Assembly (NCBI GenBank): GCA_003221035.1
Contig: QHUB01000019.1
Coordinates: forward strand, 2,418 to 66,417
Source of the DNA: Gemmatimonadota bacterium
Lineage (GTDB): Bacteria; Gemmatimonadota; Gemmatimonadetes; Gemmatimonadales; GWC2-71-9
Length of the DNA stretch: 64,000 nt
Direction of reading: 5' to 3'
The notes under the pieces were generated by a model that was not told the origin of the DNA, searched no databases, and worked only from the letters and a program-made list of their open reading frames with translations. A program made the position numbers and the translations under genes. This document shows, piece by piece, positions 1 through 64,000 of the stretch (the stretch's first letter is position 1; the number at the start of each line of letters is the position of its first letter).

Positions 1-34
1 AGCCCGCGCTGGCCCTGCTCCTCAACGCGTCCCT

Positions 35-526
35 ATGGATCGTATTCATCAGACTCGGTTATCGCTCGGAATCGTCGGTCTCGTCGGATCGCTCCTAGGC
101 GCGGGCTGCAAGCGCTCGACCCCGGACTTCGCGGCGATGCAGGAGCGCGGCGCGCACGTCATGGGGGTCGATCAGTACACGTCGGCGCACGTCTTTGAGG
201 ACCTGCCCGACGGCGGCCGCGTCGTCCTGGACCGCAATGACCCGTCCGACACCGCCGCGATCCGTACGATTCGCGCGCATATCCGCGACATCGAGACCGC
301 GTTCCGCGCCGGCGACTTCTCGAAACCGTTCCAGGTGCACGCGCAGCAGGTGCCGGGCACCGAGGTCATGAAGGAGCGGCGAGCGGTGATCGGCTACGAG
401 GCCACGGATCGGCCGCGAGGTGGGGAGGTACGGATCCGGAGTAGCGATACGGTTGCTGTAGCGGCCATTCATGAGTTTCTCGCGTTCCAGCGGCAGCAGC
501 ACCATGCCGGTGGGCATGCGATGTGA
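35..526 (+). CDS. hypothetical lipoprotein
   Basis: 163-aa ORF. N-terminal signal-like segment ends in a lipobox-like LLGAGC. I recognise no family. Confidence 0.55.
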   Translation: MDRIHQTRLSLGIVGLVGSLLGAGCKRSTPDFAAMQERGAHVMGVDQYTSAHVFEDLPDGGRVVLDRNDPSDTAAIRTIRAHIRDIETAFRAGDFSKPFQVHAQQVPGTEVMKERRAVIGYEATDRPRGGEVRIRSSDTVAVAAIHEFLAFQRQQHHAGGHAM

Positions 527-546
527 GAAGAGCGCCCCGTCGTGTT

Positions 547-595
547 GATTCACACCCTAAAGGGTGTGCTCGGCCGACACTGTCCTAAAGGACAG
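547..595. repeat. REP-like structured intergenic repeat, copy A (two adjacent hairpins)
   Basis: gattcacaccctaaagggtgtgctcggc... matches 39050-39079 with 1 mismatch and 1 indel. Hairpins are cacaccc-taaa-gggtgtg (551-568) and ctgtcc-taaa-ggacag (580-595). Confidence 0.7.
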
Positions 596-679
596 CGTTA
601 GATCGCTTCATCGTCAGACTTCCGTGGGAAGGACCAAGCCGTTATGGCGGGATCTCCAATCCTGCGATAGAACTCAGCC

Positions 680-1450
680 ATGAGATCGCTCCTATTCCTG
701 GCTGGGCTCGTGTGTCTATCCGGGCCGGTGTTCGGGCAGGCCGGCAAATTCCCGCCCGATTCCCTCGTCAACGTGAAGGTCATCCCCAAAAACACGCCCG
801 TCATGCAGGTCGTCGGCATGATGCGAAACTTCGCGGGCGCCCTGGGCGTGCGGTGCCCGTTCTGCCATGTCGGCCAGGAAGGCCAGCCGCTCTCGTCGTT
901 CGATTTCGCCAAAGACGACAAGCGCACCAAGCTCACGGCGCGCCAGATGATGCGGATGGTCGAAGAGATCAATCGGCGGCTCGACACACTGCCCGAGCAC
1001 GCGCAGATGACGAGCCACGTCGAGGTCACCTGCCAGACCTGTCATCGCGGCGTCAGCCGGCCGATGCCGCTCGAGCAGCTGATCATGGAAACGGCGCAAG
1101 GCTCGGGCGTCGATTCCGCGACACGCGACTATCGCGCGCTGCGCGAGCGCTACTACGGTCGCGCGGCCTACGATTTTGGCGAGCCCACGCTCGACGTCGC
1201 CGCGTTCCGGCTCGCGCGGGCGGGAAAGTACGACGAGTCGTTTGCAATTTTGAAGCTCAACGAGGAGCAATTCCCCGGCTCGTCGAACGCGGCGACGTTC
1301 CGCGGCAACATCAACCTGATGAAAGGGGACACGACGGCCGCGATCGCTGCATTCCGCGAGGCGGTGCAGCGGGATTCGACGAACGGCGAGGCGCAAGGCC
1401 GGCTGCGCGCGCTCACCGGCGGGGCTCGGGGGGGACCTACTCGACCGTAG
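680..1450 (+). CDS. secreted c-type cytochrome (two CxxCH motifs) with C-terminal TPR-like region
   Basis: Signal peptide MRSLLFLAGLVCLSGPVFGQ. Heme motifs are CPFCH and CQTCH. The context resembles the reaction-centre cytochrome c subunit family. The tail is TPR-like. Confidence 0.75.
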   Translation: MRSLLFLAGLVCLSGPVFGQAGKFPPDSLVNVKVIPKNTPVMQVVGMMRNFAGALGVRCPFCHVGQEGQPLSSFDFAKDDKRTKLTARQMMRMVEEINRRLDTLPEHAQMTSHVEVTCQTCHRGVSRPMPLEQLIMETAQGSGVDSATRDYRALRERYYGRAAYDFGEPTLDVAAFRLARAGKYDESFAILKLNEEQFPGSSNAATFRGNINLMKGDTTAAIAAFREAVQRDSTNGEAQGRLRALTGGARGGPTRP

Positions 1451-2111
1451 CTTTCTTGATCTTGTCGAGCTTGGGGAACTGACGGGCGAGATACTTCTCG
1501 CCCTCGACGTGAATCCGATCCTGAAGCGGGCCGCGTCCGTTCGGCGCGCCCTCGCCGTAGCCGCCGTACAGGGAATCCACGACGCCCATGCCTTCCACGA
1601 CTTCTCCAAAGGGCGCGAAGCCCATCCCATCCAGCCGGCTGTTGTCGCGGTAATTGATGAACACCTGCGTAGTCCGCGTGCCCGGCCCCGCGGTCGCGAA
1701 CGTCACCATGCCGCGCTGATTGGAGCGTCGCATCGGGTCGTCCGGAATCGCGCGCCCGGCCCACGCGGACGTCACCGCGGTGTCGGCATGCAGGCCAAAC
1801 TGCGCCATGAAGCCCGGAATGACGCGGAAGAACCGCACGCCATCGTAGTAGCCCGAGCGCACGAGGTTGTAGAATCGGTCGGCGCCGAGCGGCGCCCATG
1901 CCCGGTGCACCGCGATCACGAAGTCGCCCCTGGTCGTCGCGAAGCGCGCGCGGAAGCTGTCGGGCGCCTGCTGCGCGAAGCCGGGATCGGCGGGGTTGTG
2001 GAAGTCGGGAACGCCGCCGGCGCTCGTGGCCTTGGGCGGGGCCGACTCCTTCTTGCAGGCCCCCGCAGCCACAACCGTGAGCGCAATCACACAGAGAGAT
2101 GAGTATCGCAT
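1437..2111 (-). CDS. peptidyl-prolyl cis-trans isomerase, cyclophilin type (lipoprotein)
   Basis: Lipobox VVAAGAC. Cyclophilin core is FYNLVRSGYYDGVRFFRVIPGFMAQFG ... GMVTFATAGPGTRTTQVFINY. Confidence 0.9.
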   Translation of the reverse strand: MRYSSLCVIALTVVAAGACKKESAPPKATSAGGVPDFHNPADPGFAQQAPDSFRARFATTRGDFVIAVHRAWAPLGADRFYNLVRSGYYDGVRFFRVIPGFMAQFGLHADTAVTSAWAGRAIPDDPMRRSNQRGMVTFATAGPGTRTTQVFINYRDNSRLDGMGFAPFGEVVEGMGVVDSLYGGYGEGAPNGRGPLQDRIHVEGEKYLARQFPKLDKIKKATVE

Positions 2112-2148
2112 GCCGCTATGCTAGCTTCGCCGAAAGCCGTTCGCTATA

Positions 2149-3204
2149 GTGTGGCCCCTGCTTCCGGAGGGCCCCATGGACGGCTGGATCAGCAAGCGGA
2201 TTCGCATCGTGTCGCGGCGCCGGGTGATCGCGTGGAGTCTCGCGCTGATCGTCGGCGTGCTGGCCGCCACGAGCGATCATCGCTACCTCGCCAATTTCGT
2301 CGGCGGTCCGTACGCGCTCACGCAGGCCGACCTCGATTCGATCCGTGATGTGACGGCCGCGCCGCGCTACTACGCGCGCGTGATCGGGAACCGCGTCCTC
2401 GATACCGGCCTCCGCCAATACACCGTCCACACGCAGAACGGCGTCGAGACGAGCCGCGAGGAGTCGAGCGCTTATAACGCGCTCGCGATCGGCAATCATT
2501 TTCTCGTGGTGCGGACCGCGGCGGACAACGCATCCCCCAGCGCGGAAGGCAAGCTCGTGCCGTGGCCCGAAGACCTCGAGAATCAACTGTTCGACACGAA
2601 GGAGATGCGCTCGATCCGCTCGAGCTTCTATTCCTTCTATTTGGACAGCGATTCGTTCCGGCGTCCCGGCTACGTCGTGATCGTGATCGGCATTCTGTTC
2701 CTGGCGCTGTTCGTGTGGCAGGCGCTGCCGGCGTGGCGCGCATGGCGTGATCCGGCGCGGCATCCGCTCGCCCGGCGCTTGGCGGCGTGGGGCGACCCGA
2801 TGGGCGTAGCGCTCGAAGCCGAGCATGAGTGGGACAATCCGCTGCTGAAGGCGAAGCGTGGCTGGCGCCTGGGCAACAAATATCTGCAGCGCTCGACGTT
2901 TTTTTCGTTCAACGTGCTGCGCTTCGGTGACGTGCTGTGGGCGTACAAGAAAGTCACCAAGCACAGCGTGAACTTCATCCCCACCGGCAAGACGTACGAG
3001 GCGATCGTCCAGTGCGCCGGCGGCACGGCGACGATCCCCGGTAAGGAAAAGAAAGTGCACGAGCTGCTGGCGTTCGTGCAGCAGCGCGCGCCGTGGGCGG
3101 TGTATGGATTCAGCGATCAGCTGTCCCAGCATTTTCACAAGCATCCGCAAGACTTCGTGCGCAGCGTGGAGCAGCGGCGTGAGGAGTGGGCGAAAAAGGT
3201 TTAG
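2149..3204 (+). CDS. hypothetical membrane protein
   Basis: 351-aa ORF with two hydrophobic helices (VIAWSLALIVGVLAA and YVVIVIGILFLALFVW). No family recognised. The start may be the downstream Met at 2176. Confidence 0.6.
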   Translation: MWPLLPEGPMDGWISKRIRIVSRRRVIAWSLALIVGVLAATSDHRYLANFVGGPYALTQADLDSIRDVTAAPRYYARVIGNRVLDTGLRQYTVHTQNGVETSREESSAYNALAIGNHFLVVRTAADNASPSAEGKLVPWPEDLENQLFDTKEMRSIRSSFYSFYLDSDSFRRPGYVVIVIGILFLALFVWQALPAWRAWRDPARHPLARRLAAWGDPMGVALEAEHEWDNPLLKAKRGWRLGNKYLQRSTFFSFNVLRFGDVLWAYKKVTKHSVNFIPTGKTYEAIVQCAGGTATIPGKEKKVHELLAFVQQRAPWAVYGFSDQLSQHFHKHPQDFVRSVEQRREEWAKKV

Positions 3205-3272
3205 TCCCACCACGCCATCCTGTGGCGCAAAACCGGCGGCGGTCCAGCAACCCCGTAACTCTTCCGCACATT

Positions 3273-3312
3273 AGAGCCGCCATGCACCGACGAACGCTGG
3301 CGGCTCTTTTGC
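3273..3312. terminator. hairpin between convergent genes (putative terminator)
   Basis: agagccgcc-N17-ggcggctct followed by ttt. It lies between the + gene ending at 3204 and the - gene ending at 3315. Confidence 0.45.
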
Positions 3313-3314
3313 GT

Positions 3315-4655
3315 TCAGCGCGCGGTGACTCCGTCTCCCCAGATCCGCATCCCGCGCGTCTCGGGCATCAGAAACATCGAGAGCACCAGGGCCACGGCCG
3401 GCACCGCGATCGAATACGCGAGTGTCAGGCCGAGGTTCTGCGTCGCCGTCCAGACGGCCGTCGTAATGAGCGGGACCGCGCCGCCGCCCCAGCCATTCCC
3501 GATGTGATACGGCACCGACACCGACGTGTAGCGGATGCGGCTCGGGAAGTACTCGGCCAGGAACGCCGCGATCGGCCCGTACACCATCCCGACATACGAC
3601 ACCAGCACTACAACGATCAGCACGGCGAGCGGATAATTGACGGCGCCGGCGGGCGTGACCTTGCGGAGCGCGGCGAACAGCGGGTAGTAGGTCGTCGCCG
3701 CCAGGAAGAAGCCGGTGAGAATGATCGCCTTGCGGCCGATCTTGTCGGAGAGCCAGCCAAACAGGACGAACGTGGGTGTCGCCAGCAGCAGCGCCGCGCC
3801 GACGATGATGTTGGTGTGGAGCAGGTCCAGCTTGCTCACCGTTTGCAGGAAGTACAGGACCCAGAACTGACTCGAGTACCACACGCAGCCTTCGCCCAGC
3901 ACGACGATCGTTGCGATGGCGACGTATCTCAGGTTCGCGCCGCTGAACGCTTCGTGCCACGGGTTGGTCGCCGTCTGGCCCTTCGCCTTGATGTCCTGAA
4001 AGATCGGCGTCTCCTGCAGCCGGAGCCGGATGTAGATCGCGACCGCGACGAGCAGCAGCGACACGAGGAACGGAATGCGCCAGCCCCACGCGCCGAACCG
4101 TTCCTCGCCGAGTGCGATCCGGGTACCGGCGACGACGGCCAGCGACACCACGATGCCGAGGGTCGGGGAAGTCTGAAGCCAGCCCGTGTACCAACCGCGC
4201 TTCTCGTCCGGCACGTGCTCGGCCACATACGTGATCGCGCCGCCGTATTCCCCGCCCAGGCACAGGCCCTGAATCACGCGCAGTAGTAGTAGAAGGGCGG
4301 GAGCCAGGACGCCGATCGTTGCATAGGTCGGGACGATGCCGATCGCCGCGGTCGAGAGGCCGATGCCCGTCAGCGTGATGAGGAACGTGTACTTGCGGCC
4401 GATCAGATCGCCGACGCGGCCGAGCAGCAGCGCGCCGAGGGGTCGCACGCCGAATCCGACGGCGAATACGGCGACCCATTTGACCAGATCCTTCCCCGGT
4501 TGACTCGGGTCGAAGAATTTCGCGGCGAGCGTGGTTGCGAGACTGCCGAAGATGTAGAAGTCGTACCATTCGATGACATTGCCGACCGCCGCCGCGGTGA
4601 CGACCCGCCGCAAGTCCCGTTGCTCCAGGGTCGGAGCGGGGTATGAATTTGGCAT
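3315..4655 (-). CDS. MFS transporter, metabolite:H+ symporter (ProP-like) family
   Basis: VGNVIEWYDFYIFGSLA near the N-terminus, multiple TM helices and GRVGDLIGRK. The ORF extends to 4763. The Arg-rich first 36 codons look non-coding, so Met37 (4655) is preferred. Confidence 0.85.
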   Translation of the reverse strand: MPNSYPAPTLEQRDLRRVVTAAAVGNVIEWYDFYIFGSLATTLAAKFFDPSQPGKDLVKWVAVFAVGFGVRPLGALLLGRVGDLIGRKYTFLITLTGIGLSTAAIGIVPTYATIGVLAPALLLLLRVIQGLCLGGEYGGAITYVAEHVPDEKRGWYTGWLQTSPTLGIVVSLAVVAGTRIALGEERFGAWGWRIPFLVSLLLVAVAIYIRLRLQETPIFQDIKAKGQTATNPWHEAFSGANLRYVAIATIVVLGEGCVWYSSQFWVLYFLQTVSKLDLLHTNIIVGAALLLATPTFVLFGWLSDKIGRKAIILTGFFLAATTYYPLFAALRKVTPAGAVNYPLAVLIVVVLVSYVGMVYGPIAAFLAEYFPSRIRYTSVSVPYHIGNGWGGGAVPLITTAVWTATQNLGLTLAYSIAVPAVALVLSMFLMPETRGMRIWGDGVTAR

Positions 4656-5376
4656 GAGCGAGGCTACGCGTCCCTTTCTCACTGCGCAATGGCGCAATCT
4701 GATCCTGCTGACGTATGCCGTCGACCCTGTGCGGCTCATCGACCTGGTCCCGCCCGACACCACGCTCGACTCATGGCGCGGCCAAACGTTCGTGAGCCTC
4801 GTCGGCTTTCAGTTTCTCGAGACGAAAATCCTCGGCGCGCCGGTGCCGTTTCATCAGGACTTCGAGGAAGTGAACCTGCGCTTTTATGTCCGCCGGATCA
4901 TGCCGGACAGCGTTCGGCACGGTGTGGTCTTTATCCGCGAGATCGTGCCGCGGCCACTCGTCGGAGGAATGGCGCGCCTCCTTTATAGAGAGCCCTATCA
5001 GATCATGCCCACCCGGAGCAAGGTGACCGCCGGGCCGCCGCCGGATGTCGAGTACCAATGGAATGACGCGGGACGCTGGTGCACGCTCTCGGGGGCCGGC
5101 AGGGGAGAGGGCTTCGAGCCGGGCGAAGGGACGCTCGAGGAATTTCTCACCGAGCGGCACTGGGGCTACAACGGCGAGCGCGGCAAGCCGACGCTCGAGT
5201 ATCGCGTCGACCATCCCCGCTGGAAGGTCTGGCACGCGCAGGACAGCCGAGTCGAGTATAATGCCGAGACATTGTGCGGCCGGGAGCTCGCCGGGGAGCT
5301 CAAGATGCCGATGTCGAAGCTGATTGCGGATGGCTCCCCCGTCACCATCCGCTGGCGGACGCTTATCCCGGGCTGA
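4654..5376 (+). CDS. DUF2071 (YqjF-like) family protein
   Basis: MSEATRPFLTAQWRNLILLTYAVDP...SWRGQTFVSLVGFQF is typical of COG2071/DUF2071. The track ORF starts at 4573, but that extension is Arg-rich and overlaps the MFS gene. Confidence 0.75.
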   Translation: MSEATRPFLTAQWRNLILLTYAVDPVRLIDLVPPDTTLDSWRGQTFVSLVGFQFLETKILGAPVPFHQDFEEVNLRFYVRRIMPDSVRHGVVFIREIVPRPLVGGMARLLYREPYQIMPTRSKVTAGPPPDVEYQWNDAGRWCTLSGAGRGEGFEPGEGTLEEFLTERHWGYNGERGKPTLEYRVDHPRWKVWHAQDSRVEYNAETLCGRELAGELKMPMSKLIADGSPVTIRWRTLIPG

Positions 5377-5449
5377 GAATCGGGAGCCGGGCTGATTCTC
5401 GGTGATCTGAGCCCCACCGCAGGAGCCTTCGAGCATTATCTTAATCCAC

Positions 5450-5929
5450 ATGGCTGACAGCAGCTTTATGCCCCCCTCGCCTCCGGGCCGTCCCTCCCGC
5501 GGCTCGGGATCGCTCACTGTGCATCTCGCCGATGAGCTCGACGTCTACTTCAATGAGGTCGCGCACGGCAGGCCGGTCGGATTCGTCGCCTCGCCCAAGT
5601 GGAAGCCTCGCAGCGACGTCTACGAGACCGACGAGGAGCTCATCGTGCACATGGACATCGCCGGGATGCGGGCCGAGGATTTTCAGGTCGAGCTGGACGA
5701 CGGCATCCTGAAGATCTGCGGTGAGCGCGCCACCCGGCAGCAGGGCAGCGGCAAGCGTCACTATCACGCGATGGAAGTCCAGATCGGACCGTTCGAGCGC
5801 CGCTTCCGGCTGCCCGTCGTCGTCGATCCGGCCTCCATCCGCGCCACCTACGAGCACGGCTTCCTCGAAATCCGGCTCGCCAAACAGCCGCCTCGGAGCT
5901 CGGGTGCGCGTTCGGTGCGGGTGACCTGA
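5450..5929 (+). CDS. Hsp20/alpha-crystallin family small heat-shock protein
   Basis: Alpha-crystallin domain: PRSDVYETDEELIVHMDIAGMRAEDFQVELDDGILKICGER...FERRFRLP...ATYEHGFLEIRL. Confidence 0.9.
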   Translation: MADSSFMPPSPPGRPSRGSGSLTVHLADELDVYFNEVAHGRPVGFVASPKWKPRSDVYETDEELIVHMDIAGMRAEDFQVELDDGILKICGERATRQQGSGKRHYHAMEVQIGPFERRFRLPVVVDPASIRATYEHGFLEIRLAKQPPRSSGARSVRVT

Positions 5930-8373
5930 TGGAGCGTTTGCCGGTCCTTCCCCTGGGCCAGCTCGTCGTCTATCCCCACGTCGTTCTGCCGCTGGCCCTC
6001 ACAGATCCCAAAGCCGTTCAGCTGATCGACGAGATCATCCAGGGCGAGAAGCGCGTGCTGCTGGCCGTCGTCCGGTCGATGGGCGGCATCGAGGCGCCCG
6101 AGGGCGCGGTGATGAACACGCTCCCGCACCAGCTCTACGACGTCGGCACGCTCGGCACCATCGTTCGGATGCTCAAGCTCGGCGACGGGTCGGTGCGCGT
6201 CATGGTGCAAGGGCTCGAGCGCGCGCGGCTCGCAAACATCGCGCAGGGCGAAAAGTGGTTGATGGCCGACTTCGAACCCCTGACGGAGAACACGCTCGAA
6301 GACGCGCGCACCGAAGCGTTGAAACGGACGACCATCGCGCAATTCTCGCGCGTCATCGATATCGCGCCCTATCTCGGCGCCGAGCTGCATGAAGTCCTCG
6401 CCGGTATCACGGAAGCGGGAAAGTTGGCCGACTTCATCGCCGCGAATCTCGATCTCGCCTTGCCCGCCAAGGCCGAGCTGCTCGCGATCGATGACGTGAC
6501 GCACCGGCTCGAGCGGCTCGGCGAGTTCCTCGTGCAGGAGCTGCAGGTGCTCGAGGTCGGGACGCAGATCCAGGAGAAGGTGAAGAATCGGCTCGACCAG
6601 AATCAGCGCGAGTATGTCCTGCGCGAACAGCTCCAGGTGATTCGCCAGGAGCTGGGCGAGGGAGAAGGCGACGACGAGCTCGAGGAACTGGCCCGCCGTC
6701 TCGAGGAGGCGCAGCTATCGCCGGAAGCAAAGAAAGTGTCCGACCGCGAGCTCAAGCGGCTGCGGCAGATGTCGCCGCAATCGGCCGAGTATCAGGTCGC
6801 GCGCACCTACCTCGATGTGTTTGCCGCCTTGCCGTGGGGTCGCGTCACGCAGGACCGGCTCGATCTCAAGACCGCGCGCGAAATCCTCGAGCGCGATCAC
6901 TACGATCTGAAGACCATCAAGGAACGGATCCTCGAGTACCTCGCCGTGCGGACGCTGAATCCGCAGGCCAAGGGATCGATTCTCTGTTTCGTCGGCCCGC
7001 CCGGGGTCGGCAAGACGTCGCTGGGGCAGAGCATCGCCGAGGCGCTGGGTCGCAAGTTCACGCGCGTGTCTCTGGGAGGTGTGCGCGACGAAGCCGAGAT
7101 TCGCGGGCATCGCCGCACCTACGTGGGCGCGATCCCCGGCCGCATCATCCACGCGCTCCAGCGCTGCGAAACTCGCAGCCCGGTCTTGATGCTCGACGAG
7201 GTGGACAAGATGGGCGCCGACGTGCGCGGCGATCCGACCGCCGCGCTGCTCGAGGTGCTCGATCCCGCGCAGAACTCGACCTTTGTCGATCACTACCTCG
7301 AGGTTCCGTTCGATCTCTCGGCCGTGATGTTCATCGCGACCGCGAACAGCACGCAACCGATTCCCGATCCGCTGCTCGATCGTATGGAGCAGCTCACGCT
7401 GGTGGGCTATACGCCGTCGGAAAAGCTGCAGATCGCCAAACGCTATCTGTTGCCGCGCCAGCTCAAGGAGACGGGACTCGGGGGGCGCGACGCGACGGAG
7501 CGCGCGCACATCGCCGACGGTGCCCTGGAGCGGTTGATCGGCGAGTACACCCGCGAAGCCGGGGTGCGCCAGCTCGAGCGCGAGATCCAGGGCGTGCTGC
7601 GAAAGGCCGCATTGGAGGTCGTCGAAGGCGGCGCCAGGGCGGTACGGATCTCGTCGAAGAACCTCGAGAAGTACGCCGGCCAACCGAAGGTCCAAAGCGA
7701 AGTCGCGGGCCGCGCCCCGGAGATCGGTGTCGCCACCGGTCTCGCGTGGACGCCGGTGGGCGGCGACATCATGTTCATCGAGGCGATCCGGATGCCGGGC
7801 AAGGGCCAGATCACCCTGACCGGACAGCTCGGCGACGTCATGAAGGAATCGGCCCAGGCGGCATGGAGCCTGCTGCGAGCCCGCGCGAGCGCCCTCGGCA
7901 TCCCGCTCGACGCCTTTACCCAGTCGGACGTGCACCTCCACGTGCCGGCCGGCGGCGTACCCAAAGACGGCCCCTCGGCCGGGATCACGATCGCCGCGGC
8001 CCTGGCGTCGCTCCTGTGCCGCCGCCCCGCCCGCCACGACGTCGCCATGACCGGCGAGCTGACCCTGCGGGGTCGGGTGCTGCCTATTGGTGGATTGAAG
8101 GAAAAACTGACTGCCGCGGCGCGGGCCGGGGTCACGCGCGTGCTGGTTCCGGAGCGTAACAAGAACGACCTTATTGACTTGCCGGACGAGGTACAGAAGT
8201 TGCTCGATATACAACTCGTGGAAACGATCGACGACGTGCTCGATTTGGCGCTGCTGGATGCGCCCGTGGAGGACAAGCGCGCTGAGCGCCGGTCCGGGGG
8301 CATCCGGGTGGTGACCCCTTCGACGACTCCCGTCCCTCCCACTTCGCCTCCGCCGGGCGAAGCCCGCCGATGA
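5929..8373 (+). CDS. lon: ATP-dependent endopeptidase La (Lon protease)
   Basis: LON N-domain, Walker [16 protein letters not shown], and protease site [14 protein letters not shown]. The ATG overlaps the hsp20 stop (TGATG). Confidence 0.97.
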
Positions 8374-8768
8374 GCGACGTCGCCACACTCGAAGCGGCGC
8401 TCGCCGAGCTTCGCAGGCGCGATGGGAAGTACAATGAGCGCGCGTACGTCTTTGTGCTCGCCGCGCTCGAGTTCGCCCAGACACGGCTGCCGGTGCGGCG
8501 CCATCTGAGCGGGGTCGAGTTGGCGTGGGCCTGCCGCGATTTCGCGCTGGAGCAGTTCGGGATGCTCGCGGGCTCGGTGCTCTCGCACTGGGGTGTCCAA
8601 TCGACTGAGGACTTCGGTCAGCTCGTGTTCCTGCTGATTGAAGTGGGATTGCTGGCGCGCCAGCCCACCGACAAGCTCGAGGACTTCGAGCGCGTGTACG
8701 ACTTCGCCGAGGTCTTCAAGGCCGGCGAAGGCTATCGCTGGCCGGGAGTTTCTACTCCAGGGGAGTGA
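8370..8768 (+). CDS. hypothetical protein (possibly Minf_1886-like family)
   Basis: 132-aa ORF with an ATGA overlap with the lon stop. The family assignment is from memory only. Confidence 0.6.
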   Translation: MSDVATLEAALAELRRRDGKYNERAYVFVLAALEFAQTRLPVRRHLSGVELAWACRDFALEQFGMLAGSVLSHWGVQSTEDFGQLVFLLIEVGLLARQPTDKLEDFERVYDFAEVFKAGEGYRWPGVSTPGE

Positions 8769-9613
8769 TCCGACCGCCCGTCGTCGCAGGTCGCTTCTAT
8801 CCGAAAGACCCCGCGGAATTACGGGCGACGGTTGCAACGCTGCTCGCGGACGCGCGTCGTCCTCACAACCTGACCCCCTCTCCGCGAGCGGAGCGGGGGA
8901 ACGTGCGGGCGGTTGTGGCTCCTCACGCCGGTTACATCTACTCAGGCCCGACGGCAGCACGAGCGTTCGCGCGCGTCGCGATTCCAGGCCTCGTCGTCAT
9001 TCTCGCTCCCAACCACACCGGAATCTGTCACGCAACCAGCGGGATCTCGCTATGGGAATCGGGAGCGTTCCGGACTCCGCTCGGCGACGTTCCCGTCGAT
9101 GCCGATGTCGCAAGTGCACTGCGAGAGATCTCCGGCAACACCGTCGAAGTCGATCATGCGGCGCATGAGAATGAGCATGCGGTCGAAGTTGAGTTGCCGT
9201 TTATCCAGGTATCGCGTGCTGACGTCCGGATCGTGCCTCTCGTCATCGCGTGGGATGCGTGGGAACCCGCCCGACGCCTGGGAGAGATTCTGGCCAGGCT
9301 GATCGGTGCTATCGGTGAGCCGACGCTGCTTCTGGCCTCGAGCGACCTCAACCACTACGAGCCCGCCGAGATTTCCGAGAAGAAGGACGCGCGCGCGCTG
9401 GACGCGGTGACGGCGCTCGATGGGGAGGAGCTGCTCGCGCGCTGCAAACGCGAGCGGATTTCGATGTGCGGGCGCGCGCCGGTTGCGGCAACCCTGGCCG
9501 CGGCGCGTGCCGTGGGCGCGACCCGCGCGGAAGTGGTAGACTATCGCCACTCCGGGTGGGTGTCCGGCGACAACGCACGCGTGGTCGGCTACGCGGGGGT
9601 GGTGATCTCGTGA
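8765..9613 (+). CDS. Memo-like protein (AmmeMemoRadiSam system protein B family)
   Basis: N-terminus IRPPVVAGRFYPKDPAELRATV, plus VAPHAGYIYSGPTAA and DLNHYE. Confidence 0.85.
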   Translation: MIRPPVVAGRFYPKDPAELRATVATLLADARRPHNLTPSPRAERGNVRAVVAPHAGYIYSGPTAARAFARVAIPGLVVILAPNHTGICHATSGISLWESGAFRTPLGDVPVDADVASALREISGNTVEVDHAAHENEHAVEVELPFIQVSRADVRIVPLVIAWDAWEPARRLGEILARLIGAIGEPTLLLASSDLNHYEPAEISEKKDARALDAVTALDGEELLARCKRERISMCGRAPVAATLAAARAVGATRAEVVDYRHSGWVSGDNARVVGYAGVVIS

Positions 9614-11160
9614 ATGTGATTCCCGTGCTCTCGGCGACCGAGGCGGCGGCGTGGGATTCGGCCGCGCGCACGCAGTATCGCGTGCCGAGCCGGGTGCTCA
9701 TGGAGACCGCGGGCCGCGCGATCGTGCAGGTATTGATCGCCGAGTTCCCGGAGGCGACGAGGGGGGGGACGGAGGGGGGCGGCGTGCTGGTCGCCGCGGG
9801 CGCGGGGAACAACGGCGGCGACGGCTGGGTGATCGCCCGCGCGCTCCACGCTGCCGGCATCCCCGTGTGGGTGGCATCCGTCGATCCCAAGACCGACGAC
9901 GCAATCGACAATCGCGCGCTTGCGCGGCTCGACGGCGTGCACGAGCTCGGGCGTGCAGAAGCGTGGCCGCAGGCCGCGCTCACCGTTGACGCGTTGCTCG
10001 GTACCGGCGCGGTCGGGCCCGCCAAGGGCGACGTGCTGGCGCTCGCGGAGCGCGTAGCCGCGTTCGGCGCGCCGATTCTCGCCGTGGATGGCCCGACCGG
10101 TCTCGATCTGTCGAGCGGCGAAGCGCACGGACCGATTCATGCGCGCATCACCGTGACGTTCGGCGGCCCGCGCCGCGGTCATCTGCTGGCGCGGGAGTGG
10201 TGCGGCAAGATCATCGTCGTCGATATCGGTTTTCCACCGCCGGACACCGCGTGGCCGGTCCTGGTCACCGATCGCTGGGCGGGCGAGCGGCTGCCGCGGC
10301 TCGTGCCGCAGATGCACAAGGGCGATCGCGGACGCGTCTGCGTGATCGGCGGCGCCGCCGGCATGACGGGCGCCGCGCTGCATGCCGCTCGCGCCGCACT
10401 CGCGGCGGGAGCGGGTCTCGTCAAGCTCGTCGCGGCGCGCGAGACCATCGCGGCCGCGCAGGCCAGCCTGCCCGATGTGTTGACCGTCGAGACGGCGATC
10501 GGCGAAGCCCTCGAGCCTGCGGTTGTCGAAGCGCTCGACGGGACGGATGCGCTCGTCCTCGGTCCCGGACTCGGGCGCGAGCCGCGCACGTCGCGGGAGC
10601 AGTTCGTCCGCCAGGTTCTCGCGCGGCGTCCGGTACCGACCGTCGTCGATGCCGATGCGCTTCACCTGCTTCCCGAAATCCTGACTCCAGGCTCCAGGCC
10701 CCTAGTCTGCACCCCGCACCTCGGCGAATTCCGCGCCCTCGCCGGCGACGCATTGGCTGACGAAGCCGCCAACGATCGGTGGGCGGCTGCCGCGCGTGCG
10801 GCTGCCAAGCTCAAGTGCACGCTCCTGCTGAAAGGCGTTCCCACGGTCATCGCCGACTTGCGCGGTCCGGTGCACGTCGTGGCGAGCGGCAATCCTGGAT
10901 TAGCGACGGGCGGAAGCGGCGACCTGCTCGCCGGATTTATCGGTGCCTTTCTCGCGCGTGGCACTGCCGCCGCGGAAGCCGCGGCGCTCGGCGCGCATGC
11001 GCTTGGCCGCGCGGCAGAGCAGGGCGCGCGGCAGTGGACCGCGCGAAGTTTACGGCCTGCTGACGTGCTGGCGGCATTGCCGGACGTGTGGCGAGCCTGG
11101 CGTGATGCAAAGTCAGACCAACCGCCGGTGCTGGTCGCACTCGAAGCGCCAGAAGTATGA
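9610..11160 (+). CDS. nnr: bifunctional NAD(P)H-hydrate repair enzyme (epimerase/ADP-dependent dehydratase)
   Basis: YjeF-N (GAGNNGGDGWV) and YjeF-C (HKGDRGRVCVIGG ... GNPGLATGGSGDLLAG). The GTG at 9610 is chosen because the track ORF extension from 9466 overlaps the previous gene. Confidence 0.9.
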   Translation: MNVIPVLSATEAAAWDSAARTQYRVPSRVLMETAGRAIVQVLIAEFPEATRGGTEGGGVLVAAGAGNNGGDGWVIARALHAAGIPVWVASVDPKTDDAIDNRALARLDGVHELGRAEAWPQAALTVDALLGTGAVGPAKGDVLALAERVAAFGAPILAVDGPTGLDLSSGEAHGPIHARITVTFGGPRRGHLLAREWCGKIIVVDIGFPPPDTAWPVLVTDRWAGERLPRLVPQMHKGDRGRVCVIGGAAGMTGAALHAARAALAAGAGLVKLVAARETIAAAQASLPDVLTVETAIGEALEPAVVEALDGTDALVLGPGLGREPRTSREQFVRQVLARRPVPTVVDADALHLLPEILTPGSRPLVCTPHLGEFRALAGDALADEAANDRWAAAARAAAKLKCTLLLKGVPTVIADLRGPVHVVASGNPGLATGGSGDLLAGFIGAFLARGTAAAEAAALGAHALGRAAEQGARQWTARSLRPADVLAALPDVWRAWRDAKSDQPPVLVALEAPEV

Positions 11161-11270
11161 ACACGTGTAGCGACTCTGCAACAGCACGGCATGGAACTTG
11201 TGATGGTTAGCCCCGTTACGAAACAGTAGGACACCACGACCCCCAACGCACAAGTTAGTTTCGGAGACCC

Positions 11271-12233
11271 ATGAACCTCGGGCCTGGCAAGGAATTCGAT
11301 CGCATTCGCGGGATCCTCACGCAGCTTGCAGAGATCTCGGGAGACGCCGACGAGTTGGGTGATGATTGCGCGCTGATTCCACTCGGCTCGACCACGGTCG
11401 CCGTCAGCATCGACAATTCGCTCGAGAACGTCCACTTCCGCACCGACTGGCTCGACTTCAAAGAGATCGGGTTCCGCGCCGCGGGATCCGCGTTATCGGA
11501 TTTGGCCGCCGACGGCGCCAAGCCGATCGGTGTCCTCGTCTCCTTGGGTGTGCCCACGACGCAGAGCAAAGCGGGTGCCGATCCCGCCGCGGCAATCATG
11601 GCCGGCGTCGCAACGATGGTACACAACCTTGGCGCACGCGTGCTCGGCGGTGATCTGACGCGCGCGGATCAGTACATGGTCGACGTCTGCGTCATCGGCA
11701 CTGTCGAGCGTCCGGTGCGCCGCTCAGGCGCGCGCGAGGGCGATGCGGTCTGGGTGACCGGCTATCTCGGTGGCGCTGCGCTCGCGCTCGAGCGTTTGCG
11801 CGAGGGGAAGCCTCTCTCGAGCGTGCTCCGCAACCGCTACGCCTGTCCCGAACCGCGCATCGAGGCCGGCAGCTGGCTGGCGAATCACGGTGCGAGCTCG
11901 ATGATCGATATCTCCGATGGGCTCGCGGCCGATGCCCAGCATCTCGCGGCCGCGTCGGAAGTCGGCATCGAGATCAATCTCGAGCACGTCCCCTGCTGGG
12001 AAGAGGTCGCAGCGATGGCCGCGCTCGCTAGTGGGGAGGAATTCGAGCTACTTTGCACCATGCCTCCGACCTTCAGTGACTCCAGTGCGTCGACCTTCCG
12101 CTCGCAAACCGGGCTGCAGCTCAGCAGGATCGGAACCTGCCTGCGCGGCGCGGGCGGGCGGCGCGGCGGCGTGCGACTCCTCGATCACAACCAACCGGTG
12201 GCATTGCCCGCGGGATACGATCACTTCGCGTGA
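11271..12233 (+). CDS. thiL: thiamine-monophosphate kinase
   Basis: GEFDRIRGI...GDDCALI, AIR-synthase-like fold motifs, DISDGLAAD. GGAGA sits upstream of the ATG. Confidence 0.9.
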   Translation: MNLGPGKEFDRIRGILTQLAEISGDADELGDDCALIPLGSTTVAVSIDNSLENVHFRTDWLDFKEIGFRAAGSALSDLAADGAKPIGVLVSLGVPTTQSKAGADPAAAIMAGVATMVHNLGARVLGGDLTRADQYMVDVCVIGTVERPVRRSGAREGDAVWVTGYLGGAALALERLREGKPLSSVLRNRYACPEPRIEAGSWLANHGASSMIDISDGLAADAQHLAAASEVGIEINLEHVPCWEEVAAMAALASGEEFELLCTMPPTFSDSSASTFRSQTGLQLSRIGTCLRGAGGRRGGVRLLDHNQPVALPAGYDHFA

Positions 12234-12952
12234 GTGTCCGCACCATCTGGTATTACGTAGTCCTCGTCGTCTCCACAGTCATACACGCGGCCGGCGCTGT
12301 TGTCGGCGGGATTCTGCGCGTCAAAAACCGCGTCGGCGGGATCTACGACTGGGCGAACGTGGACTGGTCGCGCGACGTCCTGAAGGCCGCCGGCACTCCG
12401 GTCCTGGCCGATGGTCTCGAGCGCATTCCGCGGGGACAGCCGCTCATGTACGCCTCCAACCATTCGTCGATGTTCGACATTTGGACGCTCCTCGCCACGC
12501 TCCCCGGCTCCGTGCGCATGGTTGCCAAGCAGGAGCTGTTCAAGATTCCGCTGCTCGGCGGGGCGATGCGCGCCGCCGGTCACATCCCCATCGATCGAGC
12601 GGCCCGCAAGAAAGCGTTCGAAGCGTACGACAAGGCGGCGAAGACCATTCGCGAAGGGATCTCGTCGATCCTCGTCTTCCCCGAGGGGACGCGCAGCCGC
12701 ACCGGTGAGCTGTTGCCGTTCAAGAACGCGCCGTTCGGCCTGGCGATCGCCGCGCAGGTTCCGATCGTTCCCGTTTATGTCCACCACACGTTCGAGATCC
12801 TTCCCAAGGGCGCGTGGCGGTTGCGGTCCCGTCCCATTCGCCTGCTCGTCGGTGAGCCGATTCCCACCGCCGGACTGCAACCCGGCGACCGTGAGCGCCT
12901 GCGGGACGAGGTGCGCGCCGCGATGGTTGCTCTTCAGTCCAAGGCGCGGTAG
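12230..12952 (+). CDS. plsC: 1-acyl-sn-glycerol-3-phosphate acyltransferase
   Basis: Acyltransferase motifs NHSSMFD and FPEGTRS. Confidence 0.9.
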   Translation: MSVRTIWYYVVLVVSTVIHAAGAVVGGILRVKNRVGGIYDWANVDWSRDVLKAAGTPVLADGLERIPRGQPLMYASNHSSMFDIWTLLATLPGSVRMVAKQELFKIPLLGGAMRAAGHIPIDRAARKKAFEAYDKAAKTIREGISSILVFPEGTRSRTGELLPFKNAPFGLAIAAQVPIVPVYVHHTFEILPKGAWRLRSRPIRLLVGEPIPTAGLQPGDRERLRDEVRAAMVALQSKAR

Positions 12953-14517
<1,565 letters not shown>

Positions 14518-14526
14518 GGAGGTCGC

Positions 14527-15750
14527 ATGAAGCAGCTTGGTCGGTTCGTTTCCTTGGCCCTGGCCGGCGTATTGGGTGGCTGCGGTGGCGATAGCACGGG
14601 GACCGGTCCTCAGGCGGCGTCTGTCACCGGGGTTGCGGGCGACAACCAGAGCGGTCCCACCGGTTCGGCCCTCGCGTTCCCGTTGAGTTTTATCGCGCTC
14701 GACGGAAGCGGACATCCCGTGCAAGGGGTTCAGGTGTCCTGGAGCGCGTCGCCGACCGGAGCTGCGACGTTCAACCCCAGCACGGGGACGACCGACGCCA
14801 CCGGATCCGCCTCGACCGCGGTGACCCTTGGTTCGGTCGTGGGCAGCATCACCATCCAAGCTGCCGTGACCGGGGTTCAGGACGTCGTCTATCACGTCAC
14901 CGCTTTGAATCCCTGCGACGCTCTGAACCCGTATGCACTCGGTGACACGGTCAACGGCGCGCTCACGCACGCCGATTGCCGCATAACCCAGGGGAATCTT
15001 TCCTTCCGCTACGACTTCTATGAGCTCGACCTGCCTGACGGGCAGCAGAGCATTCGGATCAAGGAGGCCCCGACGGGAACCGGGTCGAGCCAGTTCGACC
15101 CGTATGTGGAGCTCTTTCTGAGGAGCGGGGCGCTGACCGGTTGGGACGACGACATCCAGAACGGCGTGATTCAGACATCGCAGCTGGACATTATTCTCGG
15201 AACCGGCGGCCAGTATGTCATCGGCGCGACATCGTTCGACGCCGACACCGTCGGTCCGTACCAACTGACCTCCTCTACTCGACCCGCGAACGTGTCCGGG
15301 TGCCGAGACGTCTGGATGACGCCTGGGGCGACGTTTACCGACACAATTCGCGCCAACGACTGCGCCGATTCCACCTCGCGCTTCGCCGACATTATCTACA
15401 TGTACATGCAGCCGAATCAGGCGATTCGAATTGCCGAGCGGTCGACGGTGATAAACCCGCTGCTGCAGCTCTATACCGCGAATTTCCAGACGCAGAGGTT
15501 CGACTCGGTCGCTGCCAACGACGACAGCGTGAGCGGCAACACGAACGCGTACCTTTCCTATACGGTTCCGTCGACGACGAGCAGATGGTATCTGCTGGTG
15601 ATCGGCACAGCCGCGCCGAACGATACGGGCGAGTACACGTTGACGTTCTCGCCGTTGGCACCGAGCTCTCGGCAGAGCGCGCCCCGAGACCGCATGCTGC
15701 CGGTCTTGCCAAGTGGCACGTTCAGAGGGTGGAAACGGCACCCCGAATAG
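14527..15750 (+). CDS. secreted lipoprotein with Ig-like N-domain and two PPC-like (pre-peptidase C-terminal-like) modules
   Basis: Lipobox AGVLGGC. The N-terminal stretch is Ig-like. Two Cys-containing modules end in ...GPYQLTSS and ...GEYTLTFS. Confidence 0.65.
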   Translation: MKQLGRFVSLALAGVLGGCGGDSTGTGPQAASVTGVAGDNQSGPTGSALAFPLSFIALDGSGHPVQGVQVSWSASPTGAATFNPSTGTTDATGSASTAVTLGSVVGSITIQAAVTGVQDVVYHVTALNPCDALNPYALGDTVNGALTHADCRITQGNLSFRYDFYELDLPDGQQSIRIKEAPTGTGSSQFDPYVELFLRSGALTGWDDDIQNGVIQTSQLDIILGTGGQYVIGATSFDADTVGPYQLTSSTRPANVSGCRDVWMTPGATFTDTIRANDCADSTSRFADIIYMYMQPNQAIRIAERSTVINPLLQLYTANFQTQRFDSVAANDDSVSGNTNAYLSYTVPSTTSRWYLLVIGTAAPNDTGEYTLTFSPLAPSSRQSAPRDRMLPVLPSGTFRGWKRHPE

Positions 15751-15822
15751 GGCACCGTGGCGTCGGAAAACTGGCGCATTGGCGTTGACCGGCGGGGTCG
15801 CTAGGTTTTTCTGCGCTGGTAT

Positions 15823-15897
15823 GGCAGGGTAGCTCAGCCTGGTGAGAGCACGGCACTCATAATGCCGGGGTCGTGGGTTCGAATCCCACCCCTGCTA
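15823..15897 (+). tRNA. tRNA with CAU anticodon (elongator Met-like; Ile2/lysidine not excluded)
   Basis: 75-nt cloverleaf: acceptor GGCAGGG/CCCTGCT (G1-U72), anticodon arm CGGCA-CTCATAA-TGCCG, T-arm GTGGG-TTCGAAT-CCCAC, discriminator A. Confidence 0.9.
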
Positions 15898-15929
15898 CTG
15901 ACTAGAAATCGACGGTCAAGCGGCAAATG

Positions 15930-15962
15930 CGACGGACAAAATGCGACTGCGGCGGTCCGTCG
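15930..15962. terminator. weak hairpin between the tRNA and the convergent flavin reductase gene
   Basis: cgacggac-N17-gtccgtcg. No strong U-tract. Confidence 0.3.
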
Positions 15963-15974
15963 TGGGACCGCGTT

Positions 15975-16577
15975 TTAACGTGGCATTTTCCAAACGACCG
16001 GCTCGATATGGCGCGACAATTCCTCGCCCAGCGTCTGCGCGTCTTTGAGCTTGGCCTCGTACTCGCTCCGCCACTCCGCCGGCATGTTGGATCGGAAATA
16101 GGTCGCCGTCATCAGCTCGCCTTTCGGCTCGAGCCCCGCCGCTGCCCCACACCCCACCGCCACGACGTCGCCAAGGAAGAGCGTGGAGCTGCCGGTGTCC
16201 ATGACGTTCGCGACTTCGCATTCGAAATGGGCGAAACACTCATCGAGCACCGGGACGCCCGTCTTTCCTTTATGATGCGGGATTCCGGCCAGCTTGTTCT
16301 GATCCCGCCCGCTGAAGAAACCGAGCCGGTGCACGATATCCGACTGCTTGGTGTGCAACAGGTGCATGGCGAAGCGTCCCGTCTCGTAAATCATGTCGTG
16401 ACTGTAGTTGAACTTGTGGATGTAGACCGACAAGCGCGGCACGGTCGGAACGATCGAGGCGCGCACCGCGGCGTCGGAGATCATCCCGTTCTCTTTGCCG
16501 TTGCGCTGCGACGTAATCGCGACCACGGGCGAGGTGAGATTGCGCAGGAGTTGGTAGGTGAGGTCGGGTTGGAGCAT
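15975..16577 (-). CDS. flavin reductase family protein
   Basis: SPVVAITSQRNGKENGMISDAAVRASIVP ... FECEVANVMDTGSSTLFLGDVV matches the flavin reductase-like FMN-binding domain. Confidence 0.85.
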   Translation of the reverse strand: MLQPDLTYQLLRNLTSPVVAITSQRNGKENGMISDAAVRASIVPTVPRLSVYIHKFNYSHDMIYETGRFAMHLLHTKQSDIVHRLGFFSGRDQNKLAGIPHHKGKTGVPVLDECFAHFECEVANVMDTGSSTLFLGDVVAVGCGAAAGLEPKGELMTATYFRSNMPAEWRSEYEAKLKDAQTLGEELSRHIEPVVWKMPR

Positions 16578-16589
16578 ACTTCAAGATAC

Positions 16590-17960
16590 ATGTCCACCGA
16601 TTCGCTGCCGCAGCGCGTGCTCGCGCACATCCGAAAGCGAAAACTCTTCTCTGAACCGGGAGAGGCGCTGCTGGCCGTCTCGGGCGGAGCTGATTCAGTC
16701 GCGTTGCTGGATGTGTTGAATGGCTTGGCGAATGAGCTCGGGCTTTCTATCGTGGTGGCCCACGTCGATCATGGCATTCAGTCCGACAGTCCGACTGTCC
16801 GACAGTCCGTCGCCGTTCTCGCGAAAAAGTATCGGCTGCCGTTCGAAACCACCGAACTCCATCTCGGGCCCGAAGCCTCGGAGACCGAGGCACGGCGCGC
16901 GCGCTACGTGTGGCTGCGCGAAGTACAAATGCGGCGCGGCGCGAAATACATCGTGACCGCGCACCATGCCGACGACCAGGTAGAAACGATCCTGCTGCGC
17001 GTTCTGCGCGGCAGCGCGCCCGCCGGGCTCGCGGGCATCAGCGCGAAGTCCCGCGGTGGTCTGGTGCGACCGCTGCTGCCGTTCTCACGCGCCGAGCTCG
17101 TTGGGTACGCGAGCGCGTGCGGTTTGGCGGTACACGACGACCCCGCGAATCGTGATCCGCGCCACCTGCGCTCGTGGCTGCGCACGACGCTGCTGCCGTT
17201 GCTTTCCGAGCGAATGGGCGCCGGAGTGCTGCAGGATGTGCGGTTGCTGGGCCGCCACGCGGCGCGCGAGCGTCGGGCCTGGGATCGCGCGCTGGATCTC
17301 GTTCCAGATCTGGCGCTCGGCGTGCATGAAAAGGGCTTCGCCGTTGCCCGGGCGACACTGTGCGGCTATGATAACGCATTGTCGGTCGCGCTCTTGCGAG
17401 CCGCGGCCCGGCGCGTGGGCTTAGTCCTTGGCCCTGCAAAAGCGCGGACGCTCGTAGAGTTCGCGCAACGTCCGTCTGGACGCCGGCTCCCGCTCGGTGG
17501 CGGGTGGTCGGCGGAAATTGTTTTTGATCGTCTGCAGGTCGGCCGCGATGAGGGCAGCAAAGCAATGCTCCCATCCGTAACACCTGCAGGCGAGCGTGGC
17601 TCGGCGCGGTTCGGGATGTTCGAAGTTCACTGGTCATTGGAGCAAGCGCCCGCCAGGATCGAACGTGCGACCTGGACGACGTGGCTGGATCCGGCTGGAT
17701 GGGAGGTCCGCGCGCCGGCGCGTGGCGATTCGCTCGTGCCGCTGGGCGGCGTCGGGCATCGGCCGCTGCGGCGGTTATTGATGGAAGCGCGGGTGCCGCG
17801 CAGCGCGCGACCGCGGTATCCGGTAGTCAGTCGAGGCGAAACCATTTTGTGGGTGCCGGGCATCTGTCGGAGTGCCGCAGGGGTGCCGGCGCCCGGAACT
17901 CGAGCCGTGAGGCTGGATGTTATCGAGCACCGCTCGACCCAAGCAGACGGGAGGACGTGA
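16590..17960 (+). CDS. tilS: tRNA(Ile)-lysidine synthetase
   Basis: PP-loop LLAVSGGADSVALL. The tilS-hpt-ftsH order is conserved. The upstream part of the track ORF (15927-16589) is antisense to the flavin reductase gene. Confidence 0.9.
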   Translation: MSTDSLPQRVLAHIRKRKLFSEPGEALLAVSGGADSVALLDVLNGLANELGLSIVVAHVDHGIQSDSPTVRQSVAVLAKKYRLPFETTELHLGPEASETEARRARYVWLREVQMRRGAKYIVTAHHADDQVETILLRVLRGSAPAGLAGISAKSRGGLVRPLLPFSRAELVGYASACGLAVHDDPANRDPRHLRSWLRTTLLPLLSERMGAGVLQDVRLLGRHAARERRAWDRALDLVPDLALGVHEKGFAVARATLCGYDNALSVALLRAAARRVGLVLGPAKARTLVEFAQRPSGRRLPLGGGWSAEIVFDRLQVGRDEGSKAMLPSVTPAGERGSARFGMFEVHWSLEQAPARIERATWTTWLDPAGWEVRAPARGDSLVPLGGVGHRPLRRLLMEARVPRSARPRYPVVSRGETILWVPGICRSAAGVPAPGTRAVRLDVIEHRSTQADGRT

Positions 17961-18471
17961 GCTCAAGCGCATCGTCTTCGACGAGCGCGCGATCGCGGAG
18001 CGCGTCGCCAGCCTGGGGCGCGAAATCACCGCGGCCTATCCCGACGGCGATCTGCTGGTGCTGGGCCTGCTCAAGGGCAGCTTCATCTTCTTAAGCGATC
18101 TGGTGCGGCGGATCGACAGGCCGCTGCAAGTAGATTTCATCGTCGCATCGAGCTACGGCGAAGGAACGGTATCGAGCGGGAACGTACGACTGGTGTATGA
18201 TCCGGAAACGGAGCTCGCCGGGAAGCACATCCTGCTGGTCGAAGACATCATCGATACCGGCAAGACGCTCAACAAGCTGGTCGCGCTGCTCCGGCAGCGG
18301 CGGCCGCGCAGTCTGGAGATCTGTGCGCTGTTGCACAAACATGTGGCTGAACACCTGGAGCTGGAAGCGAAATACGTGGGACTCGACGCGCCGACGCTGT
18401 TTCTGGTCGGATATGGGCTCGATCACGCGGAGAACTTCCGGCACCTCCCTTATATCGCGAGTCTGACGTAG
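17917..18471 (+). CDS. hpt: hypoxanthine phosphoribosyltransferase
   Basis: LLKGSFIFLSDL, PRPP loop ILLVEDIIDTGKTL, VGYGLDHAENFRHLPYI. Confidence 0.93.
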   Translation: MLSSTARPKQTGGRELKRIVFDERAIAERVASLGREITAAYPDGDLLVLGLLKGSFIFLSDLVRRIDRPLQVDFIVASSYGEGTVSSGNVRLVYDPETELAGKHILLVEDIIDTGKTLNKLVALLRQRRPRSLEICALLHKHVAEHLELEAKYVGLDAPTLFLVGYGLDHAENFRHLPYIASLT

Positions 18472-20453
<1,982 letters not shown>

Positions 20454-20457
<4 letters not shown>

Positions 20458-21725
20458 GCGCGCCGCCAGCCCCAGACCTCTCGAAACTTCGGATCAATCG
20501 CGACGACCCGCCGCCCGCGGTAAGGCGGGCGCTGGGTCGTGTGCTCTGGTTGACGGGCGCGGCTGTGCTCATCGTCGCGGTGGTGGTGGTCATCGGGCGG
20601 CGCGGCGGTGGAGTGCCGGTACAGGTGGTCACCGTAACTACGGCGGCGGGGGGCGGCGAAGGGGCGGCGAGGGGCGGCAACGGCGGCGCCGTTGCGGTCG
20701 TCGCCAACGGTTATGTCGTCGCGCGGACCAAGGCCGCGGTTTCGGCGAAGATCCCGGGCCGGCTGGCAATGCTGAATGTCAGCGAAGGCTCGCGCGTCGA
20801 GAAGGGCGACATCATCGCTCGACTCGACAATGCCGATTACGCCGCCGCGGTGGGCCAGGCGGAGGCCGGGCTCGCGAGCGCGAAGGCGACGCTGATCGAG
20901 ACGCAATCGGATCGCGATCAGCTGCAGCGCGAATTCGTGCGCGTCCGCGACATCCGCGCGCAGAATCCCAATCTCGTCTCGCCACAGGACGTCGAGAACG
21001 CCGACAGCAAAGCGCGTCAGGCGGACGCGCGGGTCAGCGCGCAAGAGGCGCGCGTCGATGCCGCCGCGGCCGCGATGCGCGTCGCGCAGGCGAGTCTCGA
21101 AAACACCTACATCCGCGCGCCGTTCTCGGGAACGGTGCTCCGCAAGGAAGCGGAGGTCGGGGAAGTCGTCGCGCCCTCCGTGGGTGGCGGTCTGACGCGC
21201 GGCGCCGTGGTCACGATGGCCGACCTCGCGACGCTCGAGGTCGAAGTCGACGTGAACGAAGCCTACATCGCGCGCATCCAGAGCGGCCAGCAAGCGCGCA
21301 TTACGCTCGACGCGTATCCGGACACCGCCTTCCGCGGCGCCGTCCGTCAGGTTGTGCCGACAGCGGATCGCCAACGTGCGACGGTGCAGGTGAAAGTCGC
21401 GATTGTCGACCGCGATCCGCGCATCCTCACCGAAATGGGCGCGAAAGTGGAGTTCCTGCAGGCACCGCGGCCAATCGCGTCCGGCGCCGCGCAGCCGGTC
21501 GAGCGACCGCGGATCATCGTCCCCGCAGAAGCCGTGCGCTCCGAGAATGGTCGAGACGTCGTGTGGATCGTCCGCGATGGCCGGGTGCACAGTCGTGACG
21601 TTGACGCTGGACCGGTCAGCGGTAACTTCCGCGAGATTCGTTCGGGTTTGTCGGGCGGCGAGCAGCTCCTCGTGGGTGGGATTGAAACTCCCACCGAGGG
21701 CCAGCGCGTCAAGGTAGGACCGTAG
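20454..21725 (+). CDS. efflux transporter periplasmic adaptor subunit (HlyD/MacA-like)
   Basis: N-terminal TM, lipoyl/hairpin/beta-barrel pattern, and NTYIRAPFSGTV. The GTG overlaps the ftsH stop. Confidence 0.85.
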
Positions 21726-21767
21726 TTCCGACGCACCACGTATCACGCACCTCAAAACAGGATCGCC

Positions 21768-22466
21768 ATGGCTCTCGTCGAGATCCGCGACGTCTACAAG
21801 TCATTCCAGCGCGACACGCAAAAGATCGATGTCTTCACGGGACTGACGCTCGACATCGAAGCAGGCAGCTTCACGGCACTCATGGGGCCGTCTGGATCCG
21901 GCAAATCCACGCTGCTCAACCTCATCGCCGGACTCGACAAGCCCACGCGCGGGACCATCACGGTGGACGGCTCGCCGGTGAGTCAGATGTCGGCCGGCAA
22001 GCTGGCCGCCTGGCGCGCCGACCATATCGGCTTCGTCTTCCAATCGTTCAACCTGCTGCCGGTGCTGACCGCCTATCAGAACGTCGAGCTCCCGCTCCTG
22101 CTCACGCGCCTGTCGGGCAAGGAACGGCAGGAGCGCGTGCGGATCGCGCTCGACGTCGTGGGCCTGGCCGATCGCGCCGATCACTACCCGCGCCAGCTCT
22201 CCGGCGGTCAGGAGCAGCGGACCGCGATCGCGCGCGCCATCGTCGCCGATCCCACCGTGATGTTGCTCGACGAACCCACGGGCCAGCTCGACGCCAAGAG
22301 CTCGCAGGAAGTGCTCATCCTGTTGCAGCGGCTGAACAACGAGTTCAACAAGACGATCATCATCGTCACGCACGACGCGCATGCCGCCGAGCGCGCCAAG
22401 ACGGTCCTGCACCTCGAGAAGGGTGATCTGATCGAGAAGCCGCGCATGGCGGCCGCCGCCCGGTGA
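21768..22466 (+). CDS. ABC transporter ATP-binding protein (MacB/LolD-type)
   Basis: Walker A GPSGSGKST, signature LSGGQEQR, Walker B LLDEPTG. Confidence 0.95.
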   Translation: MALVEIRDVYKSFQRDTQKIDVFTGLTLDIEAGSFTALMGPSGSGKSTLLNLIAGLDKPTRGTITVDGSPVSQMSAGKLAAWRADHIGFVFQSFNLLPVLTAYQNVELPLLLTRLSGKERQERVRIALDVVGLADRADHYPRQLSGGQEQRTAIARAIVADPTVMLLDEPTGQLDAKSSQEVLILLQRLNNEFNKTIIIVTHDAHAAERAKTVLHLEKGDLIEKPRMAAAAR

Positions 22467-23605
22467 AGTACTTCCGGCTGGTGCTCGCCAACCTTGGCCG
22501 CCACAAGCTCCGGTCGCTCCTGACGATCGCGAGCGTGGCGCTCGCGCTGTTTCTCTTCGCCTCGCTCCGCAGCGTCACCACGACGATGGCGGCCGCAGCG
22601 CAGTTCGGCGGCGCGCGGCGCCTGGTCACGCTCAATGCGACGGGCCTCGTGTTCCCGCTCCCCCTCGCGTACGGCAATCGTATCAAGGCCATGCCCGGCG
22701 TGACCGGGCTCTCCTGGGCCAACTGGTTTGGCGGCCGGTACGGCGACGGCAACACCTTCTTCGCGAACTTCGCGGTCGATGCCCAATCTTATCTCGAGCT
22801 GTATCCCGAGATCGTGATGCCGGCCGCTCAGAAACAGGCATTCCTGCAGGACCGTACCGGCGCGATCATCGGCGACCGTTTGATCAGTCAGTTCGGCTGG
22901 AAGCTCGGGCAGAACGTCACGCTGCAGGGAACGATTTTCCAGGGCGACTGGACGTTCACGATCGACGGGGTCTACCATCCCACCGATCCCGCCATCGGTG
23001 ACAACGTCTTGATCTTCCACCATGACTATTTCGACGAGCGCATCGGCCGGGCGGGGATCGCCGGCTGGTACATCGTCGAAATCGACGATCCCGCGCATGC
23101 GCCGCAGATCGCCAAGGCGATCGACGACATGTTCCGCAACTCGAGCTCGCCGACCAAGACGGGCACGGAGCGCGAATTCCAGGCGAGCTTCGCGACGATG
23201 TGGGGCAACGTCAGCTTCCTGATGAGCACGATCGGTCTCGCCGTGGTCTTCGCGATCCTCCTGGTCACCGCGAACGCGATGATGATGAGCGCGCGCGAGC
23301 GCACCGGGGAGATCGCCGTGCTGAAGACGGTGGGCTTCTCCGACCGGCTGCTGTTCGCGCTGGTGATGGTCGAAGCGGGCGCCCTGGCGCTCACCGGCGC
23401 CGCGATCGGCCTCGGCAGCGCGAAGCTCTTGTATCCCGCCATCAACTTCAACGGCGCCGGTTTCCTCCCGGGCTTCAAAGTGGCGACGAGCACGCTGATC
23501 CTGGGCGCTCTCGTTGCCCTCGGCCTGATGCTGGCAAGTGGGCTCGTCCCCGCGCTGCGGGCGGCGCGCTTGCCGATCGTGCAGGCCCTGCGGAAGGTGG
23601 AATGA
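22463..23605 (+). CDS. ABC transporter permease (FtsX-like)
   Basis: MacB-type topology with a periplasmic domain. The C-terminal FtsX domain includes RERTGEIAVLKTVGF. Confidence 0.88.
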   Translation: MKYFRLVLANLGRHKLRSLLTIASVALALFLFASLRSVTTTMAAAAQFGGARRLVTLNATGLVFPLPLAYGNRIKAMPGVTGLSWANWFGGRYGDGNTFFANFAVDAQSYLELYPEIVMPAAQKQAFLQDRTGAIIGDRLISQFGWKLGQNVTLQGTIFQGDWTFTIDGVYHPTDPAIGDNVLIFHHDYFDERIGRAGIAGWYIVEIDDPAHAPQIAKAIDDMFRNSSSPTKTGTEREFQASFATMWGNVSFLMSTIGLAVVFAILLVTANAMMMSARERTGEIAVLKTVGFSDRLLFALVMVEAGALALTGAAIGLGSAKLLYPAINFNGAGFLPGFKVATSTLILGALVALGLMLASGLVPALRAARLPIVQALRKVE

Positions 23606-24762
23606 TCCCCATCGCCTACAACGTTCGCAGCGTCGTGCAGCGCCCGGTCTCCACGGCGCTCACGGCGCTCGGCGTGGGCCTCGTCGTCGCGGTGTTCATC
23701 GGCATGCTCGCGCTCGCCAATGGCTTCAGTGCGGCACTGGCCAAGACCGGGTCGAGGCAGAACGTGATCGTGCTGCGCAAAGGCGCCGACTCGGAGCTCT
23801 CGAGCGGTCTCGGACGCGACGTCTCCAGCATGATTGCGGCCGATCCGCACGTCGCGACCGGCGCCGACGGCCGGCCCCTCGTGTCACCCGAGGTCTACGT
23901 TCTCGTCCCGCTCGCGAAGGCGTTCGACACGACGCAGATCGCGAACGTGGTCGCGCGCGGAATCAGCGATCAGGCGTGGCAGGTGCGCAACAACATCAAG
24001 ATTACCGAGGGCCAGCGGCCGGCCTCCGGGCGGGCGGAAGTCTGCGTGGGGAGCCGCTTGACCACTCGCTTCCCGCACACCGGCATCGGGCAGTCGCTGC
24101 GGTTTGCGGGACGCGACTGGACCGTGACGTGTCATTTCACGGCGGCGGGGTCGGCGTTCGAATCGGAGATCTGGGGCGAGAACGAGCAATTCATGCCGGT
24201 GTTCCGCGGCGAGGTATTTCAGTCGATCACGTTCCGACTCAGGGATCCCGCCTCGTTCGAGGAGGCCCAGCGTGCGCTCCAGGCCGACAAGCGCATGACA
24301 GTCGATGCGCACCGCGAGTCGGATTTCTACGCGCAACAGTCACAGCTCCTGGGACGGATTCTCAGCTTCCTCGCCATCATGATCACGAGCATCATGGCGG
24401 TGGGCGCCGTGTTCGGCGCGATCAACACCATGTACGCGGCGATCGCATCGCGCGCGCCCGAGATCGGCGTGCTGCTCACGCTCGGCTTCCGGCCGTGGAG
24501 CGTGCTCGTGAGCTTCCTCGCGGAGTCGGCGTTCATCGCGGTGATCGGCGGGGTGCTCGGCTGTCTGTTCGCGCTGCCGCTCAACGGAATCGTCACGAGC
24601 ACGACCAACTGGTCGAGTTTCAGCGAGGTCGCGTTCAGTTTCCGGGTGACGCCCGCACTCCTGCTCGTCGGGCTCGTGTTCGCAGTCGCCATGGGCATCG
24701 TCGGTGGCTTCTTCCCCGCCTTGCGAGCCGCCCGGTTGCAGGTCGTCCAGGCACTCCGTTAG
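23602..24762 (+). CDS. ABC transporter permease (FtsX-like), second copy
   Basis: MIPIAYNVRSVVQRP..., C-terminal SRAPEIGVLLTLGF. ATGA overlap with the upstream permease. The track ORF extension from 23200 is rejected. Confidence 0.88.
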   Translation: MIPIAYNVRSVVQRPVSTALTALGVGLVVAVFIGMLALANGFSAALAKTGSRQNVIVLRKGADSELSSGLGRDVSSMIAADPHVATGADGRPLVSPEVYVLVPLAKAFDTTQIANVVARGISDQAWQVRNNIKITEGQRPASGRAEVCVGSRLTTRFPHTGIGQSLRFAGRDWTVTCHFTAAGSAFESEIWGENEQFMPVFRGEVFQSITFRLRDPASFEEAQRALQADKRMTVDAHRESDFYAQQSQLLGRILSFLAIMITSIMAVGAVFGAINTMYAAIASRAPEIGVLLTLGFRPWSVLVSFLAESAFIAVIGGVLGCLFALPLNGIVTSTTNWSSFSEVAFSFRVTPALLLVGLVFAVAMGIVGGFFPALRAARLQVVQALR

Positions 24763-24763
24763 T

Positions 24764-24787
24764 CCCCGGCTCCTGACTCCCGACTCC
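24764..24787. repeat. 24-nt dispersed repeat (inverted partner at 57279-57302)
   Basis: ccccggctcctgactcccgactcc is the exact reverse complement of 57279-57302. It is intergenic, just after the permease stop. Confidence 0.85.
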
Positions 24788-24795
24788 TCAATCCC

Positions 24796-25962
24796 ATGAA
24801 AGTCACCGCGCTCGCCGCGCACACACCGGAAGCGGTGCGCGCGGCGCTCGCGGTCCGAGGTTGGGAAGCGCAGCCCGCCTGGTTTGCCGCCACCGGCATC
24901 CAGCCGTTGGTCATGCTCGTCGAAGAGATCACCGAAGACGAACGCGAAGCGCTCGTGCATTGGGGCGCGAAATCGGGCGCGGACGTGCTTACGGGCACCG
25001 GCTGGGCGCTCGTGGCCGGCGCGGCGAGCCGCCTCGCGCCGCTCGCGCGCTACGACCGCGCGCCCGCCGAGCTCGCGCGGCTCGCGCCGGCGCTCGGCCG
25101 GCTGCTGGCGGCGCGCGCGGAGCCGCCGCGGCGCTGGGCGATTCGGGGCGGGGAAGTCGCGCTCGACAGGCCCGTCATCATCGGCATCATCAACGTCACA
25201 CCCGACTCTTTTTCAGACGGTGGTCACGTTGCTTCCGTCGAGGCAGCCATCGACCACGGCGCGCAGCTCACCGCGGACGGCGCACGCCTCCTGGACGTCG
25301 GCGGCGAGTCGACGCGGCCCGGAGCCAAACCGGTGCCGGTCGAGGAAGAAATCCACCGTGTCGTGCCCGTGGTTCGTGGCTTGGTGAACCGCGAGCTGGG
25401 TCCCGTTTCGGTGGACACGCGGAAGGCCGACGTCGCGCGCGCCGCGCTGGACGCCGGCGCGGCCGTGATCAACGACGTGTCCGGCCTGCGATTCGATCCG
25501 GCGTTGACCGGCGTGATCCGCGACGCCGAGGCCGGCGTCATCCTGATGCACATGCGGGGCACGCCGGAGACCATGGACGACCTGGCGCACTACGACCAGG
25601 TGGCGATCGAGGTGGCCGCCGAACTGGCGACCGGCGCGGCGAAGGCCGAGCGCGAGGGCATCGCGCGCGAGCGGATCGTCGTAGATCCGGGGTTTGGCTT
25701 TGCCAAGACCGCGACCCAGAATCTCCGCCTGCTCGACGAACTGGCATCGATCGTGGCCGTTGGCTATCCTGTAGCCGTTGGCCTGTCGCGGAAGCGGTTT
25801 TTGGGCGCGGCCACGGGCCGGCCGCTGGAGGACCGCGATCGTGCGACGGCCGTTGCCTGCGCCCTCGCGTGGGAGCGAGGCGCCCGGGCATTCCGGGTTC
25901 ACGATGTCCGTTTGACCCACGAAGCCCTTGCACTGGCGAGCGCGACGACAAGTCCACCGTGA
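24796..25962 (+). CDS. folP: dihydropteroate synthase with ~110-aa N-terminal extension
   Basis: The pterin-binding domain starts near residue 125 (IIGIINVTPDSFSDGG; DVGGESTRPGA; GLSRKRF). Confidence 0.9.
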   Translation: MKVTALAAHTPEAVRAALAVRGWEAQPAWFAATGIQPLVMLVEEITEDEREALVHWGAKSGADVLTGTGWALVAGAASRLAPLARYDRAPAELARLAPALGRLLAARAEPPRRWAIRGGEVALDRPVIIGIINVTPDSFSDGGHVASVEAAIDHGAQLTADGARLLDVGGESTRPGAKPVPVEEEIHRVVPVVRGLVNRELGPVSVDTRKADVARAALDAGAAVINDVSGLRFDPALTGVIRDAEAGVILMHMRGTPETMDDLAHYDQVAIEVAAELATGAAKAEREGIARERIVVDPGFGFAKTATQNLRLLDELASIVAVGYPVAVGLSRKRFLGAATGRPLEDRDRATAVACALAWERGARAFRVHDVRLTHEALALASATTSPP

Positions 25963-26759
25963 ACGTAGACGCCTTCAAGTTCCTGACCCCCAGGCTGTGG
26001 CCGGATCTCTTCGAGATCCTGCTGGTGTCGTTCGTGATCTATCGCTTCCTGTTGTTCCTCGTCGGCACGCGCGCGCTCCAGATCGTGATCGGTCTCGTGA
26101 TCCTCTCGTTGACCTATTTCGTTGCGGTATTCGCGAAGTTCCAGATGATCAGCACGCTGCTGGGCGTCGTCTTCACGTACGGCGCGTTCGCCGCCGTGGT
26201 CGTGTTCCAACCCGAGCTCCGGAACGCGCTCGCGCGACTCGGTCAGTCGCGCTTCATGCGCGCGTTCTCCCGCGGGGATCGCCAGTCGGTGGCGGAGGAA
26301 ATCGCGGAGGCCCTCGATCGCCTGTCGCGCGCCGGCACCGGCGCCATCATCGCGGTCGAAGGCGACATCGGGCTCGAGGAATTCATCACGACCGGCGTTC
26401 CGATGGAAGCCAAAGTCTCGGCCGATCTGCTCACCACGATCTTCACGCCCTACTCGCCGCTGCACGACGGCGCGATCCTGATTCGCGGCGACCAGATCAT
26501 CGGCGCGGGTTGCGTTTTGCCGCTCACGCAGTTCAAGGTCGCCGACAAGTCGCTCGGCACGCGGCACCGCGCGGCGCTCGGGCTCTCGGAAGAAACCGAT
26601 GCGACCGTGCTCGTCGTGTCGGAAGAGACCTCCACGATCTCCGTCGCGAGTCATGGACTGCTGTACCGCCATCTGACGCCGCAGCAGGTACGCGACCTGC
26701 TGTCCGGCGCCGTGTCGCACCTCGAGGGTGGCGAGCGGGTGACACAGCCTGCCACCTAA
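25959..26759 (+). CDS. cdaA: diadenylate cyclase CdaA
   Basis: Three N-terminal TM helices, then a DAC domain (GAIIAVEGD..., LHDGAILIRG, GTRHRAALGLSEETDA). The GTG overlaps the folP stop. Confidence 0.9.
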   Translation: MNVDAFKFLTPRLWPDLFEILLVSFVIYRFLLFLVGTRALQIVIGLVILSLTYFVAVFAKFQMISTLLGVVFTYGAFAAVVVFQPELRNALARLGQSRFMRAFSRGDRQSVAEEIAEALDRLSRAGTGAIIAVEGDIGLEEFITTGVPMEAKVSADLLTTIFTPYSPLHDGAILIRGDQIIGAGCVLPLTQFKVADKSLGTRHRAALGLSEETDATVLVVSEETSTISVASHGLLYRHLTPQQVRDLLSGAVSHLEGGERVTQPAT

Positions 26760-26811
26760 ACCCGCTTATCGGGAGGCGGCGGCTGTCGCCTTCCTCGTTC
26801 TCATCGGTTAT

Positions 26812-29055
26812 GTGATCACGCTCGCGCCCACGGTAACCCTCTGGGACGCCGGCGAATTCATCACCGCCTCCAAAGTTCTCGGGATTCCGCACCCGCCGGG
26901 CACCCCGCTGTTCGTCCTGCTCGGCCACGTCTGGGCCGGCGCGCTGCGAATCGGCGGCTACGCGTGGCGGTTGAACTTCATGAGCGCCTGTTTCTCGGCC
27001 GCGGGCGCCGGATGCTACTGCCTCGTCGCACACCGGCTGCTCGCGGGCGAGACGCAATGGCTGCGCGCCGGCGGGGCCGCCGCCGCGGCGTTGCTCTCGG
27101 CCTTCGTATTCACGCACTGGCAAAACAGCAACGAGACCGAGGTGTACACGGTCGCAACGTTCAGCATCGCGGCGATGTCGTGGCTCGTGGTGCGCTGGCG
27201 CGACCTCCGTGCGAGCGGCGACGCGCGCGCGGTTCATCTGTTGCTCCTGGTCGTGTACATCGCTGCGTTGTCCATCGGGAACCATCTGCTCGCGCTGCTC
27301 GCGGGGCCGGCCGTCTCGGTGTTCATCGCCCAGACGCTCCGGACCACACCGGCCGCGCTCACCACCGATCGGCGGATGGAGTGGGCCGAATGGGCCGTGC
27401 TGACGACGCTCTGGATCGTGCTGATCGCCGTGGGACTCGGCAGCACCACGCTGCTGATCGTCGGCGGCGTCCTGCTGCTCGCGGGCGTCGTGTTCTGCAT
27501 CGCGAGCGGCTCACGGGCGTTTGCCATCCTCGCGACCGTGAGCGCGGTGGTGGGCATCTCGATCTACGCGTTTCTCTACATCCGCTCCGGACTGCAGCCG
27601 TTGCTCAACGAGGCGGCGCCGGACAATTGGACCAACCTGATCGCCGTCATCCGGCGTGAGCAGTTCGGGAGTCGTGGGCTGTTCGAGAATCCGATGGTGC
27701 CGGGCGGGTTCCGCAGTGTCGCGGTTCTCTCGCAGCAATTCGTCAATTTCTTCCAGTACTGTTCGTGGCAATGGGCGCGGGCGCTGCCTGCGATTCCGAT
27801 GGTCGCCGTCTCGCTCGTCTTTGTCTCGCTGGGCAGCCTGGGTTTCGACGTCGCGCGCCGCCGCGACACGGGACTCGCGTGGTTGCTCGGCGTGCTCTGG
27901 CTGGTCACCGGCGTGGGACTCGTGCTCTACATGAACTTCAGGGCCGGGTCTTCGCTGTACTGGGACCGCTATCCTTCCATGGAGCAGCACGAGGTTCGCG
28001 AGCGCGACTACTTCTTTGCCGTCAGCTTCCAGACGTGGGGGGTGTTCGCCGCGCTGGGGCTTGCGCGCGTCGTCGCCCTGCTCGCGGCACAAGGGCGCGC
28101 CGCCGCCGGGATCGCGCTGGGACTCGTCGTCACGTTCCTCCCGTTCGGCGCGAACTTCATGGCCGCGTCGCGTCGTCACGGCGCCGATGCGACGGCCGCG
28201 CGTGACTTCGCCTACAACCTGCTGCAGTCGGTCGAGCCGTATGGCGTCCTGTTCGGATTCGGCGACAATGACACCTTCCCCGTCTGGTATCTCCAGGAAG
28301 TGGAGGGCGTGCGCCAGGACGTCACGCTCGTCAATCTGTCGCTCGCGAATCTCGATTGGTATTTACGCCAGCTCGCGCACCGCCCGATCCGGCCCTTCGA
28401 CCCGGCGCGCGCGCCCGCGCTCTACCGGGCGTTGGCGCCGGCGCAGCCGCCCTCCGGCTCGCCGTTGCCGCTGTCGGAGCAAGACATCCAGGGCATGCAG
28501 CCGGTGCAGCTGCGCGATGACGGAGTCTTCCGCGCGGGGACGTTCGAGCTGCCGGTGCGCAAAGGCGAGGTGCTCAGGACCGCCGATCAAGTCATTCTCT
28601 ATACGATAGCCCTGAATCTGCCGAATCATCGCCCGGTGACGTTCGGCGTCTCGTCCGGCCGCGGCTCGTGGCTCGGCCTCGATCCGCAGCTGGTGTTTCA
28701 GGGACTCGTGTTCAAAGTCGTTCCGGGCGCCGATACGACGCGCCGGTACATCCACGGCGTCCAGGGCCCGATGGTGGATTCGGCGCGCACGCGCCAACTG
28801 GTGGACTCGGTGTTTCAGTGGGGGAGAATGTTCCGGACACCCGATTCACTCGAGCTCGAGCCCGCGGCGCAACAGGTCGCGAACTCGTTTGCGGTGCCGT
28901 TCCTCGAGCTCGGCAACGCGGCCGCGATGCGCGGAGATCAGCGCCGGGCGCTCGACTACTTCCGGCGCGGTTACCACTTGAATCCCAGCCCCCAGCTTGC
29001 CGACATCCTTCGTCGCCTGCAAAGCGAAGGCGTAAAAGGCCTGTTTCGCCGCTAG
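26812..29055 (+). CDS. DUF2723 domain membrane protein (glycosyltransferase-like, polytopic) with C-terminal TPR-like tail
   Basis: TLAPTVTLWDAGEFITASKVLGIPHPPGTPLF plus many TM helices. The true start is probably upstream of the first canonical start (CTG at 26749); see findings. Confidence 0.85.
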   Translation: MITLAPTVTLWDAGEFITASKVLGIPHPPGTPLFVLLGHVWAGALRIGGYAWRLNFMSACFSAAGAGCYCLVAHRLLAGETQWLRAGGAAAAALLSAFVFTHWQNSNETEVYTVATFSIAAMSWLVVRWRDLRASGDARAVHLLLLVVYIAALSIGNHLLALLAGPAVSVFIAQTLRTTPAALTTDRRMEWAEWAVLTTLWIVLIAVGLGSTTLLIVGGVLLLAGVVFCIASGSRAFAILATVSAVVGISIYAFLYIRSGLQPLLNEAAPDNWTNLIAVIRREQFGSRGLFENPMVPGGFRSVAVLSQQFVNFFQYCSWQWARALPAIPMVAVSLVFVSLGSLGFDVARRRDTGLAWLLGVLWLVTGVGLVLYMNFRAGSSLYWDRYPSMEQHEVRERDYFFAVSFQTWGVFAALGLARVVALLAAQGRAAAGIALGLVVTFLPFGANFMAASRRHGADATAARDFAYNLLQSVEPYGVLFGFGDNDTFPVWYLQEVEGVRQDVTLVNLSLANLDWYLRQLAHRPIRPFDPARAPALYRALAPAQPPSGSPLPLSEQDIQGMQPVQLRDDGVFRAGTFELPVRKGEVLRTADQVILYTIALNLPNHRPVTFGVSSGRGSWLGLDPQLVFQGLVFKVVPGADTTRRYIHGVQGPMVDSARTRQLVDSVFQWGRMFRTPDSLELEPAAQQVANSFAVPFLELGNAAAMRGDQRRALDYFRRGYHLNPSPQLADILRRLQSEGVKGLFRR

Positions 29056-29103
29056 TTCTCAGGCTCTTCGTCACTTCGGCGCTTACCTCTATATTCACAG
29101 GCT

Positions 29104-29787
29104 ATGAGTTTCGCGGCTCTCCCCGGGCGTTTGGCGCAGGTGAGAGCCGTCGTTGCGCGGCTGGCGGCGCACCCGGTCACGATCGTCGCCGTCACGAAGG
29201 GATTTGGGACCGACGCCGTCCGCGCCGCGCTCGACGCCGGGATCGCGGACATCGGTGAGAACCGCGTGCAGGAGGCGGTGAAAAAACAGGAGGAGCTGGG
29301 AGCCGGCAGTCGGGAGCCGGGGATTCGCTGGCACTTGATCGGCCACCTGCAGCGCAACAAGGCAAAGCTCGTTCCGGGACGATTCGCGCTGGTGCACTCG
29401 CTCGACTCGCTCGAGCTGGCCCAGGAGCTCGACCGCAGATCCACCGCGCCGCAGCGGGTGCTGCTCCAGGTCAACGTGGCCGGGGAAGAGCAGAAAAGCG
29501 GCTGCACGCCCGCAGAGGCGCCTGCCGTGGTGCGACAGATCGCCGCACTCCCGCAGCTGCGGTTGGAAGGTTTGATGACGTTGGCTCCATTTACCGACGA
29601 CGAAGCCGTGCAGCGCCGGACATTCCGGGACCTGCGCGTCTTGCGCGATAGGATGAAGGAGGAGGACGGCGTATGGCTGCAGACCCTCTCGATGGGGATG
29701 TCCGGCGATTACGCATCAGCGGTCGCGGAGGGAGCAACGGTGATCCGCTTGGGTACCGCCCTGTTCGGCCCGAGGGAGAGCGTGTGA
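29104..29787 (+). CDS. yggS: YggS family pyridoxal-phosphate homeostasis protein
   Basis: VAVTKGF, IGENRVQE, WHLIGHLQRNK, SMGMSGDY. Confidence 0.92.
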   Translation: MSFAALPGRLAQVRAVVARLAAHPVTIVAVTKGFGTDAVRAALDAGIADIGENRVQEAVKKQEELGAGSREPGIRWHLIGHLQRNKAKLVPGRFALVHSLDSLELAQELDRRSTAPQRVLLQVNVAGEEQKSGCTPAEAPAVVRQIAALPQLRLEGLMTLAPFTDDEAVQRRTFRDLRVLRDRMKEEDGVWLQTLSMGMSGDYASAVAEGATVIRLGTALFGPRESV

Positions 29788-30218
29788 GCGACGACGCCTT
29801 CACCCTCACGCCCCACGACATCCGCAAGCAGGAATTTCGCAAGACGTTGCGCGGTTACGACACGCTCGGCGTCGAGGATTTCCGCATGCGCGTGGCGGAC
29901 GCGCTGGAGCGCGCGATCCGCGACCGTCAAGTGCTCGAGGAGCGTGTCAGCGCGCTGACCGAGCAGCTGCGGGTATTCCGCGAGCGCGAGAAGGCGCTGA
30001 ACGAGGCGCTCGTCGCCGCGCAGCAGCTCCGTCAGGAGATGCGCGGGGCCGCCGAGCGCGAAGGGCAGGCGATCGTGCGCGAGGCGGAGCTGAAGGCGAG
30101 CGCCGTGCAGGCGCGCATGGCGGAAACCGAGCGGCAATTCCAGCAGTACGTCGGCGGATTCCGCGCGCTGCTCGAGCGGCACCTGGGAGAGCTGCGCGCG
30201 CTCGACGGACAGAAGTGA
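29784..30218 (+). CDS. DivIVA domain-containing protein
   Basis: LTPHDIRKQEFRKTLRGYDTLGVEDF followed by a coiled coil. The GTG overlaps the yggS stop. Confidence 0.85.
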   Translation: MSDDAFTLTPHDIRKQEFRKTLRGYDTLGVEDFRMRVADALERAIRDRQVLEERVSALTEQLRVFREREKALNEALVAAQQLRQEMRGAAEREGQAIVREAELKASAVQARMAETERQFQQYVGGFRALLERHLGELRALDGQK

Positions 30219-31033
30219 CCGGAGTCTCGGTGGCCGAGGCGGTGCGCGCCATCAAGTCGCGCACCGCGATCGTTCCAGAGGTCGCGGTGATCCTGGGCAC
30301 GGGCCTGGGCGCGCTCGCTGATGAGGTGCAGGGCGAGGCGACGATCGCGTACCCGGACATCCCGGGATTCCCGACCCCCACCGTCGAGACCCATGCCGGC
30401 CGGTTGCGCTTCGGCACGATCGCGAAGCGTCGCGTCGCGATCATGCAGGGGCGGTTTCACCGCTACGAGGGGTATACGTTGCAGCAGGTCGTCTTCCCCG
30501 TACGGGTGTTGCGCGCGCTCGGCGCACAGACGCTGATCGTGTCCAATGTGTCGGGTGGCATGCATCCGCTGTGGTCCACCGGCGACCTCGTGCTCCTCTC
30601 CGACCATATCAACATGCTCGGCGACAATCCGCTCGTCGGTCCCAACGTGGACGCCGAGGGCCCGCGGTTTCCGGATATGTCATCGGCCTACGATCCCGCG
30701 CTGCGCCAGCTCGCTCGTGACGTCGCGATCGAGCACAAGATCGTGCTGCGGGAAGGCGTGTACGTCGCGGTGCCGGGGCCCAATCTCGAGACGCGGGCCG
30801 AATACCGGATGCTCCGGGCGATGGGCGCCGATCTCGTCGGGATGAGCACCGTGCCCGAGGTGATCACCGCGATCCATCAAGGCATGCGCGTGCTCGGGCT
30901 TTCGATCATCACCGACAACTGCCTGCCCGACGCGCTCGAGCCGACGTCCGTCGAGCAAATCATCGCGGTCGCGCGCGGCGCCGAGCCGAAGCTCGCCACG
31001 GTCGTACGCGGCGTTGTGGAGCGCCTGGCGTAA
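30215..31033 (+). CDS. purine-nucleoside phosphorylase (PNP/MTAP family I)
   Basis: VILGTGLG, GRFHRYEGY, NVSGGMHP, MSTVPEV. Confidence 0.92.
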   Translation: MTGVSVAEAVRAIKSRTAIVPEVAVILGTGLGALADEVQGEATIAYPDIPGFPTPTVETHAGRLRFGTIAKRRVAIMQGRFHRYEGYTLQQVVFPVRVLRALGAQTLIVSNVSGGMHPLWSTGDLVLLSDHINMLGDNPLVGPNVDAEGPRFPDMSSAYDPALRQLARDVAIEHKIVLREGVYVAVPGPNLETRAEYRMLRAMGADLVGMSTVPEVITAIHQGMRVLGLSIITDNCLPDALEPTSVEQIIAVARGAEPKLATVVRGVVERLA

Positions 31034-34000
31034 TGCCGTATCCGCCTTCCGATCTGGCGCAGTCGATCGACGAGCTGGAAAAGCACCTGCTCGCGACGTG
31101 GAAGCACGAGCGGTTGTTCACGCGCGTGAGCGAGGCGACGCGCTACGGTCCGCCGTTCATCTTCTTCGAGGGCCCGCCGACGGCGAACGGCCGCCCCGGC
31201 ATCCATCACGTCTTTTCGCGCACGCTGAAGGACCTGGTCTGCCGCTACCACGCGATGCTGGGGCAGGCGGTCACGCGTATCGCGGGATGGGACACGCACG
31301 GCCTGCCCGTCGAAATCGAAGTCGAGAAGGCCCTCAATATCAGCGGCAAGCGCGAGATCGAAGCGTACGGCGTCGAGCGCTTCAACAAGCTCTGCCGCGA
31401 GAGCGTGTTCAAGTACAAGACGGACTGGGAAGCGCTCTCGGACCGGATCGCGTACTGGCTCGACTACGAGCATCCGTATGTCACCTACAGCAACAACTAC
31501 ATCGAGACGGTGTGGTGGCTGCTGAAGCGGCTGTATGAGAAGGCGCTGCTGTTCCGCGGCCACAAGGTGCTGCCGTACTGCCCGCGCTGCGGCACGGCGT
31601 TGTCGTCGCACGAAGTGGCGCAAGGCTACGAGACGGTGCAGACCAACTCGGTCTACGTGACGTTTCCGCTGCTGGGCAGGAAGGGCGATACGCCGCGGGA
31701 GCTCGTGATCTGGACGACGACGCCCTGGACGCTCGTGTCGAACGTTGCGGTCGCGGTCGATCCCGATCTCGAGTACGGCGAATTCGCGCTGCCCAACCAG
31801 GACGGCCGGTCGACGAACTACATCGTCGCGCTGGCGCGCGCCGGCGACGTCCATCTGCACGGCAAGCCGCTGGTCGAGGGCGAACGGGTCAAGACGTTCG
31901 CGGGCCGGGAGCTGATCGGCAAAAAGTACGCGCGGCCGCTCGACGTCGTCACGTTGCCGCCGGACGGCCAGCGCGCCGTGGTCGTCGCTGGGGCATTCGT
32001 CAGCGCGGACGAAGGCACCGGGCTGGTCCACATGGCTCCCGCATTCGGCGCAGACGACTATCAAGTAGGCCAGCAAAACGGGCTCGCCTTCGTGAACCCG
32101 GTCGCGCTCGACGGCTCCTTCCGCGGCACGAGCTGGCCCGAGATCGAAGGCAAGCTCGTCACCGACAAGGAAACGAACCGGGTGATCATCGAGCGCCTCA
32201 AGCACGAGGGGCGTTGGCTCGAGACCAAACCATATTCGCACAGCTACCCCCATTGCTGGCGTTGCGACTCGCCGTTGATCTACTACGCCCGCAGCTCCTG
32301 GTTCGTGCGCACGACCGCCGTGAAAAGCCGGATGCTCGAGGTCAACGCCGAGGTCGATTGGCATCCGCCCGAGGTCGGCACGGGGCGCTTCGGCGAGTGG
32401 CTCGAGAACAACGTCGACTGGGCGCTGTCGCGCGACCGCTACTGGGGCACGCCGCTGAACGTGTGGGAGTGCGATGTCGACCGCGAGCATCGCGCAGTGA
32501 TCGGCTCGTACGACGAGCTGGCGCAGCGCTGGGGAAACAAGCTGCCCGGCGATTTCGATCCGCACAAACCCTACATCGATTCCTATACCTGGAAGTGCCG
32601 CGACTGCAGCGGCACGATGCGCCGCGTCCCCGAAGTCATCGACGCCTGGTTCGACTCGGGTTCGATGCCGTACGCGCAGTGGCATTACCCGTTCGACCAT
32701 CAGGCCGACTTCAAGGCGCATTTCCCGGCGGATTACATCTGCGAGGGCGTGGATCAAACCCGCGGCTGGTTCTACTCGCTGCTCGCGATCGGCGTCGCCG
32801 CATTCGACGCGCCGGTCTACAAGCACGTCATCGTGAACGAGCACGTGCTCGACGTGCACGGCCAGAAGATGTCGAAGAGCCGCGGCAACGTCGTCGATCC
32901 CTGGAAAGTCATCGGCGAGCACGGTGCCGACGCGGTGCGGCTCTATCTGCTCGGCCAGAGCCAGGTGTGGCTCCCCAAGCGGTTCGACGTGCGGCAGATC
33001 CCCGAGGTCGCCGGCGGATTTCTGAACACGCTGCGCTCGACCTACGATTTCTTCCGCCGCTACGCGCAGGACTGGAATCCGCCCGCGGAAGAGGATGCGA
33101 CCCCCCCGGCCGAGCGCCCGGCCGCCGACCGGTGGCTCCTGGCGCGGCTCGACCAGGTCGTCACCGCGGTGCGAGACGCGTGGTCGGCCTACGACGTCAC
33201 GGCGGGCGTTCGCGCCATCATGGATTTCGTCGGCGAGGATCTCTCGCGTTGGTACATTCGCCGCAACCGTCCCCGGTTTTGGGCGCCCGACCGGGCGACC
33301 GATCCCGTTGCGCTCGAGACATTGCACGAGGCCCTGGTGGCGGCGGTGCGACTCCTGGCCCCGGCGGCTCCCTTCATCTCCGACTGGGTACACCGGGCCC
33401 TGACCGGCACGTCGGTGCACCTGGCACCGTTCCCGGTCGACCGGGGTCACCGCGAGCCCGAGCTCCTGTCCGCGATGGATACCGTGCGGCGCCTGGCCTC
33501 GCTGGCGCGGGCGGCACGGGAATCGCGGACCCTGCGGGTCCGCCAGCCGCTGGCCCGGATGCAGCTGGCCGTCCCGGCCGCCGTCCAGGGTCCGGCCTTG
33601 TCCGACCTATTAGATATCTTGGCTGCCGAAGTCAACGTAAAAAGCGTTCAGGTCGTGGCGTCCGATCATGATCTGGTGCGGCTCCGGGGCAAAGCGAATT
33701 TTCGGACCCTCGGAAAACGCTACGGGAAAGACACGCCGCGGGCCGCTGCCGCCGTCGGCGATCTGACGGCGGCGCAGTTGCAGGCGCTCGAGCAGGGTCA
33801 GGCGGTCAAGAGCGGCGAGTGGGAGTTCCGGCCGGAGGATGTGACCGTCACGCGCGAAGTCGCGAGCGAGTGGCTGGTGCAGGCCGACGGGCCGTACGTC
33901 GTCGCGCTCGATCCCGAGCTGAGTGACGACCTGGTGCAGGAAGGATTGGCGCGCGAGGTGGTGAATCGCGTGCAGCGCCTCCGCAAAGAGGCCGGGTACG

Positions 34001-34221
34001 AATACACGACGCGAATCGAGTTGAGCATCACGGGCGCCGAGGATGTGGTCGCCGCGACTCGCGCGTTTCAGGGGTTCGTGGAAGGCGAGACGCTTGCGCG
34101 GCGGATGGTGTTGGGCGCCGCGCTCGACGAGCCCGATTTGCAGCGTGACGTAGACATCGAGGGACGGCGGACGACGATTGCGCTCCGCCGTCACGACGGA
34201 AGAAAGGGCGGAACCCGATAA
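31033..34221 (+). CDS. ileS: isoleucine--tRNA ligase (long, type-2-like form)
   Basis: GPPTANGRPGIHHV (HIGH) and KMSKSRGN (KMSKS). CP1 editing domain present. 1062 aa. Confidence 0.98.
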   Translation: MPYPPSDLAQSIDELEKHLLATWKHERLFTRVSEATRYGPPFIFFEGPPTANGRPGIHHVFSRTLKDLVCRYHAMLGQAVTRIAGWDTHGLPVEIEVEKALNISGKREIEAYGVERFNKLCRESVFKYKTDWEALSDRIAYWLDYEHPYVTYSNNYIETVWWLLKRLYEKALLFRGHKVLPYCPRCGTALSSHEVAQGYETVQTNSVYVTFPLLGRKGDTPRELVIWTTTPWTLVSNVAVAVDPDLEYGEFALPNQDGRSTNYIVALARAGDVHLHGKPLVEGERVKTFAGRELIGKKYARPLDVVTLPPDGQRAVVVAGAFVSADEGTGLVHMAPAFGADDYQVGQQNGLAFVNPVALDGSFRGTSWPEIEGKLVTDKETNRVIIERLKHEGRWLETKPYSHSYPHCWRCDSPLIYYARSSWFVRTTAVKSRMLEVNAEVDWHPPEVGTGRFGEWLENNVDWALSRDRYWGTPLNVWECDVDREHRAVIGSYDELAQRWGNKLPGDFDPHKPYIDSYTWKCRDCSGTMRRVPEVIDAWFDSGSMPYAQWHYPFDHQADFKAHFPADYICEGVDQTRGWFYSLLAIGVAAFDAPVYKHVIVNEHVLDVHGQKMSKSRGNVVDPWKVIGEHGADAVRLYLLGQSQVWLPKRFDVRQIPEVAGGFLNTLRSTYDFFRRYAQDWNPPAEEDATPPAERPAADRWLLARLDQVVTAVRDAWSAYDVTAGVRAIMDFVGEDLSRWYIRRNRPRFWAPDRATDPVALETLHEALVAAVRLLAPAAPFISDWVHRALTGTSVHLAPFPVDRGHREPELLSAMDTVRRLASLARAARESRTLRVRQPLARMQLAVPAAVQGPALSDLLDILAAEVNVKSVQVVASDHDLVRLRGKANFRTLGKRYGKDTPRAAAAVGDLTAAQLQALEQGQAVKSGEWEFRPEDVTVTREVASEWLVQADGPYVVALDPELSDDLVQEGLAREVVNRVQRLRKEAGYEYTTRIELSITGAEDVVAATRAFQGFVEGETLARRMVLGAALDEPDLQRDVDIEGRRTTIALRRHDGRKGGTR

Positions 34222-34652
34222 TGCCGACTAAGTCCACCAAGGTGAAGGCCAAGGCGAGCCCCAGCGGCCTCAACAAGAAGCAGTTGACCCATCTCGAGAA
34301 GCGGCTGCTGGAAGAGCGCGCCCGCGTCATCAAAGAGCTGGGTCATTACGGCGAATCGTTCAACTCGAGCCTCCAGGCGTCCGATGGCGACCTGTCGAGC
34401 TACTCCTTCCACATGGCCGATCAGGGCACCGACGCGATGGAGCGCGAGAAGCAGTTTCTGTTCGCGTCGCAGGAAGGGCGGTACCTCTGGCACGTGAACG
34501 AAGCGCTGCGCCGGCTCTACAAGGCGCCGGAGAAATTCGGCCGCTGCGAGCAGTGCGGCGAATCCATCGGCTTCGATCGTCTCGACGCGCTCCCCCATGC
34601 CCGCCTCTGCATTAAGTGCAAGGCCCGAGAGGAAGATGGTAAGCGCCGCTGA
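34221..34652 (+). CDS. TraR/DksA family zinc-finger transcriptional regulator
   Basis: Coiled-coil N-terminus. C4 finger CEQCGESIGFDRLDALPHARLCIKC. Confidence 0.88.
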   Translation: MPTKSTKVKAKASPSGLNKKQLTHLEKRLLEERARVIKELGHYGESFNSSLQASDGDLSSYSFHMADQGTDAMEREKQFLFASQEGRYLWHVNEALRRLYKAPEKFGRCEQCGESIGFDRLDALPHARLCIKCKAREEDGKRR

Positions 34653-35154
34653 GCGCCGGCTGTTCTGGGGGACGGCCGTCGCCGTGGTCGTGTCCGATTT
34701 CGTCACCAAGCTGATCGCCGAATCGTTCCTGGCGCGCCGCCTGCCGCTGCCCGTGATCGGCGATGTCGTCCAATTCCGTCTCGTCTACAACGAAGGCGCC
34801 GCCTTCGGGCTGCACGTCGGCGAGAACTCCCGCTGGATTTTCCTCGGGCTCGCCGTCATCGCGCTGTTCGTCCTCGCATCGCTGGTGCGCAGCACCAGGC
34901 CGGGTGACCACTTCCGGCTCGTCGCGCTCGCGCTGGTGTGCGGTGGCGCGGTGGGCAACCTGATCGACCGCGTCCGCAGCGCGCAGGGCGTCGTCGATTT
35001 CGTGGACGTCGGCGTGGGCGCGTGGCGCTGGCCGACGTTCAACGTGGCCGATTCCGCGATTACGATCGGCGCCATCGCGCTCGGCCTCTCGCTGTGGCAG
35101 GAAGGCCGCGCGCAGCAGCGGGCGAAGGAGGCGCGCGCCGCCGAACCTTCTTGA
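34636..35154 (+). CDS. lspA: signal peptidase II
   Basis: FRLVYNEGAAFG and GGAVGNLIDR...VDF. Follows ileS as in many bacteria. Confidence 0.92.
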   Translation: MVSAAERRLFWGTAVAVVVSDFVTKLIAESFLARRLPLPVIGDVVQFRLVYNEGAAFGLHVGENSRWIFLGLAVIALFVLASLVRSTRPGDHFRLVALALVCGGAVGNLIDRVRSAQGVVDFVDVGVGAWRWPTFNVADSAITIGAIALGLSLWQEGRAQQRAKEARAAEPS

Positions 35155-36155
35155 ACATCACGTTCTGCGTTGTTCGCACCACGGAACGCCTCGACCGTTT
35201 TCTCGCCGATCAGCTCGCTTTTTCCCGCACTCAAGCAGCACGCCTCATCGCCGACAAGCGGGTGACTGCACGCGGCAAGGCGTTGCGGGCGTCCGCCATC
35301 CTCGAACCGGGCACGGAAGTCACCGTCGAAATCCCCGACGCACACCCGCCGCGCAGCTACGCGCCGGCCCACGCCGTTCTGCATTTCGTCTACGAGGACG
35401 AGCATCTCGCCGTGCTCGACAAGCCCGCGGGCCTCGTCGTGCACCCGGGGCCGGGTCATTGGGATGATACGCTCGTCAACGTGCTCGCCGGTCGCGGGAC
35501 CGAATTGTCGAGCGGCTCGAGCGAGGGACGGCCGGGCATCGTCCACCGGCTCGATCGCGATACCTCCGGCCTGCTCGTCGTCGCCAAGAGCGATCTCGCG
35601 CACCGGCGGCTCGCGACCGCCATCGAAAAGCGGCAGGTGAAACGCGTCTACGCGGCGCTCGTGTGGGGCCATTTGCGCAAGAGTCCCGTGGACATCGAAG
35701 CCCCGATCGCCCGGCACCCGAAAGAGCGCAAGCGGATGACCGTCGCGGAAGGCGGCAGGCATGCCGTCACGCACGCCGGCGTCGTCGCGCGCTTCGCGCA
35801 CGCCGACTTGCTGCGCGTTCGACTCGGCACCGGCCGCACCCATCAGATTCGCGTGCATCTGGCGCACGTTGGATGTCCAATCGTCGGCGACCGCGAATAT
35901 GCGTTTGGGGGGAGCCGGCGCGTCACACCGTCGGGGCGCGCCGAAGCTGAGCGGCTCGAAGCGCTCGCGCCGCGGCAGTTGCTGCACGCCGCCGCGCTCT
36001 CGTTTGCGCATCCGGTCAGCGGCGCGCCGCTCCAGCTCGTGTCGGAATGGCCGGCGGACTTGCGTCCCGCGCTGGCGGAAGCGGCCGGAGACGCAGATTT
36101 GCTTGCTCAGGTTAACCCCTTGCAGTATCTTGGCTTCTTCGCATCCGATGATTGA
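35151..36155 (+). CDS. rluD: RluA-family 23S rRNA pseudouridine synthase (RluD-like)
   Basis: S4 domain (RLDRFLA) and catalytic HRLDRDTSGLLVVAK. The TTG at 35151 overlaps the lspA stop, so the start is uncertain. Confidence 0.88.
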   Translation: MNITFCVVRTTERLDRFLADQLAFSRTQAARLIADKRVTARGKALRASAILEPGTEVTVEIPDAHPPRSYAPAHAVLHFVYEDEHLAVLDKPAGLVVHPGPGHWDDTLVNVLAGRGTELSSGSSEGRPGIVHRLDRDTSGLLVVAKSDLAHRRLATAIEKRQVKRVYAALVWGHLRKSPVDIEAPIARHPKERKRMTVAEGGRHAVTHAGVVARFAHADLLRVRLGTGRTHQIRVHLAHVGCPIVGDREYAFGGSRRVTPSGRAEAERLEALAPRQLLHAAALSFAHPVSGAPLQLVSEWPADLRPALAEAAGDADLLAQVNPLQYLGFFASDD

Positions 36156-36684
36156 CGGAAGCCTCGTCTCCGCCCGCCTCCTGGTGTTCCGCGTCGGGAC
36201 ACTGGCGTGGGCAGCCGAGGTGGATCAAGTGCGGGAGATTCTCCCGCGCCTCCCAACGACGCGTATCCCGGGCGCGCCCCCGGTCGTGGCGGGGCTCGTG
36301 AATGTCCGCGGCACACTGGTGACGGTCGTGGAAGGCTGGCGTGCGCTTGCCCCCACCGAGACCTCCCAGCCAAGACCGCCCGAAGACGCGGGTTCGACAC
36401 TCATCCTCGAGGTCGCGTCCGGCAACGGCACGAAGGACGGCAGCGGCAAGAAGCTGGTCGGCTTTACGGTGGACGAAGTGATCGACATGGTAGCGGTGGG
36501 TGACACGACGCTCGAAGATCGTGGTGGTCTTCCCGGCGTGGATCCCACGCTGGTACGCGCCGTCGGGCGACGTAACCGGCCAGGCGGGGCGGGCGGAGGG
36601 GCCGGGGGGGGCGGGGAAAGCGGCAAGGATCTGTTCATTGTGCTGGACCTCGCCGCGCTGCTGGGGCCGGTTCTGACTACTTAA
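36148..36684 (+). CDS. cheW: CheW-like coupling protein with Gly-rich insertion
   Basis: LLVFRVGTLAWAAEVDQVREILP...PPVVAGLVNVRGTLVTVV. The ATG lies 8 nt inside the rluD 3' end. Confidence 0.85.
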   Translation: MIDGSLVSARLLVFRVGTLAWAAEVDQVREILPRLPTTRIPGAPPVVAGLVNVRGTLVTVVEGWRALAPTETSQPRPPEDAGSTLILEVASGNGTKDGSGKKLVGFTVDEVIDMVAVGDTTLEDRGGLPGVDPTLVRAVGRRNRPGGAGGGAGGGGESGKDLFIVLDLAALLGPVLTT

Positions 36685-36694
36685 GGAGCGAGCA

Positions 36695-37057
36695 GTGAGC
36701 CATACGGTGCTGGTGTGTGACGATGCCATCTTCATGCGCACGATGATTACCGACATCCTGGCGCAAGCGGGATTCGAAGTCGTCGGCGAGGCGGAGACCG
36801 GCACGCAGGCCGTCGAAAAATATCGCCAGCTCAAGCCGGACCTCGTCACCATGGACATCGTGATGCCGGACATGGGTGGCATCGACGCCGTCCGCGAGAT
36901 CGTGAAGCAGGATCCCGACGCGAAAATCCTGATGTGCAGCGCCATGGGCCAGCAGGCGTTGGTCGTCGAGGCGATCCAGGCGGGTGCCAAGGATTTTGTG
37001 GTGAAGCCGTTCCAGCCGTCGCGGGTGCTGGAAGCGGTGCAGCGGGTCTTGGGCTAA
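36695..37057 (+). CDS. cheY: chemotaxis response regulator CheY
   Basis: Single REC domain with acidic pocket VCDDA, phospho-site VTMDIVMP, and DFVVKPF. Confidence 0.93.
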   Translation: MSHTVLVCDDAIFMRTMITDILAQAGFEVVGEAETGTQAVEKYRQLKPDLVTMDIVMPDMGGIDAVREIVKQDPDAKILMCSAMGQQALVVEAIQAGAKDFVVKPFQPSRVLEAVQRVLG

Positions 37058-39043
37058 ATGGACCTTTCGCAGTACGCCGAGCTGTTCCTGGCCGAGAGCC
37101 GCGAGCACTTGAGCGCCTGCAATCAGTTGTTGCTCGAGTGGGAGCGGAACCCGGCAGCGCTCCAGCCGGTCGGCGGGCTGTTCCGCGCCGTCCATACGAT
37201 CAAGGGCATGGCCGCGACCATGGGCTACGGCCGCGTCGCCGACCTCGCGCATCGCATGGAGAATCTCCTCGACCAGCTGCGCCGCGGCGGCAAGACTCCC
37301 AGCGACGAAATCATCCAACTGCTCTTCCGGGCGACCGACGCGCTCGAGAAATCGGTGACGGTGGCCGTCGCGGGGCGCGAGCGTGATGCCGACCTCAGCG
37401 TGCTCGAGGCCATCGACGATGCGGCGCTGCAGTTCAGGCCGGCGGCGCAGCCCAGTGGGCTGGCGCGTCTGCGGCCGGAGCCTGCGCCCGCTCCCGCCGA
37501 CGAGCCGAGTTCATCGGCGCCGCAGGTTTCCGCCGATGCCACGAAGTCGGGACCGACACGAGCCGTGCACGTGGTGATTCGACCGGAGGCGCCGTTGAAG
37601 GGCGGCCGGGCGATGCTCGTGCTGAAAAAGGCTGAGCGCTTCGGCGCCGTGCACCGGCTGCAGCCGCCGTCCGCGGCGTTCGAATCCGACGATTTCGACG
37701 GCCGGCTGGAGTTCGAGCTCGAGACGTCCGCCGCCCCGAGCGACATCGAACAGGCGCTGCGAGGCGCGGGCGACGTCGAGCGGGTCGTGGTCGGGGCTGC
37801 CGCCATCGACGAGGCTGTGATCACCACGGGCGAGATCCCGGTGACCGGTGCGCCGAATCCCGCGGGAGGAGCCGGCGGTGGCGCACGCAGTCGCCACATC
37901 CGCGTCGACCTGCGGCGGCTCGATACGCTGATGGACCTCATTGGTGAGCTCGTGACCGAGCGCGGCCGTCTCAACGATCTGGCGGCTCGCTGGATCGGCC
38001 GCGGTGGCGATCCCGAGATCGACGACGTCGCGATTCAGATCTCGCGGCTTTCCGCCGACCTGCAAAACGAAATCATCCAGGCGCGCATGACCCCGGTGTG
38101 GCAGGTGTTCGATCGGTTCCCCCGGCTCGTGCGCGATGTCGGGCGACAGCTCGGCAAGCAGGTGTCCTTCCGCGTCGAAGGGAAGGAGATCGAGCTCGAT
38201 CGCGAGATCCTCGACGAGCTCGGCGATCCACTCGTGCACTTGCTCCGCAACGCGGTCGATCACGGCATCGAGCCGCCGGCCGAGCGCAAGCGGCTGAAAA
38301 AGAATCCCGAGGGGGAGATCGTGCTCGCGGCCGTACGCGAGCGGTCCAGCGTCGCGATCAGCATCTCGGATGACGGCCGCGGCATCGACCGTGCGAAGAT
38401 TCTGGAGAAGGCGAAGCGCGAGGGCGTGGTCGGACCGCACGTCGAATCGCTCTCGGACGATCAGTTGCTGCGCGTGCTGGCGCGCCCGGGATTCTCGACC
38501 GCGGAGGCCGTGACCAGCGTATCCGGGCGCGGCGTCGGGATCGACGTCGCCATGACGCGCATCCGGGCGCTCGGCGGCTCGATCGAGATTCGCACCCAGG
38601 CGGGGAAGGGCACCGCGTTCGTGCTCCGGCTGCCCGTCACGCTCGCGATCGTGCGCGCGCTGATCGCGGCGGTGGGACAGGAGCGCTACGCGTTGCCGCT
38701 CACCTACGTGGCGGAAACGGTGGAGTACGGGACGACTCCGACGACGACGATGGAAGGGCGCGATGCGATCGTGCTGCGCGACCGCGTCGTGCCCCTCGTG
38801 GATCTTCGGAAGCTTCTGGGAACAAACGGCGCCGCCGCTTCGCCCCCCCCTCGCCGCCCCGTCATTGTCTTGGAGATGGGTGAGCGACGCGTGGGGATCG
38901 TCGTGGACGGGATGCTGAGCCAGCAGGAGATCGTCGTGAAGGGGTTCGATGCCCCTCAGGGCACATTGCCGGTGTTCAGTGGAGCCACCATCATGGGCGA
39001 TGGCGTGCCCGCGCTGATCCTGGATGCGGCGGGACTGGTTTAG
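37058..39043 (+). CDS. cheA: chemotaxis histidine kinase CheA
   Basis: Hpt P1 (FRAVHTIKGMAATMG), dimerisation, HATPase (HLLRNAVDHGIE, DDGRGID, GRGVGID) and a C-terminal CheW-like P5. Confidence 0.96.
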   Translation: MDLSQYAELFLAESREHLSACNQLLLEWERNPAALQPVGGLFRAVHTIKGMAATMGYGRVADLAHRMENLLDQLRRGGKTPSDEIIQLLFRATDALEKSVTVAVAGRERDADLSVLEAIDDAALQFRPAAQPSGLARLRPEPAPAPADEPSSSAPQVSADATKSGPTRAVHVVIRPEAPLKGGRAMLVLKKAERFGAVHRLQPPSAAFESDDFDGRLEFELETSAAPSDIEQALRGAGDVERVVVGAAAIDEAVITTGEIPVTGAPNPAGGAGGGARSRHIRVDLRRLDTLMDLIGELVTERGRLNDLAARWIGRGGDPEIDDVAIQISRLSADLQNEIIQARMTPVWQVFDRFPRLVRDVGRQLGKQVSFRVEGKEIELDREILDELGDPLVHLLRNAVDHGIEPPAERKRLKKNPEGEIVLAAVRERSSVAISISDDGRGIDRAKILEKAKREGVVGPHVESLSDDQLLRVLARPGFSTAEAVTSVSGRGVGIDVAMTRIRALGGSIEIRTQAGKGTAFVLRLPVTLAIVRALIAAVGQERYALPLTYVAETVEYGTTPTTTMEGRDAIVLRDRVVPLVDLRKLLGTNGAAASPPPRRPVIVLEMGERRVGIVVDGMLSQQEIVVKGFDAPQGTLPVFSGATIMGDGVPALILDAAGLV

Positions 39044-39049
39044 GACTCG

Positions 39050-39129
39050 GATTTCACACCCTGAAGGGTGTGCTCGGCACATCGTTGTCCTTAAGGACAA
39101 TGCTGGTCGAGCCTACGCTTTAGCGTGGG
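39050..39129. repeat. REP-like structured intergenic repeat, copy B (three adjacent hairpins) between cheA and cheC
   Basis: cacaccc-tgaa-gggtgtg (39055-39072), ttgtcc-ttaa-ggacaa (39085-39100) and cctacgc-ttta-gcgtggg (39112-39129). The first two are homologous to 547-595. Confidence 0.7.
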
Positions 39130-39135
39130 GGGACA

Positions 39136-39753
39136 ATGGAAGACGTCCGTGATCTGAAGGCGCTGCAGCTCGACGCGCTCAAGGAAGTCGCCAACATCGG
39201 CGCGGGCCACGCCGCGACGGCGCTGTCGCAGCTCACGCACCGGCGCATCATGATTTCGGTGCCCGAGATCAACATCGCTCGCCTCGAAGAGGTGCCCGGG
39301 CTGATCGGCGATTCCCAGGAAGTCGTCGCCGCGGTCCTCATGCACATGCTGGGCGATCTCACGGGCCGCACGCTGCTGCTGTTTCCGGAGCCGGTGGCGC
39401 GGCAGCTCTGCGACATGCTGCTGAAACGTCCGCTCGGCACGACCACGTCGTTCGAAACGATCGAGCAGTCGTGTCTCAAGGAAGCGGGCAACATCCTCTC
39501 GGGCGCCTACATGAACGCGTTGTCGGAGTTCATGGGGATGTTGCTGCTGCCGTCGGTTCCCAGCCTGGTCGTGGATCTTTCGGCCGCCGTGCTCACGACG
39601 ACGTATCTGAATTTCGGGCACGATCGCGATTTCGTGTTTTGCGTCGAGACGGAGTTCAGCATCGATGCGCGGGACGGTCTGCGCGGCCATTTCCTGCTGT
39701 TGCCCGACCTGGCGTCTCTCAAAGCGATCTTCGACGCCATCCGGCTGAGCTGA
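39136..39753 (+). CDS. cheC: CheC-family CheY-P phosphatase
   Basis: Two D/S-x3-E-x2-N-x22-P sites: DALKEVANIGAGHAATALSQLTHRRIMISVP and SCLKEAGNILSGAYMNALSEFMGMLLLPSVP. Confidence 0.88.
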   Translation: MEDVRDLKALQLDALKEVANIGAGHAATALSQLTHRRIMISVPEINIARLEEVPGLIGDSQEVVAAVLMHMLGDLTGRTLLLFPEPVARQLCDMLLKRPLGTTTSFETIEQSCLKEAGNILSGAYMNALSEFMGMLLLPSVPSLVVDLSAAVLTTTYLNFGHDRDFVFCVETEFSIDARDGLRGHFLLLPDLASLKAIFDAIRLS

Positions 39754-39755
39754 GC

Positions 39756-42533
39756 GTGACGGCGCCTCAAGCGACGCCTTCCCCGTCCGCCTCGAGCTCC
39801 TCCGCAGGCCCGTCCCCTCCGCCGTCTCCGCCGGTTTCTGAACGTGATCTCGCGGTCCTGCGCTCGTTCGCGCGCCGGATCGATCCGTCGGATGCCGGCG
39901 CGCACAACAACCTCGGCGTGCTGTACTATCAGAAGGGTCTGGTCCCCGAGGCGATCGAGCAGTTCACGCGCGCGTTGGAGCTCGATCCCCGCATGCAGGT
40001 CGCGCAGCGCAACCTCGAGATTGCCTACCATAACACCGGCTATTACGACGCCCGCGTCGCCGAGCTGCAGGAGAAGCTGCGGGGCGCGCCCGACCAGCGG
40101 GACGCGCGCTGGGAGCTGGGTCGTACCTACGCGATTCTTGGCGCGTTCGAGGAGGCGGTCGCGGAATTCGAAGAGCTGCTCGCCCACAAGCCCAAGGATG
40201 TCGCCGCGGTCATCCAGCTCGGGCTCGCCGAGAAAGCGCGCGGCCGTCTCGAGGTCGCGACGGAGTGGTTCGCGCGCGCGGTCGAGCAGGAGCCGGATTC
40301 GTCCGTCGTGCATTTCTACCTGGGCGAGGTCTATTACAATCGCGGGCTGAACGAGCCGGCGCTCACGGCGCTCGAGCGCGCCGTCTCGCTCAATCCTGAC
40401 AACGCCAACGCGCACTATCTGATGGCGTTCGTCCTGGGCGACATGGGCCGGCACCAGGACGCGCGCGCCGCGTCGAAGCGCGCGATCCAGCTCAACCCGC
40501 CGCTCGCGCGCGCGCAGACGAATCTGTCGCTCGAGCGCTATCGCGCCGAGCGCCAGACGGCCGAGCACCGGATCCGCGAGCAGCCCGCCCCGGAAGTCGC
40601 CGAAGGCAGCGAACTGGCGCACTGCAACCTCGGTCTCGCGTTCCGGCAGAAGGGCTATTACACGGAGGCGTTACGCGAGTATCGGCTCGCGATCGAGCGC
40701 GGCGAAGACCGCCGCCTGGTCCGGCAGGCGATGGCGGAGGTCCATCTCCTCAAGCGCGATTTCGGCGACGCGCTCGAGCTGTACGAGTCGCTGATCCACG
40801 AGACCCCGGAGTCGCCGAAGTTATGGAACGAGCGCGGCGTCGTGCTGCATCAGGCGGGCCGGACGGCGGAGGCGCTGACGTCGTACCGCCAGGCGACGGA
40901 GGTGGACGCGCGCTACGCGCTGGCCTGGAACAACGTCGGCGTCGTGCTCGCGCATCACGGCAATACCGACGACGCCATCGAGGCCTTCCGCAAGGCGCTG
41001 CAGCTGTCGCCCCAGTTCGTCGGCGCGCGACTCAATCTCGCCTTGCTGCTCGCGCACCTGCGGCGTTTCCAGCTCGCGCTCGAGGCATATCGCCAGGTGC
41101 TCGCCGATCAGGCCAACTCCGCCCCGGCGTGGAACGGCGTGGGACTCGTGCTCGTGGAGCTCAAGCGATTTCCCGACGCGCGGAACGCGTTCGTGCGCGC
41201 GGTCGAAGCGGATCCGCAGAATGCGGGTGCGCACTACAACCTCAGCTTCGCGCTGTCCAACCTGGGCGATTACGACGGCGCGCTGCGTGCGACCAAGCGC
41301 GCGCTCGAGCTCGATCCGTACTATGTGTCGCAGAAGTTCGCGCTCGCGATCGATCTCCAGTATGAGACCGTCGCGATCGGCATCATTCCCGAGATTTCGG
41401 CCGACGTCCCCGCCGAGAATCTCGGCGGAGAATTCGCGTTCGACCAGCGGCTGCTCGACAACATTTTCCACGAGCTGCAGCCGGCCGCCACGGGCGTGGC
41501 GCAACAGCCCGCCGCCGCCGGCCTCGCGAAAAAAGCCGACGACCCGCTGGCGCTGGCGCGCGATTACGAGAGCAAGGGGATGATGGATCTCGCCGTGGCG
41601 GAGGCGATGCGCGCAGTCCAACGCGGCGCGGACAAGGGTCTGGCCGCCACGCTGATCGGCGACATCTACGCGCGCCGCGGACTGCACGGCGAAGCGCTGG
41701 AGCGCTACCGCGACGCGCGCACGCTGGACGCCGCGAACGCGGCCGCCGCGCTCGGCGAGGTGCAGAGTCTGCTGGGGTTGCACCGCGGGGCCGAGGCGCT
41801 TCCCATTGCCGAGGACCTGGTCACCAGGGCGCCCGAGCATGTTGAGGTCCTGGTTGCGGCGGCCAAGGCGCGGGCCGCCACGGGCGATGCGGCGGGAGCA
41901 CTGACGGCGCTGCGCCAGGCGCAGACGCGCGCGCCGGCCCGCGCCGATCTGCACAAGCTGCAGGGCGACATTGCCCTCAAAGTGGGCGACCGCCAGGGTG
42001 CTCGCACGGCCTACCGCGGCGCGCTCGACCTGGACAAGGGGTTCGTGCAGGTGTGGCTCGACCTGGGCCGACTCCACGAACAGGACGAAGAATGGCCGGA
42101 CGCGCAACGCGCGTACGAGGAGGCGCTCGAGGCGCTGCCGACGTTCCACGAAGCGGCGCTCGCGCTGTCCGACCTGTTGCGCCGCACCGGAGGGCTTCGC
42201 GCCGCTGTCGTGCGGCTTGCCGGGATGCTGGAGCAGGACCCGTACGACATGGACGCGCTGCTGCTGCTCGGCCGCACGCTCCTCGACGACAAGCGCAACG
42301 CGGAAGGGCTCGAAGTGTTCAGGCGCGCGCTCAAGTTCGATCCCGATCACACCGGCGCGCTGTTTTATCTCGGCGCGACCCTCGCGCGGCTGCAGCGCTA
42401 CGCCGAGGCGGTGGATGCGTGGGAGCGCGTGACGCGGATCGACCCCGGCGGGCCGTTCGCGCAGCGCGCGCGCGTGCATGCGCGCACCGCCGTCGACCTG
42501 CAGCACATCTTCTCAACCTCGGACGCGGCGTAG
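39756..42533 (+). CDS. large tetratricopeptide-repeat protein (~925 aa)
   Basis: Pro/Ser-rich N-terminus, then many TPR units (AHNNLGVLYYQKGL..., AWNNVGVVLAHHGN..., AHYNLSFALSNLGDY...). GTG 3 nt after the cheC stop. Confidence 0.85.
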   Translation: MTAPQATPSPSASSSSAGPSPPPSPPVSERDLAVLRSFARRIDPSDAGAHNNLGVLYYQKGLVPEAIEQFTRALELDPRMQVAQRNLEIAYHNTGYYDARVAELQEKLRGAPDQRDARWELGRTYAILGAFEEAVAEFEELLAHKPKDVAAVIQLGLAEKARGRLEVATEWFARAVEQEPDSSVVHFYLGEVYYNRGLNEPALTALERAVSLNPDNANAHYLMAFVLGDMGRHQDARAASKRAIQLNPPLARAQTNLSLERYRAERQTAEHRIREQPAPEVAEGSELAHCNLGLAFRQKGYYTEALREYRLAIERGEDRRLVRQAMAEVHLLKRDFGDALELYESLIHETPESPKLWNERGVVLHQAGRTAEALTSYRQATEVDARYALAWNNVGVVLAHHGNTDDAIEAFRKALQLSPQFVGARLNLALLLAHLRRFQLALEAYRQVLADQANSAPAWNGVGLVLVELKRFPDARNAFVRAVEADPQNAGAHYNLSFALSNLGDYDGALRATKRALELDPYYVSQKFALAIDLQYETVAIGIIPEISADVPAENLGGEFAFDQRLLDNIFHELQPAATGVAQQPAAAGLAKKADDPLALARDYESKGMMDLAVAEAMRAVQRGADKGLAATLIGDIYARRGLHGEALERYRDARTLDAANAAAALGEVQSLLGLHRGAEALPIAEDLVTRAPEHVEVLVAAAKARAATGDAAGALTALRQAQTRAPARADLHKLQGDIALKVGDRQGARTAYRGALDLDKGFVQVWLDLGRLHEQDEEWPDAQRAYEEALEALPTFHEAALALSDLLRRTGGLRAAVVRLAGMLEQDPYDMDALLLLGRTLLDDKRNAEGLEVFRRALKFDPDHTGALFYLGATLARLQRYAEAVDAWERVTRIDPGGPFAQRARVHARTAVDLQHIFSTSDAA

Positions 42534-42536
42534 CGC

Positions 42537-43688
42537 ATGGCCATCGAAGGACCGCTGCGCGAGCTCGGGATCCACGACGTCTTCCAGCTGCTCGACTTGA
42601 GCCGGAAGACCGGCGCGCTGCGCGTCACGTCGGAGCTGCGTCACAACGAGGGGACGGTCTACTTCGACAACGGCGTCGTCGTGTCGGCCGAGATCCGCTC
42701 CAACCCGCATCCGCTGGGTGCGCTGCTCCTGCGCACCGGCAAGATCGGCGAGGCCGACCTCGAGCGCGCGCGGGACATGCAGCAGCGCCAAGGCGACAAG
42801 CGGCGGCTGGGCGAAATCCTGGTGTCCCTGGGCGTGATCACGCAGCGCGAGGTCGAACGGCAGGTGCGGTTCCAGATCGAAGAAGTCGTCTTCGAGGTCA
42901 TGAGCTGGAACGAAGGCTACTTCTCGTTCGCCGAGCAGACGGAGAGCAAAGTCCCGACGGAGCTGACGGTTCGAATCCCGGTCGAGGCGCTGCTCATGGA
43001 AGGCGCGCGCCGCATTGACGAATGGTCGCGCATCGAAAACCGGATTCCGCACGTCGGCGTCGTGCCGTCCCTGGCGCCGCCGCCGGAAGGCGGAGGCGGC
43101 GAGCTCGACCTGCTGCCGCCCGAGTGGGAAGTGCTCGCGCTCATCGACGGTGAGCGCTCGGTACGCGGCCTCGCGACCGAGCTCGGCCGCTCGGACTTCG
43201 AAGTCGCGAAGACGCTGTTTGGGCTCGAGAGCGCCGGCGTGATCGTGCTGGTCGATCCAGGGCATTCCCGCCGCGCTCGACCGGGCGCCGGCGGTGACCT
43301 CGCGGAGCTCGTCGCAGAGCTGATGGCGAAGGCTGAGACCGCCCTGCACGCGAAGGACCTCGACGCGGCGCGCGCCGCGGCCGAGCAGGCCGGCAGCATG
43401 CAGCCGCACGACGCGACGATCCATCTGGTGCTCGGACGTATTCACCTCGCGCAAGGACACGCATCCGCGGCGGCCGAGGAGCTCCGGCGAGCGCTGCGGC
43501 TCGATCCACTCCTGGCGGCGGCGCATCGCCATCTGGGGTTCGCGCACGTGTCGATGGGACGCTTCGGTGAAGCCGTGGAGAGCTGGGATCAGTGGGACCG
43601 CCTGGCGAGCCGCAGTCCCGAGGAAGACGCGCAGCGCGGAGCTGTGGATCGCGCGCGGCAGGCGGCCAAGGTATTCGCGCATGGATGA
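42537..43688 (+). CDS. PATAN/DUF4388 domain protein with C-terminal TPR
   Basis: N-terminus GPLRELGIHDVFQLLDLSRKTGALRVTS...GTVYFDNGVVVSA, with a helical insertion (LGEILVSLGVITQREVERQ). TPR tail. Confidence 0.8.
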   Translation: MAIEGPLRELGIHDVFQLLDLSRKTGALRVTSELRHNEGTVYFDNGVVVSAEIRSNPHPLGALLLRTGKIGEADLERARDMQQRQGDKRRLGEILVSLGVITQREVERQVRFQIEEVVFEVMSWNEGYFSFAEQTESKVPTELTVRIPVEALLMEGARRIDEWSRIENRIPHVGVVPSLAPPPEGGGGELDLLPPEWEVLALIDGERSVRGLATELGRSDFEVAKTLFGLESAGVIVLVDPGHSRRARPGAGGDLAELVAELMAKAETALHAKDLDAARAAAEQAGSMQPHDATIHLVLGRIHLAQGHASAAAEELRRALRLDPLLAAAHRHLGFAHVSMGRFGEAVESWDQWDRLASRSPEEDAQRGAVDRARQAAKVFAHG

Positions 43689-44523
43689 AATTCGGGCGCT
43701 CTCGGCGCAGCTCGCGCAGGATCCGCAGAGTCTGGTGTTCCTGCGGCTCGGCGAAGCGTTGCGCCGCAAAGGGCAGCTCGACGCGGCGCTGCGCGTCGCC
43801 ACGAACGGCCTGGAGCGCCATCCGCATCTTGCCGACGCGCACGACCTGTACGCGCGCATCCTGACGGACAAGCACGACTACGAGAAGGCATTCGACGAGT
43901 GGGACATGGCCGTGCGAATCGCGCCGCACCATACGGGCGCGCTGAAGGGACTTGCCTTCCTCTACTTCAAGATCGGAGACCTGCAGCAGGCTGAAGCGCA
44001 TCTCGCCGCTGCCAAGCGAGTCGAGCCCGACGATCCGACCATCGATCAGGCGATCGAGATGATGCGTGGCGGAGCGAAAGGACCGGCCGAGCAACCCGCC
44101 GCCCCTTCGCCGCCCTCCGGCGCCGCTTCAATCGCCGCCCCGGCAGCCGCGACCGGCGGACTCGATGAAGCCCGAGTGTTCGCCGGTCTTGAGGGGGCCA
44201 ATGAAGGCTTGCTCCTCATCGATGGTTCGGGGCGGGTACTCGGTGGGGCGCTAAAAGACGGCGGGGGAACGGACGTCACGGACGCGGTCGCCGCGTATCT
44301 GGCGGGTGTGTCTCAGGAAGCCGCGCGTACGGCGAAGTTGCTCGGTCTTGGCGCCTGGAACGGCCTCTCGGCGGAGGGGCAGCATGGAAACGTACACCTC
44401 GCCCACCCGACGCCTGACGCCTTGCTCCTGGTGGTCCGCGAGCGCGGCATTCCACTGGGCCGGCTCGCCATTCTCGCGCAGCGCGCGACGTTGATGGCGC
44501 GCCGCTGGCTGGAGCGACAGTGA
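43681..44523 (+). CDS. TPR + Roadblock/LC7 fusion protein
   Basis: N-terminal TPRs and an Ala/Pro linker. The C-terminal segment is Roadblock-like (GLLLIDGSGRVLGG...AAYLAGVSQEAARTAKLLGLG...LLLVVRE). The ATG overlaps the upstream stop by 8 nt. Confidence 0.75.
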   Translation: MDEIRALSAQLAQDPQSLVFLRLGEALRRKGQLDAALRVATNGLERHPHLADAHDLYARILTDKHDYEKAFDEWDMAVRIAPHHTGALKGLAFLYFKIGDLQQAEAHLAAAKRVEPDDPTIDQAIEMMRGGAKGPAEQPAAPSPPSGAASIAAPAAATGGLDEARVFAGLEGANEGLLLIDGSGRVLGGALKDGGGTDVTDAVAAYLAGVSQEAARTAKLLGLGAWNGLSAEGQHGNVHLAHPTPDALLLVVRERGIPLGRLAILAQRATLMARRWLERQ

Positions 44524-44867
44524 GCGCGGCGCTCGATCTGATCACGCGGGTGCGCGGGGTGCGCGGCGCGATGCTCGTCTCGGCCGAGGACGGGCTCGTC
44601 GTCGCCGAACAACTGATGGAGGGGATCAAGGGCAGTGCGGTCGCCGCACTGGCCGCGAGTTTGGCAGGACGGCTGCGCCGCGCGATGGAAGCGTCAGGGA
44701 CCGGGAGGAGCGTATTCTGGCATCTTCAGGCCGAGCAGGGGGCGCTGCTGGTCGTGCCCAGCGGGGAGGAGTCCGGCAATCTCCTGGTCGTCGCCGTAGC
44801 CGAGCCCGACGTGAATATTGGACTGGTGCGTCTGGAGCTGCTGCGCGCGGCGGAGGCCGGTACATGA
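44520..44867 (+). CDS. Roadblock/LC7 domain protein (MglB/MglC-like paralogue)
   Basis: VRGVRGAMLVSAEDGLVVAEQL...AALAASLAGRLRRA...LLVVAVAEPDVNIGLVRLEL. 4-nt overlaps on both sides. Confidence 0.8.
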   Translation: MSAALDLITRVRGVRGAMLVSAEDGLVVAEQLMEGIKGSAVAALAASLAGRLRRAMEASGTGRSVFWHLQAEQGALLVVPSGEESGNLLVVAVAEPDVNIGLVRLELLRAAEAGT

Positions 44868-45340
44868 GTCCGCACACGCGCGCCGTCGAGACCTGGACGC
44901 TACAGCCGCTGACCGACTTCGTGCGCGAAGCGTCGGCGCGGCTGGTGCTGGTGCTTACGCCGTCCGGCCAGGTACTGGCGCAGTCGGGCTTCTCGCGCGC
45001 GGTGGACGTGATGTCCGCCGCCGCGCTCGCCGCCGCGATCGTCGCATCGACGGGCGAGCTCGCGCGCCAGCTCCGCCAGCCGCCGTTCGCCGCGCTCAGT
45101 CATCAGGGTCCCCGGACCGGATTCTTTCTCGCGACGTTCCTGACCGACCGCGGGACGCTCGCCGTGCTGGCCGTCTACGATCTCGACGTTTCATCACTGG
45201 GCATCGTTCAATTATTCTATGAGCAACTTGCGGCGGACTTGAAGGCGGCGAGTCCGAAAGGAGCGGTACCGAAACAGGTGCTGGCGGCAGACTTCGAGCG
45301 GGAGTTGACGGACAGCCTCAACACGCTGTTTGGGAGATAG
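44864..45340 (+). CDS. mglB: MglB-like Roadblock/LC7 GTPase-activating protein
   Basis: 158 aa, directly upstream of mglA as in Myxococcus. Roadblock core [15 protein letters not shown]...[16 protein letters not shown]...[19 protein letters not shown]. The acidic C-tail ...DSLNTLFGR resembles the MglB tail. Confidence 0.75.
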
Positions 45341-45347
45341 GCGGCGC

Positions 45348-45950
45348 ATGTCCCTGGTCAACTTCACGGCCCGCGAGATCACGTGCAAAATCGTCTATTA
45401 CGGACCGGGGCGGTCCGGCAAGACGACCAATCTCCATTACATCTACGGACGTGTGCCGGAGACGCGGCGCGGGCGCATGGTCTCGCTCGCGACGCAAACC
45501 GACCGCACGCTGTTTTTCGATTTCCTGCCGATCGACCTCGGCCAGATCTCGGGGTTCGCGACGCGATTTCAGCTCTACACGGTGCCGGGCCAGGTCTACT
45601 ACAACGCCACCCGCCGGCTCGTGCTGCAGGGCGCCGATGGCGTCGTCTTTGTGGGCGACAGCCAGGCGCGGCAGCTCGACGAGAACATCGAGAGTCTCCA
45701 GAATCTCCAAAGCAATCTGCTGGAGCACGGCGTGGACGTGCGCGCGATGCCGCTGGTCATGCAGTACAACAAGCAGGACCTGCCCCCCGAGCTGATCTTG
45801 ACTCCTCCCGAGCTCGATGACGCGCTCAACTTTCGGAGCGTACCGAGCTTTCCGGCGGATGCGCTCCACGGCAGAGGCGTGTTCGAAACGCTCAAGTCGG
45901 TATCGGAGTTAGTCCTCAAGAAGCTCGCGGCGGGGAGTCCCGCATCATGA
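45348..45950 (+). CDS. mglA: Ras-like small GTPase MglA
   Basis: Near-colinear with M. xanthus MglA as I recall it: [21 protein letters not shown] (P-loop), [27 protein letters not shown]. Confidence 0.92.
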
Positions 45951-47899
45951 CCAGCTCGCTGAATCCCCGCTTTACGTTCGAGACCTTCGTGGTGGGTGCG
46001 GCCAATCGTCTCGCCGTCACGGCGGGACGAACCGTGGCCGAGAATCCCGGGTCCGCCTACAACCCCCTTTTCATTTATAGTGGCTCCGGGTTAGGGAAGA
46101 CGCACGTGCTCATGGCGATCGGTCATGCGGCCAAGACGATCGCCTCGCAGCTCAACATCGAATACCTGACCCTGGATGAGTACGTCGAGGCCTTTCACGC
46201 GGCCATCGCCGCGGGTCAGGGCGACGCTTTCCGCCGCCGCTTTCAGAACGTCGACGTGCTGCTCGTAGACGACGTTCAGTTCCTCACGAATCGCAAGGAG
46301 ATGCAGGCCGAATTGCTGCGGCTGACCGAGGCGCTGCAGCAGTCTGGTCATCAGATCGTCCTCGCCAGCGACCGGCCGCCCGCGGAGATCGCCGATTTGG
46401 ACGAGCGGTTGATCTCGCGATTCTCCGGCGGGCTCGTGGTCGACATGGGCATCCCCGACTACGAGACGCGCGTCGCGATTCTGCGCCGCAAGGCCGAGGA
46501 GCGCGGCAGCAAGTTCCAACCCGGCGTGCTCGAGGCGGTCGCGAAAGTCGAATACCCAAACGTCCGCGAGCTCATGGGCGCACTCAATCGCTTGATCGCG
46601 TTTCAGGCGGTCAACGACATGCCGATCAACGAGGAGACGGTTCGCAAGGTGTTGGGCGTCCCGACCGCCGGTTCACCGACCGCCGGTTCATCGACCGTCG
46701 CCTCACCTACCGTCGGTTCACCCGACGAGTTCTCTCAGTTCTTGAGCGATGTCACCGTCACCGTCGGCAAGGCTGTCGAAGCCTGGAGAGCGCGCGTCGC
46801 CGAGGCGGTCATGCGCTGGGAGGGCGAAGGCTACCGGACCGGCCGGCTCGAAAAGCTGCTCGAGCAGGAGACACCCGCCGCGGTGGACGAAGCGATCGCG
46901 GCGTACGTGCAGGATGTCGAGCGGCTCAAGACGCTCGAGGCGGAAGTCGCGGTGCTCGATCCGCAGGCTGCCGGCGAAAAGGTGTTTCGCGATCCCGATC
47001 ATATGGAGGCGGCCGAAGCAGCGGCCGCGAAGGTGCGGGAGGGCGCCGCGCCGCCGCCCGCACCGTCGGCCGCGTTCCCGCTCGAGACCTATTGTGCCGG
47101 CGCATCCAATGAGGTCGCGTTGAACGCGGCGCGCGACGTGATCGCGAAGCCCGGCAAGAAATACAATCCGCTCGTCATCGTGGGTCGCAGCGGCCTCGGT
47201 AAAACGCATCTCCTCAATGCCATCGGCGTCGAGCTGGCCAGGAAGAAGCACGCGGTCGTCGCCTGCCTGTCGACGCAGCAGTTCGTGGACGAGCTGATTG
47301 CGGCGATCGACGGCAACCGCGTGGACTGGTGGCGTGCGCGCTACCGTCGTGCGACGGCGCTCTTGCTCGATGACATCCAGCTGCTCGCGGGGAAAGAGCG
47401 GACGCAGGAAGAGCTGTTCAACCTGTTCAATCACCTCGTGGACGCCGACCGCCAGCTCATCTTCACGGCGCCGGCGCATCCCAACACGCTCGAGGGAATC
47501 GAGGAGCGCATCGTCTCGCGGCTCGAGGGCGGTCTGGTCGCCGAGATCGCGGAACCGGACAAGGATCTGCGTCGTGGCATGCTGGAGCGGCTGCTCACGC
47601 AGCACCGCGTACCCGTGGAGCCCGCGCTCCTCGATTATCTGGCCGACCGCCCGATCGACTCCGTGCGAAACTTGACCGGCATCGTGCAACGCATCATCGA
47701 AGCCGCGGCGGCACAGGACGCGCCGGTGACGGCGGGTCTGGCGCGCGAAGTGCTGGAAGGCGCCCCGGTGCCGCGGCGCACGACCGGTCTGCGCACGAGC
47801 GGGATTGTGGTGTCGAGCGCGGGGGGCGTCCGCAGCCGGGAGAAGATGGTCTGGGACTGGCCCACATCGGGAGACCGCGTGATCGAGGATCTGCGCTAA
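45947..47899 (+). CDS. tandem double DnaA/Hda-type AAA+ ATPase protein lacking DnaA domains I and IV
   Basis: Module 1 (~aa 7-236): [49 protein letters not shown]. Module 2 (~aa 386-606): [49 protein letters not shown]. No HTH domain IV. ATGA overlap with mglA. Confidence 0.85.
46661..46720 (+). repeat. 4 x 15-nt tandem repeat inside the double-AAA+ gene linker
   Basis: ccgaccgccggttca, ccgaccgccggttca, tcgaccgtcgcctca, cctaccgtcggttca. These encode [20 protein letters not shown]. Confidence 0.9.
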
Positions 47900-49516
47900 A
47901 TGGCGATCAAAGGCTCGCTCAAGGAAGCGTCCCTCCCCGACGTCCTGCAGCTGCTCGCGCTGGGGCAGAAGACCGGCTGCCTGTCGATCGCCGACCGCTC
48001 GAACTTCGGCTACATCTACTTCGACAAGGGCCGGATCTCGTACGCCTCGATCGTCAATCGCCGCGACCGCCTCGGCGACATCCTCGTCAAGCACGAGAAG
48101 ATCACGCAGGAGCAGCTCGACGCCGCGATCCATCGCCAGTCCAAGGAGCGCGACAAGAAGCTCGGCGAGATCCTGGTCGTACAGAGTGTGCTCACGCAGC
48201 AGGAGCTCGAGCGGTACATGCGGATGCAGATCGAGGAGTCGGTCTACTATCTGTTCACCTGGACGCAGGGGACGTTCAATTTCGAGTCCGACGTCCGCCC
48301 GGAGCAGCAGGACTTTCTCGTCTCCATCAATCCCGAGTCGCTGCTGCTGGAAGGGGCGCGGCGCGTGGACGAGTGGGGGCTGATCGAAAAGAAGATCCCG
48401 TCGTTCGACCTGATCTTTCTCGTGGATCGCGATCGCCTCGCGATCAGCGACGCCACGCTGACCGAGGTCCAGGATCGGCTCCTCTCGCTGCTCGACGGCT
48501 CGCGCGACGTCAACCAGGTGATCGAAGACTCCGGGCTGGGCGAATTCGAAGTCGGCAAGGCGCTCTACGGTCTCGTCACCGCCGGATTTCTGCATCGGGC
48601 GGGTCGCACGATCAGCGCCGAAGACGTCAAGATGACCGATGCGCGCGTGGAGGAGCACCGCAACCTCGGCATCGCGTTCTACAAGACCGGGATGCTGGAC
48701 GAAGCGGCGCGCGAATTCCGGCGCGTGGCGGAGCTGCGCGGCACCGATGCCAACGCGCATTTTTTCATCGGGCTGGTGGCGCTCAAACAGGCGCGCTGGC
48801 GCGAGGCGATGGAAGCGCTGCGGCTCGCCGCCGAGAAGGGCGGCTCCCGTCCCGCGGTGCTCCACAATCTCGGCCTCGCGTTCGAGCAGCTCGGCCGACT
48901 GGAGGATGCCGAGGCCGCCTACGCGGAAGCGGCGTCGCGGGCGAAGACCGATCCCCGAGTCTACCTCGGATGGGGCATCGTCGCGCTCAAGCAGGGCGAT
49001 CATCGCGGCGCGGCCGGTCGGCTCGACCGCGCGAAGGAGCTGTTCGCCGCGCACGTCCCGCCGATCTGGTTCTGGGCGCGCGCGCTCGCCGCGGCGGCCG
49101 CCGGCGATTTCGAGACCGCCGAGCAGGTGGCCGGCCAGGCCGTCGAAGCGCATCCGCAACACGGCGTGCTGCGCAACAACCTGGCGGTGCTGCACGAGCT
49201 GGCCGGAGACCTGACCAAGGCCGAGGAGCTGGCGCGCGCGGCGCTGCGGGACGAGCCCTCCCTGCCGCAGCTGTCCAAGAATCTCGGTGACCTCGCCTAC
49301 CGCAGCTCGCGCTACGACGAGGCATGGGATCTGTACCAGCGCGCGATCGATCTCGCCCCGGAGCTCGGCGACGACGTCTACTTCAAGCTCGGCAACATCG
49401 CGTACAAGCGAAACGACCGCGAGCAGGCGAGCGAGCTGTGGCGGCGCGCGCTGGAGCTCAATCCCAAACACGAGCTCGTCAAGGCAAATCTGGATACCCT
49501 GAGCAGTCTGTCGTGA
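47900..49516 (+). CDS. PATAN/DUF4388 domain protein with C-terminal TPR (second paralogue)
   Basis: GSLKEASLPDVLQLLALGQKTGCLSIAD...GYIYFDKGRISYA, with helical insertion LGEILVVQSVLTQQELERY. Long TPR tail. The ATG directly follows the upstream stop. Confidence 0.82.
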   Translation: MAIKGSLKEASLPDVLQLLALGQKTGCLSIADRSNFGYIYFDKGRISYASIVNRRDRLGDILVKHEKITQEQLDAAIHRQSKERDKKLGEILVVQSVLTQQELERYMRMQIEESVYYLFTWTQGTFNFESDVRPEQQDFLVSINPESLLLEGARRVDEWGLIEKKIPSFDLIFLVDRDRLAISDATLTEVQDRLLSLLDGSRDVNQVIEDSGLGEFEVGKALYGLVTAGFLHRAGRTISAEDVKMTDARVEEHRNLGIAFYKTGMLDEAAREFRRVAELRGTDANAHFFIGLVALKQARWREAMEALRLAAEKGGSRPAVLHNLGLAFEQLGRLEDAEAAYAEAASRAKTDPRVYLGWGIVALKQGDHRGAAGRLDRAKELFAAHVPPIWFWARALAAAAAGDFETAEQVAGQAVEAHPQHGVLRNNLAVLHELAGDLTKAEELARAALRDEPSLPQLSKNLGDLAYRSSRYDEAWDLYQRAIDLAPELGDDVYFKLGNIAYKRNDREQASELWRRALELNPKHELVKANLDTLSSLS

Positions 49517-50286
49517 CCGATGAGGGGGCCTTCGAAGCCCTGACGCAGAAGATTTCGCGCGAGCGGGGCATGAGCTGCGGGTCGTACAAGAACAAGTGCC
49601 TGAAGCGCCGCATCGCGGTGCGGATGCGGGCGCGCGCCATCCACACCTACGACGATTACGCCAGACTCCTCGATCGCGACCCGCACGAGTACCAGGCGCT
49701 GCTCGATGCGCTGACCATCAACGTCACCAAGTTCTATCGCAATCCAGAGACGTGGGATGCGCTGCGGCCGTATCTCGCGGAGCTCTGGACGGTGCGGCGC
49801 GGCGCGCTGCGGATCTGGTCGGCGGGGTGCGCGTCAGGCGAGGAGCCGTACACGATCGCCGTGCTGCTCGCCGCCGCCGGAGCGCAGGGCACGATCGACG
49901 CGACCGACATCGACCGGCTGAGTCTCGAGCGGACCCGCCAGGCGCAGTATCCCGATGCCGCGTTCACCGAGATGCCTGCGGATCTGCGGCGACGCTACTT
50001 CCGCGACGGCCAACCGGCGCAGGAGGTCCGGGCGCTCGTGCACGTCCTGGCGCACGACCTCACCCGCGAGCCGCCGCCCCGCACGACGTACGACCTGATC
50101 GTGTGCCGCAACGTGGTGATCTACTTCGAGCGCTCGGCGCAGGAGCGCCTGTTTCAGGTCTTTGTCGACGCGCTGCGACCCGGCGGCGTGCTGGTCCTCG
50201 GAAAAGTGGAGACGCTGTTCGGGCCGGCGCGCGAGCGCCTGACGCTCGCCGATCCGCGCGAGCGGATTTACCGCAAGCCCGCGTGA
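49513..50286 (+). CDS. cheR: chemotaxis protein methyltransferase CheR
   Basis: INVTKFYRNPETW and SAM-binding IWSAGCASGEEPYTIA ... DLIVCRNVVIYF. The GTG overlaps the upstream stop. Confidence 0.9.
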   Translation: MTDEGAFEALTQKISRERGMSCGSYKNKCLKRRIAVRMRARAIHTYDDYARLLDRDPHEYQALLDALTINVTKFYRNPETWDALRPYLAELWTVRRGALRIWSAGCASGEEPYTIAVLLAAAGAQGTIDATDIDRLSLERTRQAQYPDAAFTEMPADLRRRYFRDGQPAQEVRALVHVLAHDLTREPPPRTTYDLIVCRNVVIYFERSAQERLFQVFVDALRPGGVLVLGKVETLFGPARERLTLADPRERIYRKPA

Positions 50287-50765
50287 AGGAAATCATCGTC
50301 AAAGTCGCGGACTGGGCAGCCGAGCGAGGCGATGGCGTCCTGGTGACGCTGGGTCTGGGCTCCTGCGTCGCCATCATGCTGCACGATCTGGAGACGCAGA
50401 CCGGCGGCATGGCGCACGTGCTGCTGCCGTCCACGAGCCTTGCCCGCGACATCACGAACCGCGCGAAGTTTCCCGATACCGCCGTGCCGCTGCTCGTCGA
50501 GCGACTCAGCAGACTGGGCGCGGATCCGCGCCGGCTGGTCGCCAAACTGGCGGGCGGCGCGCGCATGTTCAGTCAGCTCGTCACCCCCGGCACGATCCAG
50601 ATGGGCGAGCGCAATGTCCTGGCATGCCGCAGCGCGCTGCGCGCGGCGGCCATCCCCATTGTCCGGGAATCCGTCGGTGGCGAGCGTGGCCGCAGCGTGC
50701 GCTTCCATCTGAGCGACGGTCGCGTCGAGATCCGTTCGGTCGGAACGAATGTCGATGTCATCTGA
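50283..50765 (+). CDS. cheD: chemoreceptor glutamine deamidase CheD
   Basis: [16 protein letters not shown]...GGMAHVLLP...GERNV. The GTG overlaps the cheR stop. Confidence 0.9.
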
Positions 50766-51858
50766 TCAACCCGCCCGGCCCACCGTGCTCGTCGCCGACG
50801 ACAGCGCGCTGATGCGGCGCGTGCTCGCCGATGTGCTGGGCGGCGGCGACGCGAACGACGGTGCGTTTCGCGTCGTGGCGACCGCCCGCGATGGACTCGA
50901 CGCGATTCGCAAGGTCCATCAGCACAACCCGGACGTCGTCACACTCGATCTCGAGATGCCTCAGCTCGACGGGCTTGGCGCCATCGGATACATCATGTCC
51001 GAGGCGCCGCGGCCGATCGTGGTGGTGAGTGCGCACGCCGGGCCGGGGACACAGGCGGCGATCCGCGCGCTCGAGCTCGGTGCAGTCGAAATCGTCGCGA
51101 AGCCGCCGCTGCCCGCGGAGGGATTTGGCCATCCGCGCGCCGCACTCGAGGCGCTGGCGCCCGCGCTGATCGCCGCCGTGCGCCGCGCGCTCGCGGCGGA
51201 TGTGTCCCACGTGAAGGTGCTGGCGCGGCCCCCGGCGCCGGTCGTCCATCCACCGGATCTGGGGCTGCGCGGGCGCGCGTGGTTCGCCGTTGGAATCGCC
51301 GCATCCACCGGCGGCCCGCGTGCGCTCGCGGACGTCGTGCCGCGCCTCCCCACCGGTCGCCGCGCCGCGGTTCTGGTCGTGCAACACATGCCGCCCAAGT
51401 TCACGCGCAGTCTCGCGGAGCGGCTCGATTCGATGAGTCACCTGCGCGTCGTCGAGGCGGACGACGGGGCACCGATCGTCGCCGACACGGCGTACGTGGC
51501 CCCGGGCGATTATCATATGCGTGTGCGCTCGGCTCCCGATGGTCCCGTGATCGCGCTCGACCAATCAGCGCCGATTTGGGGTGTGCGGCCGGCGGCCGAT
51601 CCGCTGTTCCGCTCCATCGCGGAGGCGTACGGCGCCCGGAGCGTGGGCGTCGTCCTCACCGGGATGGGCCGAGACGGCGCCGACGGCTTGCGCGCGATCA
51701 AAGACGCGGGCGGCAGTGGCTTCGCCCAAGACCGTGAAACCGCCGTCATTTCCGGCATGCCGGCCGCGGCGGTGCAGGCGGGAGGCGTCGATGCCGTGTT
51801 GCCGCTCGGCCAGATCGCCGAGCGCGTGACCGCCGAGCTGGCGCGAAAGGGACGATGA
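50749..51858 (+). CDS. cheB: protein-glutamate methylesterase/response regulator CheB
   Basis: REC domain ([25 protein letters not shown]) plus methylesterase domain ([21 protein letters not shown]). Confidence 0.93.
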
Positions 51859-52277
51859 AGGGCTACTTGCTCGTGCGGTCCGAGGGAAAGGCCTACGGTT
51901 TGCCGGTCGCGAGTGTGCTGGAAGTGGGCGATACGACCGAAGTCTTCCCCATTCCGCGCAAGCTTCCCGCGGTCCGCGGATTGACGCCGCTGCGGGGCCG
52001 TCTGGTGCCGCTCATTCATCTGGGTGCGCTGCTCACGGGTCGCGAAGCCCCGGCGCTGTCGTCGGGATCGCGGACCGTCGTGCTCGTGCAACTCGGAGGA
52101 GTTACGCGCGACCGCCAGGCCGCGTTCGAGGTGGACGACGCCGATGCCGTCGTGCGCGAGCAGCCGCTGCCGGTGCCGCGCGGGCATTCACTGCCATGGG
52201 CCGCGGGCGTGGCCGAGCGGGAGGGCGGGCTGGTCCCGATCCTCGATCTCGATGCGCTGGGCGATCGGATCGTATGA
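51855..52277 (+). CDS. cheW: CheW-like coupling protein
   Basis: [21 protein letters not shown]...[25 protein letters not shown] overlap with cheB. Confidence 0.82.
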
Positions 52278-52747
52278 GCACCATCACGAGCGCCGGCGGC
52301 GACGACATCCAGCTGGTCACGTTCAAGGTGGCCGGTCAGGATTTCGCCTTCAACATCTTTCAGGTGGAGCGCATTCTGCGGTATGAGGCACCGGCGCCGC
52401 TGCCCAAGGCGCCGGAGTTTCTGGCAGGGGTGTTGCAATACCAGGGCAATGCCGTGCCCCTCGTCGATCTGCGCAAGCGGCTCGGTGCCGCGGCGCCGCT
52501 GCGCGAAGACACCCGCACCGTCATCCTCGAGTTCGACGGCGGCAAGATCGGCGTGATCGTCGATGCGGTGACGGAAGTGATGCAGGTCGCGGCCCAGGCG
52601 GTGACCCCTCCGCCCGGCATCGTGCGCGGGCTCGCCGCGGAATACATCGCGGGCCTGGTTGTGCAGAATGGCCGGACCATCGTCGTGCTGAACACGAACA
52701 AGCTGCTCAACTCGACCGAGAAGCTGGCTCTGCAGGAAGCGACATGA
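52274..52747 (+). CDS. cheW: CheW-like coupling protein
   Basis: QLVTFKVAGQDFAFNIFQVERILR...FLAGVLQYQGNAVPLVDLRKRLG...IGVIVDAVTEV. The ATG overlaps the upstream stop. Confidence 0.88.
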   Translation: MSTITSAGGDDIQLVTFKVAGQDFAFNIFQVERILRYEAPAPLPKAPEFLAGVLQYQGNAVPLVDLRKRLGAAAPLREDTRTVILEFDGGKIGVIVDAVTEVMQVAAQAVTPPPGIVRGLAAEYIAGLVVQNGRTIVVLNTNKLLNSTEKLALQEAT

Positions 52748-53610
52748 CGACCGAATCACCCGTCGGACTGCTGCGCCGGGAGTACGACGCGATCGCCCGG
52801 CAGCTCGACGGCGCGGCCGGCAATGCCGAGCGCGAAGCCGCCAAGCGCGAGATCATCGCGTTCTTCAAGAAGGTCGACGGGCAGCTCGGTGAGCTGACGC
52901 AGTTGAAGGAAGACATCCGCCAGCTGGTCGATCGCTACAAGCAGCTCACCGCCGATACGAAGGGGGCTGCCGCGCCGGAGTTCACGGGGCAACGCCCGGT
53001 CCTGCACGCCGATCACATCGGCGCGACCACGTTCATCGAAAAGGGCTGGAGCCTCATCTCGCTCGGCGATCATGCGGGCGCCATTCAGGCGCTGACCAAA
53101 GCGCTGCAACTGTCGCCCGGCGACACGCAAGCGGAGTCGCTGCTCGGCTGGGCGCAGATGCTGCACGAGGACTACGACGACGCACTCGGCACCTTTCAGA
53201 AAGTTCTGATGAAGGAGCCGGCGAATTCCCTCGCCCGGATCAACGTGGGCTACATCTGTCTCAAGAAACGGATCTTCGGCGAAGCGATCGAGCATCTCTC
53301 CAAGGCGATCCGGCTGGACAACGACAAGAAGGCGACGTTGTATGCGCACTTTTATCTCGGACTCGTGTACCTGCAGCGCGAGATGTATGAGGACGCGGAG
53401 ACCTTCTTCCAGAAAACGCTCAAGTTGGGGCCGAACCTGATCGAGGCGTATTACGAGCTGGGGCGCGCGCACTGGTACGCCGGCGATCAGGACAAGGCCA
53501 AAGGCACGTGGCAGGATGGATTCAAGGCCAACAAGTTCAATCCCTGGGGCAGGAAGTGTCAGGAAATGCTGGAGCTTGTCGCTAAGGGCGAGGAGCCGCC
53601 GCGAGAATAA
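52744..53610 (+). CDS. coiled-coil + TPR protein (last gene of the Che/Mgl array)
   Basis: N-terminal coiled coil followed by TPRs (GDHAGAIQALTKALQLSP, ARINVGYICLKK..., AYYELGRAHWYAGD). ATGA overlap with cheW. Confidence 0.8.
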   Translation: MTTESPVGLLRREYDAIARQLDGAAGNAEREAAKREIIAFFKKVDGQLGELTQLKEDIRQLVDRYKQLTADTKGAAAPEFTGQRPVLHADHIGATTFIEKGWSLISLGDHAGAIQALTKALQLSPGDTQAESLLGWAQMLHEDYDDALGTFQKVLMKEPANSLARINVGYICLKKRIFGEAIEHLSKAIRLDNDKKATLYAHFYLGLVYLQREMYEDAETFFQKTLKLGPNLIEAYYELGRAHWYAGDQDKAKGTWQDGFKANKFNPWGRKCQEMLELVAKGEEPPRE

Positions 53611-53618
53611 TTCACCTG

Positions 53619-53636
53619 GCCCTGCTCCTGCAGGGT
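53619..53636 (+). terminator. short hairpin after the array (weak terminator candidate)
   Basis: ccctgc-tcct-gcaggg, 9 nt after the TAA. No U-tract. Confidence 0.25.
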
Positions 53637-53684
53637 CTGTCGTCCCCGCCCGCATCCACCCCCGTCGCCGTCACCGTTGGGCGT

Positions 53685-54515
53685 GTGACCGCGGTTGCCT
53701 GGCCGAGCCAGCAGAGTCTCGCGATCGCGCTGGCGGAGCTCGCGGATAATGCGCGCGATTTCCCCGGCATCGGTCCCATGCCGGGTGACCGTCCGATCCG
53801 GCTGATTCTCGCTCCGACGCGCGCGCGCTACGACTCGCTGACGCGCGGCCGGCTGCCGCTCTGGAGTGAGGGGGCCGCCTTCCCGGACGCCGCAACCATC
53901 GTGTTATTGACCGTCCGACCGTCCGATCGACCGACCGTCGCCCTGCGGCACGAGCTCGCGCATCTCGCGCTGCGCTGGCATGTGCAGCGGTACGTGCCGC
54001 TGTGGTTCGAGGAGGGATACGCCGCCGTCGCGGCCCAGGAGTGGGATCGGCTCGACGCGCTGCAATTGAATTGGCAGCTGGCGCGTGGCGTTCAGATGAG
54101 TCTCGACGACATCGACCGCGCGTTGCGCGGCAATCGCGGCGACGCCGAGGCCGGCTATGCGCTGGCGACGACCGCGGTGTTGCTGCTGCAGCGCTGGGGC
54201 GGGGAACGGGGACTGACGCCACTCATGGCCAATCTCCCCACGGCGGAGTCATTCGATGCCGCGCTGCGTACTACGTATCACATCACGGAGGGCGACTTCG
54301 AGCTCCGCTGGCAGAAAGACGTTGGCTCTCGATACGGCTGGCTGTCCTGGATGGCGGCGATGGGGTTCTTCTGGTTGGCGATCGGCACGCTGCTGGTCGC
54401 GTTGGTCCTCATGCGGCGCAAGCGGGACCGGCGGAAGCGGGCGGCGCTGGAGGAAGAGACGGCCGGAGACCCGGATGGAAGCCAACTGCTTGACGAGCTT
54501 GAGATTACCGAATAG
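53685..54515 (+). CDS. membrane-anchored HExxH protein (peptidase MA-like, putative)
   Basis: HELAH motif (RHELAHLALRW) with a downstream EEGYA. C-terminal TM helix WMAAMGFFWLAIGTLLVALVLM, then a basic/acidic tail. Confidence 0.6.
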   Translation: MTAVAWPSQQSLAIALAELADNARDFPGIGPMPGDRPIRLILAPTRARYDSLTRGRLPLWSEGAAFPDAATIVLLTVRPSDRPTVALRHELAHLALRWHVQRYVPLWFEEGYAAVAAQEWDRLDALQLNWQLARGVQMSLDDIDRALRGNRGDAEAGYALATTAVLLLQRWGGERGLTPLMANLPTAESFDAALRTTYHITEGDFELRWQKDVGSRYGWLSWMAAMGFFWLAIGTLLVALVLMRRKRDRRKRAALEEETAGDPDGSQLLDELEITE

Positions 54516-54529
54516 ACTCCAGCCCCGAA

Positions 54530-54715
54530 ATGCCAGACCAAACAGTTGCACGTTCGCGCCTCCGCTTCGGACCGAAGAACTACATCGTTCTCGGTGGCGC
54601 GCTCGTGTCGTTGGCGCTTGGGTATTGGTTGCTGTCGAAGGGTTCCACGACGCTCGCGCCGGTGCTGCTGGTGCTGGGCTACTGTGTGCTGTTTCCAGTA
54701 GGCCTGGCGCTTTAG
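54530..54715 (+). CDS. small two-TM membrane protein (DUF3098-like)
   Basis: 61 aa: FGPKNYIVLGGALVSLALGYWLL...LAPVLLVLGYCVLFPVGLAL. Confidence 0.55.
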   Translation: MPDQTVARSRLRFGPKNYIVLGGALVSLALGYWLLSKGSTTLAPVLLVLGYCVLFPVGLAL

Positions 54716-54737
54716 CACCTCCGCTACCCCATGGCAC

Positions 54738-54811
54738 GGGCGAATAGCTCAGCGGTTCAGAGCGCCTGCCTTACACGCAGGATGTCGGGGGTTCGAATCC
54801 CTCTTCGCCCA
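54738..54811 (+). tRNA. tRNA-Val (UAC)
   Basis: Acceptor GGGCGAA/TTCGCCC, D-arm GCTC..GAGC, anticodon arm CCTGC-CTTACAC-GCAGG, T-loop TTCGAAT. Confidence 0.93.
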
Positions 54812-54847
54812 TTGGTGTAGCAGCCCGTTCACGGAGGAACGAACACG

Positions 54848-56680
54848 GTGAGAGCGCTTCAATACGCAGTGGCGCTGACGCTCGGCGTCGCGATGACCGC
54901 GCGCGCGCAGCAGCTGGCCGCGCCGGCACAGCCGACCGAGAGATTGCTGATCCTGCCGCTCATGTGGAGCACGTCCGCCGACTCGGCCGGCGCCATCGCC
55001 CTGTCTGACGCGATCCGCGACCGCGTCAACGCACTCGTCAAGAACAAAGTGACGGTGGTGACGAAGGCGAAGTTGTGCGAGGCACTCGGGCAGTCCGGGT
55101 TCACGTGCAACGGTCTGCTCGATGAGCAGCAGGCGAAGCAGCTTGCCCACTTTCTGCAGGTCCACTCCTACGTGCATGGCGCATACGCGAAGCAGGGCAC
55201 CAACCTGACCGCGGACGTGCAGGTGTACGACATCGGCTCCTCCGGGATCTCGGGTCGGTTCACGGCGGCGAACGGCAATCCCGGAACCGCGGCGGCGCTG
55301 GCCGAGGTCGTCGCCCAGCGGATCGCCCAGATGGTGCGGATCAGCGAGCCGGTGCGCGACTGCAACGACGAGAGGCGCAAAGGTCGGTTCGGACCGGCGC
55401 GCGCCGCGGCCAACAAGGCGCTGCAGATCGATCCGAACTCCACCGGGGCATGGCTCTGCATCGCGACGATCCACGAGGCGCAGCGCGCGCCCATCGACAG
55501 CGTCATCTATGCGTCGCAGCAGGCGCTCAAAGGCGACTCCTGCAACGGGACCGCGTTGGAGAAGATCGCCAGCGGCTATCAGCAGAAGGGCGACACCGTC
55601 AAGTCCACCGACGCTTACGTCAGACAGCTCTGCGGCGAGCCGCGCAACGTACAAAAGCGACTCGGCGTCGCGCAGCTGCTCAAGCAGATGCGCAATACGG
55701 ATCGCGCGGTGGAGGTCTTGGATGAAGGGCTGAAGTTGACGCCGGGTGACGCGCAGCTGCTCGAGTACAAACTGACGATTTGCACGGAGGCTTCGAACTT
55801 CCGCTGCGCGAGCGACGTATGGGTCGCGAAATTCCAGCACGACAGCGCGCTCGGCGGCGATACCACGTTCTTGAAGCCGGCGATCGGCGCCGCGCAGCAG
55901 GTGTCCGACACTGCAGCCCTGGCCGCGTTCACCACCGCGGCGGTCAGGCACTTCCCGAGCAACGCGAGCTTCATCAAGGCCCGCGCGCAAGCATACGAGC
56001 TCGCCGGCAAACCCGATTCGGCATTGCTCTACTATAAGAAGGCGTTGGCGATCGAGCCGAACGACGTCGCCACGAGCTTGCAGATCGCGAAAGCGATCGT
56101 GGATGCGGCCGTGTGGGACACCGCCGCCGCCAATCGCGTGCCCAAGGCCGATACGGCGACACTGAACCGCATGCGCGCGGCATTCGCGCAAAAAATCGAT
56201 TCCGCCAAACCGTACCTGAAACCGGGTCTCACCTCGAGCGACTCTTCGCAGCGTATCGCGGCTTCCGTGATCATGCTGACCGCAGGGTCCAAGCTGGTGC
56301 AACAGGCACAGGCCCCTTCCCACGCCTACCCTTGGCTCGATTCGCTGCTGTCAATCATCGGATATCAGCCTCGGACGGCATCCGATACCGTCGGCCCCAA
56401 GCAGCAGATTCGGATCAATGCCAGCTTCTGGTACGGCATTTCGTCGCTGCCGGCGCTCTCCAAGCCGTTCAATGACGTGCGGACGATGAAGGGTTCGAGC
56501 ACGGTGAAATGCGGGGCCGCGCGCGACCTCTTCGAGCGCGTGACACGCACCAAGACGGCGCTGCAGATCGGTCGCCGAATCCATCCCCCGACCGCCGATC
56601 AGATGTTGGGGTACGTCACCCAGTATGAACGGACCAAGCCGCAATTCCAGGCCGCGTTCAAATGCAGACCCGAGCTGTAA
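54848..56680 (+). CDS. secreted TPR-like repeat protein
   Basis: Signal peptide MRALQYAVALTLGVAMTARAQQ followed by helical repeat units. No catalytic motif recognised. Confidence 0.7.
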   Translation: MRALQYAVALTLGVAMTARAQQLAAPAQPTERLLILPLMWSTSADSAGAIALSDAIRDRVNALVKNKVTVVTKAKLCEALGQSGFTCNGLLDEQQAKQLAHFLQVHSYVHGAYAKQGTNLTADVQVYDIGSSGISGRFTAANGNPGTAAALAEVVAQRIAQMVRISEPVRDCNDERRKGRFGPARAAANKALQIDPNSTGAWLCIATIHEAQRAPIDSVIYASQQALKGDSCNGTALEKIASGYQQKGDTVKSTDAYVRQLCGEPRNVQKRLGVAQLLKQMRNTDRAVEVLDEGLKLTPGDAQLLEYKLTICTEASNFRCASDVWVAKFQHDSALGGDTTFLKPAIGAAQQVSDTAALAAFTTAAVRHFPSNASFIKARAQAYELAGKPDSALLYYKKALAIEPNDVATSLQIAKAIVDAAVWDTAAANRVPKADTATLNRMRAAFAQKIDSAKPYLKPGLTSSDSSQRIAASVIMLTAGSKLVQQAQAPSHAYPWLDSLLSIIGYQPRTASDTVGPKQQIRINASFWYGISSLPALSKPFNDVRTMKGSSTVKCGAARDLFERVTRTKTALQIGRRIHPPTADQMLGYVTQYERTKPQFQAAFKCRPEL

Positions 56681-56687
56681 GCGGGCG

Positions 56688-56716
56688 TTGAATTGACCTA
56701 ACTCCGGGTCTATATT
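56688..56716 (+). promoter_or_regulatory. sigma70-like promoter for tRNA-Asp
   Basis: TTGAAT (56688-56693), 17-nt spacer, TATATT (56711-56716). Lies about 25 nt upstream of the tRNA 5' end. Confidence 0.5.
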
Positions 56717-56740
56717 CCGGCGCTCCGTGAGGGGCTTTTT

Positions 56741-56814
56741 GGGGCTGTAGCTCAGCTGGTTAGAGTGCCGGTCTGTCACACCGGAGGTCGCGGGTTCGAG
56801 ACCCGTCAGCCCCG
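56741..56814 (+). tRNA. tRNA-Asp (GUC)
   Basis: Acceptor GGGGCTG/CAGCCCC, anticodon arm CCGGT-CTGTCAC-ACCGG, T-arm GCGGG-TTCGAGA-CCCGT. Confidence 0.93.
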
Positions 56815-56837
56815 CCTGAGTACCCCGACGACTTGAA

Positions 56838-56875
56838 CCCCCGCCACCCGCCCATGGTGGCGGGGGTTTTTCTTA
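56838..56875 (+). terminator. Rho-independent terminator after tRNA-Asp
   Basis: cccccgccacc-cgcccat-ggtggcggggg (11-bp GC stem) followed by tttttcttatttt. Confidence 0.8.
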
Positions 56876-56884
56876 TTTTGGAGA

Positions 56885-57844
56885 GTGCTCACGGTCGCGT
56901 CAGAATCGCGTTCGACGTACCATGTCCCGGTCCTGGCCGAGGCAGTGCAGTCCTGGGCCAGAGGCGGCAGCCGCGCCGTTGATGCGACGCTCGGCGGCGG
57001 TGGTCATGCGGCACTTCTGCGGAGCGCCGGCGTCACCGTCCTCGGTATCGATCGGGATCCCGATGCCATCGCGGCCGCGCGCGAGCAGCTGGGCGCCAAT
57101 GGTATGGAGTACCACGAAGGTTCGTTTGCCTCGCCCGGCGCGCTCGCTGCGGTCGCCGCGTTCCAGCCTGACCGCATTCTTCTGGACCTCGGCGTCAGTT
57201 CGCATCAAATCGACGCGATCGAGCGCGGCTTCACGTTCAGGCCGGGCGCGCCGCTCGACATGCGAATGACAGGAGCTCGGAGTCGGGAGTCAGGAGCCGG
57301 GGTAACTGCTCGGGACATTCTGAATACATGGCCTGTCGAACGGTTGAGCACTGTCTTCACCGATTACGCGGACGAGCGGCGGGGACGCGCGCTCGCGAAA
57401 GAAGTCGTCCGCCGGCGTCTCTCCGCGCCATTCGCCATCAGCGACGACTTCGTCAATGCGATCCGCGCCGTGCTCGGCCCGCGATCCGGGCCGCCGGATT
57501 TCGCCCGGCTGTTTCAAGCGCTGCGCATCGCCGTCAACGACGAGCTGGAAACGCTCGCCGCCGCGTTGCCCGCGTTGCGCGATGCGTTGGTGCCCGAGGG
57601 GCGTCTCGGTGTGATCACGTATCACTCCGGCGAAGACCGGATCGTGAAGCACGCGTTCCGCGAGTGGGGCCGCGACTGCATTTGCCCGCCGCGCCAGCCG
57701 GTTTGCACGTGCCGCGGCAGGGCGCTGGGACGCGTGCTCACGAAAAAGGCCATCGTGCCCGAGCCCCGGGAAATCGCGGCGAATCCGCGCGCCCGCTCGG
57801 CGCGGTTTCGCGTGTTCGAGAAAGCCGCGGTCGATGACGCTTAG
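56885..57844 (+). CDS. rsmH: 16S rRNA (cytosine1402-N4)-methyltransferase
   Basis: HVPVLAEAV, DATLGGGGHA, DLGVSSHQID, APLDMRM, ITYHSGEDRIVK. First gene of the dcw cluster. The exact start is uncertain. Confidence 0.93.
   Translation: MLTVASESRSTYHVPVLAEAVQSWARGGSRAVDATLGGGGHAALLRSAGVTVLGIDRDPDAIAAAREQLGANGMEYHEGSFASPGALAAVAAFQPDRILLDLGVSSHQIDAIERGFTFRPGAPLDMRMTGARSRESGAGVTARDILNTWPVERLSTVFTDYADERRGRALAKEVVRRRLSAPFAISDDFVNAIRAVLGPRSGPPDFARLFQALRIAVNDELETLAAALPALRDALVPEGRLGVITYHSGEDRIVKHAFREWGRDCICPPRQPVCTCRGRALGRVLTKKAIVPEPREIAANPRARSARFRVFEKAAVDDA
57279..57302. repeat. 24-nt dispersed repeat inside rsmH (inverted partner at 24764-24787)
   Basis: ggagtcgggagtcaggagccgggg, translated in frame as part of ..GARSRESGAGV... 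Confidence 0.85.
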
Positions 57845-58145
57845 AGGCCGGCACTGGATCGCGGTCTGGCTCGTCGCGTTGCTCGCGGCGCTGTCGCTCG
57901 TCATCGCGCGGCAGACGGCTGCACTCAACGCCGCGCGCGCGCTCACGGACTTGCGTGAAGAGCGCGCCGCACTGGAGGGCCGCCGTGCCGACCTCGAGCG
58001 GCGCGCGCGCACGGGACAGAGCCGCGCAGTCCTGCTGCCGCGGGCGCAGAGGCTGGGCCTCCGCCTGCCGGCAGACACGGAGATCATTCTGTTGCCGACC
58101 CAGTCGGAACCTCCACGCCCCCCGGAACCTCGAGACCGGCGGTAA
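57834..58145 (+). CDS. ftsL: cell division protein FtsL-like
   Basis: 103 aa with a TM helix (IAVWLVALLAALSLVIA) and a coiled coil. Sits between rsmH and ftsI. Confidence 0.75.
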   Translation: MTLRGRHWIAVWLVALLAALSLVIARQTAALNAARALTDLREERAALEGRRADLERRARTGQSRAVLLPRAQRLGLRLPADTEIILLPTQSEPPRPPEPRDRR

Positions 58146-58146
58146 C

Positions 58147-60105
58147 GTGGCCAAAGTTCTCGTCCGCCTGCGCGTCGTCGAGCTCGGTCTCGGGGTGGCT
58201 TTGCTCGCGCTGCTGTTGCGCGCCGCGCAAGTGCAGTTGCTCGAGGGGGCCAGGTATGCGGCGGTCGCCAGAGCGCAGCGGACCGAGCACGTCGTGCTGG
58301 AGGCGCGCCGCGGCACGTTGTATGACCGCCACGGCCTTGGCCTCGCGCTCACACAGGAGACGTACCACGTCGGCGTTGCTCCCAACGAGCTGCGCGATCC
58401 CCCGCGCGATGCCGCTGTCATCGCCCGCCAACTGCGGCTCGCGCAGAGCGAGGTGGACCGCGGGCTGCGCCGGCGCTATGCCTGGTTTGCCGGTCCGTAC
58501 ACGAGCGGGGAGGTGCAGACCCTGCGCGCCATGCGTGGCGTGCATCTCGAGCCCGTGCTCCGGCGCTTCTACCCGTCGCCCGACTTCGCCCGCGCGGTCA
58601 TCGGGAGGTTGGGGGAGGATGGGCGAGGCTCCGGAAACGGGGGCGGTGGGCTCGAGCGACTCTTGGACACGGTGCTCGCGGGCAAACCCGGTGCCGCGGT
58701 CGTCCTGAAGGACCGCTCGGGCCGCGAATACGAATCGCCGGCGCGCGTGATCGCCGATCCTGTTCCCGGCAACGACATCGTCCTCACGCTGGATGCCGAG
58801 CTGCAGGAGATCGCGCAGCGCGCGCTCGATGACGCGATCGACAACATGGCGGCGGAAGGCGGCGACGTGGTGATGCTCGATCCCCGAACCGGCGAGGTGC
58901 TCGCGGTCGCCTCGCGGCGCGCGGACGGCAGCATGCGTCCCTCGGCGTTTACGGAGACGTTCGAGCCGGGGTCGGTCGCCAAGATCTTCGCGGCCGCGGC
59001 GCTGCTCGCGTTCGATCGCGTGCGTCCGGGCGAGCGCGTGTCGGGGGAGGGCGGGCATTACCGCCTGCCCGATCGCGTGGTCACCGATGAGCATCCCATG
59101 GCATCGCTCACGCTGGCCGATGCGATCCGCGTGTCGAGCAACATCGCGGTCGTGAAATTCACGGCGCGCCTGAAGCCGGACGAGCAGTACGGCGTCCTGC
59201 GGTCATTCGGCTTTGGCGCGCCCACGGGCGTCGAGTTTCCGGCGGAGTCGCCGGGACTCCTGCGGCTCCCGCGCGACTGGTCACGACCGAGCTCCGCGAG
59301 CCTCGCGATCGGCTACGAGTTGTCCGTCACGCCGATGCAGCTCGCGGCGGCGTACGGCGCGATCGCAAACGACGGCGTGCTCCTTGAGCCGGCGCTGGTG
59401 CGCGAAATCCGCGCCCCCAACGGGATGGTGCTCTATCGCCATCGGGCGCAACCGGTGCGTCGCGTGGTGACACCCGAGGTTGCGGGCCAGCTCCGCGACC
59501 TGCTCCGCGGCGTCGTGGAAGCCGGTGGCACGGGCGCCAAAGCGGCGCTCGCCAATTTCCAGCTCGCCGCCAAGACCGGCACCGCACGCCGCGTCGTGGG
59601 CGGCCGATACGCCGCGGGCCAGTACACGGCGTCGTTTGCGGCGCTGTTTCCGGCCGACCAGCCGCAGCTCGTCGTCGTGATGATCATCGACAATCCGCAG
59701 AAGGGCAGCTACTTCGCGGCGCAAACCGCGGCCCCGGTGACGCGTTCGATGCTGGAGCAGGCCCTGGCCGCGCGTACCGTCGCGATCGATCGGGCGCGGC
59801 TCACCAACATGGTGGTACCCACCGATCGGGTGCCGCTCGCAGAGCCGGAGGGGGTCGTACCGTACGTGATGCCGTGGCCGTACGTGCCCGATTCCGCCTC
59901 GACGCCGCCCGATCGGCTCATCCCCGACGTGTCCGACCGCCCGCTGCGCGAAGGCATCCGCACCCTGCACCAGCGCGGGTTCCGCGTCGTCATCAAGGGC
60001 TGGGGCCTCATTCACCACACCTGGCCCGCCGCCGGTGAGCGCGCCGCCGCTGGAAGCACCATCACGGTATTCGCGGAAGCCGAAGCTTCCCTATCGAGCA
60101 AATGA
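58147..60105 (+). CDS. ftsI: penicillin-binding protein (FtsI/PBP3-type transpeptidase) with C-terminal PASTA-like domain
   Basis: TM anchor, dimerisation domain, transpeptidase motifs (FEPGSVAK, SSN, KTGT). C-terminal IPDVSDRPLREGIRTLHQRGFRVVIKGWGLIHHTWPAAG...GSTITVFAE. Confidence 0.92.
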   Translation: MAKVLVRLRVVELGLGVALLALLLRAAQVQLLEGARYAAVARAQRTEHVVLEARRGTLYDRHGLGLALTQETYHVGVAPNELRDPPRDAAVIARQLRLAQSEVDRGLRRRYAWFAGPYTSGEVQTLRAMRGVHLEPVLRRFYPSPDFARAVIGRLGEDGRGSGNGGGGLERLLDTVLAGKPGAAVVLKDRSGREYESPARVIADPVPGNDIVLTLDAELQEIAQRALDDAIDNMAAEGGDVVMLDPRTGEVLAVASRRADGSMRPSAFTETFEPGSVAKIFAAAALLAFDRVRPGERVSGEGGHYRLPDRVVTDEHPMASLTLADAIRVSSNIAVVKFTARLKPDEQYGVLRSFGFGAPTGVEFPAESPGLLRLPRDWSRPSSASLAIGYELSVTPMQLAAAYGAIANDGVLLEPALVREIRAPNGMVLYRHRAQPVRRVVTPEVAGQLRDLLRGVVEAGGTGAKAALANFQLAAKTGTARRVVGGRYAAGQYTASFAALFPADQPQLVVVMIIDNPQKGSYFAAQTAAPVTRSMLEQALAARTVAIDRARLTNMVVPTDRVPLAEPEGVVPYVMPWPYVPDSASTPPDRLIPDVSDRPLREGIRTLHQRGFRVVIKGWGLIHHTWPAAGERAAAGSTITVFAEAEASLSSK

Positions 60106-61580
60106 GCCGATCGATCCAGGAAGTCGTCGACGCGCTGTCGCGCGCCGGCGTCCTGATCGATGCGCCCGATCCGAAGCGAGCGCCGCTGCCGGAGATCACC
60201 GGCCTCACGGCGGACGCGCGGCGGCTGGAGCGCGGGATGCTGTTTTGCGCCGTGCGCGGTGCGGCACTCGATGGCCACAGCTTTATTGCCGACGCCGTCG
60301 CCCGGGGCGCCGCCGCGGCGCTGGTCGAGTCGCGGCAGCCGTTTCCGATCCCGCAAATCCTCGTGCGCAACGGCCGCCGAGCCGCGGCCATCGCCGCCGA
60401 GGCGTGGTATCGCCGTCCGGCCGCGCGGCTCCAGATGATCGGCGTGACCGGCACGAACGGAAAGACGACATCCGTGATCTTGGCCCGGCACGTGTTGGGA
60501 GCGCTCTGGCCCATGGGCGCCATCGGCACGCTCGGCGCATTCGACCCCAGCGGCGCCGCGGTCGACAGCGAGGCGGGGAACCTCACGACGCCGGGACCGA
60601 TCGACCTGCAGGCGACGCTCGCGGCCATGGTGGAGCGCGGCGCGCGTGGCGTCGCCATGGAAGTCTCCTCGCACAGTCTCGATCAAGACCGTGTGGAGGG
60701 TCTGCTGTTTCGCGCGGCGATCTTTACGAACCTGACACGCGATCATCTCGACTACCACGAGACGTTCGACGCGTACTTCGCCGCCAAGGCCAAGCTCATC
60801 GGGTATCTCGCCGACGCGGGACTCGCCGTGATCAACGCGGACGACGCCGCCTGGGCCCGCCTGCCGCACACGCCGCGTCGCATCACGTTCTCGGCGACCT
60901 CGCACCCGGCGGACGTCACAGCGCGCGATGTCCAGGTGGATGCGCGCGGGGCTCGGTTCACGCTCGTGACGACGCAGGGCAGCCACGCAGTGCACCTGCC
61001 GCTGCTCGGCCAGTTCAACGTCGCGAATGCCCTGGGCGTCGCGGCGTGCGCGGTGGGGCTCGAGGTGGCGCCGCGCACCATCGCCGAGCGGCTGTCTACG
61101 GCGCCTCAGGTGCCGGGCCGCATGGAGCGCATTGCGACCGACCCGTGTGTGATCTTGCGCGACTACGCCCACACGCCGGACGCGCTGGAGCGCGCGCTCG
61201 AGACTGTACGCGCCGTGACGAGCACGGGAGGCCGCCTGATCGTCGTCTTTGGCGCGGGCGGCGACCGCGACCGCGGCAAGCGCGCCCCCATGGGGGAGAT
61301 CGCCGTGCGGCTCGCCGACATCGCGATCGCGACGTCGGACAATCCACGCACCGAGGACCCGGAACGGATCCTGGACGATGTCGAGGCCGGCATGACCGGA
61401 CGACAGCATTACCGGATCGCGGATCGCAAAGCGGCGATTGCGCAGGCGCTCGAGCTCGCGCGGCAGGGCGACACCATTCTGCTGGCGGGGAAGGGACACG
61501 AGACCTACCAGGTGATTGGCACGGTGAAGGAGCCGTTCGACGAGCGAGAAGTCGTGCGCAGTCTCGGAGGAGCCGGCTGA
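60102..61580 (+). CDS. murE: UDP-N-acetylmuramoyl-L-alanyl-D-glutamate--2,6-diaminopimelate ligase
   Basis: GVTGTNGKTT, Mur ligase middle and C domains, DNPR motif (TSDNPRTEDP). Confidence 0.95.
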   Translation: MSRSIQEVVDALSRAGVLIDAPDPKRAPLPEITGLTADARRLERGMLFCAVRGAALDGHSFIADAVARGAAAALVESRQPFPIPQILVRNGRRAAAIAAEAWYRRPAARLQMIGVTGTNGKTTSVILARHVLGALWPMGAIGTLGAFDPSGAAVDSEAGNLTTPGPIDLQATLAAMVERGARGVAMEVSSHSLDQDRVEGLLFRAAIFTNLTRDHLDYHETFDAYFAAKAKLIGYLADAGLAVINADDAAWARLPHTPRRITFSATSHPADVTARDVQVDARGARFTLVTTQGSHAVHLPLLGQFNVANALGVAACAVGLEVAPRTIAERLSTAPQVPGRMERIATDPCVILRDYAHTPDALERALETVRAVTSTGGRLIVVFGAGGDRDRGKRAPMGEIAVRLADIAIATSDNPRTEDPERILDDVEAGMTGRQHYRIADRKAAIAQALELARQGDTILLAGKGHETYQVIGTVKEPFDEREVVRSLGGAG

Positions 61581-62956
61581 TGGCGGGACAGACTGACGGC
61601 CTGACGGCCGGACGGCCATGGACCAGTGACGAAATCGCTGCCGCGCTCGATGTGCCGGCACCAGCGACGCTGAGATTCGCGGCGATTTCCACTGACTCCA
61701 GACATCTGAAACCAGACACCCTGTTCATCGCCCTCAAAGGCGACAAGTTCGACGCCCACGACTTTCTCGAGCAGGCCAAGGCCGGCGGCGCGACCGCGGC
61801 CGTGGTTCGTCACGGCACCGCGACGATCGAGGGACTGCCGTTCTTCGCAGTGGACGACACCCTGGTGGCCCTTGGGCTACTCGCCCGCGCCCGGCGCCGC
61901 ATGTTCCCGGACGGGACTCCCGTGGTCGCCATCACGGGCTCGAGCGGCAAGACCAGCACCAAAGAGATGATCCGTGCCGCACTCAGCGCGCGCTATCGCG
62001 TCCATGCCACGGCCGCCAATCTCAATAACCTCATTGGCGTGCCCCTCACGATCCTGGGCGCACCGGAGGATACGCAGGCGCTGGTGGTGGAGGCCGGCGC
62101 CAGCGTCCCCGGCGAGATCGCGCGTATGCGCGACATCATCGAGCCCACGATCGCGGTGATCACGAACATCGGGTATGCGCATGTCGAGGGCTTCGGCTCG
62201 CTCGAGGGCGTGATGAGAGAGAAGCTGTCGCTGCTCGATGGGGCACCCGTGGCCGTGCTCGGCGCGGGTCCGGACCTCATGTGGCCCGAGGCCCGCCGCC
62301 GCACCCAGGTGATTCCCGCCGCGCTCCCGGGGAAGAGCGCGGATGACGCGCTCCTCGACCGCTACCTCGACAAGGACGGGCACCCGCGGTTGTCGCTCGA
62401 CTCGGGCGAAAAGGTGACGCTGCCGGCGCTCGGGATTCACCAGCTCGAGAACGCCCAGATTGCCCTGGCGGTCGCCCAGCGGGCCGGCGTCGACCATGAC
62501 GCCGCCGTGCGGGCGCTCGCGGACCTCCACCTGCCCGGCGGCCGCGGCGATTTCCGGGAAATCGGCAATCTGCTGGTCATCGACGACACCTATAACGCCA
62601 ATCCGGCCTCGCTGCGCCGGGCGGTGCAAACCGGCGCCTGGCTGGCGAAGCGGCACCGGCGGCCGTTCGTGGTGGTGGTCGGGACGATGTTGGAGTTGGG
62701 ACCGGAAAGTGCAAGATTGCACGCCGAAGCCGCGCGTGAAATCGCCCAGCGCAAGCCGGCGCTCGTTGCCGCGGTGGGGACGTTTGCGCGGGTGTTCGAG
62801 TCGCTGCGCGAAGCACTGGGCGGACGCTTGATCACCGCCGCCGACGCCGAGGCGCTGGGCCCGAAGTTGAAGTCGGCGCTGCGGGGCAACGAGCTGGTAC
62901 TCCTCAAGGCTTCACGCGGAGTCGCCTTGGAACGTGTCCTTCACTACCTGACCTGA
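61580..62956 (+). CDS. murF: UDP-N-acetylmuramoyl-tripeptide--D-alanyl-D-alanine ligase
   Basis: TDSRHLKPDTLFIALKGDKFDAHDF, ITGSSGKTSTKEM, DDTYNANP. The ATG overlaps the murE stop. The 973-aa track ORF is an out-of-context upstream extension. Confidence 0.95.
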   Translation: MAGQTDGLTAGRPWTSDEIAAALDVPAPATLRFAAISTDSRHLKPDTLFIALKGDKFDAHDFLEQAKAGGATAAVVRHGTATIEGLPFFAVDDTLVALGLLARARRRMFPDGTPVVAITGSSGKTSTKEMIRAALSARYRVHATAANLNNLIGVPLTILGAPEDTQALVVEAGASVPGEIARMRDIIEPTIAVITNIGYAHVEGFGSLEGVMREKLSLLDGAPVAVLGAGPDLMWPEARRRTQVIPAALPGKSADDALLDRYLDKDGHPRLSLDSGEKVTLPALGIHQLENAQIALAVAQRAGVDHDAAVRALADLHLPGGRGDFREIGNLLVIDDTYNANPASLRRAVQTGAWLAKRHRRPFVVVVGTMLELGPESARLHAEAAREIAQRKPALVAAVGTFARVFESLREALGGRLITAADAEALGPKLKSALRGNELVLLKASRGVALERVLHYLT

Positions 62957-64000
62957 TGCTCTATCATTGGCTCGCGCCGCTCGCTCGCCAGTACATTTTT
63001 TTCAATCTCTTCAACTACATCACGTTCCGCGCCGCGGGGGCTACGGTGACGGCGCTGCTGCTGGCGTTCATCGTCGGCCCGCGGATCATCCGAAAACTCC
63101 GCGAGCATCGCATCGGTCAAATCGTCCGCGCCGAAGGTCCGGCCAGTCATCAGAGCAAACGCGGCACACCGACGATGGGTGGACTCATCATTCTCCTCGC
63201 CACCGTCGTGCCGACGCTGCTGTGGGCCCGGCTCGACAGCCGCTACGTCATGGTCACCGTCGTCGCGACGCTGTGGATGGGCTTGATCGGATTTCTCGAT
63301 GACTACCTGAAGATCGTGCGCGGCCAATCGCAGGGACTCGTCGCGCGCTGGAAGCTCGCCGGCCAGGTGTCGTTCGGCGTCGGTCTGGGCGCCTACATCC
63401 TGCTGTTCCCGCTGACCACCAGCGTTGCGCCGTACGCGACGCAGCTGCCGTTGTTCAAATACATCGTGTGGGTGCTGCCGTGGCCGATTTACCTCGCGTT
63501 CGTGACCTTCGTGACGACAGCGAGCTCGAACGCGGTGAACCTGACGGACGGGCTCGACGGCCTGGCGGCGGGACTCACCGTCATCGCCGCGGGCGCATTC
63601 GCGATCTTCTGCTACCTGTTCGGCCGCGTGGACGCCGCTCGCTATCTCGGCGTCCTCCATCTCCCCGGCGCGGGCGAGCTGACGATTTTCTGCGGAGCGC
63701 TGATGGGCGCGTCGCTCGGGTTCCTATGGTTCAATGCGCATCCGGCGCAGGTCTTCATGGGCGACACCGGCGCACTCGCCATCGGCGGCGCGCTCGGCAC
63801 CGTCGCGATCCTGCTCAAGACCGAGTTCCTGCTCCTCATCGCGGGCGCGGTGTTCGCCGCGGAAACAGTCTCGGTCATGATTCAGACGACGACGTACAAG
63901 TACCGGAAGAAGAAGTACGGGAAGGAGTACGCGGATTCCCACAAGGTATTTCGTATGGCGCCGCTGCATCACCATTTCGAGAAACTCGGATGGGCGGAGC
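62956..64000 (+). CDS. mraY: phospho-N-acetylmuramoyl-pentapeptide-transferase (3' end beyond the window)
   Basis: My own translation from the ATG at 62956 gives MLYHWLAPLARQYIFFNLFNYITFRA...KRGTPTMGGL...GFLDDYLKI...NAVNLTDGLDGLA...MAPLHHHFEKLGW. It is not in the ORF track because no stop falls within the window. Confidence 0.93.
   Translation, partial: MLYHWLAPLARQYIFFNLFNYITFRAAGATVTALLLAFIVGPRIIRKLREHRIGQIVRAEGPASHQSKRGTPTMGGLIILLATVVPTLLWARLDSRYVMVTVVATLWMGLIGFLDDYLKIVRGQSQGLVARWKLAGQVSFGVGLGAYILLFPLTTSVAPYATQLPLFKYIVWVLPWPIYLAFVTFVTTASSNAVNLTDGLDGLAAGLTVIAAGAFAIFCYLFGRVDAARYLGVLHLPGAGELTIFCGALMGASLGFLWFNAHPAQVFMGDTGALAIGGALGTVAILLKTEFLLLIAGAVFAAETVSVMIQTTTYKYRKKKYGKEYADSHKVFRMAPLHHHFEKLGWAE

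Follow-up and report, generated by a model that had tools for sequence, protein, structure and literature searches.

A conserved gene array of Gemmatimonadota that unites chemotaxis genes, an MglA/MglB GTPase module and a tandem DnaA-type ATPase

In a soil Gemmatimonadales bacterium, the genes of an entire chemotaxis kinase pathway are arranged around those of a Ras-like polarity GTPase module, two likely c-di-GMP sensors and a double DnaA-type ATPase. The 18 genes lie on the + strand at 36148–53610, in one tightly packed array within the window, i.e. the whole 64-kb stretch of DNA analysed. ORF coordinates and Pfam searches bore out the gene order and domains of the preliminary description for all 18 ORFs. 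At ten junctions, stop and start codons overlap by 4, 8 or 17 nt, in exact agreement with the positions given before, and the others measure 0–10 nt, with a 92-nt gap between cheA and cheC as the sole exception. The junctions are translationally coupled, and we infer that the genes are co-transcribed.

The rluD-like pseudouridine-synthase gene upstream ends at 36155 and overlaps cheW-1 by 8 nt, so that the co-directional run does not begin at 36148. It starts well upstream of the array, and all of the window from about 24.7 kb onwards reads on the + strand, which makes gene order on one strand weak evidence by itself. In the window, the array is flanked by yggS-divIVA-ileS-lspA-rluD on one side and mraW-ftsI-murE-mraY on the other, and the same chromosomal slot is used in the related loci L081–L083, L085, L087 and L088. 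A Peptidase_MA_2 protein (53685–54515, + strand; Pfam 9.6e-9), encoded 74 nt after the array, is a probable associate. Judged from its sequence, it is anchored in the membrane and has a HELAH motif as well as a hydrophobic helix at the C-terminus; its gene lies 3′ of the array or of a minimal module in L001, L002, L007, L009, L081–L083, L085, L087 and L088. Neither a chemoreceptor (MCP) gene nor pilus or flagellar genes were found among the ORFs scanned across the window.

The cheA–cheC gap (39044–39135, + strand) had been singled out as structured. Its fold is indeed strong (MFE −45 kcal/mol, z −4.86), but the spacer is a lineage-specific insertion of a small dispersed double-hairpin repeat with a second copy at 548–600. 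In most relatives the repeat is missing and the gap is only 11–29 nt long.

The che genes form two halves, which are divided by the central block identically in every full array, with stop/start codon overlaps at both borders. The upstream half starts with cheW-1 (36148–36684; Pfam CheW 9.4e-19), which encodes 178 amino acids with a Gly-rich insert and varies more between loci than any other Che gene (32–67% identity). It is followed by cheY (36695–37057; Response_reg 2e-31), a single-domain response regulator with intact phospho-acceptor residues, and by cheA (37058–39043), whose product has the architecture P1(Hpt)-P2-P3-P4-P5(CheW) (Pfam Hpt, P2, dimerisation, HATPase and CheW) and no receiver domain. 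The CheY-P phosphatase gene cheC (39136–39753; CheC/CheX family, Pfam CheC in two stretches, 3.3e-22) always adjoins the large TPR gene, L082 and L084 included. The downstream half comprises the receptor methyltransferase gene cheR (49513–50286; CheR 8.1e-44 and CheR_N, without TPR extension), the gene of the receptor deamidase and CheC partner cheD (50283–50765; CheD 1.2e-28), the receiver-methylesterase gene cheB (50749–51858; CheB_methylest 2.4e-64 and Response_reg), cheW-2 (51855–52277; CheW 5.2e-18) and cheW-3 (52274–52747; CheW 4.6e-33). Of the three CheW proteins, the last comes closest to the canonical form; cheW-2 and cheW-3 are missing from L083 and L085.

Judged from these sequences, the Che part of the array looks F1-type, because CheY resembles its Thermotoga counterpart, CheC and CheD are present, CheA lacks a receiver and CheR lacks a TPR extension. 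CheC and CheD are hallmarks of class F1 (PMC10746217). The best family matches of the Che genes are Thermotoga or haloarchaeal (F1) models: CheC matched CheC_Thtogales (1.3e-47) and CheD matched CheD_Thtga (1.9e-41), both under the NCBIfam cut-offs, and CheA scored 449 bits with CheA_Halo versus 333 bits with the E. coli-type model, again under the equivalog cut-offs. CheB exceeded the cut-off of PRK00742 (341.9 versus 293 bits). Among the PDB matches of CheA are 6s1k, a CheA of E. coli length, and 1b3q from T. maritima. CheY matched T. maritima CheY (1TMY) with 1.5e-51; a position-by-position comparison with this protein gave approximately 65% identity. Overall, identity to Thermotoga CheY is approximately 65–68% and includes a shared stretch, AGAKDF[VI]VKPFQPSRV, which we take to be the FliM-binding face. 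The Che part is not Frz-like.

Within the central block, MglA (45348–45950) matched M. xanthus MglA (PDB 5ymx) over its full length with 5.9e-73 and shares with it the P-loop, TDRTLFF, TVPGQ and NKQD. Its start is more likely the ATG at 45348 than the TTG at 45330, since MSLVNF... lines up with residue 1 of the M. xanthus protein. The adjoining mglB (44864–45340) encodes a Roadblock-fold homologue of the MglA GTPase-activating protein (PDB MglB 6h5b 2.2e-8; T. thermophilus MglB 3t1r 8e-5; NCBIfam MglB model 4.2e-7, under cut-off). On sequence grounds, this GTPase is a genuine group-1 MglA, and its MglB is encoded next to it. Two more Roadblock proteins are encoded directly upstream: a TPR-Roadblock fusion of 280 aa (43681–44523), in which TPR models were found together with Robl_LC7 at 7.3e-4, under the Pfam cut-off, and whose L085 orthologue has Robl_LC7 on record, and a small Roadblock/LC7 protein of 115 aa (44520–44867; Robl_LC7 3.7e-10), which also matched the Robl_LC7 protein 7f8m (1.1e-6).

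The large TPR protein (39756–42533; 925 aa) is cytoplasmic, with many TPR models and a Ser/Pro-rich N-terminus, and is a candidate scaffold or effector. By analogy only, it may be likened to SgmX, a protein of 14 TPRs through which MglA-GTP works on PilB in M. xanthus and whose candidate partners include PATAN proteins (PMC11580455). Two PATAN(DUF4388)-TPR proteins are encoded at 42537–43688 (DUF4388 1.6e-32), with an MshEN-like insert, and at 47900–49516 (DUF4388 1.1e-38), with a tandem MshEN-like insert. The NCBIfam c-di-GMP motif NF053729, with a cut-off of 38 bits, scored 38.9 bits in the first, where motif II RLGEILVSLGVITQREVERQVRFQ is present and motif I is degenerate (PLG...), and 50.2 bits in the second, which contains RLGDILVKHEKITQEQLDAAIHRQ, SKERDK and KLGEILVVQSVLTQQELERYMRMQ. 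Both proteins thus carry tandem MshEN-type c-di-GMP motifs that agree with the published definition of the tandem 24-mer (PMC5013675). They are likely two c-di-GMP sensors, making c-di-GMP a probable second input. Unlike PatA-type regulators, they have no receiver domain. A PATAN domain of Synechocystis binds PilB1 and PilC and reverses taxis (bioRxiv 10.1101/2021.06.11.447907). The array ends with a TPR protein of 288 aa (52744–53610; TPR models, with no TPR match in its N-terminal part). It is unusually conserved, with 64–72% identity in L007, L009 and L081–L083, where the AAA+ protein reaches 35–56% (46% in L085).

This AAA+ protein (45947–47899; 650 aa) is a tandem DnaA-domain-III ATPase, with Pfam Bac_DnaA found twice (1.2e-103). 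Its AlphaFold2 model (pLDDT 88) has two AAA+ modules with a three-helix linker between them, each module retains conserved Walker A and B motifs, and Foldseek matched it to 8bv3 with a target TM-score of 0.95. In the structure alignment, the N-terminal module is 42–44% identical to B. subtilis DnaA domain III. Neither Pfam nor the model shows DnaA domains I and IV or a DNA-binding domain, and no Hda-type clamp-binding motif was found in the protein. The family is approximately 650 aa long and reaches down to 34% identity, with every named member from Gemmatimonadota.

The adjacency of these genes could have been a peculiarity of one strain, but it is conserved deep within Gemmatimonadota. L001, L007, L009 and L081 share all 18 genes in the same order (AAA+ identity 44–90%), among them divergent genomes with only 44–56% AAA+ identity. 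Independent gene calls for L081, with an AAA+ protein approximately 55% identical, gave the same overlaps. All 80 soil metagenome contigs retrieved were colinear, 12 of them with all 18 genes, and every related locus examined showed the same order. CheY (71–98% identical) and MglA (74–94%) are by far the most constrained. Among relatives with a cheA-bearing array, CheY is 86–98% identical, CheA only 42–77%.

Gene loss across loci is modular and without reshuffling. In L082, cheA, cheW, cheR, cheD and cheB are lost from the array, and a phospho-competent cheY and cheC stand directly 5′ of the TPR-PATAN-Roadblock-MglB-MglA-AAA+-PATAN-TPR block, the terminal TPR gene being kept. In L084, cheW-cheY-cheA-cheC are joined directly to TPR, PATAN and AAA+ genes and MglA/B are missing, so that Che genes accompany the AAA+/PATAN core in two differently composed arrangements. 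L086 has a relative of the large TPR gene directly upstream of the AAA+ gene and no che or mgl genes; both L084 and L086 sit in other genomic contexts. The minimal form, in L087 and L088, consists of genes for an MglB-like Roadblock protein (preceding the AAA+ gene in L088), the AAA+ protein and PATAN-TPR, without che or mglA. The second PATAN-TPR gene always lies 3′ of the AAA+ gene in the slot between rluD and the peptidase gene, directly so in L081–L083, L085, L087 and L088. The invariant gene of the locus is thus that of the AAA+ protein and not mglA. Since the minimal loci lack MglA and Che, and L084 has Che and AAA+ genes without MglA, MglA is not obligatory for the function of the core. 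As read from gene content in lineages that have neither MglA nor che genes, the evolutionary core is made up of the double DnaA-type AAA+ protein, PATAN-TPR and the MglB-like Roadblock protein. Hence, the proposed hard-wired Che-MglA module stands as to adjacency, overlaps and conservation, but not as to Che plus MglA being its core.

Our preferred reading, to which we give about even weight, is that the array is a conserved operon-like unit of Gemmatimonadota encoding one composite signalling machine. An F1-type core of CheA, three CheW, CheR, CheB and CheD would signal from receptors encoded elsewhere, with phospho-CheY as output and CheC resetting it. Phospho-CheY would dock on a cytoplasmic scaffold, possibly besides the flagellar motor. 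This scaffold would be built of the large TPR protein, the two PATAN-TPR proteins, the three Roadblock proteins (MglB included) together with the tandem AAA+ protein, and would determine whether MglA holds GTP or GDP or where it is located. c-di-GMP would enter through the MshEN-like inserts of the PATAN proteins, and MglA-GTP may finally steer where a polar organelle is active, which could be type IV pili or a single polar flagellum. The L082 array, with its retained cheY and cheC, gives independent support for a link from CheY to the GTPase module. Against this reading, the array encodes none of the known adaptors from CheY to MglA, be they receiver-domain, RomR-like, FrzZ-like or others.

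As the main alternative, two systems might merely be co-transcribed: the ordinary flagellar F1 pathway of the organism, with CheY-P acting on FliM, and an independent polarity and c-di-GMP module whose eight central genes accreted at the same slot. Co-expression would then reflect a shared motility regulon and stoichiometry, with no signal passing from CheY to MglA. F1 systems are usually tied to flagella, and given an F1-type Che part, CheY may still act mainly on the flagellar motor. The likeness to Thermotoga CheY, including the conserved FliM-face stretch, together with the F1 model matches and the CheC–CheD pair, makes the flagellar switch the simplest target of CheY-P. A search of the array proteins turned up no FliM-like CheY-docking peptide, a neutral result since FliM is encoded elsewhere. 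Cultured Gemmatimonas has a single polar flagellum (PMC9862903). Between loci, che genes are present or missing in blocks while the centre stays the same, and the minimal loci L087 and L088 have neither che genes nor mglA. On the other hand, cheY and cheC remain beside the MglA block of L082 when the rest of the pathway is gone from the array, L084 couples cheA and cheC to TPR, PATAN and AAA+ genes in a different genomic context, and the che halves are split alike, with overlapping codons at both borders, in all full arrays. We consider this separation into two systems possible, though somewhat unlikely.

A module centred on the AAA+ protein and serving the cell cycle appears distinctly improbable. 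The tandem DnaA-domain-III protein would co-oligomerise with DnaA or bind DNA, and would tie the start of replication, division or budding to c-di-GMP, to MglA/MglB polarity and to the chemosensory state, with control of motility in second place. Its closeness to DnaA domain III, the Walker motifs of both modules, its invariance at the locus and the position between divIVA and ftsI clusters, also in relatives, agree with such a role. However, domains I and IV, which serve helicase loading and DNA-box binding, are missing, no Hda-type motif was found, and the constant partners are PATAN, TPR and Roadblock signalling or scaffold proteins rather than replication proteins. Moreover, L084 and L086 lie in other contexts, and a stable housekeeping region might be enough to explain why the locus lies near the genes for division and cell wall. 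Finally, the + strand reading might suggest that signalling genes without functional connection came together by chance in a long housekeeping region read in one direction. This is very unlikely, because the gene order stays the same even between lineages with only 35–60% identity in most proteins, the stop/start overlaps are kept as well, and losses take out whole modules but leave the order of the remaining genes intact. Independent assemblies (NCBI, ENA, JGI, Logan) speak against the related loci being chimeras.

The literature searches turned up no account of this array or of its gene order. The Frz system of Myxococcus acts on MglA/MglB but is encoded apart from them (PMC4316618), whereas here a Che pathway and MglA/MglB lie in one array. 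The array thus joins two signalling systems that the papers searched place only at separate loci.

All 18 open reading frames that the preliminary description had assigned to the array (36148-53610, + strand) were present, and ORF and Pfam domain searches confirmed the domains stated for them. In order, the genes encode CheW, CheY, CheA, CheC, a 925-aa TPR protein, a PATAN(DUF4388)-TPR protein, a TPR-Roadblock protein, a Roadblock protein, an MglB-like Roadblock protein, a small GTPase, an AAA+ protein with two Bac_DnaA domains, a second PATAN-TPR protein, CheR, CheD, CheB, two further CheW proteins and a 288-aa TPR protein. At ten junctions the stop of one gene overlaps the start of the next by 4, 8 or 17 nt, in the places already reported, and the remaining junctions measure 0-10 nt, the 92-nt cheA-cheC spacer being the sole exception, as had also been described. 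The upstream rluD-like gene overlaps the first cheW by 8 nt. No receptor (MCP) gene was found among the ORFs scanned across the 64-kb window, nor in any of the ~10-kb flanks of related loci that were examined. Spurious ORFs are plentiful in the window because its G+C content is 64-71%. Two long minus-strand ORFs with high GC3, 9589-10701 and 61877-62722, gave no Pfam match; the latter overlaps the Mur-ligase region of the + strand and is probably spurious.

The cheA-cheC spacer (39044-39135) contains hairpins, the first two of which recur nearly exactly at 548-600 in another intergenic region. This double-hairpin element of ~52 nt (TTCACACCCTRAAGGGTGTGCTCGGC...GTCCTWAAGGAC) has copies at 548-600 and 39052-39103, both intergenic and identical at ~45 of 52 positions, and appears to be a REP/MITE-like repeat of the lineage, small, palindromic and dispersed. 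In relatives the distance from cheA to cheC is 11-29 nt, also in one whose array is 90% identical, and a spacer of ~96-98 nt was seen only in a few metagenome contigs. Because the spacer represents a lineage-specific repeat insertion, a function as conserved control element of the array was ruled out; one copy of the repeat makes up the only long spacer within the array.

The array is set in a housekeeping region. It is preceded by lon, eno, ftsH, folP, yggS, divIVA, a purine-nucleoside-phosphorylase-family gene, ileS, a dksA/traR-type zinc-finger gene, lspA and rluD, and it is followed by genes for a Peptidase_MA_2 protein, tRNA-Val, a secreted TPR protein, tRNA-Asp, mraW, ftsI, murE and mraY. 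The gene order upstream is similar to the tail of the division/cell-wall cluster of Firmicutes. The slot is fixed: in the window (29104-36155 and 56885-64000) and in the related loci L081-L083, L085, L087 and L088, yggS, divIVA, the PNP-family gene, ileS, the dksA-like gene, lspA and rluD lie on one side, and mraW, ftsL, ftsI, murE and mraY, the head of the division/cell-wall cluster, on the other. The Peptidase_MA_2 protein (53685-54515) is membrane-anchored, with a HELAH zinc-binding motif, a C-terminal hydrophobic helix and then a basic stretch. Its gene lies 3' of the array, or of a minimal Roadblock-AAA+-PATAN module, in ten loci (L001, L002, L007, L009, L081-L083, L085, L087 and L088), and its product may be part of the system, e.g. 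as a membrane anchor or processing enzyme. The genes for tRNA-Val(TAC) (54738-54811) and tRNA-Asp(GTC) (56741-56816) flank that of the secreted 610-aa TPR protein (54848-56680). A promoter scan of the region gave one sigma-70-like match, at 54490-54518, 5' of tRNA-Val; terminator-like sites were rarer than in shuffled sequences in a scan that is uninformative for this phylum. If there is an array transcript, it probably ends before the tRNA-Val promoter match. Farther upstream the window carries tRNA-Met(CAT) (15823-15898) and an ORF (671-1450) that contains a TPR and weakly resembles the photosynthetic reaction-centre cytochrome c subunit family (PF02276, 2.4e-11); phototrophy occurs in some Gemmatimonadota.

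The array is conserved and not a peculiarity of one strain. Neighbourhoods were retrieved with the AAA+ gene (45947-47899) as anchor, since its central position allows a 10-kb flank to span the whole array. The scan of the genome collection yielded nine usable loci (L001-L009); the other 71 of the 80 matches (L010-L080) were true dnaA loci, picked up because GKTHL..., one of two patterns used in the search, occurs in ordinary DnaA as well, and were set aside. The preliminary description had asked whether the exact gene order recurs, and it does: L001, L007 and L009 all carry the 18 genes in full and in this order, with the peptidase gene downstream. L009, the Gemmatimonadota chromosome CP070666.1, has rluD upstream and an AAA+ protein only 44% identical to that of the window. 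Six shorter genome contigs were colinear as far as they extend, and for L081 independent gene calls and precomputed Pfam hits gave the same genes with the same overlapping junctions. A metagenome scan with the AAA+ linker retrieved 80 soil contigs, all 80 of them colinear and 12 with all 18 genes; the 12 apparent deviations proved to be truncations at contig ends or split alignments. These matches were close relatives only (82-96% identity in the linker segment) and brought no new architectures or phyla. Identities to the window proteins across the loci ranged from 71 to 98% for CheY, 74 to 94% for MglA, 42 to 77% for CheA and 35 to 90% for the AAA+ protein. The terminal TPR protein is unusually conserved, with 64-72% identity in a majority of the divergent loci.

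More distant loci show reduced forms in which the relative gene order is unchanged throughout. The full order minus the last two cheW genes was found in L085, a 1.03-Mb Gemmatimonadota contig, and in the 4.59-Mb genome L083 the last two cheW genes and cheB are missing and CheA has no P2 domain. L082, a 104-kb contig with the same ileS-rluD ... mraW-ftsI slot, has no cheA, cheW, cheR, cheD or cheB; it retains cheY and cheC directly before the genes for TPR, PATAN, TPR-Roadblock, Roadblock, MglB, MglA, AAA+, PATAN and TPR proteins. L084, from another genomic context with a GC content of 49%, comprises cheW, cheY, cheA, a STAND-like ATPase gene, a gene for a CheW-domain protein, cheC, TPR, PATAN and AAA+, with no MglA, MglB or Roadblock gene. 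The two genes inserted there between cheA and cheC (4035-5923 of L084) encode an ATPase of the STAND/AAA_22 type (272 aa) and a 344-aa protein that ends in a CheW domain, and a neighbouring gene product carries a type IX secretion (T9SS) sorting tail. The smallest forms are L087 and L088, which occupy the same rluD-peptidase slot and consist of a Roadblock/MglB-like protein, AAA+ and PATAN-TPR only, and L086, a marine-type Gemmatimonadetes MAG with a large TPR protein and AAA+ only. From these variant architectures the AAA+ protein, accompanied by a large TPR partner, a PATAN partner or both, therefore emerges as the constant element, and MglA/B and the Che genes as modules added or lost. CheY and CheC travel with the block of eight non-Che genes between cheC and cheR and not with CheA. 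In a neighbour-joining tree that carries no support values and in which the C-modules were crudely sliced, the AAA+ N-modules closest to true DnaA came from Che-less or MglA-less forms. This hints that the minimal forms may be basal and that the array grew by accretion rather than shrank by loss.

The Che part of the array looks F1-type. CheC and CheD are the hallmark of this class (PMC10746217), and Pfam searches found both alongside CheA, CheW, CheY, CheB and CheR, the gene set expected of F1 by the features listed in that work. CheY matched Thermotoga maritima CheY with 1.5e-51 and ~65-68% identity; its phospho-acceptor residues are intact and the stretch AGAKDF[VI]VKPFQPSRV is almost unchanged. 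CheA has Hpt, P2, dimerisation, HATPase and CheW domains. The best NCBIfam models for CheA, CheC, CheD and CheY were Thermotoga or haloarchaeal ones, all scoring below their equivalog cut-offs. The Frz pathway is defined by a CheA-receiver fusion (FrzE), a receptor (FrzCD), a CheR-TPR fusion (FrzF) and a dual-receiver output protein (FrzZ), features that are in part documented in PMC4546325. By Pfam, the array has no CheA-receiver fusion, no receptor gene in the cluster, no CheR-TPR fusion and no dual-receiver output: CheA is without Response_reg, CheR is without TPR, and receiver domains are confined to CheY and CheB. A motif search of the array proteins found no FliM-N-like CheY-docking peptide. 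As the leading alternative reading, the Che genes might constitute a plain flagellar F1 pathway that is merely co-transcribed with an independent polarity module. We regard this as possible and somewhat doubtful: it suits the Thermotoga-like CheY, the minimal loci without Che genes and the single polar flagellum of cultured Gemmatimonas (PMC9862903), but both L082, with its cheY and cheC, and the MglA-less locus L084 speak against it.

Judged by sequence, the GTPase is a true group-1 MglA. It matched Myxococcus xanthus MglA (5ymx) over the full length with 5.9e-73 and Thermus thermophilus MglA (3t12) with 3.3e-68. The alignment displays the P-loop, the intrinsic Arg in TDRTLFFDF, Thr in place of Asp in the TxxGQ switch-II motif, and NKQD, so that the four motifs by which Wuichet & Sogaard-Andersen (2015) recognise group-1 MglA are present together with a tandem mglB. 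The most likely start of mglA is the ATG at 45348, from which MSLVNF... aligns with residue 1 of the M. xanthus protein. The gene that stops 7 nt 5' of mglA encodes a homologue of the GAP MglB with a Roadblock/LC7 fold, for which a GAP role is predicted; it matched the solved MglB structures 6h5b (2.2e-8) and 3t1r (8e-5) and scored 23.8 bits with Pfam Robl_LC7 (cut-off 23).

Both PATAN proteins, PATAN-1 (42537-43688) and PATAN-2 (47900-49516), matched NF053729, the NCBIfam model of an MshE-related c-di-GMP motif, with 38.9 and 50.2 bits, respectively (curated cut-off 38), and in both the match coincides with the helical insert of the PATAN domain. MshEN consists of two tandem 24-residue motifs, RLGxx(L/V/I)(L/V/I)xxG(L/V/I)(L/V/I)xxxxLxxxLxxQ, joined by a short spacer (PMC5013675). 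This tandem arrangement is present in PATAN-2 (RLGDILVKHEKITQEQLDAAIHRQ, a 6-residue spacer, KLGEILVVQSVLTQQELERYMRMQ), partly in PATAN-1, and is kept in relatives; when 15 PATAN domains of the loci were aligned, the Gly and Gln positions of the motif proved invariant or nearly so. One or two key positions deviate in motif I of PATAN-1 and in motif I of the window copy of PATAN-2, where E and K replace the expected G and hydrophobic residue and the spacer has 6 residues instead of 5. The PATAN proteins are thus likely, predicted c-di-GMP receptors. In Vibrio cholerae MshE the motifs lie at the N-terminus of a secretion/pilus ATPase, whereas in the array proteins they lie inside the PATAN helical insert. 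Cyanobacterial Tax/Pix systems likewise encode PATAN proteins inside che-type clusters, as PatA-type (PATAN-REC) regulators, but the array proteins have PATAN fused to TPRs and not to a C-terminal receiver, with no Response_reg match in either. Phospho-control would therefore have to come in trans. In Synechocystis, PATAN serves as the output domain: it binds PilB1 and PilC, and by itself it suffices to reverse taxis (bioRxiv 10.1101/2021.06.11.447907).

The 650-aa AAA+ protein consists of two DnaA domain-III modules (Bac_DnaA twice), modelled by AF2 with a pLDDT of 88; in Foldseek the model matched domain III of Bacillus subtilis DnaA with a target TM-score of 0.95. The modules are joined by a conserved linker of three long helices (residues 261-366), Walker A and B as well as the sensor motifs are kept in both, and the protein ends in a conserved tail, (R/K)EKMVWxWP. 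Each half thus resembles DnaA domain III in sequence and predicted fold, whereas the combination of two modules per chain with signalling proteins as genomic partners sets the protein apart from the DnaA/Hda family. Pfam and the AF2 model show domain III only and no domain I, II or IV, i.e. not the four-domain architecture of the replication initiator, which includes domain I and the DnaA-box-binding domain IV. Hda does not fit either: there are two modules, TIGR03420 scored 177.6 (cut-off 194.8) and no QLxLF-type clamp-binding motif was found. An exhaustive search collected a family of ~650-aa proteins down to 34% identity, in which all members bearing an organism name belong to Gemmatimonadota; near-identical copies came from soil metagenomes, and the named ones among them were Gemmatimonadales MAGs. 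Many metagenome and MAG members are labelled 'chromosomal replication initiator protein DnaA'. This label is almost certainly wrong, and because domains I and IV are missing and the genes sit among signalling genes, it looks like a systematic misannotation; thousands of such database entries are probably signalling ATPases. That the AAA+ protein couples the module to replication or division, as its likeness to DnaA and the conserved position between the divIVA-ileS-rluD and mraW-ftsI genes could suggest, is quite improbable for a protein that has no DNA-binding domain and whose partners are signalling proteins.

Gene content, motifs, coupling, conservation and modularity of the array are direct observations. 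On gene linkage, motifs and analogy, we give about an even chance to a mechanism in which phospho-CheY and c-di-GMP would be read by a TPR/PATAN/Roadblock/AAA+ assembly that controls MglA and, through it, a polar organelle. In this mechanism the array genes would be co-expressed, CheA at receptor arrays encoded elsewhere would generate phospho-CheY, and CheC would reset it. Phospho-CheY would dock on the assembly and c-di-GMP would be bound by the PATAN inserts, whereupon the assembly would set the nucleotide state or the location of MglA. MglB would act as GAP, the two other Roadblock proteins being candidate GEF or scaffold subunits, and MglA-GTP would direct the polar organelle. In M. xanthus, the 14-TPR protein SgmX links MglA-GTP to PilB recruitment, and PATAN proteins are among its candidate partners (PMC11580455).

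More tentatively, the AAA+ protein could be the hub, an ATP-driven switch or scaffold, of an unrecognised, Gemmatimonadota-specific class of signalling machine, in which a single complex would combine the inputs of phospho-CheY, c-di-GMP, ATP and GTP to set polarity. The AAA+ protein would here have as partners a PATAN-TPR protein that binds c-di-GMP and a Roadblock protein of the MglB-like kind, and in most soil lineages MglA and a complete F1 pathway would have been recruited to it. If so, the signal from CheY would reach MglA without receiver adaptors of the RomR or FrzZ type, and the DnaA ATPase fold would serve a purpose other than replication.

How chemosensory kinases are coupled to the MglA/MglB polarity switch is only partly understood, and in Myxococcus the coupling components are scattered and the adaptors lineage-specific. 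The phylum-wide array offers a compact, testable model of Che-MglA coupling with the full parts list side by side: kinase pathway, CheY and phosphatase, GTPase, GAP, extra Roadblocks, TPR/PATAN scaffolds and AAA+ ATPase. Its reduced forms (with cheY and cheC as the only che genes, without MglA, or cut down to the minimal core) amount to a natural deletion series. The findings also extend the MshEN c-di-GMP motif to PATAN-TPR proteins, and they concern an abundant soil phylum that is poorly studied and has few cultured members.

In the literature searched, which missed many subscription papers, neither the array nor the tandem DnaA-type protein is described. The gene neighbourhoods of group-1 MglA are highly variable, with an occasional PATAN gene (Wuichet and Sogaard-Andersen, PMC4316618); GAU_1409 of Gemmatimonas aurantiaca is given as 'PATAN>MglA>-PATAN>' in Table S2 of that study, whose supplement nowhere contains Che terms. 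A linkage of PATAN with MglA/MglB genes had been noted earlier by Makarova 2006, as cited there. Guzzo et al. (PMC4546325) proposed that in Deltaproteobacteria a chemosensory system recruited MglAB, and the searched text of that paper contains no statement of genetic linkage. The components and their overall logic (Che, MglA/B, PATAN, TPR) are known already; the novelty lies in their fusion into one conserved array, in its F1-like character, in the PATAN-MshEN-TPR proteins and in an AAA+ hub of the tandem DnaA type.

The array shares the set of CheA, CheW, CheY, CheB, CheR, CheC and CheD with the F1 systems of T. maritima, B. subtilis and haloarchaea, but differs from them by three CheW genes, by having no receptor gene and by the eight non-Che genes between cheC and cheR. 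With Frz and MglA/MglB(/RomR) of M. xanthus it has in common a CheA-based pathway and a group-1 MglA with a Roadblock-fold GAP in one organism (PMC4316618, PMC4546325), and also TPR-rich partners, SgmX in M. xanthus, and polar control of a motility organelle as the expected output (PMC11580455). Compared with Frz, the array is F1-like, with a CheA without receiver, a CheR without TPR, no receptor gene, and CheC and CheD present; RomR, FrzZ and FrzS-type receiver proteins are likewise absent from it. The mglA genes of M. xanthus and Bdellovibrio lie apart from those for the partners of MglA (PMC4316618), whereas the array interleaves the Che and MglA modules and adds to the M. xanthus inventory two more Roadblock proteins, two PATAN-MshEN-TPR proteins and the tandem DnaA-type AAA+ protein.

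Follow-up and report, generated by a model that had tools for sequence, protein, structure and literature searches.

Three overlapping Roadblock-fold genes, one fused to TPR repeats, lie directly upstream of mglA in a Gemmatimonadota Che operon and are predicted to elaborate the bacterial MglA switch

The window analyzed here, a stretch of 64,000 nucleotides from contig QHUB01000019.1, comes from an uncultured Gemmatimonadales soil bacterium. Directly upstream of a group-1 mglA, it carries three overlapping open reading frames with Roadblock folds, encoding a TPR-Roadblock fusion (RoblA), a stand-alone protein (RoblB, or Robl115), and an MglB-type protein (MglB158); these genes and their neighbors are listed in Table 1. 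An earlier note on this DNA had described three consecutive overlapping Roadblock-type frames 5' of mglA, and reading the DNA confirmed both its coordinates for them and overlaps of 4 to 8 nt; its starting position, 42537, was misassigned, as this is the start of a PATAN-TPR gene and no Roadblock gene begins there. The PATAN-TPR stop overlaps the TPR-Roadblock start by 8 nt (ATGGATGA, 43681-43688), the TPR-Roadblock and Robl115 genes share 4 nt (GTGA, 44520-44523), Robl115 and MglB158 share another 4 nt (ATGA, 44864-44867), and mglA is translationally coupled to the AAA+ gene by a further ATGA overlap (45947-45950). The start of mglA is most likely the ATG at 45348 rather than the TTG at 45330, leaving a 7-nt gap after the end of MglB158 at 45340, with GGGAGA upstream. 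According to Pfam, TPR and PATAN proteins lie on both sides of the Roadblock trio, and both PATAN-TPR proteins matched an NCBIfam c-di-GMP-binding MshE-related motif (E 5.6e-10 for the first and 1.6e-13 for the second); the NCBIfam DnaA and Hda models matched only domain III of the AAA+ ATPase. The module lies within a Che operon, and with one CheA in the whole genome, this is the sole Che pathway. The genome also encodes four PilT-family and two PilB-like ATPases, and flagellin was not found in it (98.7% completeness).

Table 1. Genes of the Roadblock/MglA module and adjoining genes (positions in the window)
Feature	Position	Strand	Supporting match
PATAN (DUF4388)-TPR protein, 383 aa	42537..43688	+	Pfam DUF4388 E 1.6e-32, and TPR families
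RoblA, TPR-Roadblock fusion, 280 aa	43681..44523	+	Pfam TPR families and Robl_LC7 E 7e-4
RoblB (Robl115), minimal stand-alone Roadblock/LC7 protein, 115 aa	44520..44867	+	Pfam Robl_LC7 39.8 bits
MglB158, MglB-type Roadblock protein with conserved C-terminal tail, 158 aa	44864..45340	+	Pfam Robl_LC7 23.8 bits
Group-1 MglA paralogue, 200 aa	45348..45950	+	Full-length match to M. xanthus MglA, E 6e-73
Tandem DnaA-type AAA+ ATPase, 650 aa (context, outside the Roadblock trio)	45947..47899	+	Pfam Bac_DnaA E 1e-103, two stretches
Second PATAN-TPR protein, 538 aa (context)	47900..49516	+	Pfam DUF4388 E 1e-38, 2 stretches, and TPR

Three features define group-1 MglA proteins (PMC4316618): the P-loop, an intrinsic Arg that neighbors the conserved Thr of G2, and TVPGQ as the G3 motif. 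The translation of the operon's mglA has all three (P-loop; DRT, with the Arg adjoining the G2 Thr; YTVPGQ), in agreement with the motifs recorded earlier. It is a single mglA at this locus, as had been claimed, but not in the genome: another contig carries a second mglA paired with a canonical mglB, and the two MglA proteins are 51% identical. To speak of one GTPase with three Roadblock partners overlooks this second mglBA pair.

Robl115 exceeded the Pfam Robl_LC7 (PF03259) cut-off of 23 bits (39.8 bits, E 3.7e-10), as expected from the earlier description of it as a minimal Roadblock protein. Its AF2 model (pLDDT 92) has the complete Roadblock order alpha-beta-beta-alpha-beta-beta-beta-alpha, and Foldseek aligned it with an Asgard Roadblock protein at TM 0.87-0.89, T. 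thermophilus MglB at 0.82-0.84, and LAMTOR2/p14 at 0.80-0.84. A Robl115 profile run against the PDB retrieved generic Roadblock and dynein LC7 chains (7f8m, 2e-11), with MglB at just 2e-3; no MglC chain was among its sequence matches even at E <= 10, and the 50 best fold matches of the model did not include MglC. The C-terminal domain of the fusion (44161-44520) scored 19.7-21.5 bits, below the cut-off as a single sequence (E 7e-4 for the full protein at 19.7 bits), and the Roadblock assignment made earlier for this frame draws its support from the family: Robl_LC7 matched 41 of 41 orthologous domains (E <= 0.01, best 4e-10), and their profile found 7f8m (1.7e-6) and T. thermophilus MglB (3.7e-5) in the PDB. 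In the AF2 model of the fusion (pLDDT 86), this domain has the order beta-beta-alpha-beta-beta-beta-alpha, with helix alpha1 absent from the model; judged by profiles and predicted fold order together, it is a Roadblock/LC7 domain. Foldseek on the full-length model returned TPR proteins only and was uninformative on the C-terminal domain, and profiles were used instead. The TPR domain of RoblA is short, consisting of three repeats.

MglB158 also belongs to Roadblock/LC7 (23.8 bits, E 3.7e-5, cut-off 23), and the profile of its family matched MglB chains exclusively in the PDB (M. xanthus MglB, 3e-16; T. thermophilus MglB, 9e-11). The NCBIfam MglB equivalog NF052242, a model built on Thermus-type MglB, gave 30.2 bits without reaching its cut-off of 200, in an alignment that extends to the last model position. 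MglB158 is the gene directly 5' of the group-1 mglA and resembles MglB more closely than it does other Roadblock proteins, which is true of neither Robl115 nor the fusion domain; it is 33% identical to the genome's canonical MglB. Its C-terminal tail contains columns that are invariant in the family and, among the trio, occurs in MglB158 only, which bears out the earlier description of a 158-aa MglB-like protein with an MglB-like tail. By these sequence comparisons, MglB158 is a genuine MglB type, clearly different in type from the RoblA domain and Robl115. Arg substitution at small residues of helix alpha2 cripples the GTPase-activating protein (GAP) function of MglB (A64/G68 in M. xanthus, A68/A72 in T. 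thermophilus; PMC3199381); in the HMMER alignment to M. xanthus MglB, A64 aligns with A61 of MglB158, a residue that does not vary in the family, and G68 falls on Glu65, so that the first of the two positions alone is kept. By homology, MglB158 would act as a GAP toward the operon's MglA.

The earlier note had proposed looking for the trio in related genomes. The order TPR-Robl, Robl115, MglB158, MglA was the same in all of 87 Gemmatimonadota loci wherever the contig was long enough, with the trio directly 5' of mglA, and of 301 genomes sampled across the phylum, 177 had the fusion's Roadblock domain. All three genes are under purifying selection, with dN/dS values (0.07-0.11) of 0.07 for MglB158, 0.09 for RoblA, and 0.11 for Robl115, which rules out decaying duplicates. 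These data support the conclusion that the three Roadblock genes form a translationally coupled cluster that is conserved along with the operon's mglA. Lineage variants were also found. One genome (G037) and three metagenome contigs (L102-L104) have TPR-Robl and a Robl115-like gene beside MglA, with MglB158 missing; in another contig (L105), the RoblA domain is unfused (121 aa) and is followed by 114-aa and 155-aa Roadblock genes. RoblA and RoblB were both present or both absent in every variant seen. One genus, to which Gemmatimonas aurantiaca T-27 appears to belong, retains this operon, including its MglA, AAA+, and Che genes, but has no Roadblock gene; the operon works there in the absence of the trio, so none of these genes strictly requires it. 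Six genomes suggested that loss of the trio goes with flagella, a rule we rejected because, in the 301-genome sample, the trio is kept in all 25 genomes of the window's own family that have flagellin and in a dozen of a second family. Longer metagenome proteins matching the Robl115 profile (P0135, P0085, P0130, and others) contain out-of-frame Arg-rich stretches or abrupt junctions and were treated as assembly or frameshift artifacts, and one further contig (L106) was set aside as frameshift-ridden.

Profile-profile comparison with hhalign related the fusion's C-terminal domain to Robl115 over 101 columns with a probability of 92% (E 7e-7), compared with 1.8% for the fusion domain and MglB158 and 36% for Robl115 and MglB158; on this measure, Robl115 and the fusion domain are mutually closest paralogues. 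Both are generic Roadblocks. When the two were modeled as a complex, the ipSAE was 0.82, against 0.00 for the best of 3 controls with unrelated proteins; among solved complexes, 58 of 80 reached this mark, as did 2 of 110 mismatched pairs, counts that are approximate here because our own alignments were used. Three runs shared at least 97% of contacts, with partner pLDDT of at least 85, and the modeled interface is the canonical alpha2/beta3 Roadblock dimer, with alpha2 and antiparallel beta3-beta3 pairing of residues 60-78 against 58-76; MglB has been described as dimerizing in this way (PMC3199381). From the model and the co-occurrence of the genes, we infer that the fusion domain and Robl115 form a Roadblock heterodimer, although the score may reflect likeness to solved Roadblock dimers; with unrelated proteins as the controls, a preference of the two for each other over the other paralogues or over homodimers is presumptive. 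It is unlikely that no heteromer exists and that each Roadblock protein instead forms a homodimer acting separately on MglA, for example as a GAP, an exchange factor, or an effector-like adaptor. The characterized bacterial Roadblock regulators, MglB and MglC, are all homodimers (PMC3199381, PMC10329633), and the modeled set comprised the heterodimer and its controls; however, the heterodimer model far exceeded those controls, RoblA and RoblB are present or missing together in the variants seen, and the 4-nt overlaps suggest matched production.

Rate covariation among the operon proteins (mirror-tree, controlled for four other operon proteins, with permutation counts that ignore shared ancestry) is weak evidence. 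The fusion domain covaried with Robl115 at a partial r of 0.48, which fell to 0.19 without the three most distant loci and is thus not robust; for Robl115, the strongest residual was with MglA (0.49; 0.43 in near loci only), which is suggestive, and that with MglB158 was near zero (0.09; -0.08 in near loci only). This last value bears on a second arrangement, in which Robl115 and MglB158 would form a hard-wired asymmetric heterodimeric GAP with the C-terminal helix on one subunit only, leaving the TPR fusion as a separate homodimer. MglB dimers do contact MglA asymmetrically (PMC3199381), the tail is confined to MglB158, and the ATGA overlap joins these two genes; yet besides the missing covariation, the two profiles are weakly related, and lineages without MglB158 still keep Robl115 and the TPR fusion. 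The sole apparent Robl115-MglB fusion, a 284-aa frame in genome G033, was discarded as Rosetta-stone evidence because its middle is out of frame and the true Robl115 C terminus and stop lie in the other frame, so that it reflects a frameshift inside Robl115. We consider this asymmetric GAP improbable.

There is also a slight chance that RoblA and RoblB serve not MglA but the tandem DnaA-type AAA+ ATPase, or that they tie Che proteins to the PATAN-TPR scaffolds. The Roadblock superfamily is tied to NTPase regulation generally (Koonin and Aravind 2000, cited in PMC10329633), the AAA+ gene is coupled to mglA, and TPR and PATAN proteins flank the trio. Against this, the trio is directly 5' of mglA in every locus, Robl115 covaries most with MglA, weak as that evidence is, and the genus without the trio has the most diverged MglA seen (61% identity versus 71-82%).

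Taken as a whole, our best explanation, to which we give about an even chance, is a two-tier set of Roadblock regulators serving the operon's own MglA paralogue. MglB158 would be the cognate MglB-type GAP, presenting, as in known MglBs, the two-helix face of a Roadblock dimer toward MglA-GTP together with its C-terminal helix. The sister paralogues RoblA and RoblB would pair through helix alpha2 and strand beta3, and their heterodimer would serve as an adaptor or second regulator resembling the Myxococcus MglC dimer or one of the LAMTOR pairs in Ragulator; RoblA may use its TPR domain, which is flexibly tethered, to recruit another partner. Any contact between these proteins and MglA is presumed in this scheme. 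The module lies in the sole Che pathway of a genome that has type IV pilus motors and no flagellin, and its output is likely polarity or type IV pilus-dependent movement. Given the Roadblock folds, coupling, conservation, and predicted heterodimer, a regulator beyond mglBA is the most economical reading, and to this extent the suggestion in the earlier note is supported; a single obligatory three-part complex appears less likely, since some lineages lack MglB158, one genus lacks the whole trio, MglB158 is of a different type, and the genome has a second mglBA pair. In a bolder version, which we regard as doubtful though credible, RoblA and RoblB would be an obligate heterodimer binding MglA directly, a bacterial counterpart of Ragulator-Rag working as an exchange factor, co-GAP, or nucleotide-state sensor, with the TPR domain coupling the GTPase cycle to the Che phosphorelay, the PATAN-TPR scaffolds, or the DnaA-like ATPase.

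The module shares with MglA/MglB of M. xanthus and T. thermophilus a group-1 MglA, an adjoining upstream MglB-type gene with a tail, and a predicted alpha2/beta3 dimer; in those systems, MglB acts as a dimer that makes an asymmetric contact with one MglA (PMC3199381). It differs in its two further Roadblock genes, one TPR-fused, in its Che operon setting, and in that its MglA is a second paralogue beside a canonical mglBA. MglC of the M. xanthus RomR/MglC/MglB module is likewise an additional partner of MglB and MglA that has the Roadblock fold and lacks the MglB tail; it is a homodimer docking on MglB, with a proposed stack of Roadblock dimers that has been likened to Ragulator (PMC10329633), bears a conserved F25/D26/I28 surface patch, and is encoded away from mglBA, whereas here two paralogues, one with TPR, are predicted to heterodimerize and are encoded beside mglA, and there is no RomR gene in the operon. 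In Ragulator, the heterodimeric Roadblock pairs LAMTOR2/3 and LAMTOR4/5 form a small-GTPase platform, and the Robl115 model superposes on LAMTOR2/p14; Ragulator is, however, a eukaryotic lysosomal scaffold whose Rag GTPases bear their own Roadblock domains, and we claim likeness for the fold alone. Two TPR proteins, SgmX of M. xanthus and Bd2492 of Bdellovibrio, are reported to control type IV pili together with MglA (PMC11580455, PMC3983030). These are separate effectors, likened by description; here, TPR proteins surround mglA in the operon, and a three-repeat TPR is fused to a Roadblock domain.

In the 2014 catalog of Wuichet and Sogaard-Andersen, some group-1 MglA genes are coupled to two MglB-family genes, just one of them belonging to the co-evolving MglB clade, with PATAN genes sometimes nearby (PMC4316618). 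No three-Roadblock system appears in the portion of its Table S2 that we used; the catalog's only Gemmatimonadetes entry for this operon is GAU_1409 (PATAN>MglA>-PATAN>, no MglB), and TPR has 0 occurrences in the main text (PMC4316618). This entry agrees with the Roadblock-free genus found here and may explain why the trio has gone undescribed; literature on Gemmatimonadetes MglA, on PATAN with MglA and Roadblock, and on a Roadblock heterodimer with TPR yielded no description of it. Our results correct the picture given by the catalog, in which the operon's MglA paralogue looked uncoupled from any MglB.

MglA/MglB is a model for how a Ras-like switch sets and inverts bacterial cell polarity, and its tuning by extra Roadblock proteins such as MglC is under active study. 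Predicted from sequence and structural models, the trio appears to be a real elaboration of this switch. In a widespread soil lineage, a single operon encodes MglA and MglB along with what is probably a heterodimer of Roadblock proteins bearing a TPR handle, a compact and presumably co-expressed set suited to in vitro reconstitution, and its natural variants (the trio, the pair without MglB, the unfused form, and the Roadblock-free Gemmatimonas-type operon) are ready comparisons. With this operon one could ask whether Roadblock platforms that are stacked or heterodimeric, as in eukaryotic Ragulator, also work in bacteria; if RoblA and RoblB do form an obligate heterodimer on MglA, bacteria would have their first example of a small GTPase regulated by a Roadblock heterodimer.

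The three Roadblock genes and mglA belong to one tight array on the plus strand of the window (36148-53610), in the 3.36-Mb, 98.7% complete metagenome-assembled genome of a Gemmatimonadales bacterium. Junctions were read from the DNA; the overlaps around the trio are, in order, 8, 4 and 4 nt, the 8-nt one lying between the PATAN-TPR and TPR-Roadblock genes. The mglA ATG is preceded by a 7-nt gap and a GGGAGA motif, and the gene is followed by an ATGA overlap.

Genes of the array in order, with window coordinates (PATAN, DUF4388 domain)
Feature	Coordinates	Strand
cheW, cheY, cheA, cheC (first genes, in order), then large TPR protein		+
PATAN-TPR protein	42537-43688	+
TPR-Roadblock fusion (RoblA)	43681-44523	+
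Robl115 (RoblB), 115-aa Roadblock protein	44520-44867	+
MglB158, MglB-like, 158 aa	44864-45340	+
mglA	45348-45950	+
Tandem DnaA-type AAA+ ATPase, 650 aa	45947-47899	+
Second PATAN-TPR protein	47900-49516	+
CheD-containing protein, cheB, cheW, TPR protein (last genes, in order)		+

Taken at its longest, the ORF for the large TPR protein (39471-42533, GTG at 39471) would overlap cheC (39136-39753) by ~280 nt; because orthologue alignments begin near the end of cheC, translation probably starts near 39750. The AAA+ protein is a pair of AAA+ modules of the DnaA domain-III type and has neither DnaA domain I/II nor the DNA-binding domain IV; its gene, joined to mglA by the ATGA overlap, is kept in every related locus, including those of a genus that has no Roadblock gene in the operon (see below). 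Both PATAN-TPR proteins match an NCBIfam MshE-related c-di-GMP-binding motif (E 5.6e-10 for the first, 1.6e-13 for the second), and the module may therefore sense c-di-GMP.

Profile searches bear out the Roadblock fold proposed earlier for the first two ORFs. The Pfam Robl_LC7 cut-off is 23 bits: Robl115 lies well above it (39.8 bits), MglB158 only slightly above it (23.8 bits), and RoblA, scanned as a single sequence, just under it. RoblA orthologues were gathered from 87 Gemmatimonadota loci and their C-terminal domain was excised and scanned; Robl_LC7 matched all 41 of the 41 copies scanned (best, 4e-10), and the profile of this domain matched the solved structures of a Thorarchaeota Roadblock protein (7f8m, 1.7e-6) and Thermus thermophilus MglB (3.7e-5). 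Models agree with these family-profile matches. The AlphaFold2 model of whole RoblA (pLDDT 86) has an eight-helix TPR domain (residues 1-130, pLDDT ~97), a disordered linker (residues 139-163) and a C-terminal domain of beta-beta-alpha-beta-beta-beta-alpha order (pLDDT 74-92), with helix alpha1 missing from the model. The Robl115 model (pLDDT 92) has the complete Roadblock secondary-structure order and superposes on Asgard Roadblock proteins (TM 0.87-0.89), T. thermophilus MglB (0.82-0.84) and LAMTOR2/p14 (0.80-0.84).

On sequence comparison, the trio is of two kinds: one MglB type, MglB158, and a sister pair made up of the RoblA domain and Robl115. The only PDB chains found with the MglB158 family profile are MglBs (M. 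xanthus, 3e-16), and the family alignment has a strongly conserved C-terminal tail; the protein aligns to the last position of the NCBIfam MglB model, yet scores far under its equivalog cut-off. The Robl115 profile does best with Roadblock chains of generic type and with dynein LC7, and its match to MglB is no better than 2e-3. In profile-profile comparison, the RoblA C-terminal domain matches Robl115 with a probability of 92% (E 7e-7), versus 1.8% with MglB158; the value for Robl115 versus MglB158 is 36%. This split echoes the pattern described for group-1 systems with two MglB genes, in which MglA co-evolves with a clade that includes just one of the two (PMC4316618).

The MglA of the window carries the marks of group 1, an Arg beside the G2 Thr and TVPGQ, the latter containing the PGQ motif noted previously, and aligns end to end with M. 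xanthus MglA (E 6e-73). The description of a single mglA holds for the locus but not for the genome, which has a second, canonical mglB-mglA pair on another contig (C81, 5700-6872, minus strand), adjoining recR, ybaB and dnaX and encoding an MglA of 224 aa and an MglB of 161 aa with EIDKLFG at its C terminus. The two MglAs share 51% identity and the two MglBs 33%; relative to the window and M. xanthus proteins, the C81 MglA has an insertion of ~25 residues near its C terminus. The fifth Roadblock gene of the genome is an orphan (contig C113, 5077-5863; 117 aa; Robl_LC7 E 1.3e-9) immediately 5' of a 138-aa stand-alone receiver-domain protein, and a counterpart of it exists in Gemmatimonas-like genomes.

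Co-occurrence of the trio in related genomes, a check proposed with the original observation, was found: across seven genomes of two sister families and another 80 GTDB species, almost all carrying the label Gemmatimonadales, the genes run, as far as contigs extend, in one identical order: cheA ... PATAN-TPR, TPR-Robl, Robl115, MglB158, MglA, AAA+, PATAN-TPR. RoblA is full length in all 24 same-genus genomes long enough (24/24) and in most genomes of the two sister families. In an even sample of the phylum, its Roadblock domain was found in 177 of 301 genomes (by family, 122/124, 42/70, 3/3, 5/6, 1/1 and 3/4) and in none of six other families; these tallies include an unpublished genome (G179), on which no conclusion depends and without which counts shift by one. 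Strong MglB158 matches fall in the same families, where the canonical MglB is found nearly everywhere as a weaker match (~1e-18). Against same-genus orthologues, dN/dS is 0.09 for RoblA, 0.11 for Robl115, 0.07 for MglB158 and 0.05 for MglA.

Natural variants of the operon were also found. One, in genome G037 and three metagenome contigs, lacks MglB158 and runs TPR-Robl, a Robl115-like gene of ~120 aa, MglA; in another, on one contig, the RoblA domain stands alone as a protein of 121 aa, and the next genes encode Roadblock proteins of 114 and 155 aa and then MglA. As read from these gene orders, RoblA and RoblB form a constant pair from which MglB158 can be separated, and the fusion to TPR is secondary. 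In the near-complete, three-contig genome G033 (locus L016, 9577-10431, minus strand), a frameshift in Robl115 makes an apparent 284-aa Robl115-MglB fusion ORF, which may reflect a sequencing error or a true pseudogene. In two independent metagenome ORFs (P0085 and P0130), a Robl115-like N-terminal half continues into an MglB158-like protein at a similar point, probably through assembly chimerism between adjacent paralogues.

In one genus of a sister family, mglA comes straight after the gene for a 342-aa PATAN protein, and the operon has no intervening Roadblock gene; elsewhere in these genomes, the MglB of the canonical pair and the orphan are the only Roadblock proteins encoded. One of these genomes, probably that of Gemmatimonas aurantiaca T-27, has two mglA genes, at 1.33 and 1.69 Mb, positions that fit locus tags GAU_1115 and GAU_1409; its operon MglA is the most diverged copy (61% identity to that of the window, versus 71 to 82% in other genomes of the order). 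In the published MglA/MglB catalogue, GAU_1115 is entered as "MglB>MglA>" and GAU_1409 as "PATAN>MglA>-PATAN>" (PMC4316618), and the Roadblock-free operon probably corresponds to the latter. If this identity holds, the only cultured genome available in 2014 was one without the trio, which may be why the trio has gone unnoticed.

Complex prediction covered one pair, the RoblA C-terminal domain and Robl115, each entered as an alignment, and the model supports a heterodimer (ipSAE 0.82, against 0.00 for the highest-scoring of three controls). Of 80 solved complexes, 58 score this high, as do 2 of 110 mismatched pairs; this benchmark holds only roughly here, as our own alignments were used. Runs share at least 97% of contacts, partner pLDDT is at least 85, and the modelled interface, helix alpha2 plus an antiparallel beta3-beta3 ladder, is exactly the mode in which MglB dimerises (PMC3199381). 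Solved structures include many Roadblock dimers, so this score indicates likeness to those dimers and is no proof of preference over homodimers or MglB158. Rate covariation, over 57 loci and with four other operon proteins regressed out, gave partial r of 0.48 for the RoblA domain with Robl115, 0.49 for Robl115 with MglA and 0.09 for Robl115 with MglB158; without the three most distant loci, the first falls to 0.19 and the second stays at 0.43. Evidence of this sort is weak and not independent.

A literature search found no published description of three Roadblock genes, or of a TPR-Roadblock fusion, with mglA; two-MglB clusters and PATAN neighbours (PMC4316618), and MglC and the Ragulator analogy (PMC10329633), are already published. 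New here are the division of the trio into MglB158, of MglB type, and two sister paralogues, the prediction of a RoblA-RoblB heterodimer, and the lineage variants with their probable link to the G. aurantiaca entry.

By homology, MglB158 would be the cognate GAP of the operon's MglA. RoblA and RoblB would form a second Roadblock dimer, a heterodimer, which may either dock on MglB in the manner of the MglC dimer (PMC10329633) or bind MglA itself. The flexibly linked TPR domain of RoblA could then recruit a further partner. The only CheA of the genome lies within this array; the genome also encodes four ATPases that score above the PilT family cut-off and two that are PilB-like. No flagellin was found in this 98.7% complete genome, and its Che pathway would not steer flagella. 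Most plausibly, the pathway would use the MglA module to control type IV pili or polarity, as the Frz system does in Myxococcus.

Follow-up and report, generated by a model that had tools for sequence, protein, structure and literature searches.

What does a protein assembled from two copies of a replication initiator's ATPase do between the gene of a polarity GTPase and that of a PATAN-TPR protein? The question is raised by a stop-free open reading frame at 45947..47899 (+ strand) in a stretch of 64,000 nucleotides, here called the window, from a soil Gemmatimonadota bacterium. It encodes 650 amino acids forming a tandem DnaA-III ATPase, which I name 'DnaA2x' and which the databases label "chromosomal replication initiator protein DnaA". 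The phylum-wide conservation of this gene inside a cluster of polarity and chemotaxis genes suggests that a replication ATPase has been re-used as a signalling switch. A preliminary description of the same DNA had likewise proposed a switch or scaffold and not a replication factor; this is the function that I infer here as well, and it fits every context examined.

DnaA2x lies within the following array of genes:

about 36170-36684, + strand: cheW (Pfam CheW)
36695-37057, + strand: cheY (Pfam Response_reg)
37058-39043, + strand: cheA (Pfam Hpt/P2/H-kinase_dim/HATPase_c/CheW)
39136-39753, + strand: cheC/X (Pfam CheC)
39471..42533, + strand: large TPR protein (Pfam TPR families, E down to 5e-86)
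42537..43688, + strand: PATAN (DUF4388) plus TPR protein of 383 aa (DUF4388 E=1.6e-32, plus TPR)
43567..44523, + strand: TPR protein with a weak C-terminal Roadblock-like region (Pfam TPR; Robl_LC7 E=9e-4)
44520..44867, + strand: second Roadblock/LC7 protein (Pfam Robl_LC7, E=3.7e-10)
44864..45340, + strand: mglB-like Roadblock/LC7 protein (Pfam Robl_LC7; phmmer against PDB MglB, E=2e-8)
45348..45950, + strand: mglA, Ras-like polarity GTPase, starting with the Met at 45348
47900..49516, + strand: protein of 538 aa with two PATAN domains and TPR (DUF4388 in two stretches, E=1.1e-38, plus TPR)
49324..52747, + strand: cheR, cheD, cheB and two cheW (Pfam CheR, CheD, CheB_methylest plus Response_reg, CheW twice)
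52744-53610, + strand: TPR protein (Pfam match)
53685-54515, + strand: Peptidase_MA_2-like protein (Pfam match)
54848-56680, + strand: TPR protein (Pfam match)

The Pfam and phmmer matches of these neighbours bear out that DnaA2x is embedded in an MglA/Roadblock/PATAN/che array, as previously described. By sequence, the gene upstream encodes a genuine MglA, which matches the M. xanthus MglA with E=7e-73 and that of T. thermophilus with E=2e-68. The reported overlap with its stop codon is confirmed, ATGA at 45947-45950 comprising the start codon of DnaA2x and the TGA of mglA, and at the other end the TAA of DnaA2x is directly followed by the ATG of the PATAN-TPR gene (47897-47902). The large TPR gene probably starts near 39750, after cheC; the start codon of the TPR gene at 43567..44523 is uncertain because its reading frame overlaps the upstream gene, and cheR and cheD start later than their mechanical ORF starts. 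No pilus, gliding or flagellar genes were found within the window, nor was a RomR/RomX-type gene among its scanned ORFs.

Could such an unusual reading frame be an artefact or a gene in decay? Two dnaA-like genes fused by assembly or annotation, a decaying copy of dnaA or an IstB-type helper of IS21 would agree with the DnaA label in the databases and with weak secondary Pfam matches to IstB_IS21. However, the latter reach 62 bits, far under the 345 bits for Bac_DnaA, the IstB/DnaC model NF038214, at 96 bits, remains under its cut-off of 200, and there is no adjacent or nearby transposase. DnaA2x is encoded full-length in 188 species genomes, an ORF of 645-657 aa recurs across independent assemblies, in over 120 clusters, and dozens of 50%-identity cluster representatives match end to end, at identities down to 32%. 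Region-wise identity to the window protein (53 orthologues) is 0.80-0.90 throughout, except in a spacer, and the catalytic residues, the insert and the tail described below are all conserved. Conservation rules out an assembly fusion, the one ORF of the preliminary description is real, and the conservation across clusters, genomes and loci refutes the artefact or decaying-gene reading, to which I assign a practically negligible probability. The source names of the family include no cultured host, only metagenome-assembled genomes.

The protein has the architecture DnaA domain III, variable spacer, novel helical domain, second DnaA domain III and conserved C-terminal peptide:

45956..46654, + strand: module 1 (aa 4-236), DnaA domain III AAA+ core with all catalytic motifs present
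46664..46735, + strand: variable spacer (aa 240-263), Pro/Thr/Ser/Gly-rich, predicted disordered, pLDDT <50
46736..47056, + strand: helical insert (aa 264-370, 107 aa), family-specific domain
47060..47758, + strand: module 2 (aa 372-604), second DnaA domain III AAA+ core
47777..47896, + strand: C-terminal extension (aa 611-650), conserved, proposed docking peptide

Both modules announced by the preliminary description are recovered independently by Pfam Bac_DnaA (PF00308, two stretches, E=1.2e-103) and by NCBIfam DnaA (TIGR00362, 511 bits, two stretches, aa 2-236 corresponding to profile positions 101-335), with phmmer limits at aa 4-236 and 372-603. Aligned to one another, the two modules have 35% identity (E=3e-43). 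All the diagnostic motifs quoted before are in place and in the right order, so that the AAA+ domain III of DnaA, with Walker A and B and the box VII and sensor II arginines, is present twice. In module 1 these are GSGLGKTH (K51), LLVDD (D108, D109), the sensor I SDR, R154 and R158 of box VII and R207 of sensor II; in module 2 they are GRSGLGKTH (K419), LLLDD (D475, D476), R521 and R525, and R574, together with a GKERTQ motif. Among PDB sequences, module 1 matches domain III of B. subtilis DnaA with E=7e-58, and its fold that of 8bv3_A (Foldseek E=1e-21, TMt 0.95, rmsd 1.5 A). The AlphaFold2 (AF2) model of DnaA2x has a mean pLDDT of 88.4 and, for the whole chain, a pTM of 0.52; it retrieves DnaA alone, besides meaningless superpositions on p97-type proteins. 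In this model both modules have the helix pair that is specific to initiators, between strand 2 and the Walker B strand (DSSP H76-88/H92-100 and H443-455/H459-467).

The copies had been described as DnaA/Hda ATPases. The derivation from DnaA holds for both, whereas the likeness to Hda does not: module 2 matches B. subtilis DnaA with E=1e-40 and Hda with 6e-6 only. The Hda model TIGR03420, the best NCBIfam match of module 2, covers aa 378-604 but with 177.6 bits stays below its cut-off of 194.8, and the NF models of Hda/HdaA, with cut-offs of 268-300, reach 19-68 bits; an Hda-type module 2 was rejected on its far closer match to DnaA. E118 of module 1 aligns with the Arg of the 'KER' motif of DnaA, and the position is E in 16 and D in 7 of 30 diverged members; by this alignment, an acidic residue where DnaA contacts ssDNA speaks against ssDNA binding by module 1. 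Module 2 has GKERTQ as found in Aquifex DnaA and also keeps residues that presumably match V211 and R227 of E. coli DnaA, so that a nucleic-acid or DnaA-directed activity could still reside in it.

In DnaA itself, domain IV, a helix-turn-helix that binds DnaA boxes, recognises the origin, and domain I recruits the helicase and contacts further partners such as DiaA. The absence of both, claimed from the outset, is upheld by Pfam, profile-profile and fold comparison alike. Neither Bac_DnaA_C (PF08299) nor DnaA_N (PF11638) gives a Pfam match in DnaA2x at E<=1, and alignment of the inter-module insert to DnaA domains IV and I with hhalign gives probabilities of 0.07% and 0.3%, respectively. Module 1 starts at residue 4, with no domain I ahead, and only 46 residues, mostly disordered by pLDDT, follow module 2. 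A cryptic domain IV or I between the modules is likewise ruled out by Pfam, hhalign and Foldseek.

Instead, the 150-aa stretch between the modules contains what is predicted to be a conserved, folded helical domain. The spacer ahead of it is only 38% identical to that of the window protein (53 orthologues) and varies in length among the 30 members, while the insert is 83% identical across orthologues, and a separate AF2 model of it reaches a pLDDT of 90 and a pTM of 0.73. It carries the motifs DEFxxFL, RW..EG.RT.RLE.LL and FRDPD, and E261, F262, F265, G295, T298, L301, D349 and P350 of the insert region are near-invariant in the 30-member alignment. The insert has no sequence match in the PDB or Pfam, and no fold match in the PDB (best Foldseek E=3.2).

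The C-terminus had been dismissed as a short unrelated tail, which has to be revised: apart from the ATPase cores, few motifs of the family are as well conserved. The extension is 81-89% identical across orthologues, and its last 20 residues (631-650) in the window protein conform to EK[MV][VI]WxWP...DR[LIV][IV]E[ED], with E632 in 28, K633 in 29, W638 in 29, P639 in 28 and E647 in 26 of the 30 members. Its low pLDDT is expected of a linear motif. The tail motif occurs in nearly all members of 570-900 aa and is absent from relatives fused to MshEN, REC or TPR domains and from a relative that carries domain IV. It accompanies a separately encoded TPR partner, the proposed docking on TPR being a correlation across nine contexts.

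These results show an uncharacterised DnaA-derived family that is conserved across Gemmatimonadota. Thirty diverged members, aligned at 32-56% identity and used for all conservation counts, share the two DnaA-III modules flanking the helical insert, and the family spans the phylum; a lineage labelled Cloacimonetes 4572_55 has a member too. Its catalytic residues are unequally kept. The P-loop Lys (K51) and Walker B Asp (D108) of module 1, a module 90% identical to that of the window protein across 53 orthologues, are the sole catalytic residues invariant in all 30 members and are intact in the other lineages compared; R207 is found in 28. In module 2, K419 and D475 are each present in 29, R525 in 25 and R574 in 26. 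The Walker A Lys is thus found in 30/30 and 29/30 of modules 1 and 2, and the arginine finger in 14/30 versus 25/30. Both P-loops are intact in Gemmatimonadales, while Longimicrobiales-type proteins have lost Walker A and B of module 2 but kept its DRLRSRFEGGL, with module 1 fully intact. One sub-lineage (P0126, P0134, P0147, P0156, P0193) lacks the box VII arginines of both modules; hydrolysis stimulated by an arginine finger is therefore not universal.

Among relatives there are fusions of TPR with DnaA-III (P0252) and of two DnaA-III modules with a receiver domain (P0215, in the phosphorelay locus L087). MshEN-DnaA fusions occur in pilus loci (L086, L089), but I rejected them as direct evidence for pili, as they do not share the helical insert; their alignment to residue 367 is an envelope artefact, and in a rough NJ tree they fall outside the module groups of the family, so that they are kept as a parallel case only.

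The genomic context is conserved in part. In 79 of 80 loci fetched from species genomes, with DnaA2x 71-92% identical to the window protein, the order mglB-mglA-DnaA2x-PATAN/TPR is colinear, and the same string occurs at 35-37% identity in L083 and L085. Loci L090-L092 are minimal, consisting of DnaA2x-PATAN/TPR-Peptidase_MA without mglA or che genes; in L093 the PATAN-TPR gene is reduced to a TPR remnant, in L094 a TPR protein of 867 aa is encoded directly upstream of DnaA2x, with no PATAN neighbour, and L081, of the Cloacimonetes 4572_55 label, has the order CheC-TPR-PATAN-DnaA2x. Orthologues of the large TPR protein of the window (820-900 aa) take the same position in L081, L083 and L085. 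The PATAN-TPR protein has orthologues at 42-59% identity in L083, L085, L090 and L091 and is also present in L092; in the window and in these five loci its gene start abuts or overlaps the stop of DnaA2x. A TPR or PATAN-TPR gene next to DnaA2x, in most cases translationally coupled to it, is a feature of the family; the recurrent partner is a TPR protein, which is a PATAN protein in 7 of 8 contexts (PATAN-TPR in 6), and the PATAN-TPR gene at 47900..49516 represents the family's most constant neighbour. Wherever a Gemmatimonadota context has a Peptidase_MA gene, this gene follows the PATAN-TPR gene (or the TPR remnant of L093), immediately in L090-L093 and after che or TPR genes in the window, L083 and L085. 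MglA is not an obligatory partner, no mglA being adjacent in L081 and L090-L094, nor is Roadblock, which is absent in L081, L092, L093 and L094. The proposed linkage to mglA and che genes therefore stands for Gemmatimonadales (79/80 loci, L083, L085) and fails for the Longimicrobiales-type L090-L093 and for L081; mglA and che genes are lineage-specific neighbours.

Does DnaA2x nevertheless act on replication? It might cap or join filaments of genuine DnaA, or stimulate their ATP hydrolysis in the manner of Hda, as a regulator of replication or the cell cycle under MglA/Che control. No other family is as close to either module as genuine DnaA (7e-58, 1e-40), module 2 keeps GKERTQ, and the better-kept finger of module 2, which survives next to a dead P-loop in Longimicrobiales, would fit a finger acting in trans. 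The array also lies between divIVA-ileS-rluD on one side and rsmH-ftsL-ftsI-murE on the other. However, yggS-divIVA-ileS-lspA-rluD is an ordinary housekeeping order, as in B. subtilis, and the position is a weak functional clue because the minimal loci L090 and L092 do not adjoin the division and cell-wall cluster. DnaA2x has no domain I or IV, and inspection of its first 14 residues reveals no beta-clamp-binding motif (QL[SD]LF-like) before module 1, which in addition has the acidic residue at the ssDNA-contact position. Signalling or scaffold genes adjoin it in 8/8 tail-bearing contexts (TPR, mostly also PATAN, and sometimes Roadblock, MglA or Che), with no replication gene among the neighbours examined and none of the origin-proximal dnaN/recF/gyrB/rpmH context among those at 36.2-56.7 kb, and the related fusions carry TPR and receiver domains. 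A role in replication is on these grounds improbable.

I consider it somewhat more probable than its negation that DnaA2x is a DnaA-derived ATP switch or scaffold in a cytoplasmic signalling complex for polarity or motility, and no replication initiator. This complex would be built with the TPR/PATAN protein encoded alongside; in Gemmatimonadales the MglA-MglB pair, further Roadblock and TPR proteins and a Che pathway of its own would belong to it as well. Module 1 would bind ATP, and module 2 could dock on it in the way that adjacent protomers of a DnaA filament meet, donating its box VII arginine and giving one composite site within a single polypeptide. I infer this composite site from motif conservation only, as the relative position of the modules is modelled at a pTM of 0.52. 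In the window protein the ATP site of module 2 is also complete, and with ATP sites in both modules, binding and hydrolysis would toggle DnaA2x between a closed and an open (or oligomeric) state. The C-terminal EKMVWxWP...DRLIEE peptide may tether DnaA2x to the TPR domain of its partner, whose PATAN domains would relay the state to a motility or polarity machine.

Alternatively, the protein may form open helical filaments, a nucleotide-dependent polymer that would serve as a cytoskeleton-like polar scaffold concentrating TPR, PATAN and MglA proteins, with no closed intramolecular switch. An oligomerising scaffold was the preliminary description's own reading; both modules keep the initiator-specific helix pair, and the window protein, like its close relatives, has a complete ATP site and the arginine in each module, which would permit head-to-tail propagation. 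However, the arginine finger of module 1, needed for growth beyond one molecule, is found in only 14 of the 30 diverged members, and in the Longimicrobiales subfamily module 2 is predicted to be unable to bind ATP. I regard such a polymer as unlikely. I tentatively suggest, at somewhat less than even chances, that the duplicated initiator AAA+ core acts as a third, ATP switch beside the GTP switch of MglA and the phosphorylation switch of CheY, peptide-tethered to PATAN-TPR. In a bolder variant, DnaA2x would still engage genuine DnaA, coupling chemosensory or polarity signals to the initiation of replication.

DnaA domain III is known only from proteins of replication (DnaA, Hda), helicase loading or transposase assistance (DnaC, IstB). 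I found no description of a protein such as DnaA2x in a full-text literature search, outside which most subscription journals lie, in agreement with the earlier remark that no characterised member was known. If the proposed function is true, this would be the first AAA+ protein of the initiator clade whose function is unrelated to DNA; it would extend this clade of ATPases to signal transduction and bring an ATPase into the MglA polarity paradigm. Thousands of database entries carry the DnaA label for this protein, and pipelines for origin prediction or dnaA-anchored genome starts that trust it could be misled in Gemmatimonadota. The family would also offer a natural series for the evolution of composite AAA+ sites, with both P-loops intact, the second one dead with its finger kept, or both fingers lost.

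With DnaA domain III (8BV3, 8BTG, 2Z4R, 1L8Q/3R8F) DnaA2x shares, in each of its modules, the initiator-clade fold at the TMt and rmsd given above, Walker A and B, the box VII and sensor II arginines and the helix pair, and sensor I in module 1 only. In contrast to DnaA, it has two modules per chain, no domain I, usual domain II or domain IV, a new helical insert and C-terminal peptide, and in module 1 a Glu that replaces the ssDNA-contacting Arg, and it is encoded in a signalling operon without dnaN/recF-type neighbours. Hda is a single module of ~230 aa that requires an N-terminal clamp-binding motif and in which the arginine finger is functionally important. Like Hda/HdaA, DnaA2x is of DnaA-type AAA+ make without a DNA-binding domain, but it has two modules and no clamp-binding motif was seen. 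Two modules per polypeptide are also found in the type II tandem AAA+ proteins p97/Cdc48, NSF and ClpB, which belong to the classic AAA+ clade and form closed stacked hexamers with pore loops; these appear in Foldseek at E about 1e-14, but the p97-type superposition is meaningless (rmsd 20-30 A, TM 0.25-0.3), so that the analogy is architectural only.

PATAN is a known chemosensory output domain that binds PilB1 and PilC; that of PixE in Synechocystis suffices for output and has PilB1, the ATPase of the pilus motor, as a binding partner (bioRxiv 10.1101/2021.06.11.447907). The recurrent partner of DnaA2x carries PATAN domains as do the PatA-type regulators PixE and PixG, although these are fused to TPR and not to a receiver domain and are paired with an ATPase, and the link to pili is known for Synechocystis.

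The characterised MglA modules of Myxococcus, Bdellovibrio and Thermus are not known to include an AAA+ ATPase, nor did the searched literature contain one, and in contrast to MglA-MglB systems, the ATPase occurs in Longimicrobiales without an adjacent mglA. Polarity in M. xanthus involves MglA, MglB/MglC, RomR-RomX, SgmX, FrzS and SopA (PMC11580455). The window likewise has genuine MglA and MglB orthologues, extra Roadblock proteins, several large TPR proteins and a Che pathway, and its operon-like array mirrors the logic that leads from Frz over MglA/MglB and a TPR effector (SgmX) to PilB.

An intact open reading frame at positions 45947..47899 (+) of the window encodes DnaA2x, a protein of 650 aa with two DnaA domain III ATPase modules in tandem, an insert between them and a tail. 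PF00308, the DnaA ATPase domain of Pfam, matches two stretches of the reading frame (E=1.2e-103), and neither Bac_DnaA_C nor DnaA_N is found in it at E<=1, in agreement with the preliminary description of a duplicated domain III without domains IV and I, whose quoted motifs for both modules were all found, in the order described. DnaA2x has no DNA-binding domains. The NCBIfam equivalog model for DnaA, TIGR00362, likewise matches two stretches (511 bits), with residues 2-236 on profile positions 101-335, i.e. domain III, and the Hda model of that database matches residues 378-604 with a score under the model cut-off. According to phmmer the modules extend from 4 to 236 and from 372 to 603, and they share 35% identity (E=3e-43). 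Judged by sequence, module 2 is much nearer to genuine DnaA (8BV3, E=1e-40) than to Hda (6e-6).

An AlphaFold2 model of DnaA2x, built from 30 diverged homologues, has a mean pLDDT of 88.4 and a pTM of 0.52, the domains being confident and their mutual arrangement not. Its top structural match, with one module aligned, is DnaA domain III (8BV3; E=1e-21, TMt 0.95, rmsd 1.5 A). The initiator-specific motif, a helix pair set between strand 2 and the strand bearing Walker B, is retained in both modelled modules. Where the KER motif of DnaA has its ssDNA-contacting arginine, module 1 has an acidic residue. Residues 264-370 are modelled as a helical domain, in which the alignment of 30 diverged family members reveals the conserved motifs DEFxxFL, RW..EG.RT.RLE.LL and FRDPD; modelled separately, this insert reaches a pLDDT of 90 and a pTM of 0.73. 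It matched no PDB sequence, no known fold (best E=3.2) and no Pfam family, and profile comparison found no similarity to DnaA domain IV or domain I. Behind module 2, a region predicted to be disordered leads to a C-terminal peptide (residues 631-650), [20 protein letters not shown], with a nearly invariant core (E632 in 28/30 aligned members, K633 in 29/30, W638 in 29/30, P639 in 28/30).

When 1.84 billion cluster representatives were searched exhaustively with HMMER, dozens of proteins of ~650 aa aligned end to end with DnaA2x in one stretch at 32-56% identity. The named members are MAGs of Gemmatimonadales, Gemmatimonadota or Longimicrobiales, save for one branch, whose closest named member is "Candidatus Cloacimonetes bacterium 4572_55". 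The catalytic residues are unevenly kept in the two modules, above all the arginine of box VII (the arginine finger), the position of which corresponds to E. coli R285.

Conservation of catalytic residues in 30 aligned family members
Walker A Lys: module 1, 30/30; module 2, 29/30
First Walker B Asp: module 1, 30/30; module 2, 29/30
Sensor II Arg: module 1, 28/30; module 2, 26/30
Box VII Arg: module 1, 14/30; module 2, 25/30

A second subfamily, from Longimicrobiales and others, comprises at least 1843 proteins at E<=1e-40; its module 1 is wholly intact, and its module 2 has no Walker A and B and keeps sensor I and DRLRSRFEGGL. In one sub-lineage of the first subfamily the box VII arginines are gone from both modules. 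Because of these losses, the nucleotide site of module 1 is the sole universal catalytic feature, and the arginine finger of module 2 is the next most general one. It is possible that the DnaA2x of the window, which has every motif, is a filament-forming scaffold; this reading accords badly with other members, where the finger of module 1 and the P-loop of module 2 have been lost.

In a rough neighbour-joining tree, the module 1 sequences of the Gemmatimonadales and Longimicrobiales types cluster together. Those of module 2 split into two distinct groups on long branches, and modules from the 4572_55 lineage and from the homologous protein P0164 fall nearer to genuine DnaA. A better argument that the tandem is older than the split of Gemmatimonadales and Longimicrobiales is that both have the order module 1, insert, module 2 and tail in common. 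DnaA2x evolves faster than its neighbours, as it shows 35-37% identity where MglA shows 74-80% and IleRS ~55%.

More than 120 clusters of ~650 aa and 89-100% identity, from independent assemblies, and relatives encoded in 188 species genomes of a GTDB-based collection establish that this is a single genuine reading frame, as had been supposed, and the gene is real and under selection. An artefact, a pseudogene or an IS helper is refuted. Identity to the window protein varies along its length.

Identity to the window protein among 53 orthologues
Module 1: 0.90
Pro/Thr/Ser/Gly-rich spacer (aa 240-263): 0.38
Helical insert: 0.83
Module 2: 0.81
Last 40 residues: 0.81-0.89

The start codon of DnaA2x and the stop codon of the gene before it share an ATGA at 45947-45950, the overlap that had been noted. 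The upstream gene, with its true start at 45348, matches M. xanthus MglA with E=7e-73 and is a genuine MglA; the gene 5' of it is MglB-like. On the other side, the start of a gene with PATAN (DUF4388) and TPR domains lies immediately 3' of the DnaA2x TAA. All these genes belong to a one-strand island of ~20.5 kb, which opens with a cheW at ~36.17 kb and closes with a TPR gene whose end is at 56.68 kb.

Gene order of the island and its flanks in the window
29104-36155, left flank: yggS-divIVA-pnp-ileS-dksA-like-lspA-rluD
36170-56680, island on one strand, in the following order:
cheW, cheY, cheA, cheC
TPR gene
PATAN-TPR gene
TPR(-Roadblock) gene
Roadblock, mglB, mglA
DnaA2x (45947..47899, +)
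PATANx2-TPR gene (47900-49516)
cheR, cheD, cheB, cheW, cheW
TPR gene
Peptidase_MA-like gene
TPR gene
56885-61580, right flank: rsmH-ftsL-ftsI-murE

The array at 36170-56680 encodes CheA, CheY, CheC, CheD, CheR, CheB and three CheW, and no receptor (MCP) gene was seen among the ORFs scanned in it. Within 49324-50765, the mechanical ORFs of cheR (from 49324) and cheD (from 49596) overlap the upstream genes by hundreds of bases, and since their Pfam matches begin at residues 70 and 276, respectively, the true starts lie far further in, near 49.5 kb and 50.3 kb. In B. subtilis the divIVA-ileS-ylyA-lspA-rluD region has the gene order of the left flank. Insertion directly after rluD is common to all examined Gemmatimonadota contexts with this flank (the window, L083, L085 and L090-L093).

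In the best 80 of the 188 relatives (71-92% identity), nearly all labelled Gemmatimonadales or Gemmatimonadota, mglA lies upstream and a PATAN-TPR gene downstream of DnaA2x in 79/80 loci each, and in every locus with sufficient contig colinearity extends from cheA through the TPR gene at 52.7 kb. The gene context varies among more distant loci from other genomes.

Gene context of DnaA2x in more distant loci
L085: DnaA2x 37% identical to the window's; array identical in type to the window's
L083: DnaA2x 35% identical to the window's; array without cheA/R/D/B/W
L090, L091, L092: Longimicrobiales type; rluD-(Roadblock)-DnaA2x-PATAN/TPR-Peptidase_MA
L093: Longimicrobiales type; PATAN-TPR gene broken by an IS element
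L081: 4572_55 lineage; cheW-cheY-cheA-AAA_22-cheW-cheC-TPR-PATAN-DnaA2x
L094: 867-aa TPR protein immediately upstream of DnaA2x; PATAN absent

The synteny with mglA and che genes holds in the Gemmatimonadales survey but not in L090-L092, where both are absent; MglA and the Che proteins are therefore additions of one order. The constant neighbour of DnaA2x is a TPR-containing partner: a PATAN-TPR protein in 6/8 contexts, and in L081 a PATAN protein with a separate adjacent TPR protein. The PATAN-TPR proteins encoded downstream are orthologues of one another, with 42-59% identity over ~535 aa, and wherever such a gene is present it begins right at the DnaA2x stop or overlaps it. The most interesting alternative, an unlikely one, is that DnaA2x acts on genuine DnaA as Hda does. 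This would suit its DnaA-like faces, the conserved arginine finger and the GKERTQ of module 2; the gene context offers it no support, and the clamp motif is missing from DnaA2x.

L093 is a natural disruption of the DnaA2x partner: at 9948-12460 of a 4.0-Mb contig, a DDE transposase gene occupies the expected PATAN-TPR place, so that only a 55-aa stub and 250 aa of TPR sequence remain, and the upstream DnaA2x is intact. In L081, a 272-aa AAA_22/STAND-like NTPase (4035-4853) lies between cheA and cheW, 5' of cheC-TPR-PATAN-DnaA2x. L094 has two bactofilin genes (3765-4667) ~5.5 kb 5' of the DnaA2x gene of P0164, with tsaD-gatC-gatA and the 867-aa TPR gene in between.

Several relatives are fused to further domains. 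P0252, a distant relative of 876 aa (L088 3-2633), has ~600 aa of N-terminal TPR repeats joined to a single DnaA-III module without domain IV, and is a fusion of two partner types separately encoded in the window. P0215 (738 aa, L087 9249-11465), likewise distant and without domain IV, has two DnaA-III modules, the second with a degenerate P-loop, and ends in a receiver domain. Its locus is of the phosphorelay kind and also encodes a PAS hybrid kinase, REC-HD-GYP and then Hpt, REC, Hpt and REC. Both are without the C-terminal peptide of the DnaA2x family, and because of this absence from fused relatives, together with the adjacency of the genes, I infer that the peptide docks on the separate TPR partner.

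P0200 (673 aa, ENA, 2.7-kb contig) is a tandem still with a DNA-binding domain, its two DnaA-III modules being followed by a genuine Bac_DnaA_C (584-647); its modules are mutual closest relatives in the neighbour-joining tree, which suggests a recent duplication. Giant proteins of 1876-1990 aa (L089 3436-25923, GCA_030620115.1; L086 1738-16490, JGI 3300068090) combine MshEN (PilB N-terminal, c-di-GMP-binding type) with two DnaA-III modules ~1200 aa apart, adjoined by smaller MshEN+DnaA-III proteins, in a type IV pilus locus (pilD ... pilB, pilT, pilC, pilS, pilT/U, pilR). The insert and the tail that mark the Gemmatimonadota family are missing from these proteins, which look like a separate case of DnaA-III being taken up by a motility machine.

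The databases label DnaA2x proteins "chromosomal replication initiator protein DnaA", "DnaA/Hda family protein" or "AAA family ATPase". No characterised member was found in the full-text literature searched, as had been presumed, nor any link of DnaA-like ATPases to MglA, PATAN, Roadblock or chemosensory systems; a survey of prokaryotic Ras-like GTPases reports PATAN genes near some mglA genes and mentions no ATPase (PMC4316618). The fold and clade of DnaA2x are already known; its architecture, accessory parts and context are new, and its function very probably so.

Judged from the motifs, module 1 has an invariant DnaA-type ATP site and module 2 an arginine finger that outlasts its own P-loop. 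The two modules may pair like adjacent DnaA protomers, with R525 of module 2 completing the module 1 site, and ATP binding and hydrolysis would then switch the conformation or the assembly of a complex whose parts the C-terminal peptide and the TPR of the partner hold together. The PATAN domains of the partner could signal this state to machinery of motility or polarity; the PATAN domain of Synechocystis PixE binds PilB1 and suffices for output (bioRxiv 10.1101/2021.06.11.447907). In Gemmatimonadales the putative ATP switch would be wired to MglA-MglB and the Che pathway, a wiring which resembles that of M. xanthus, where Frz acts through MglA and a TPR effector (SgmX) on PilB (PMC11580455).
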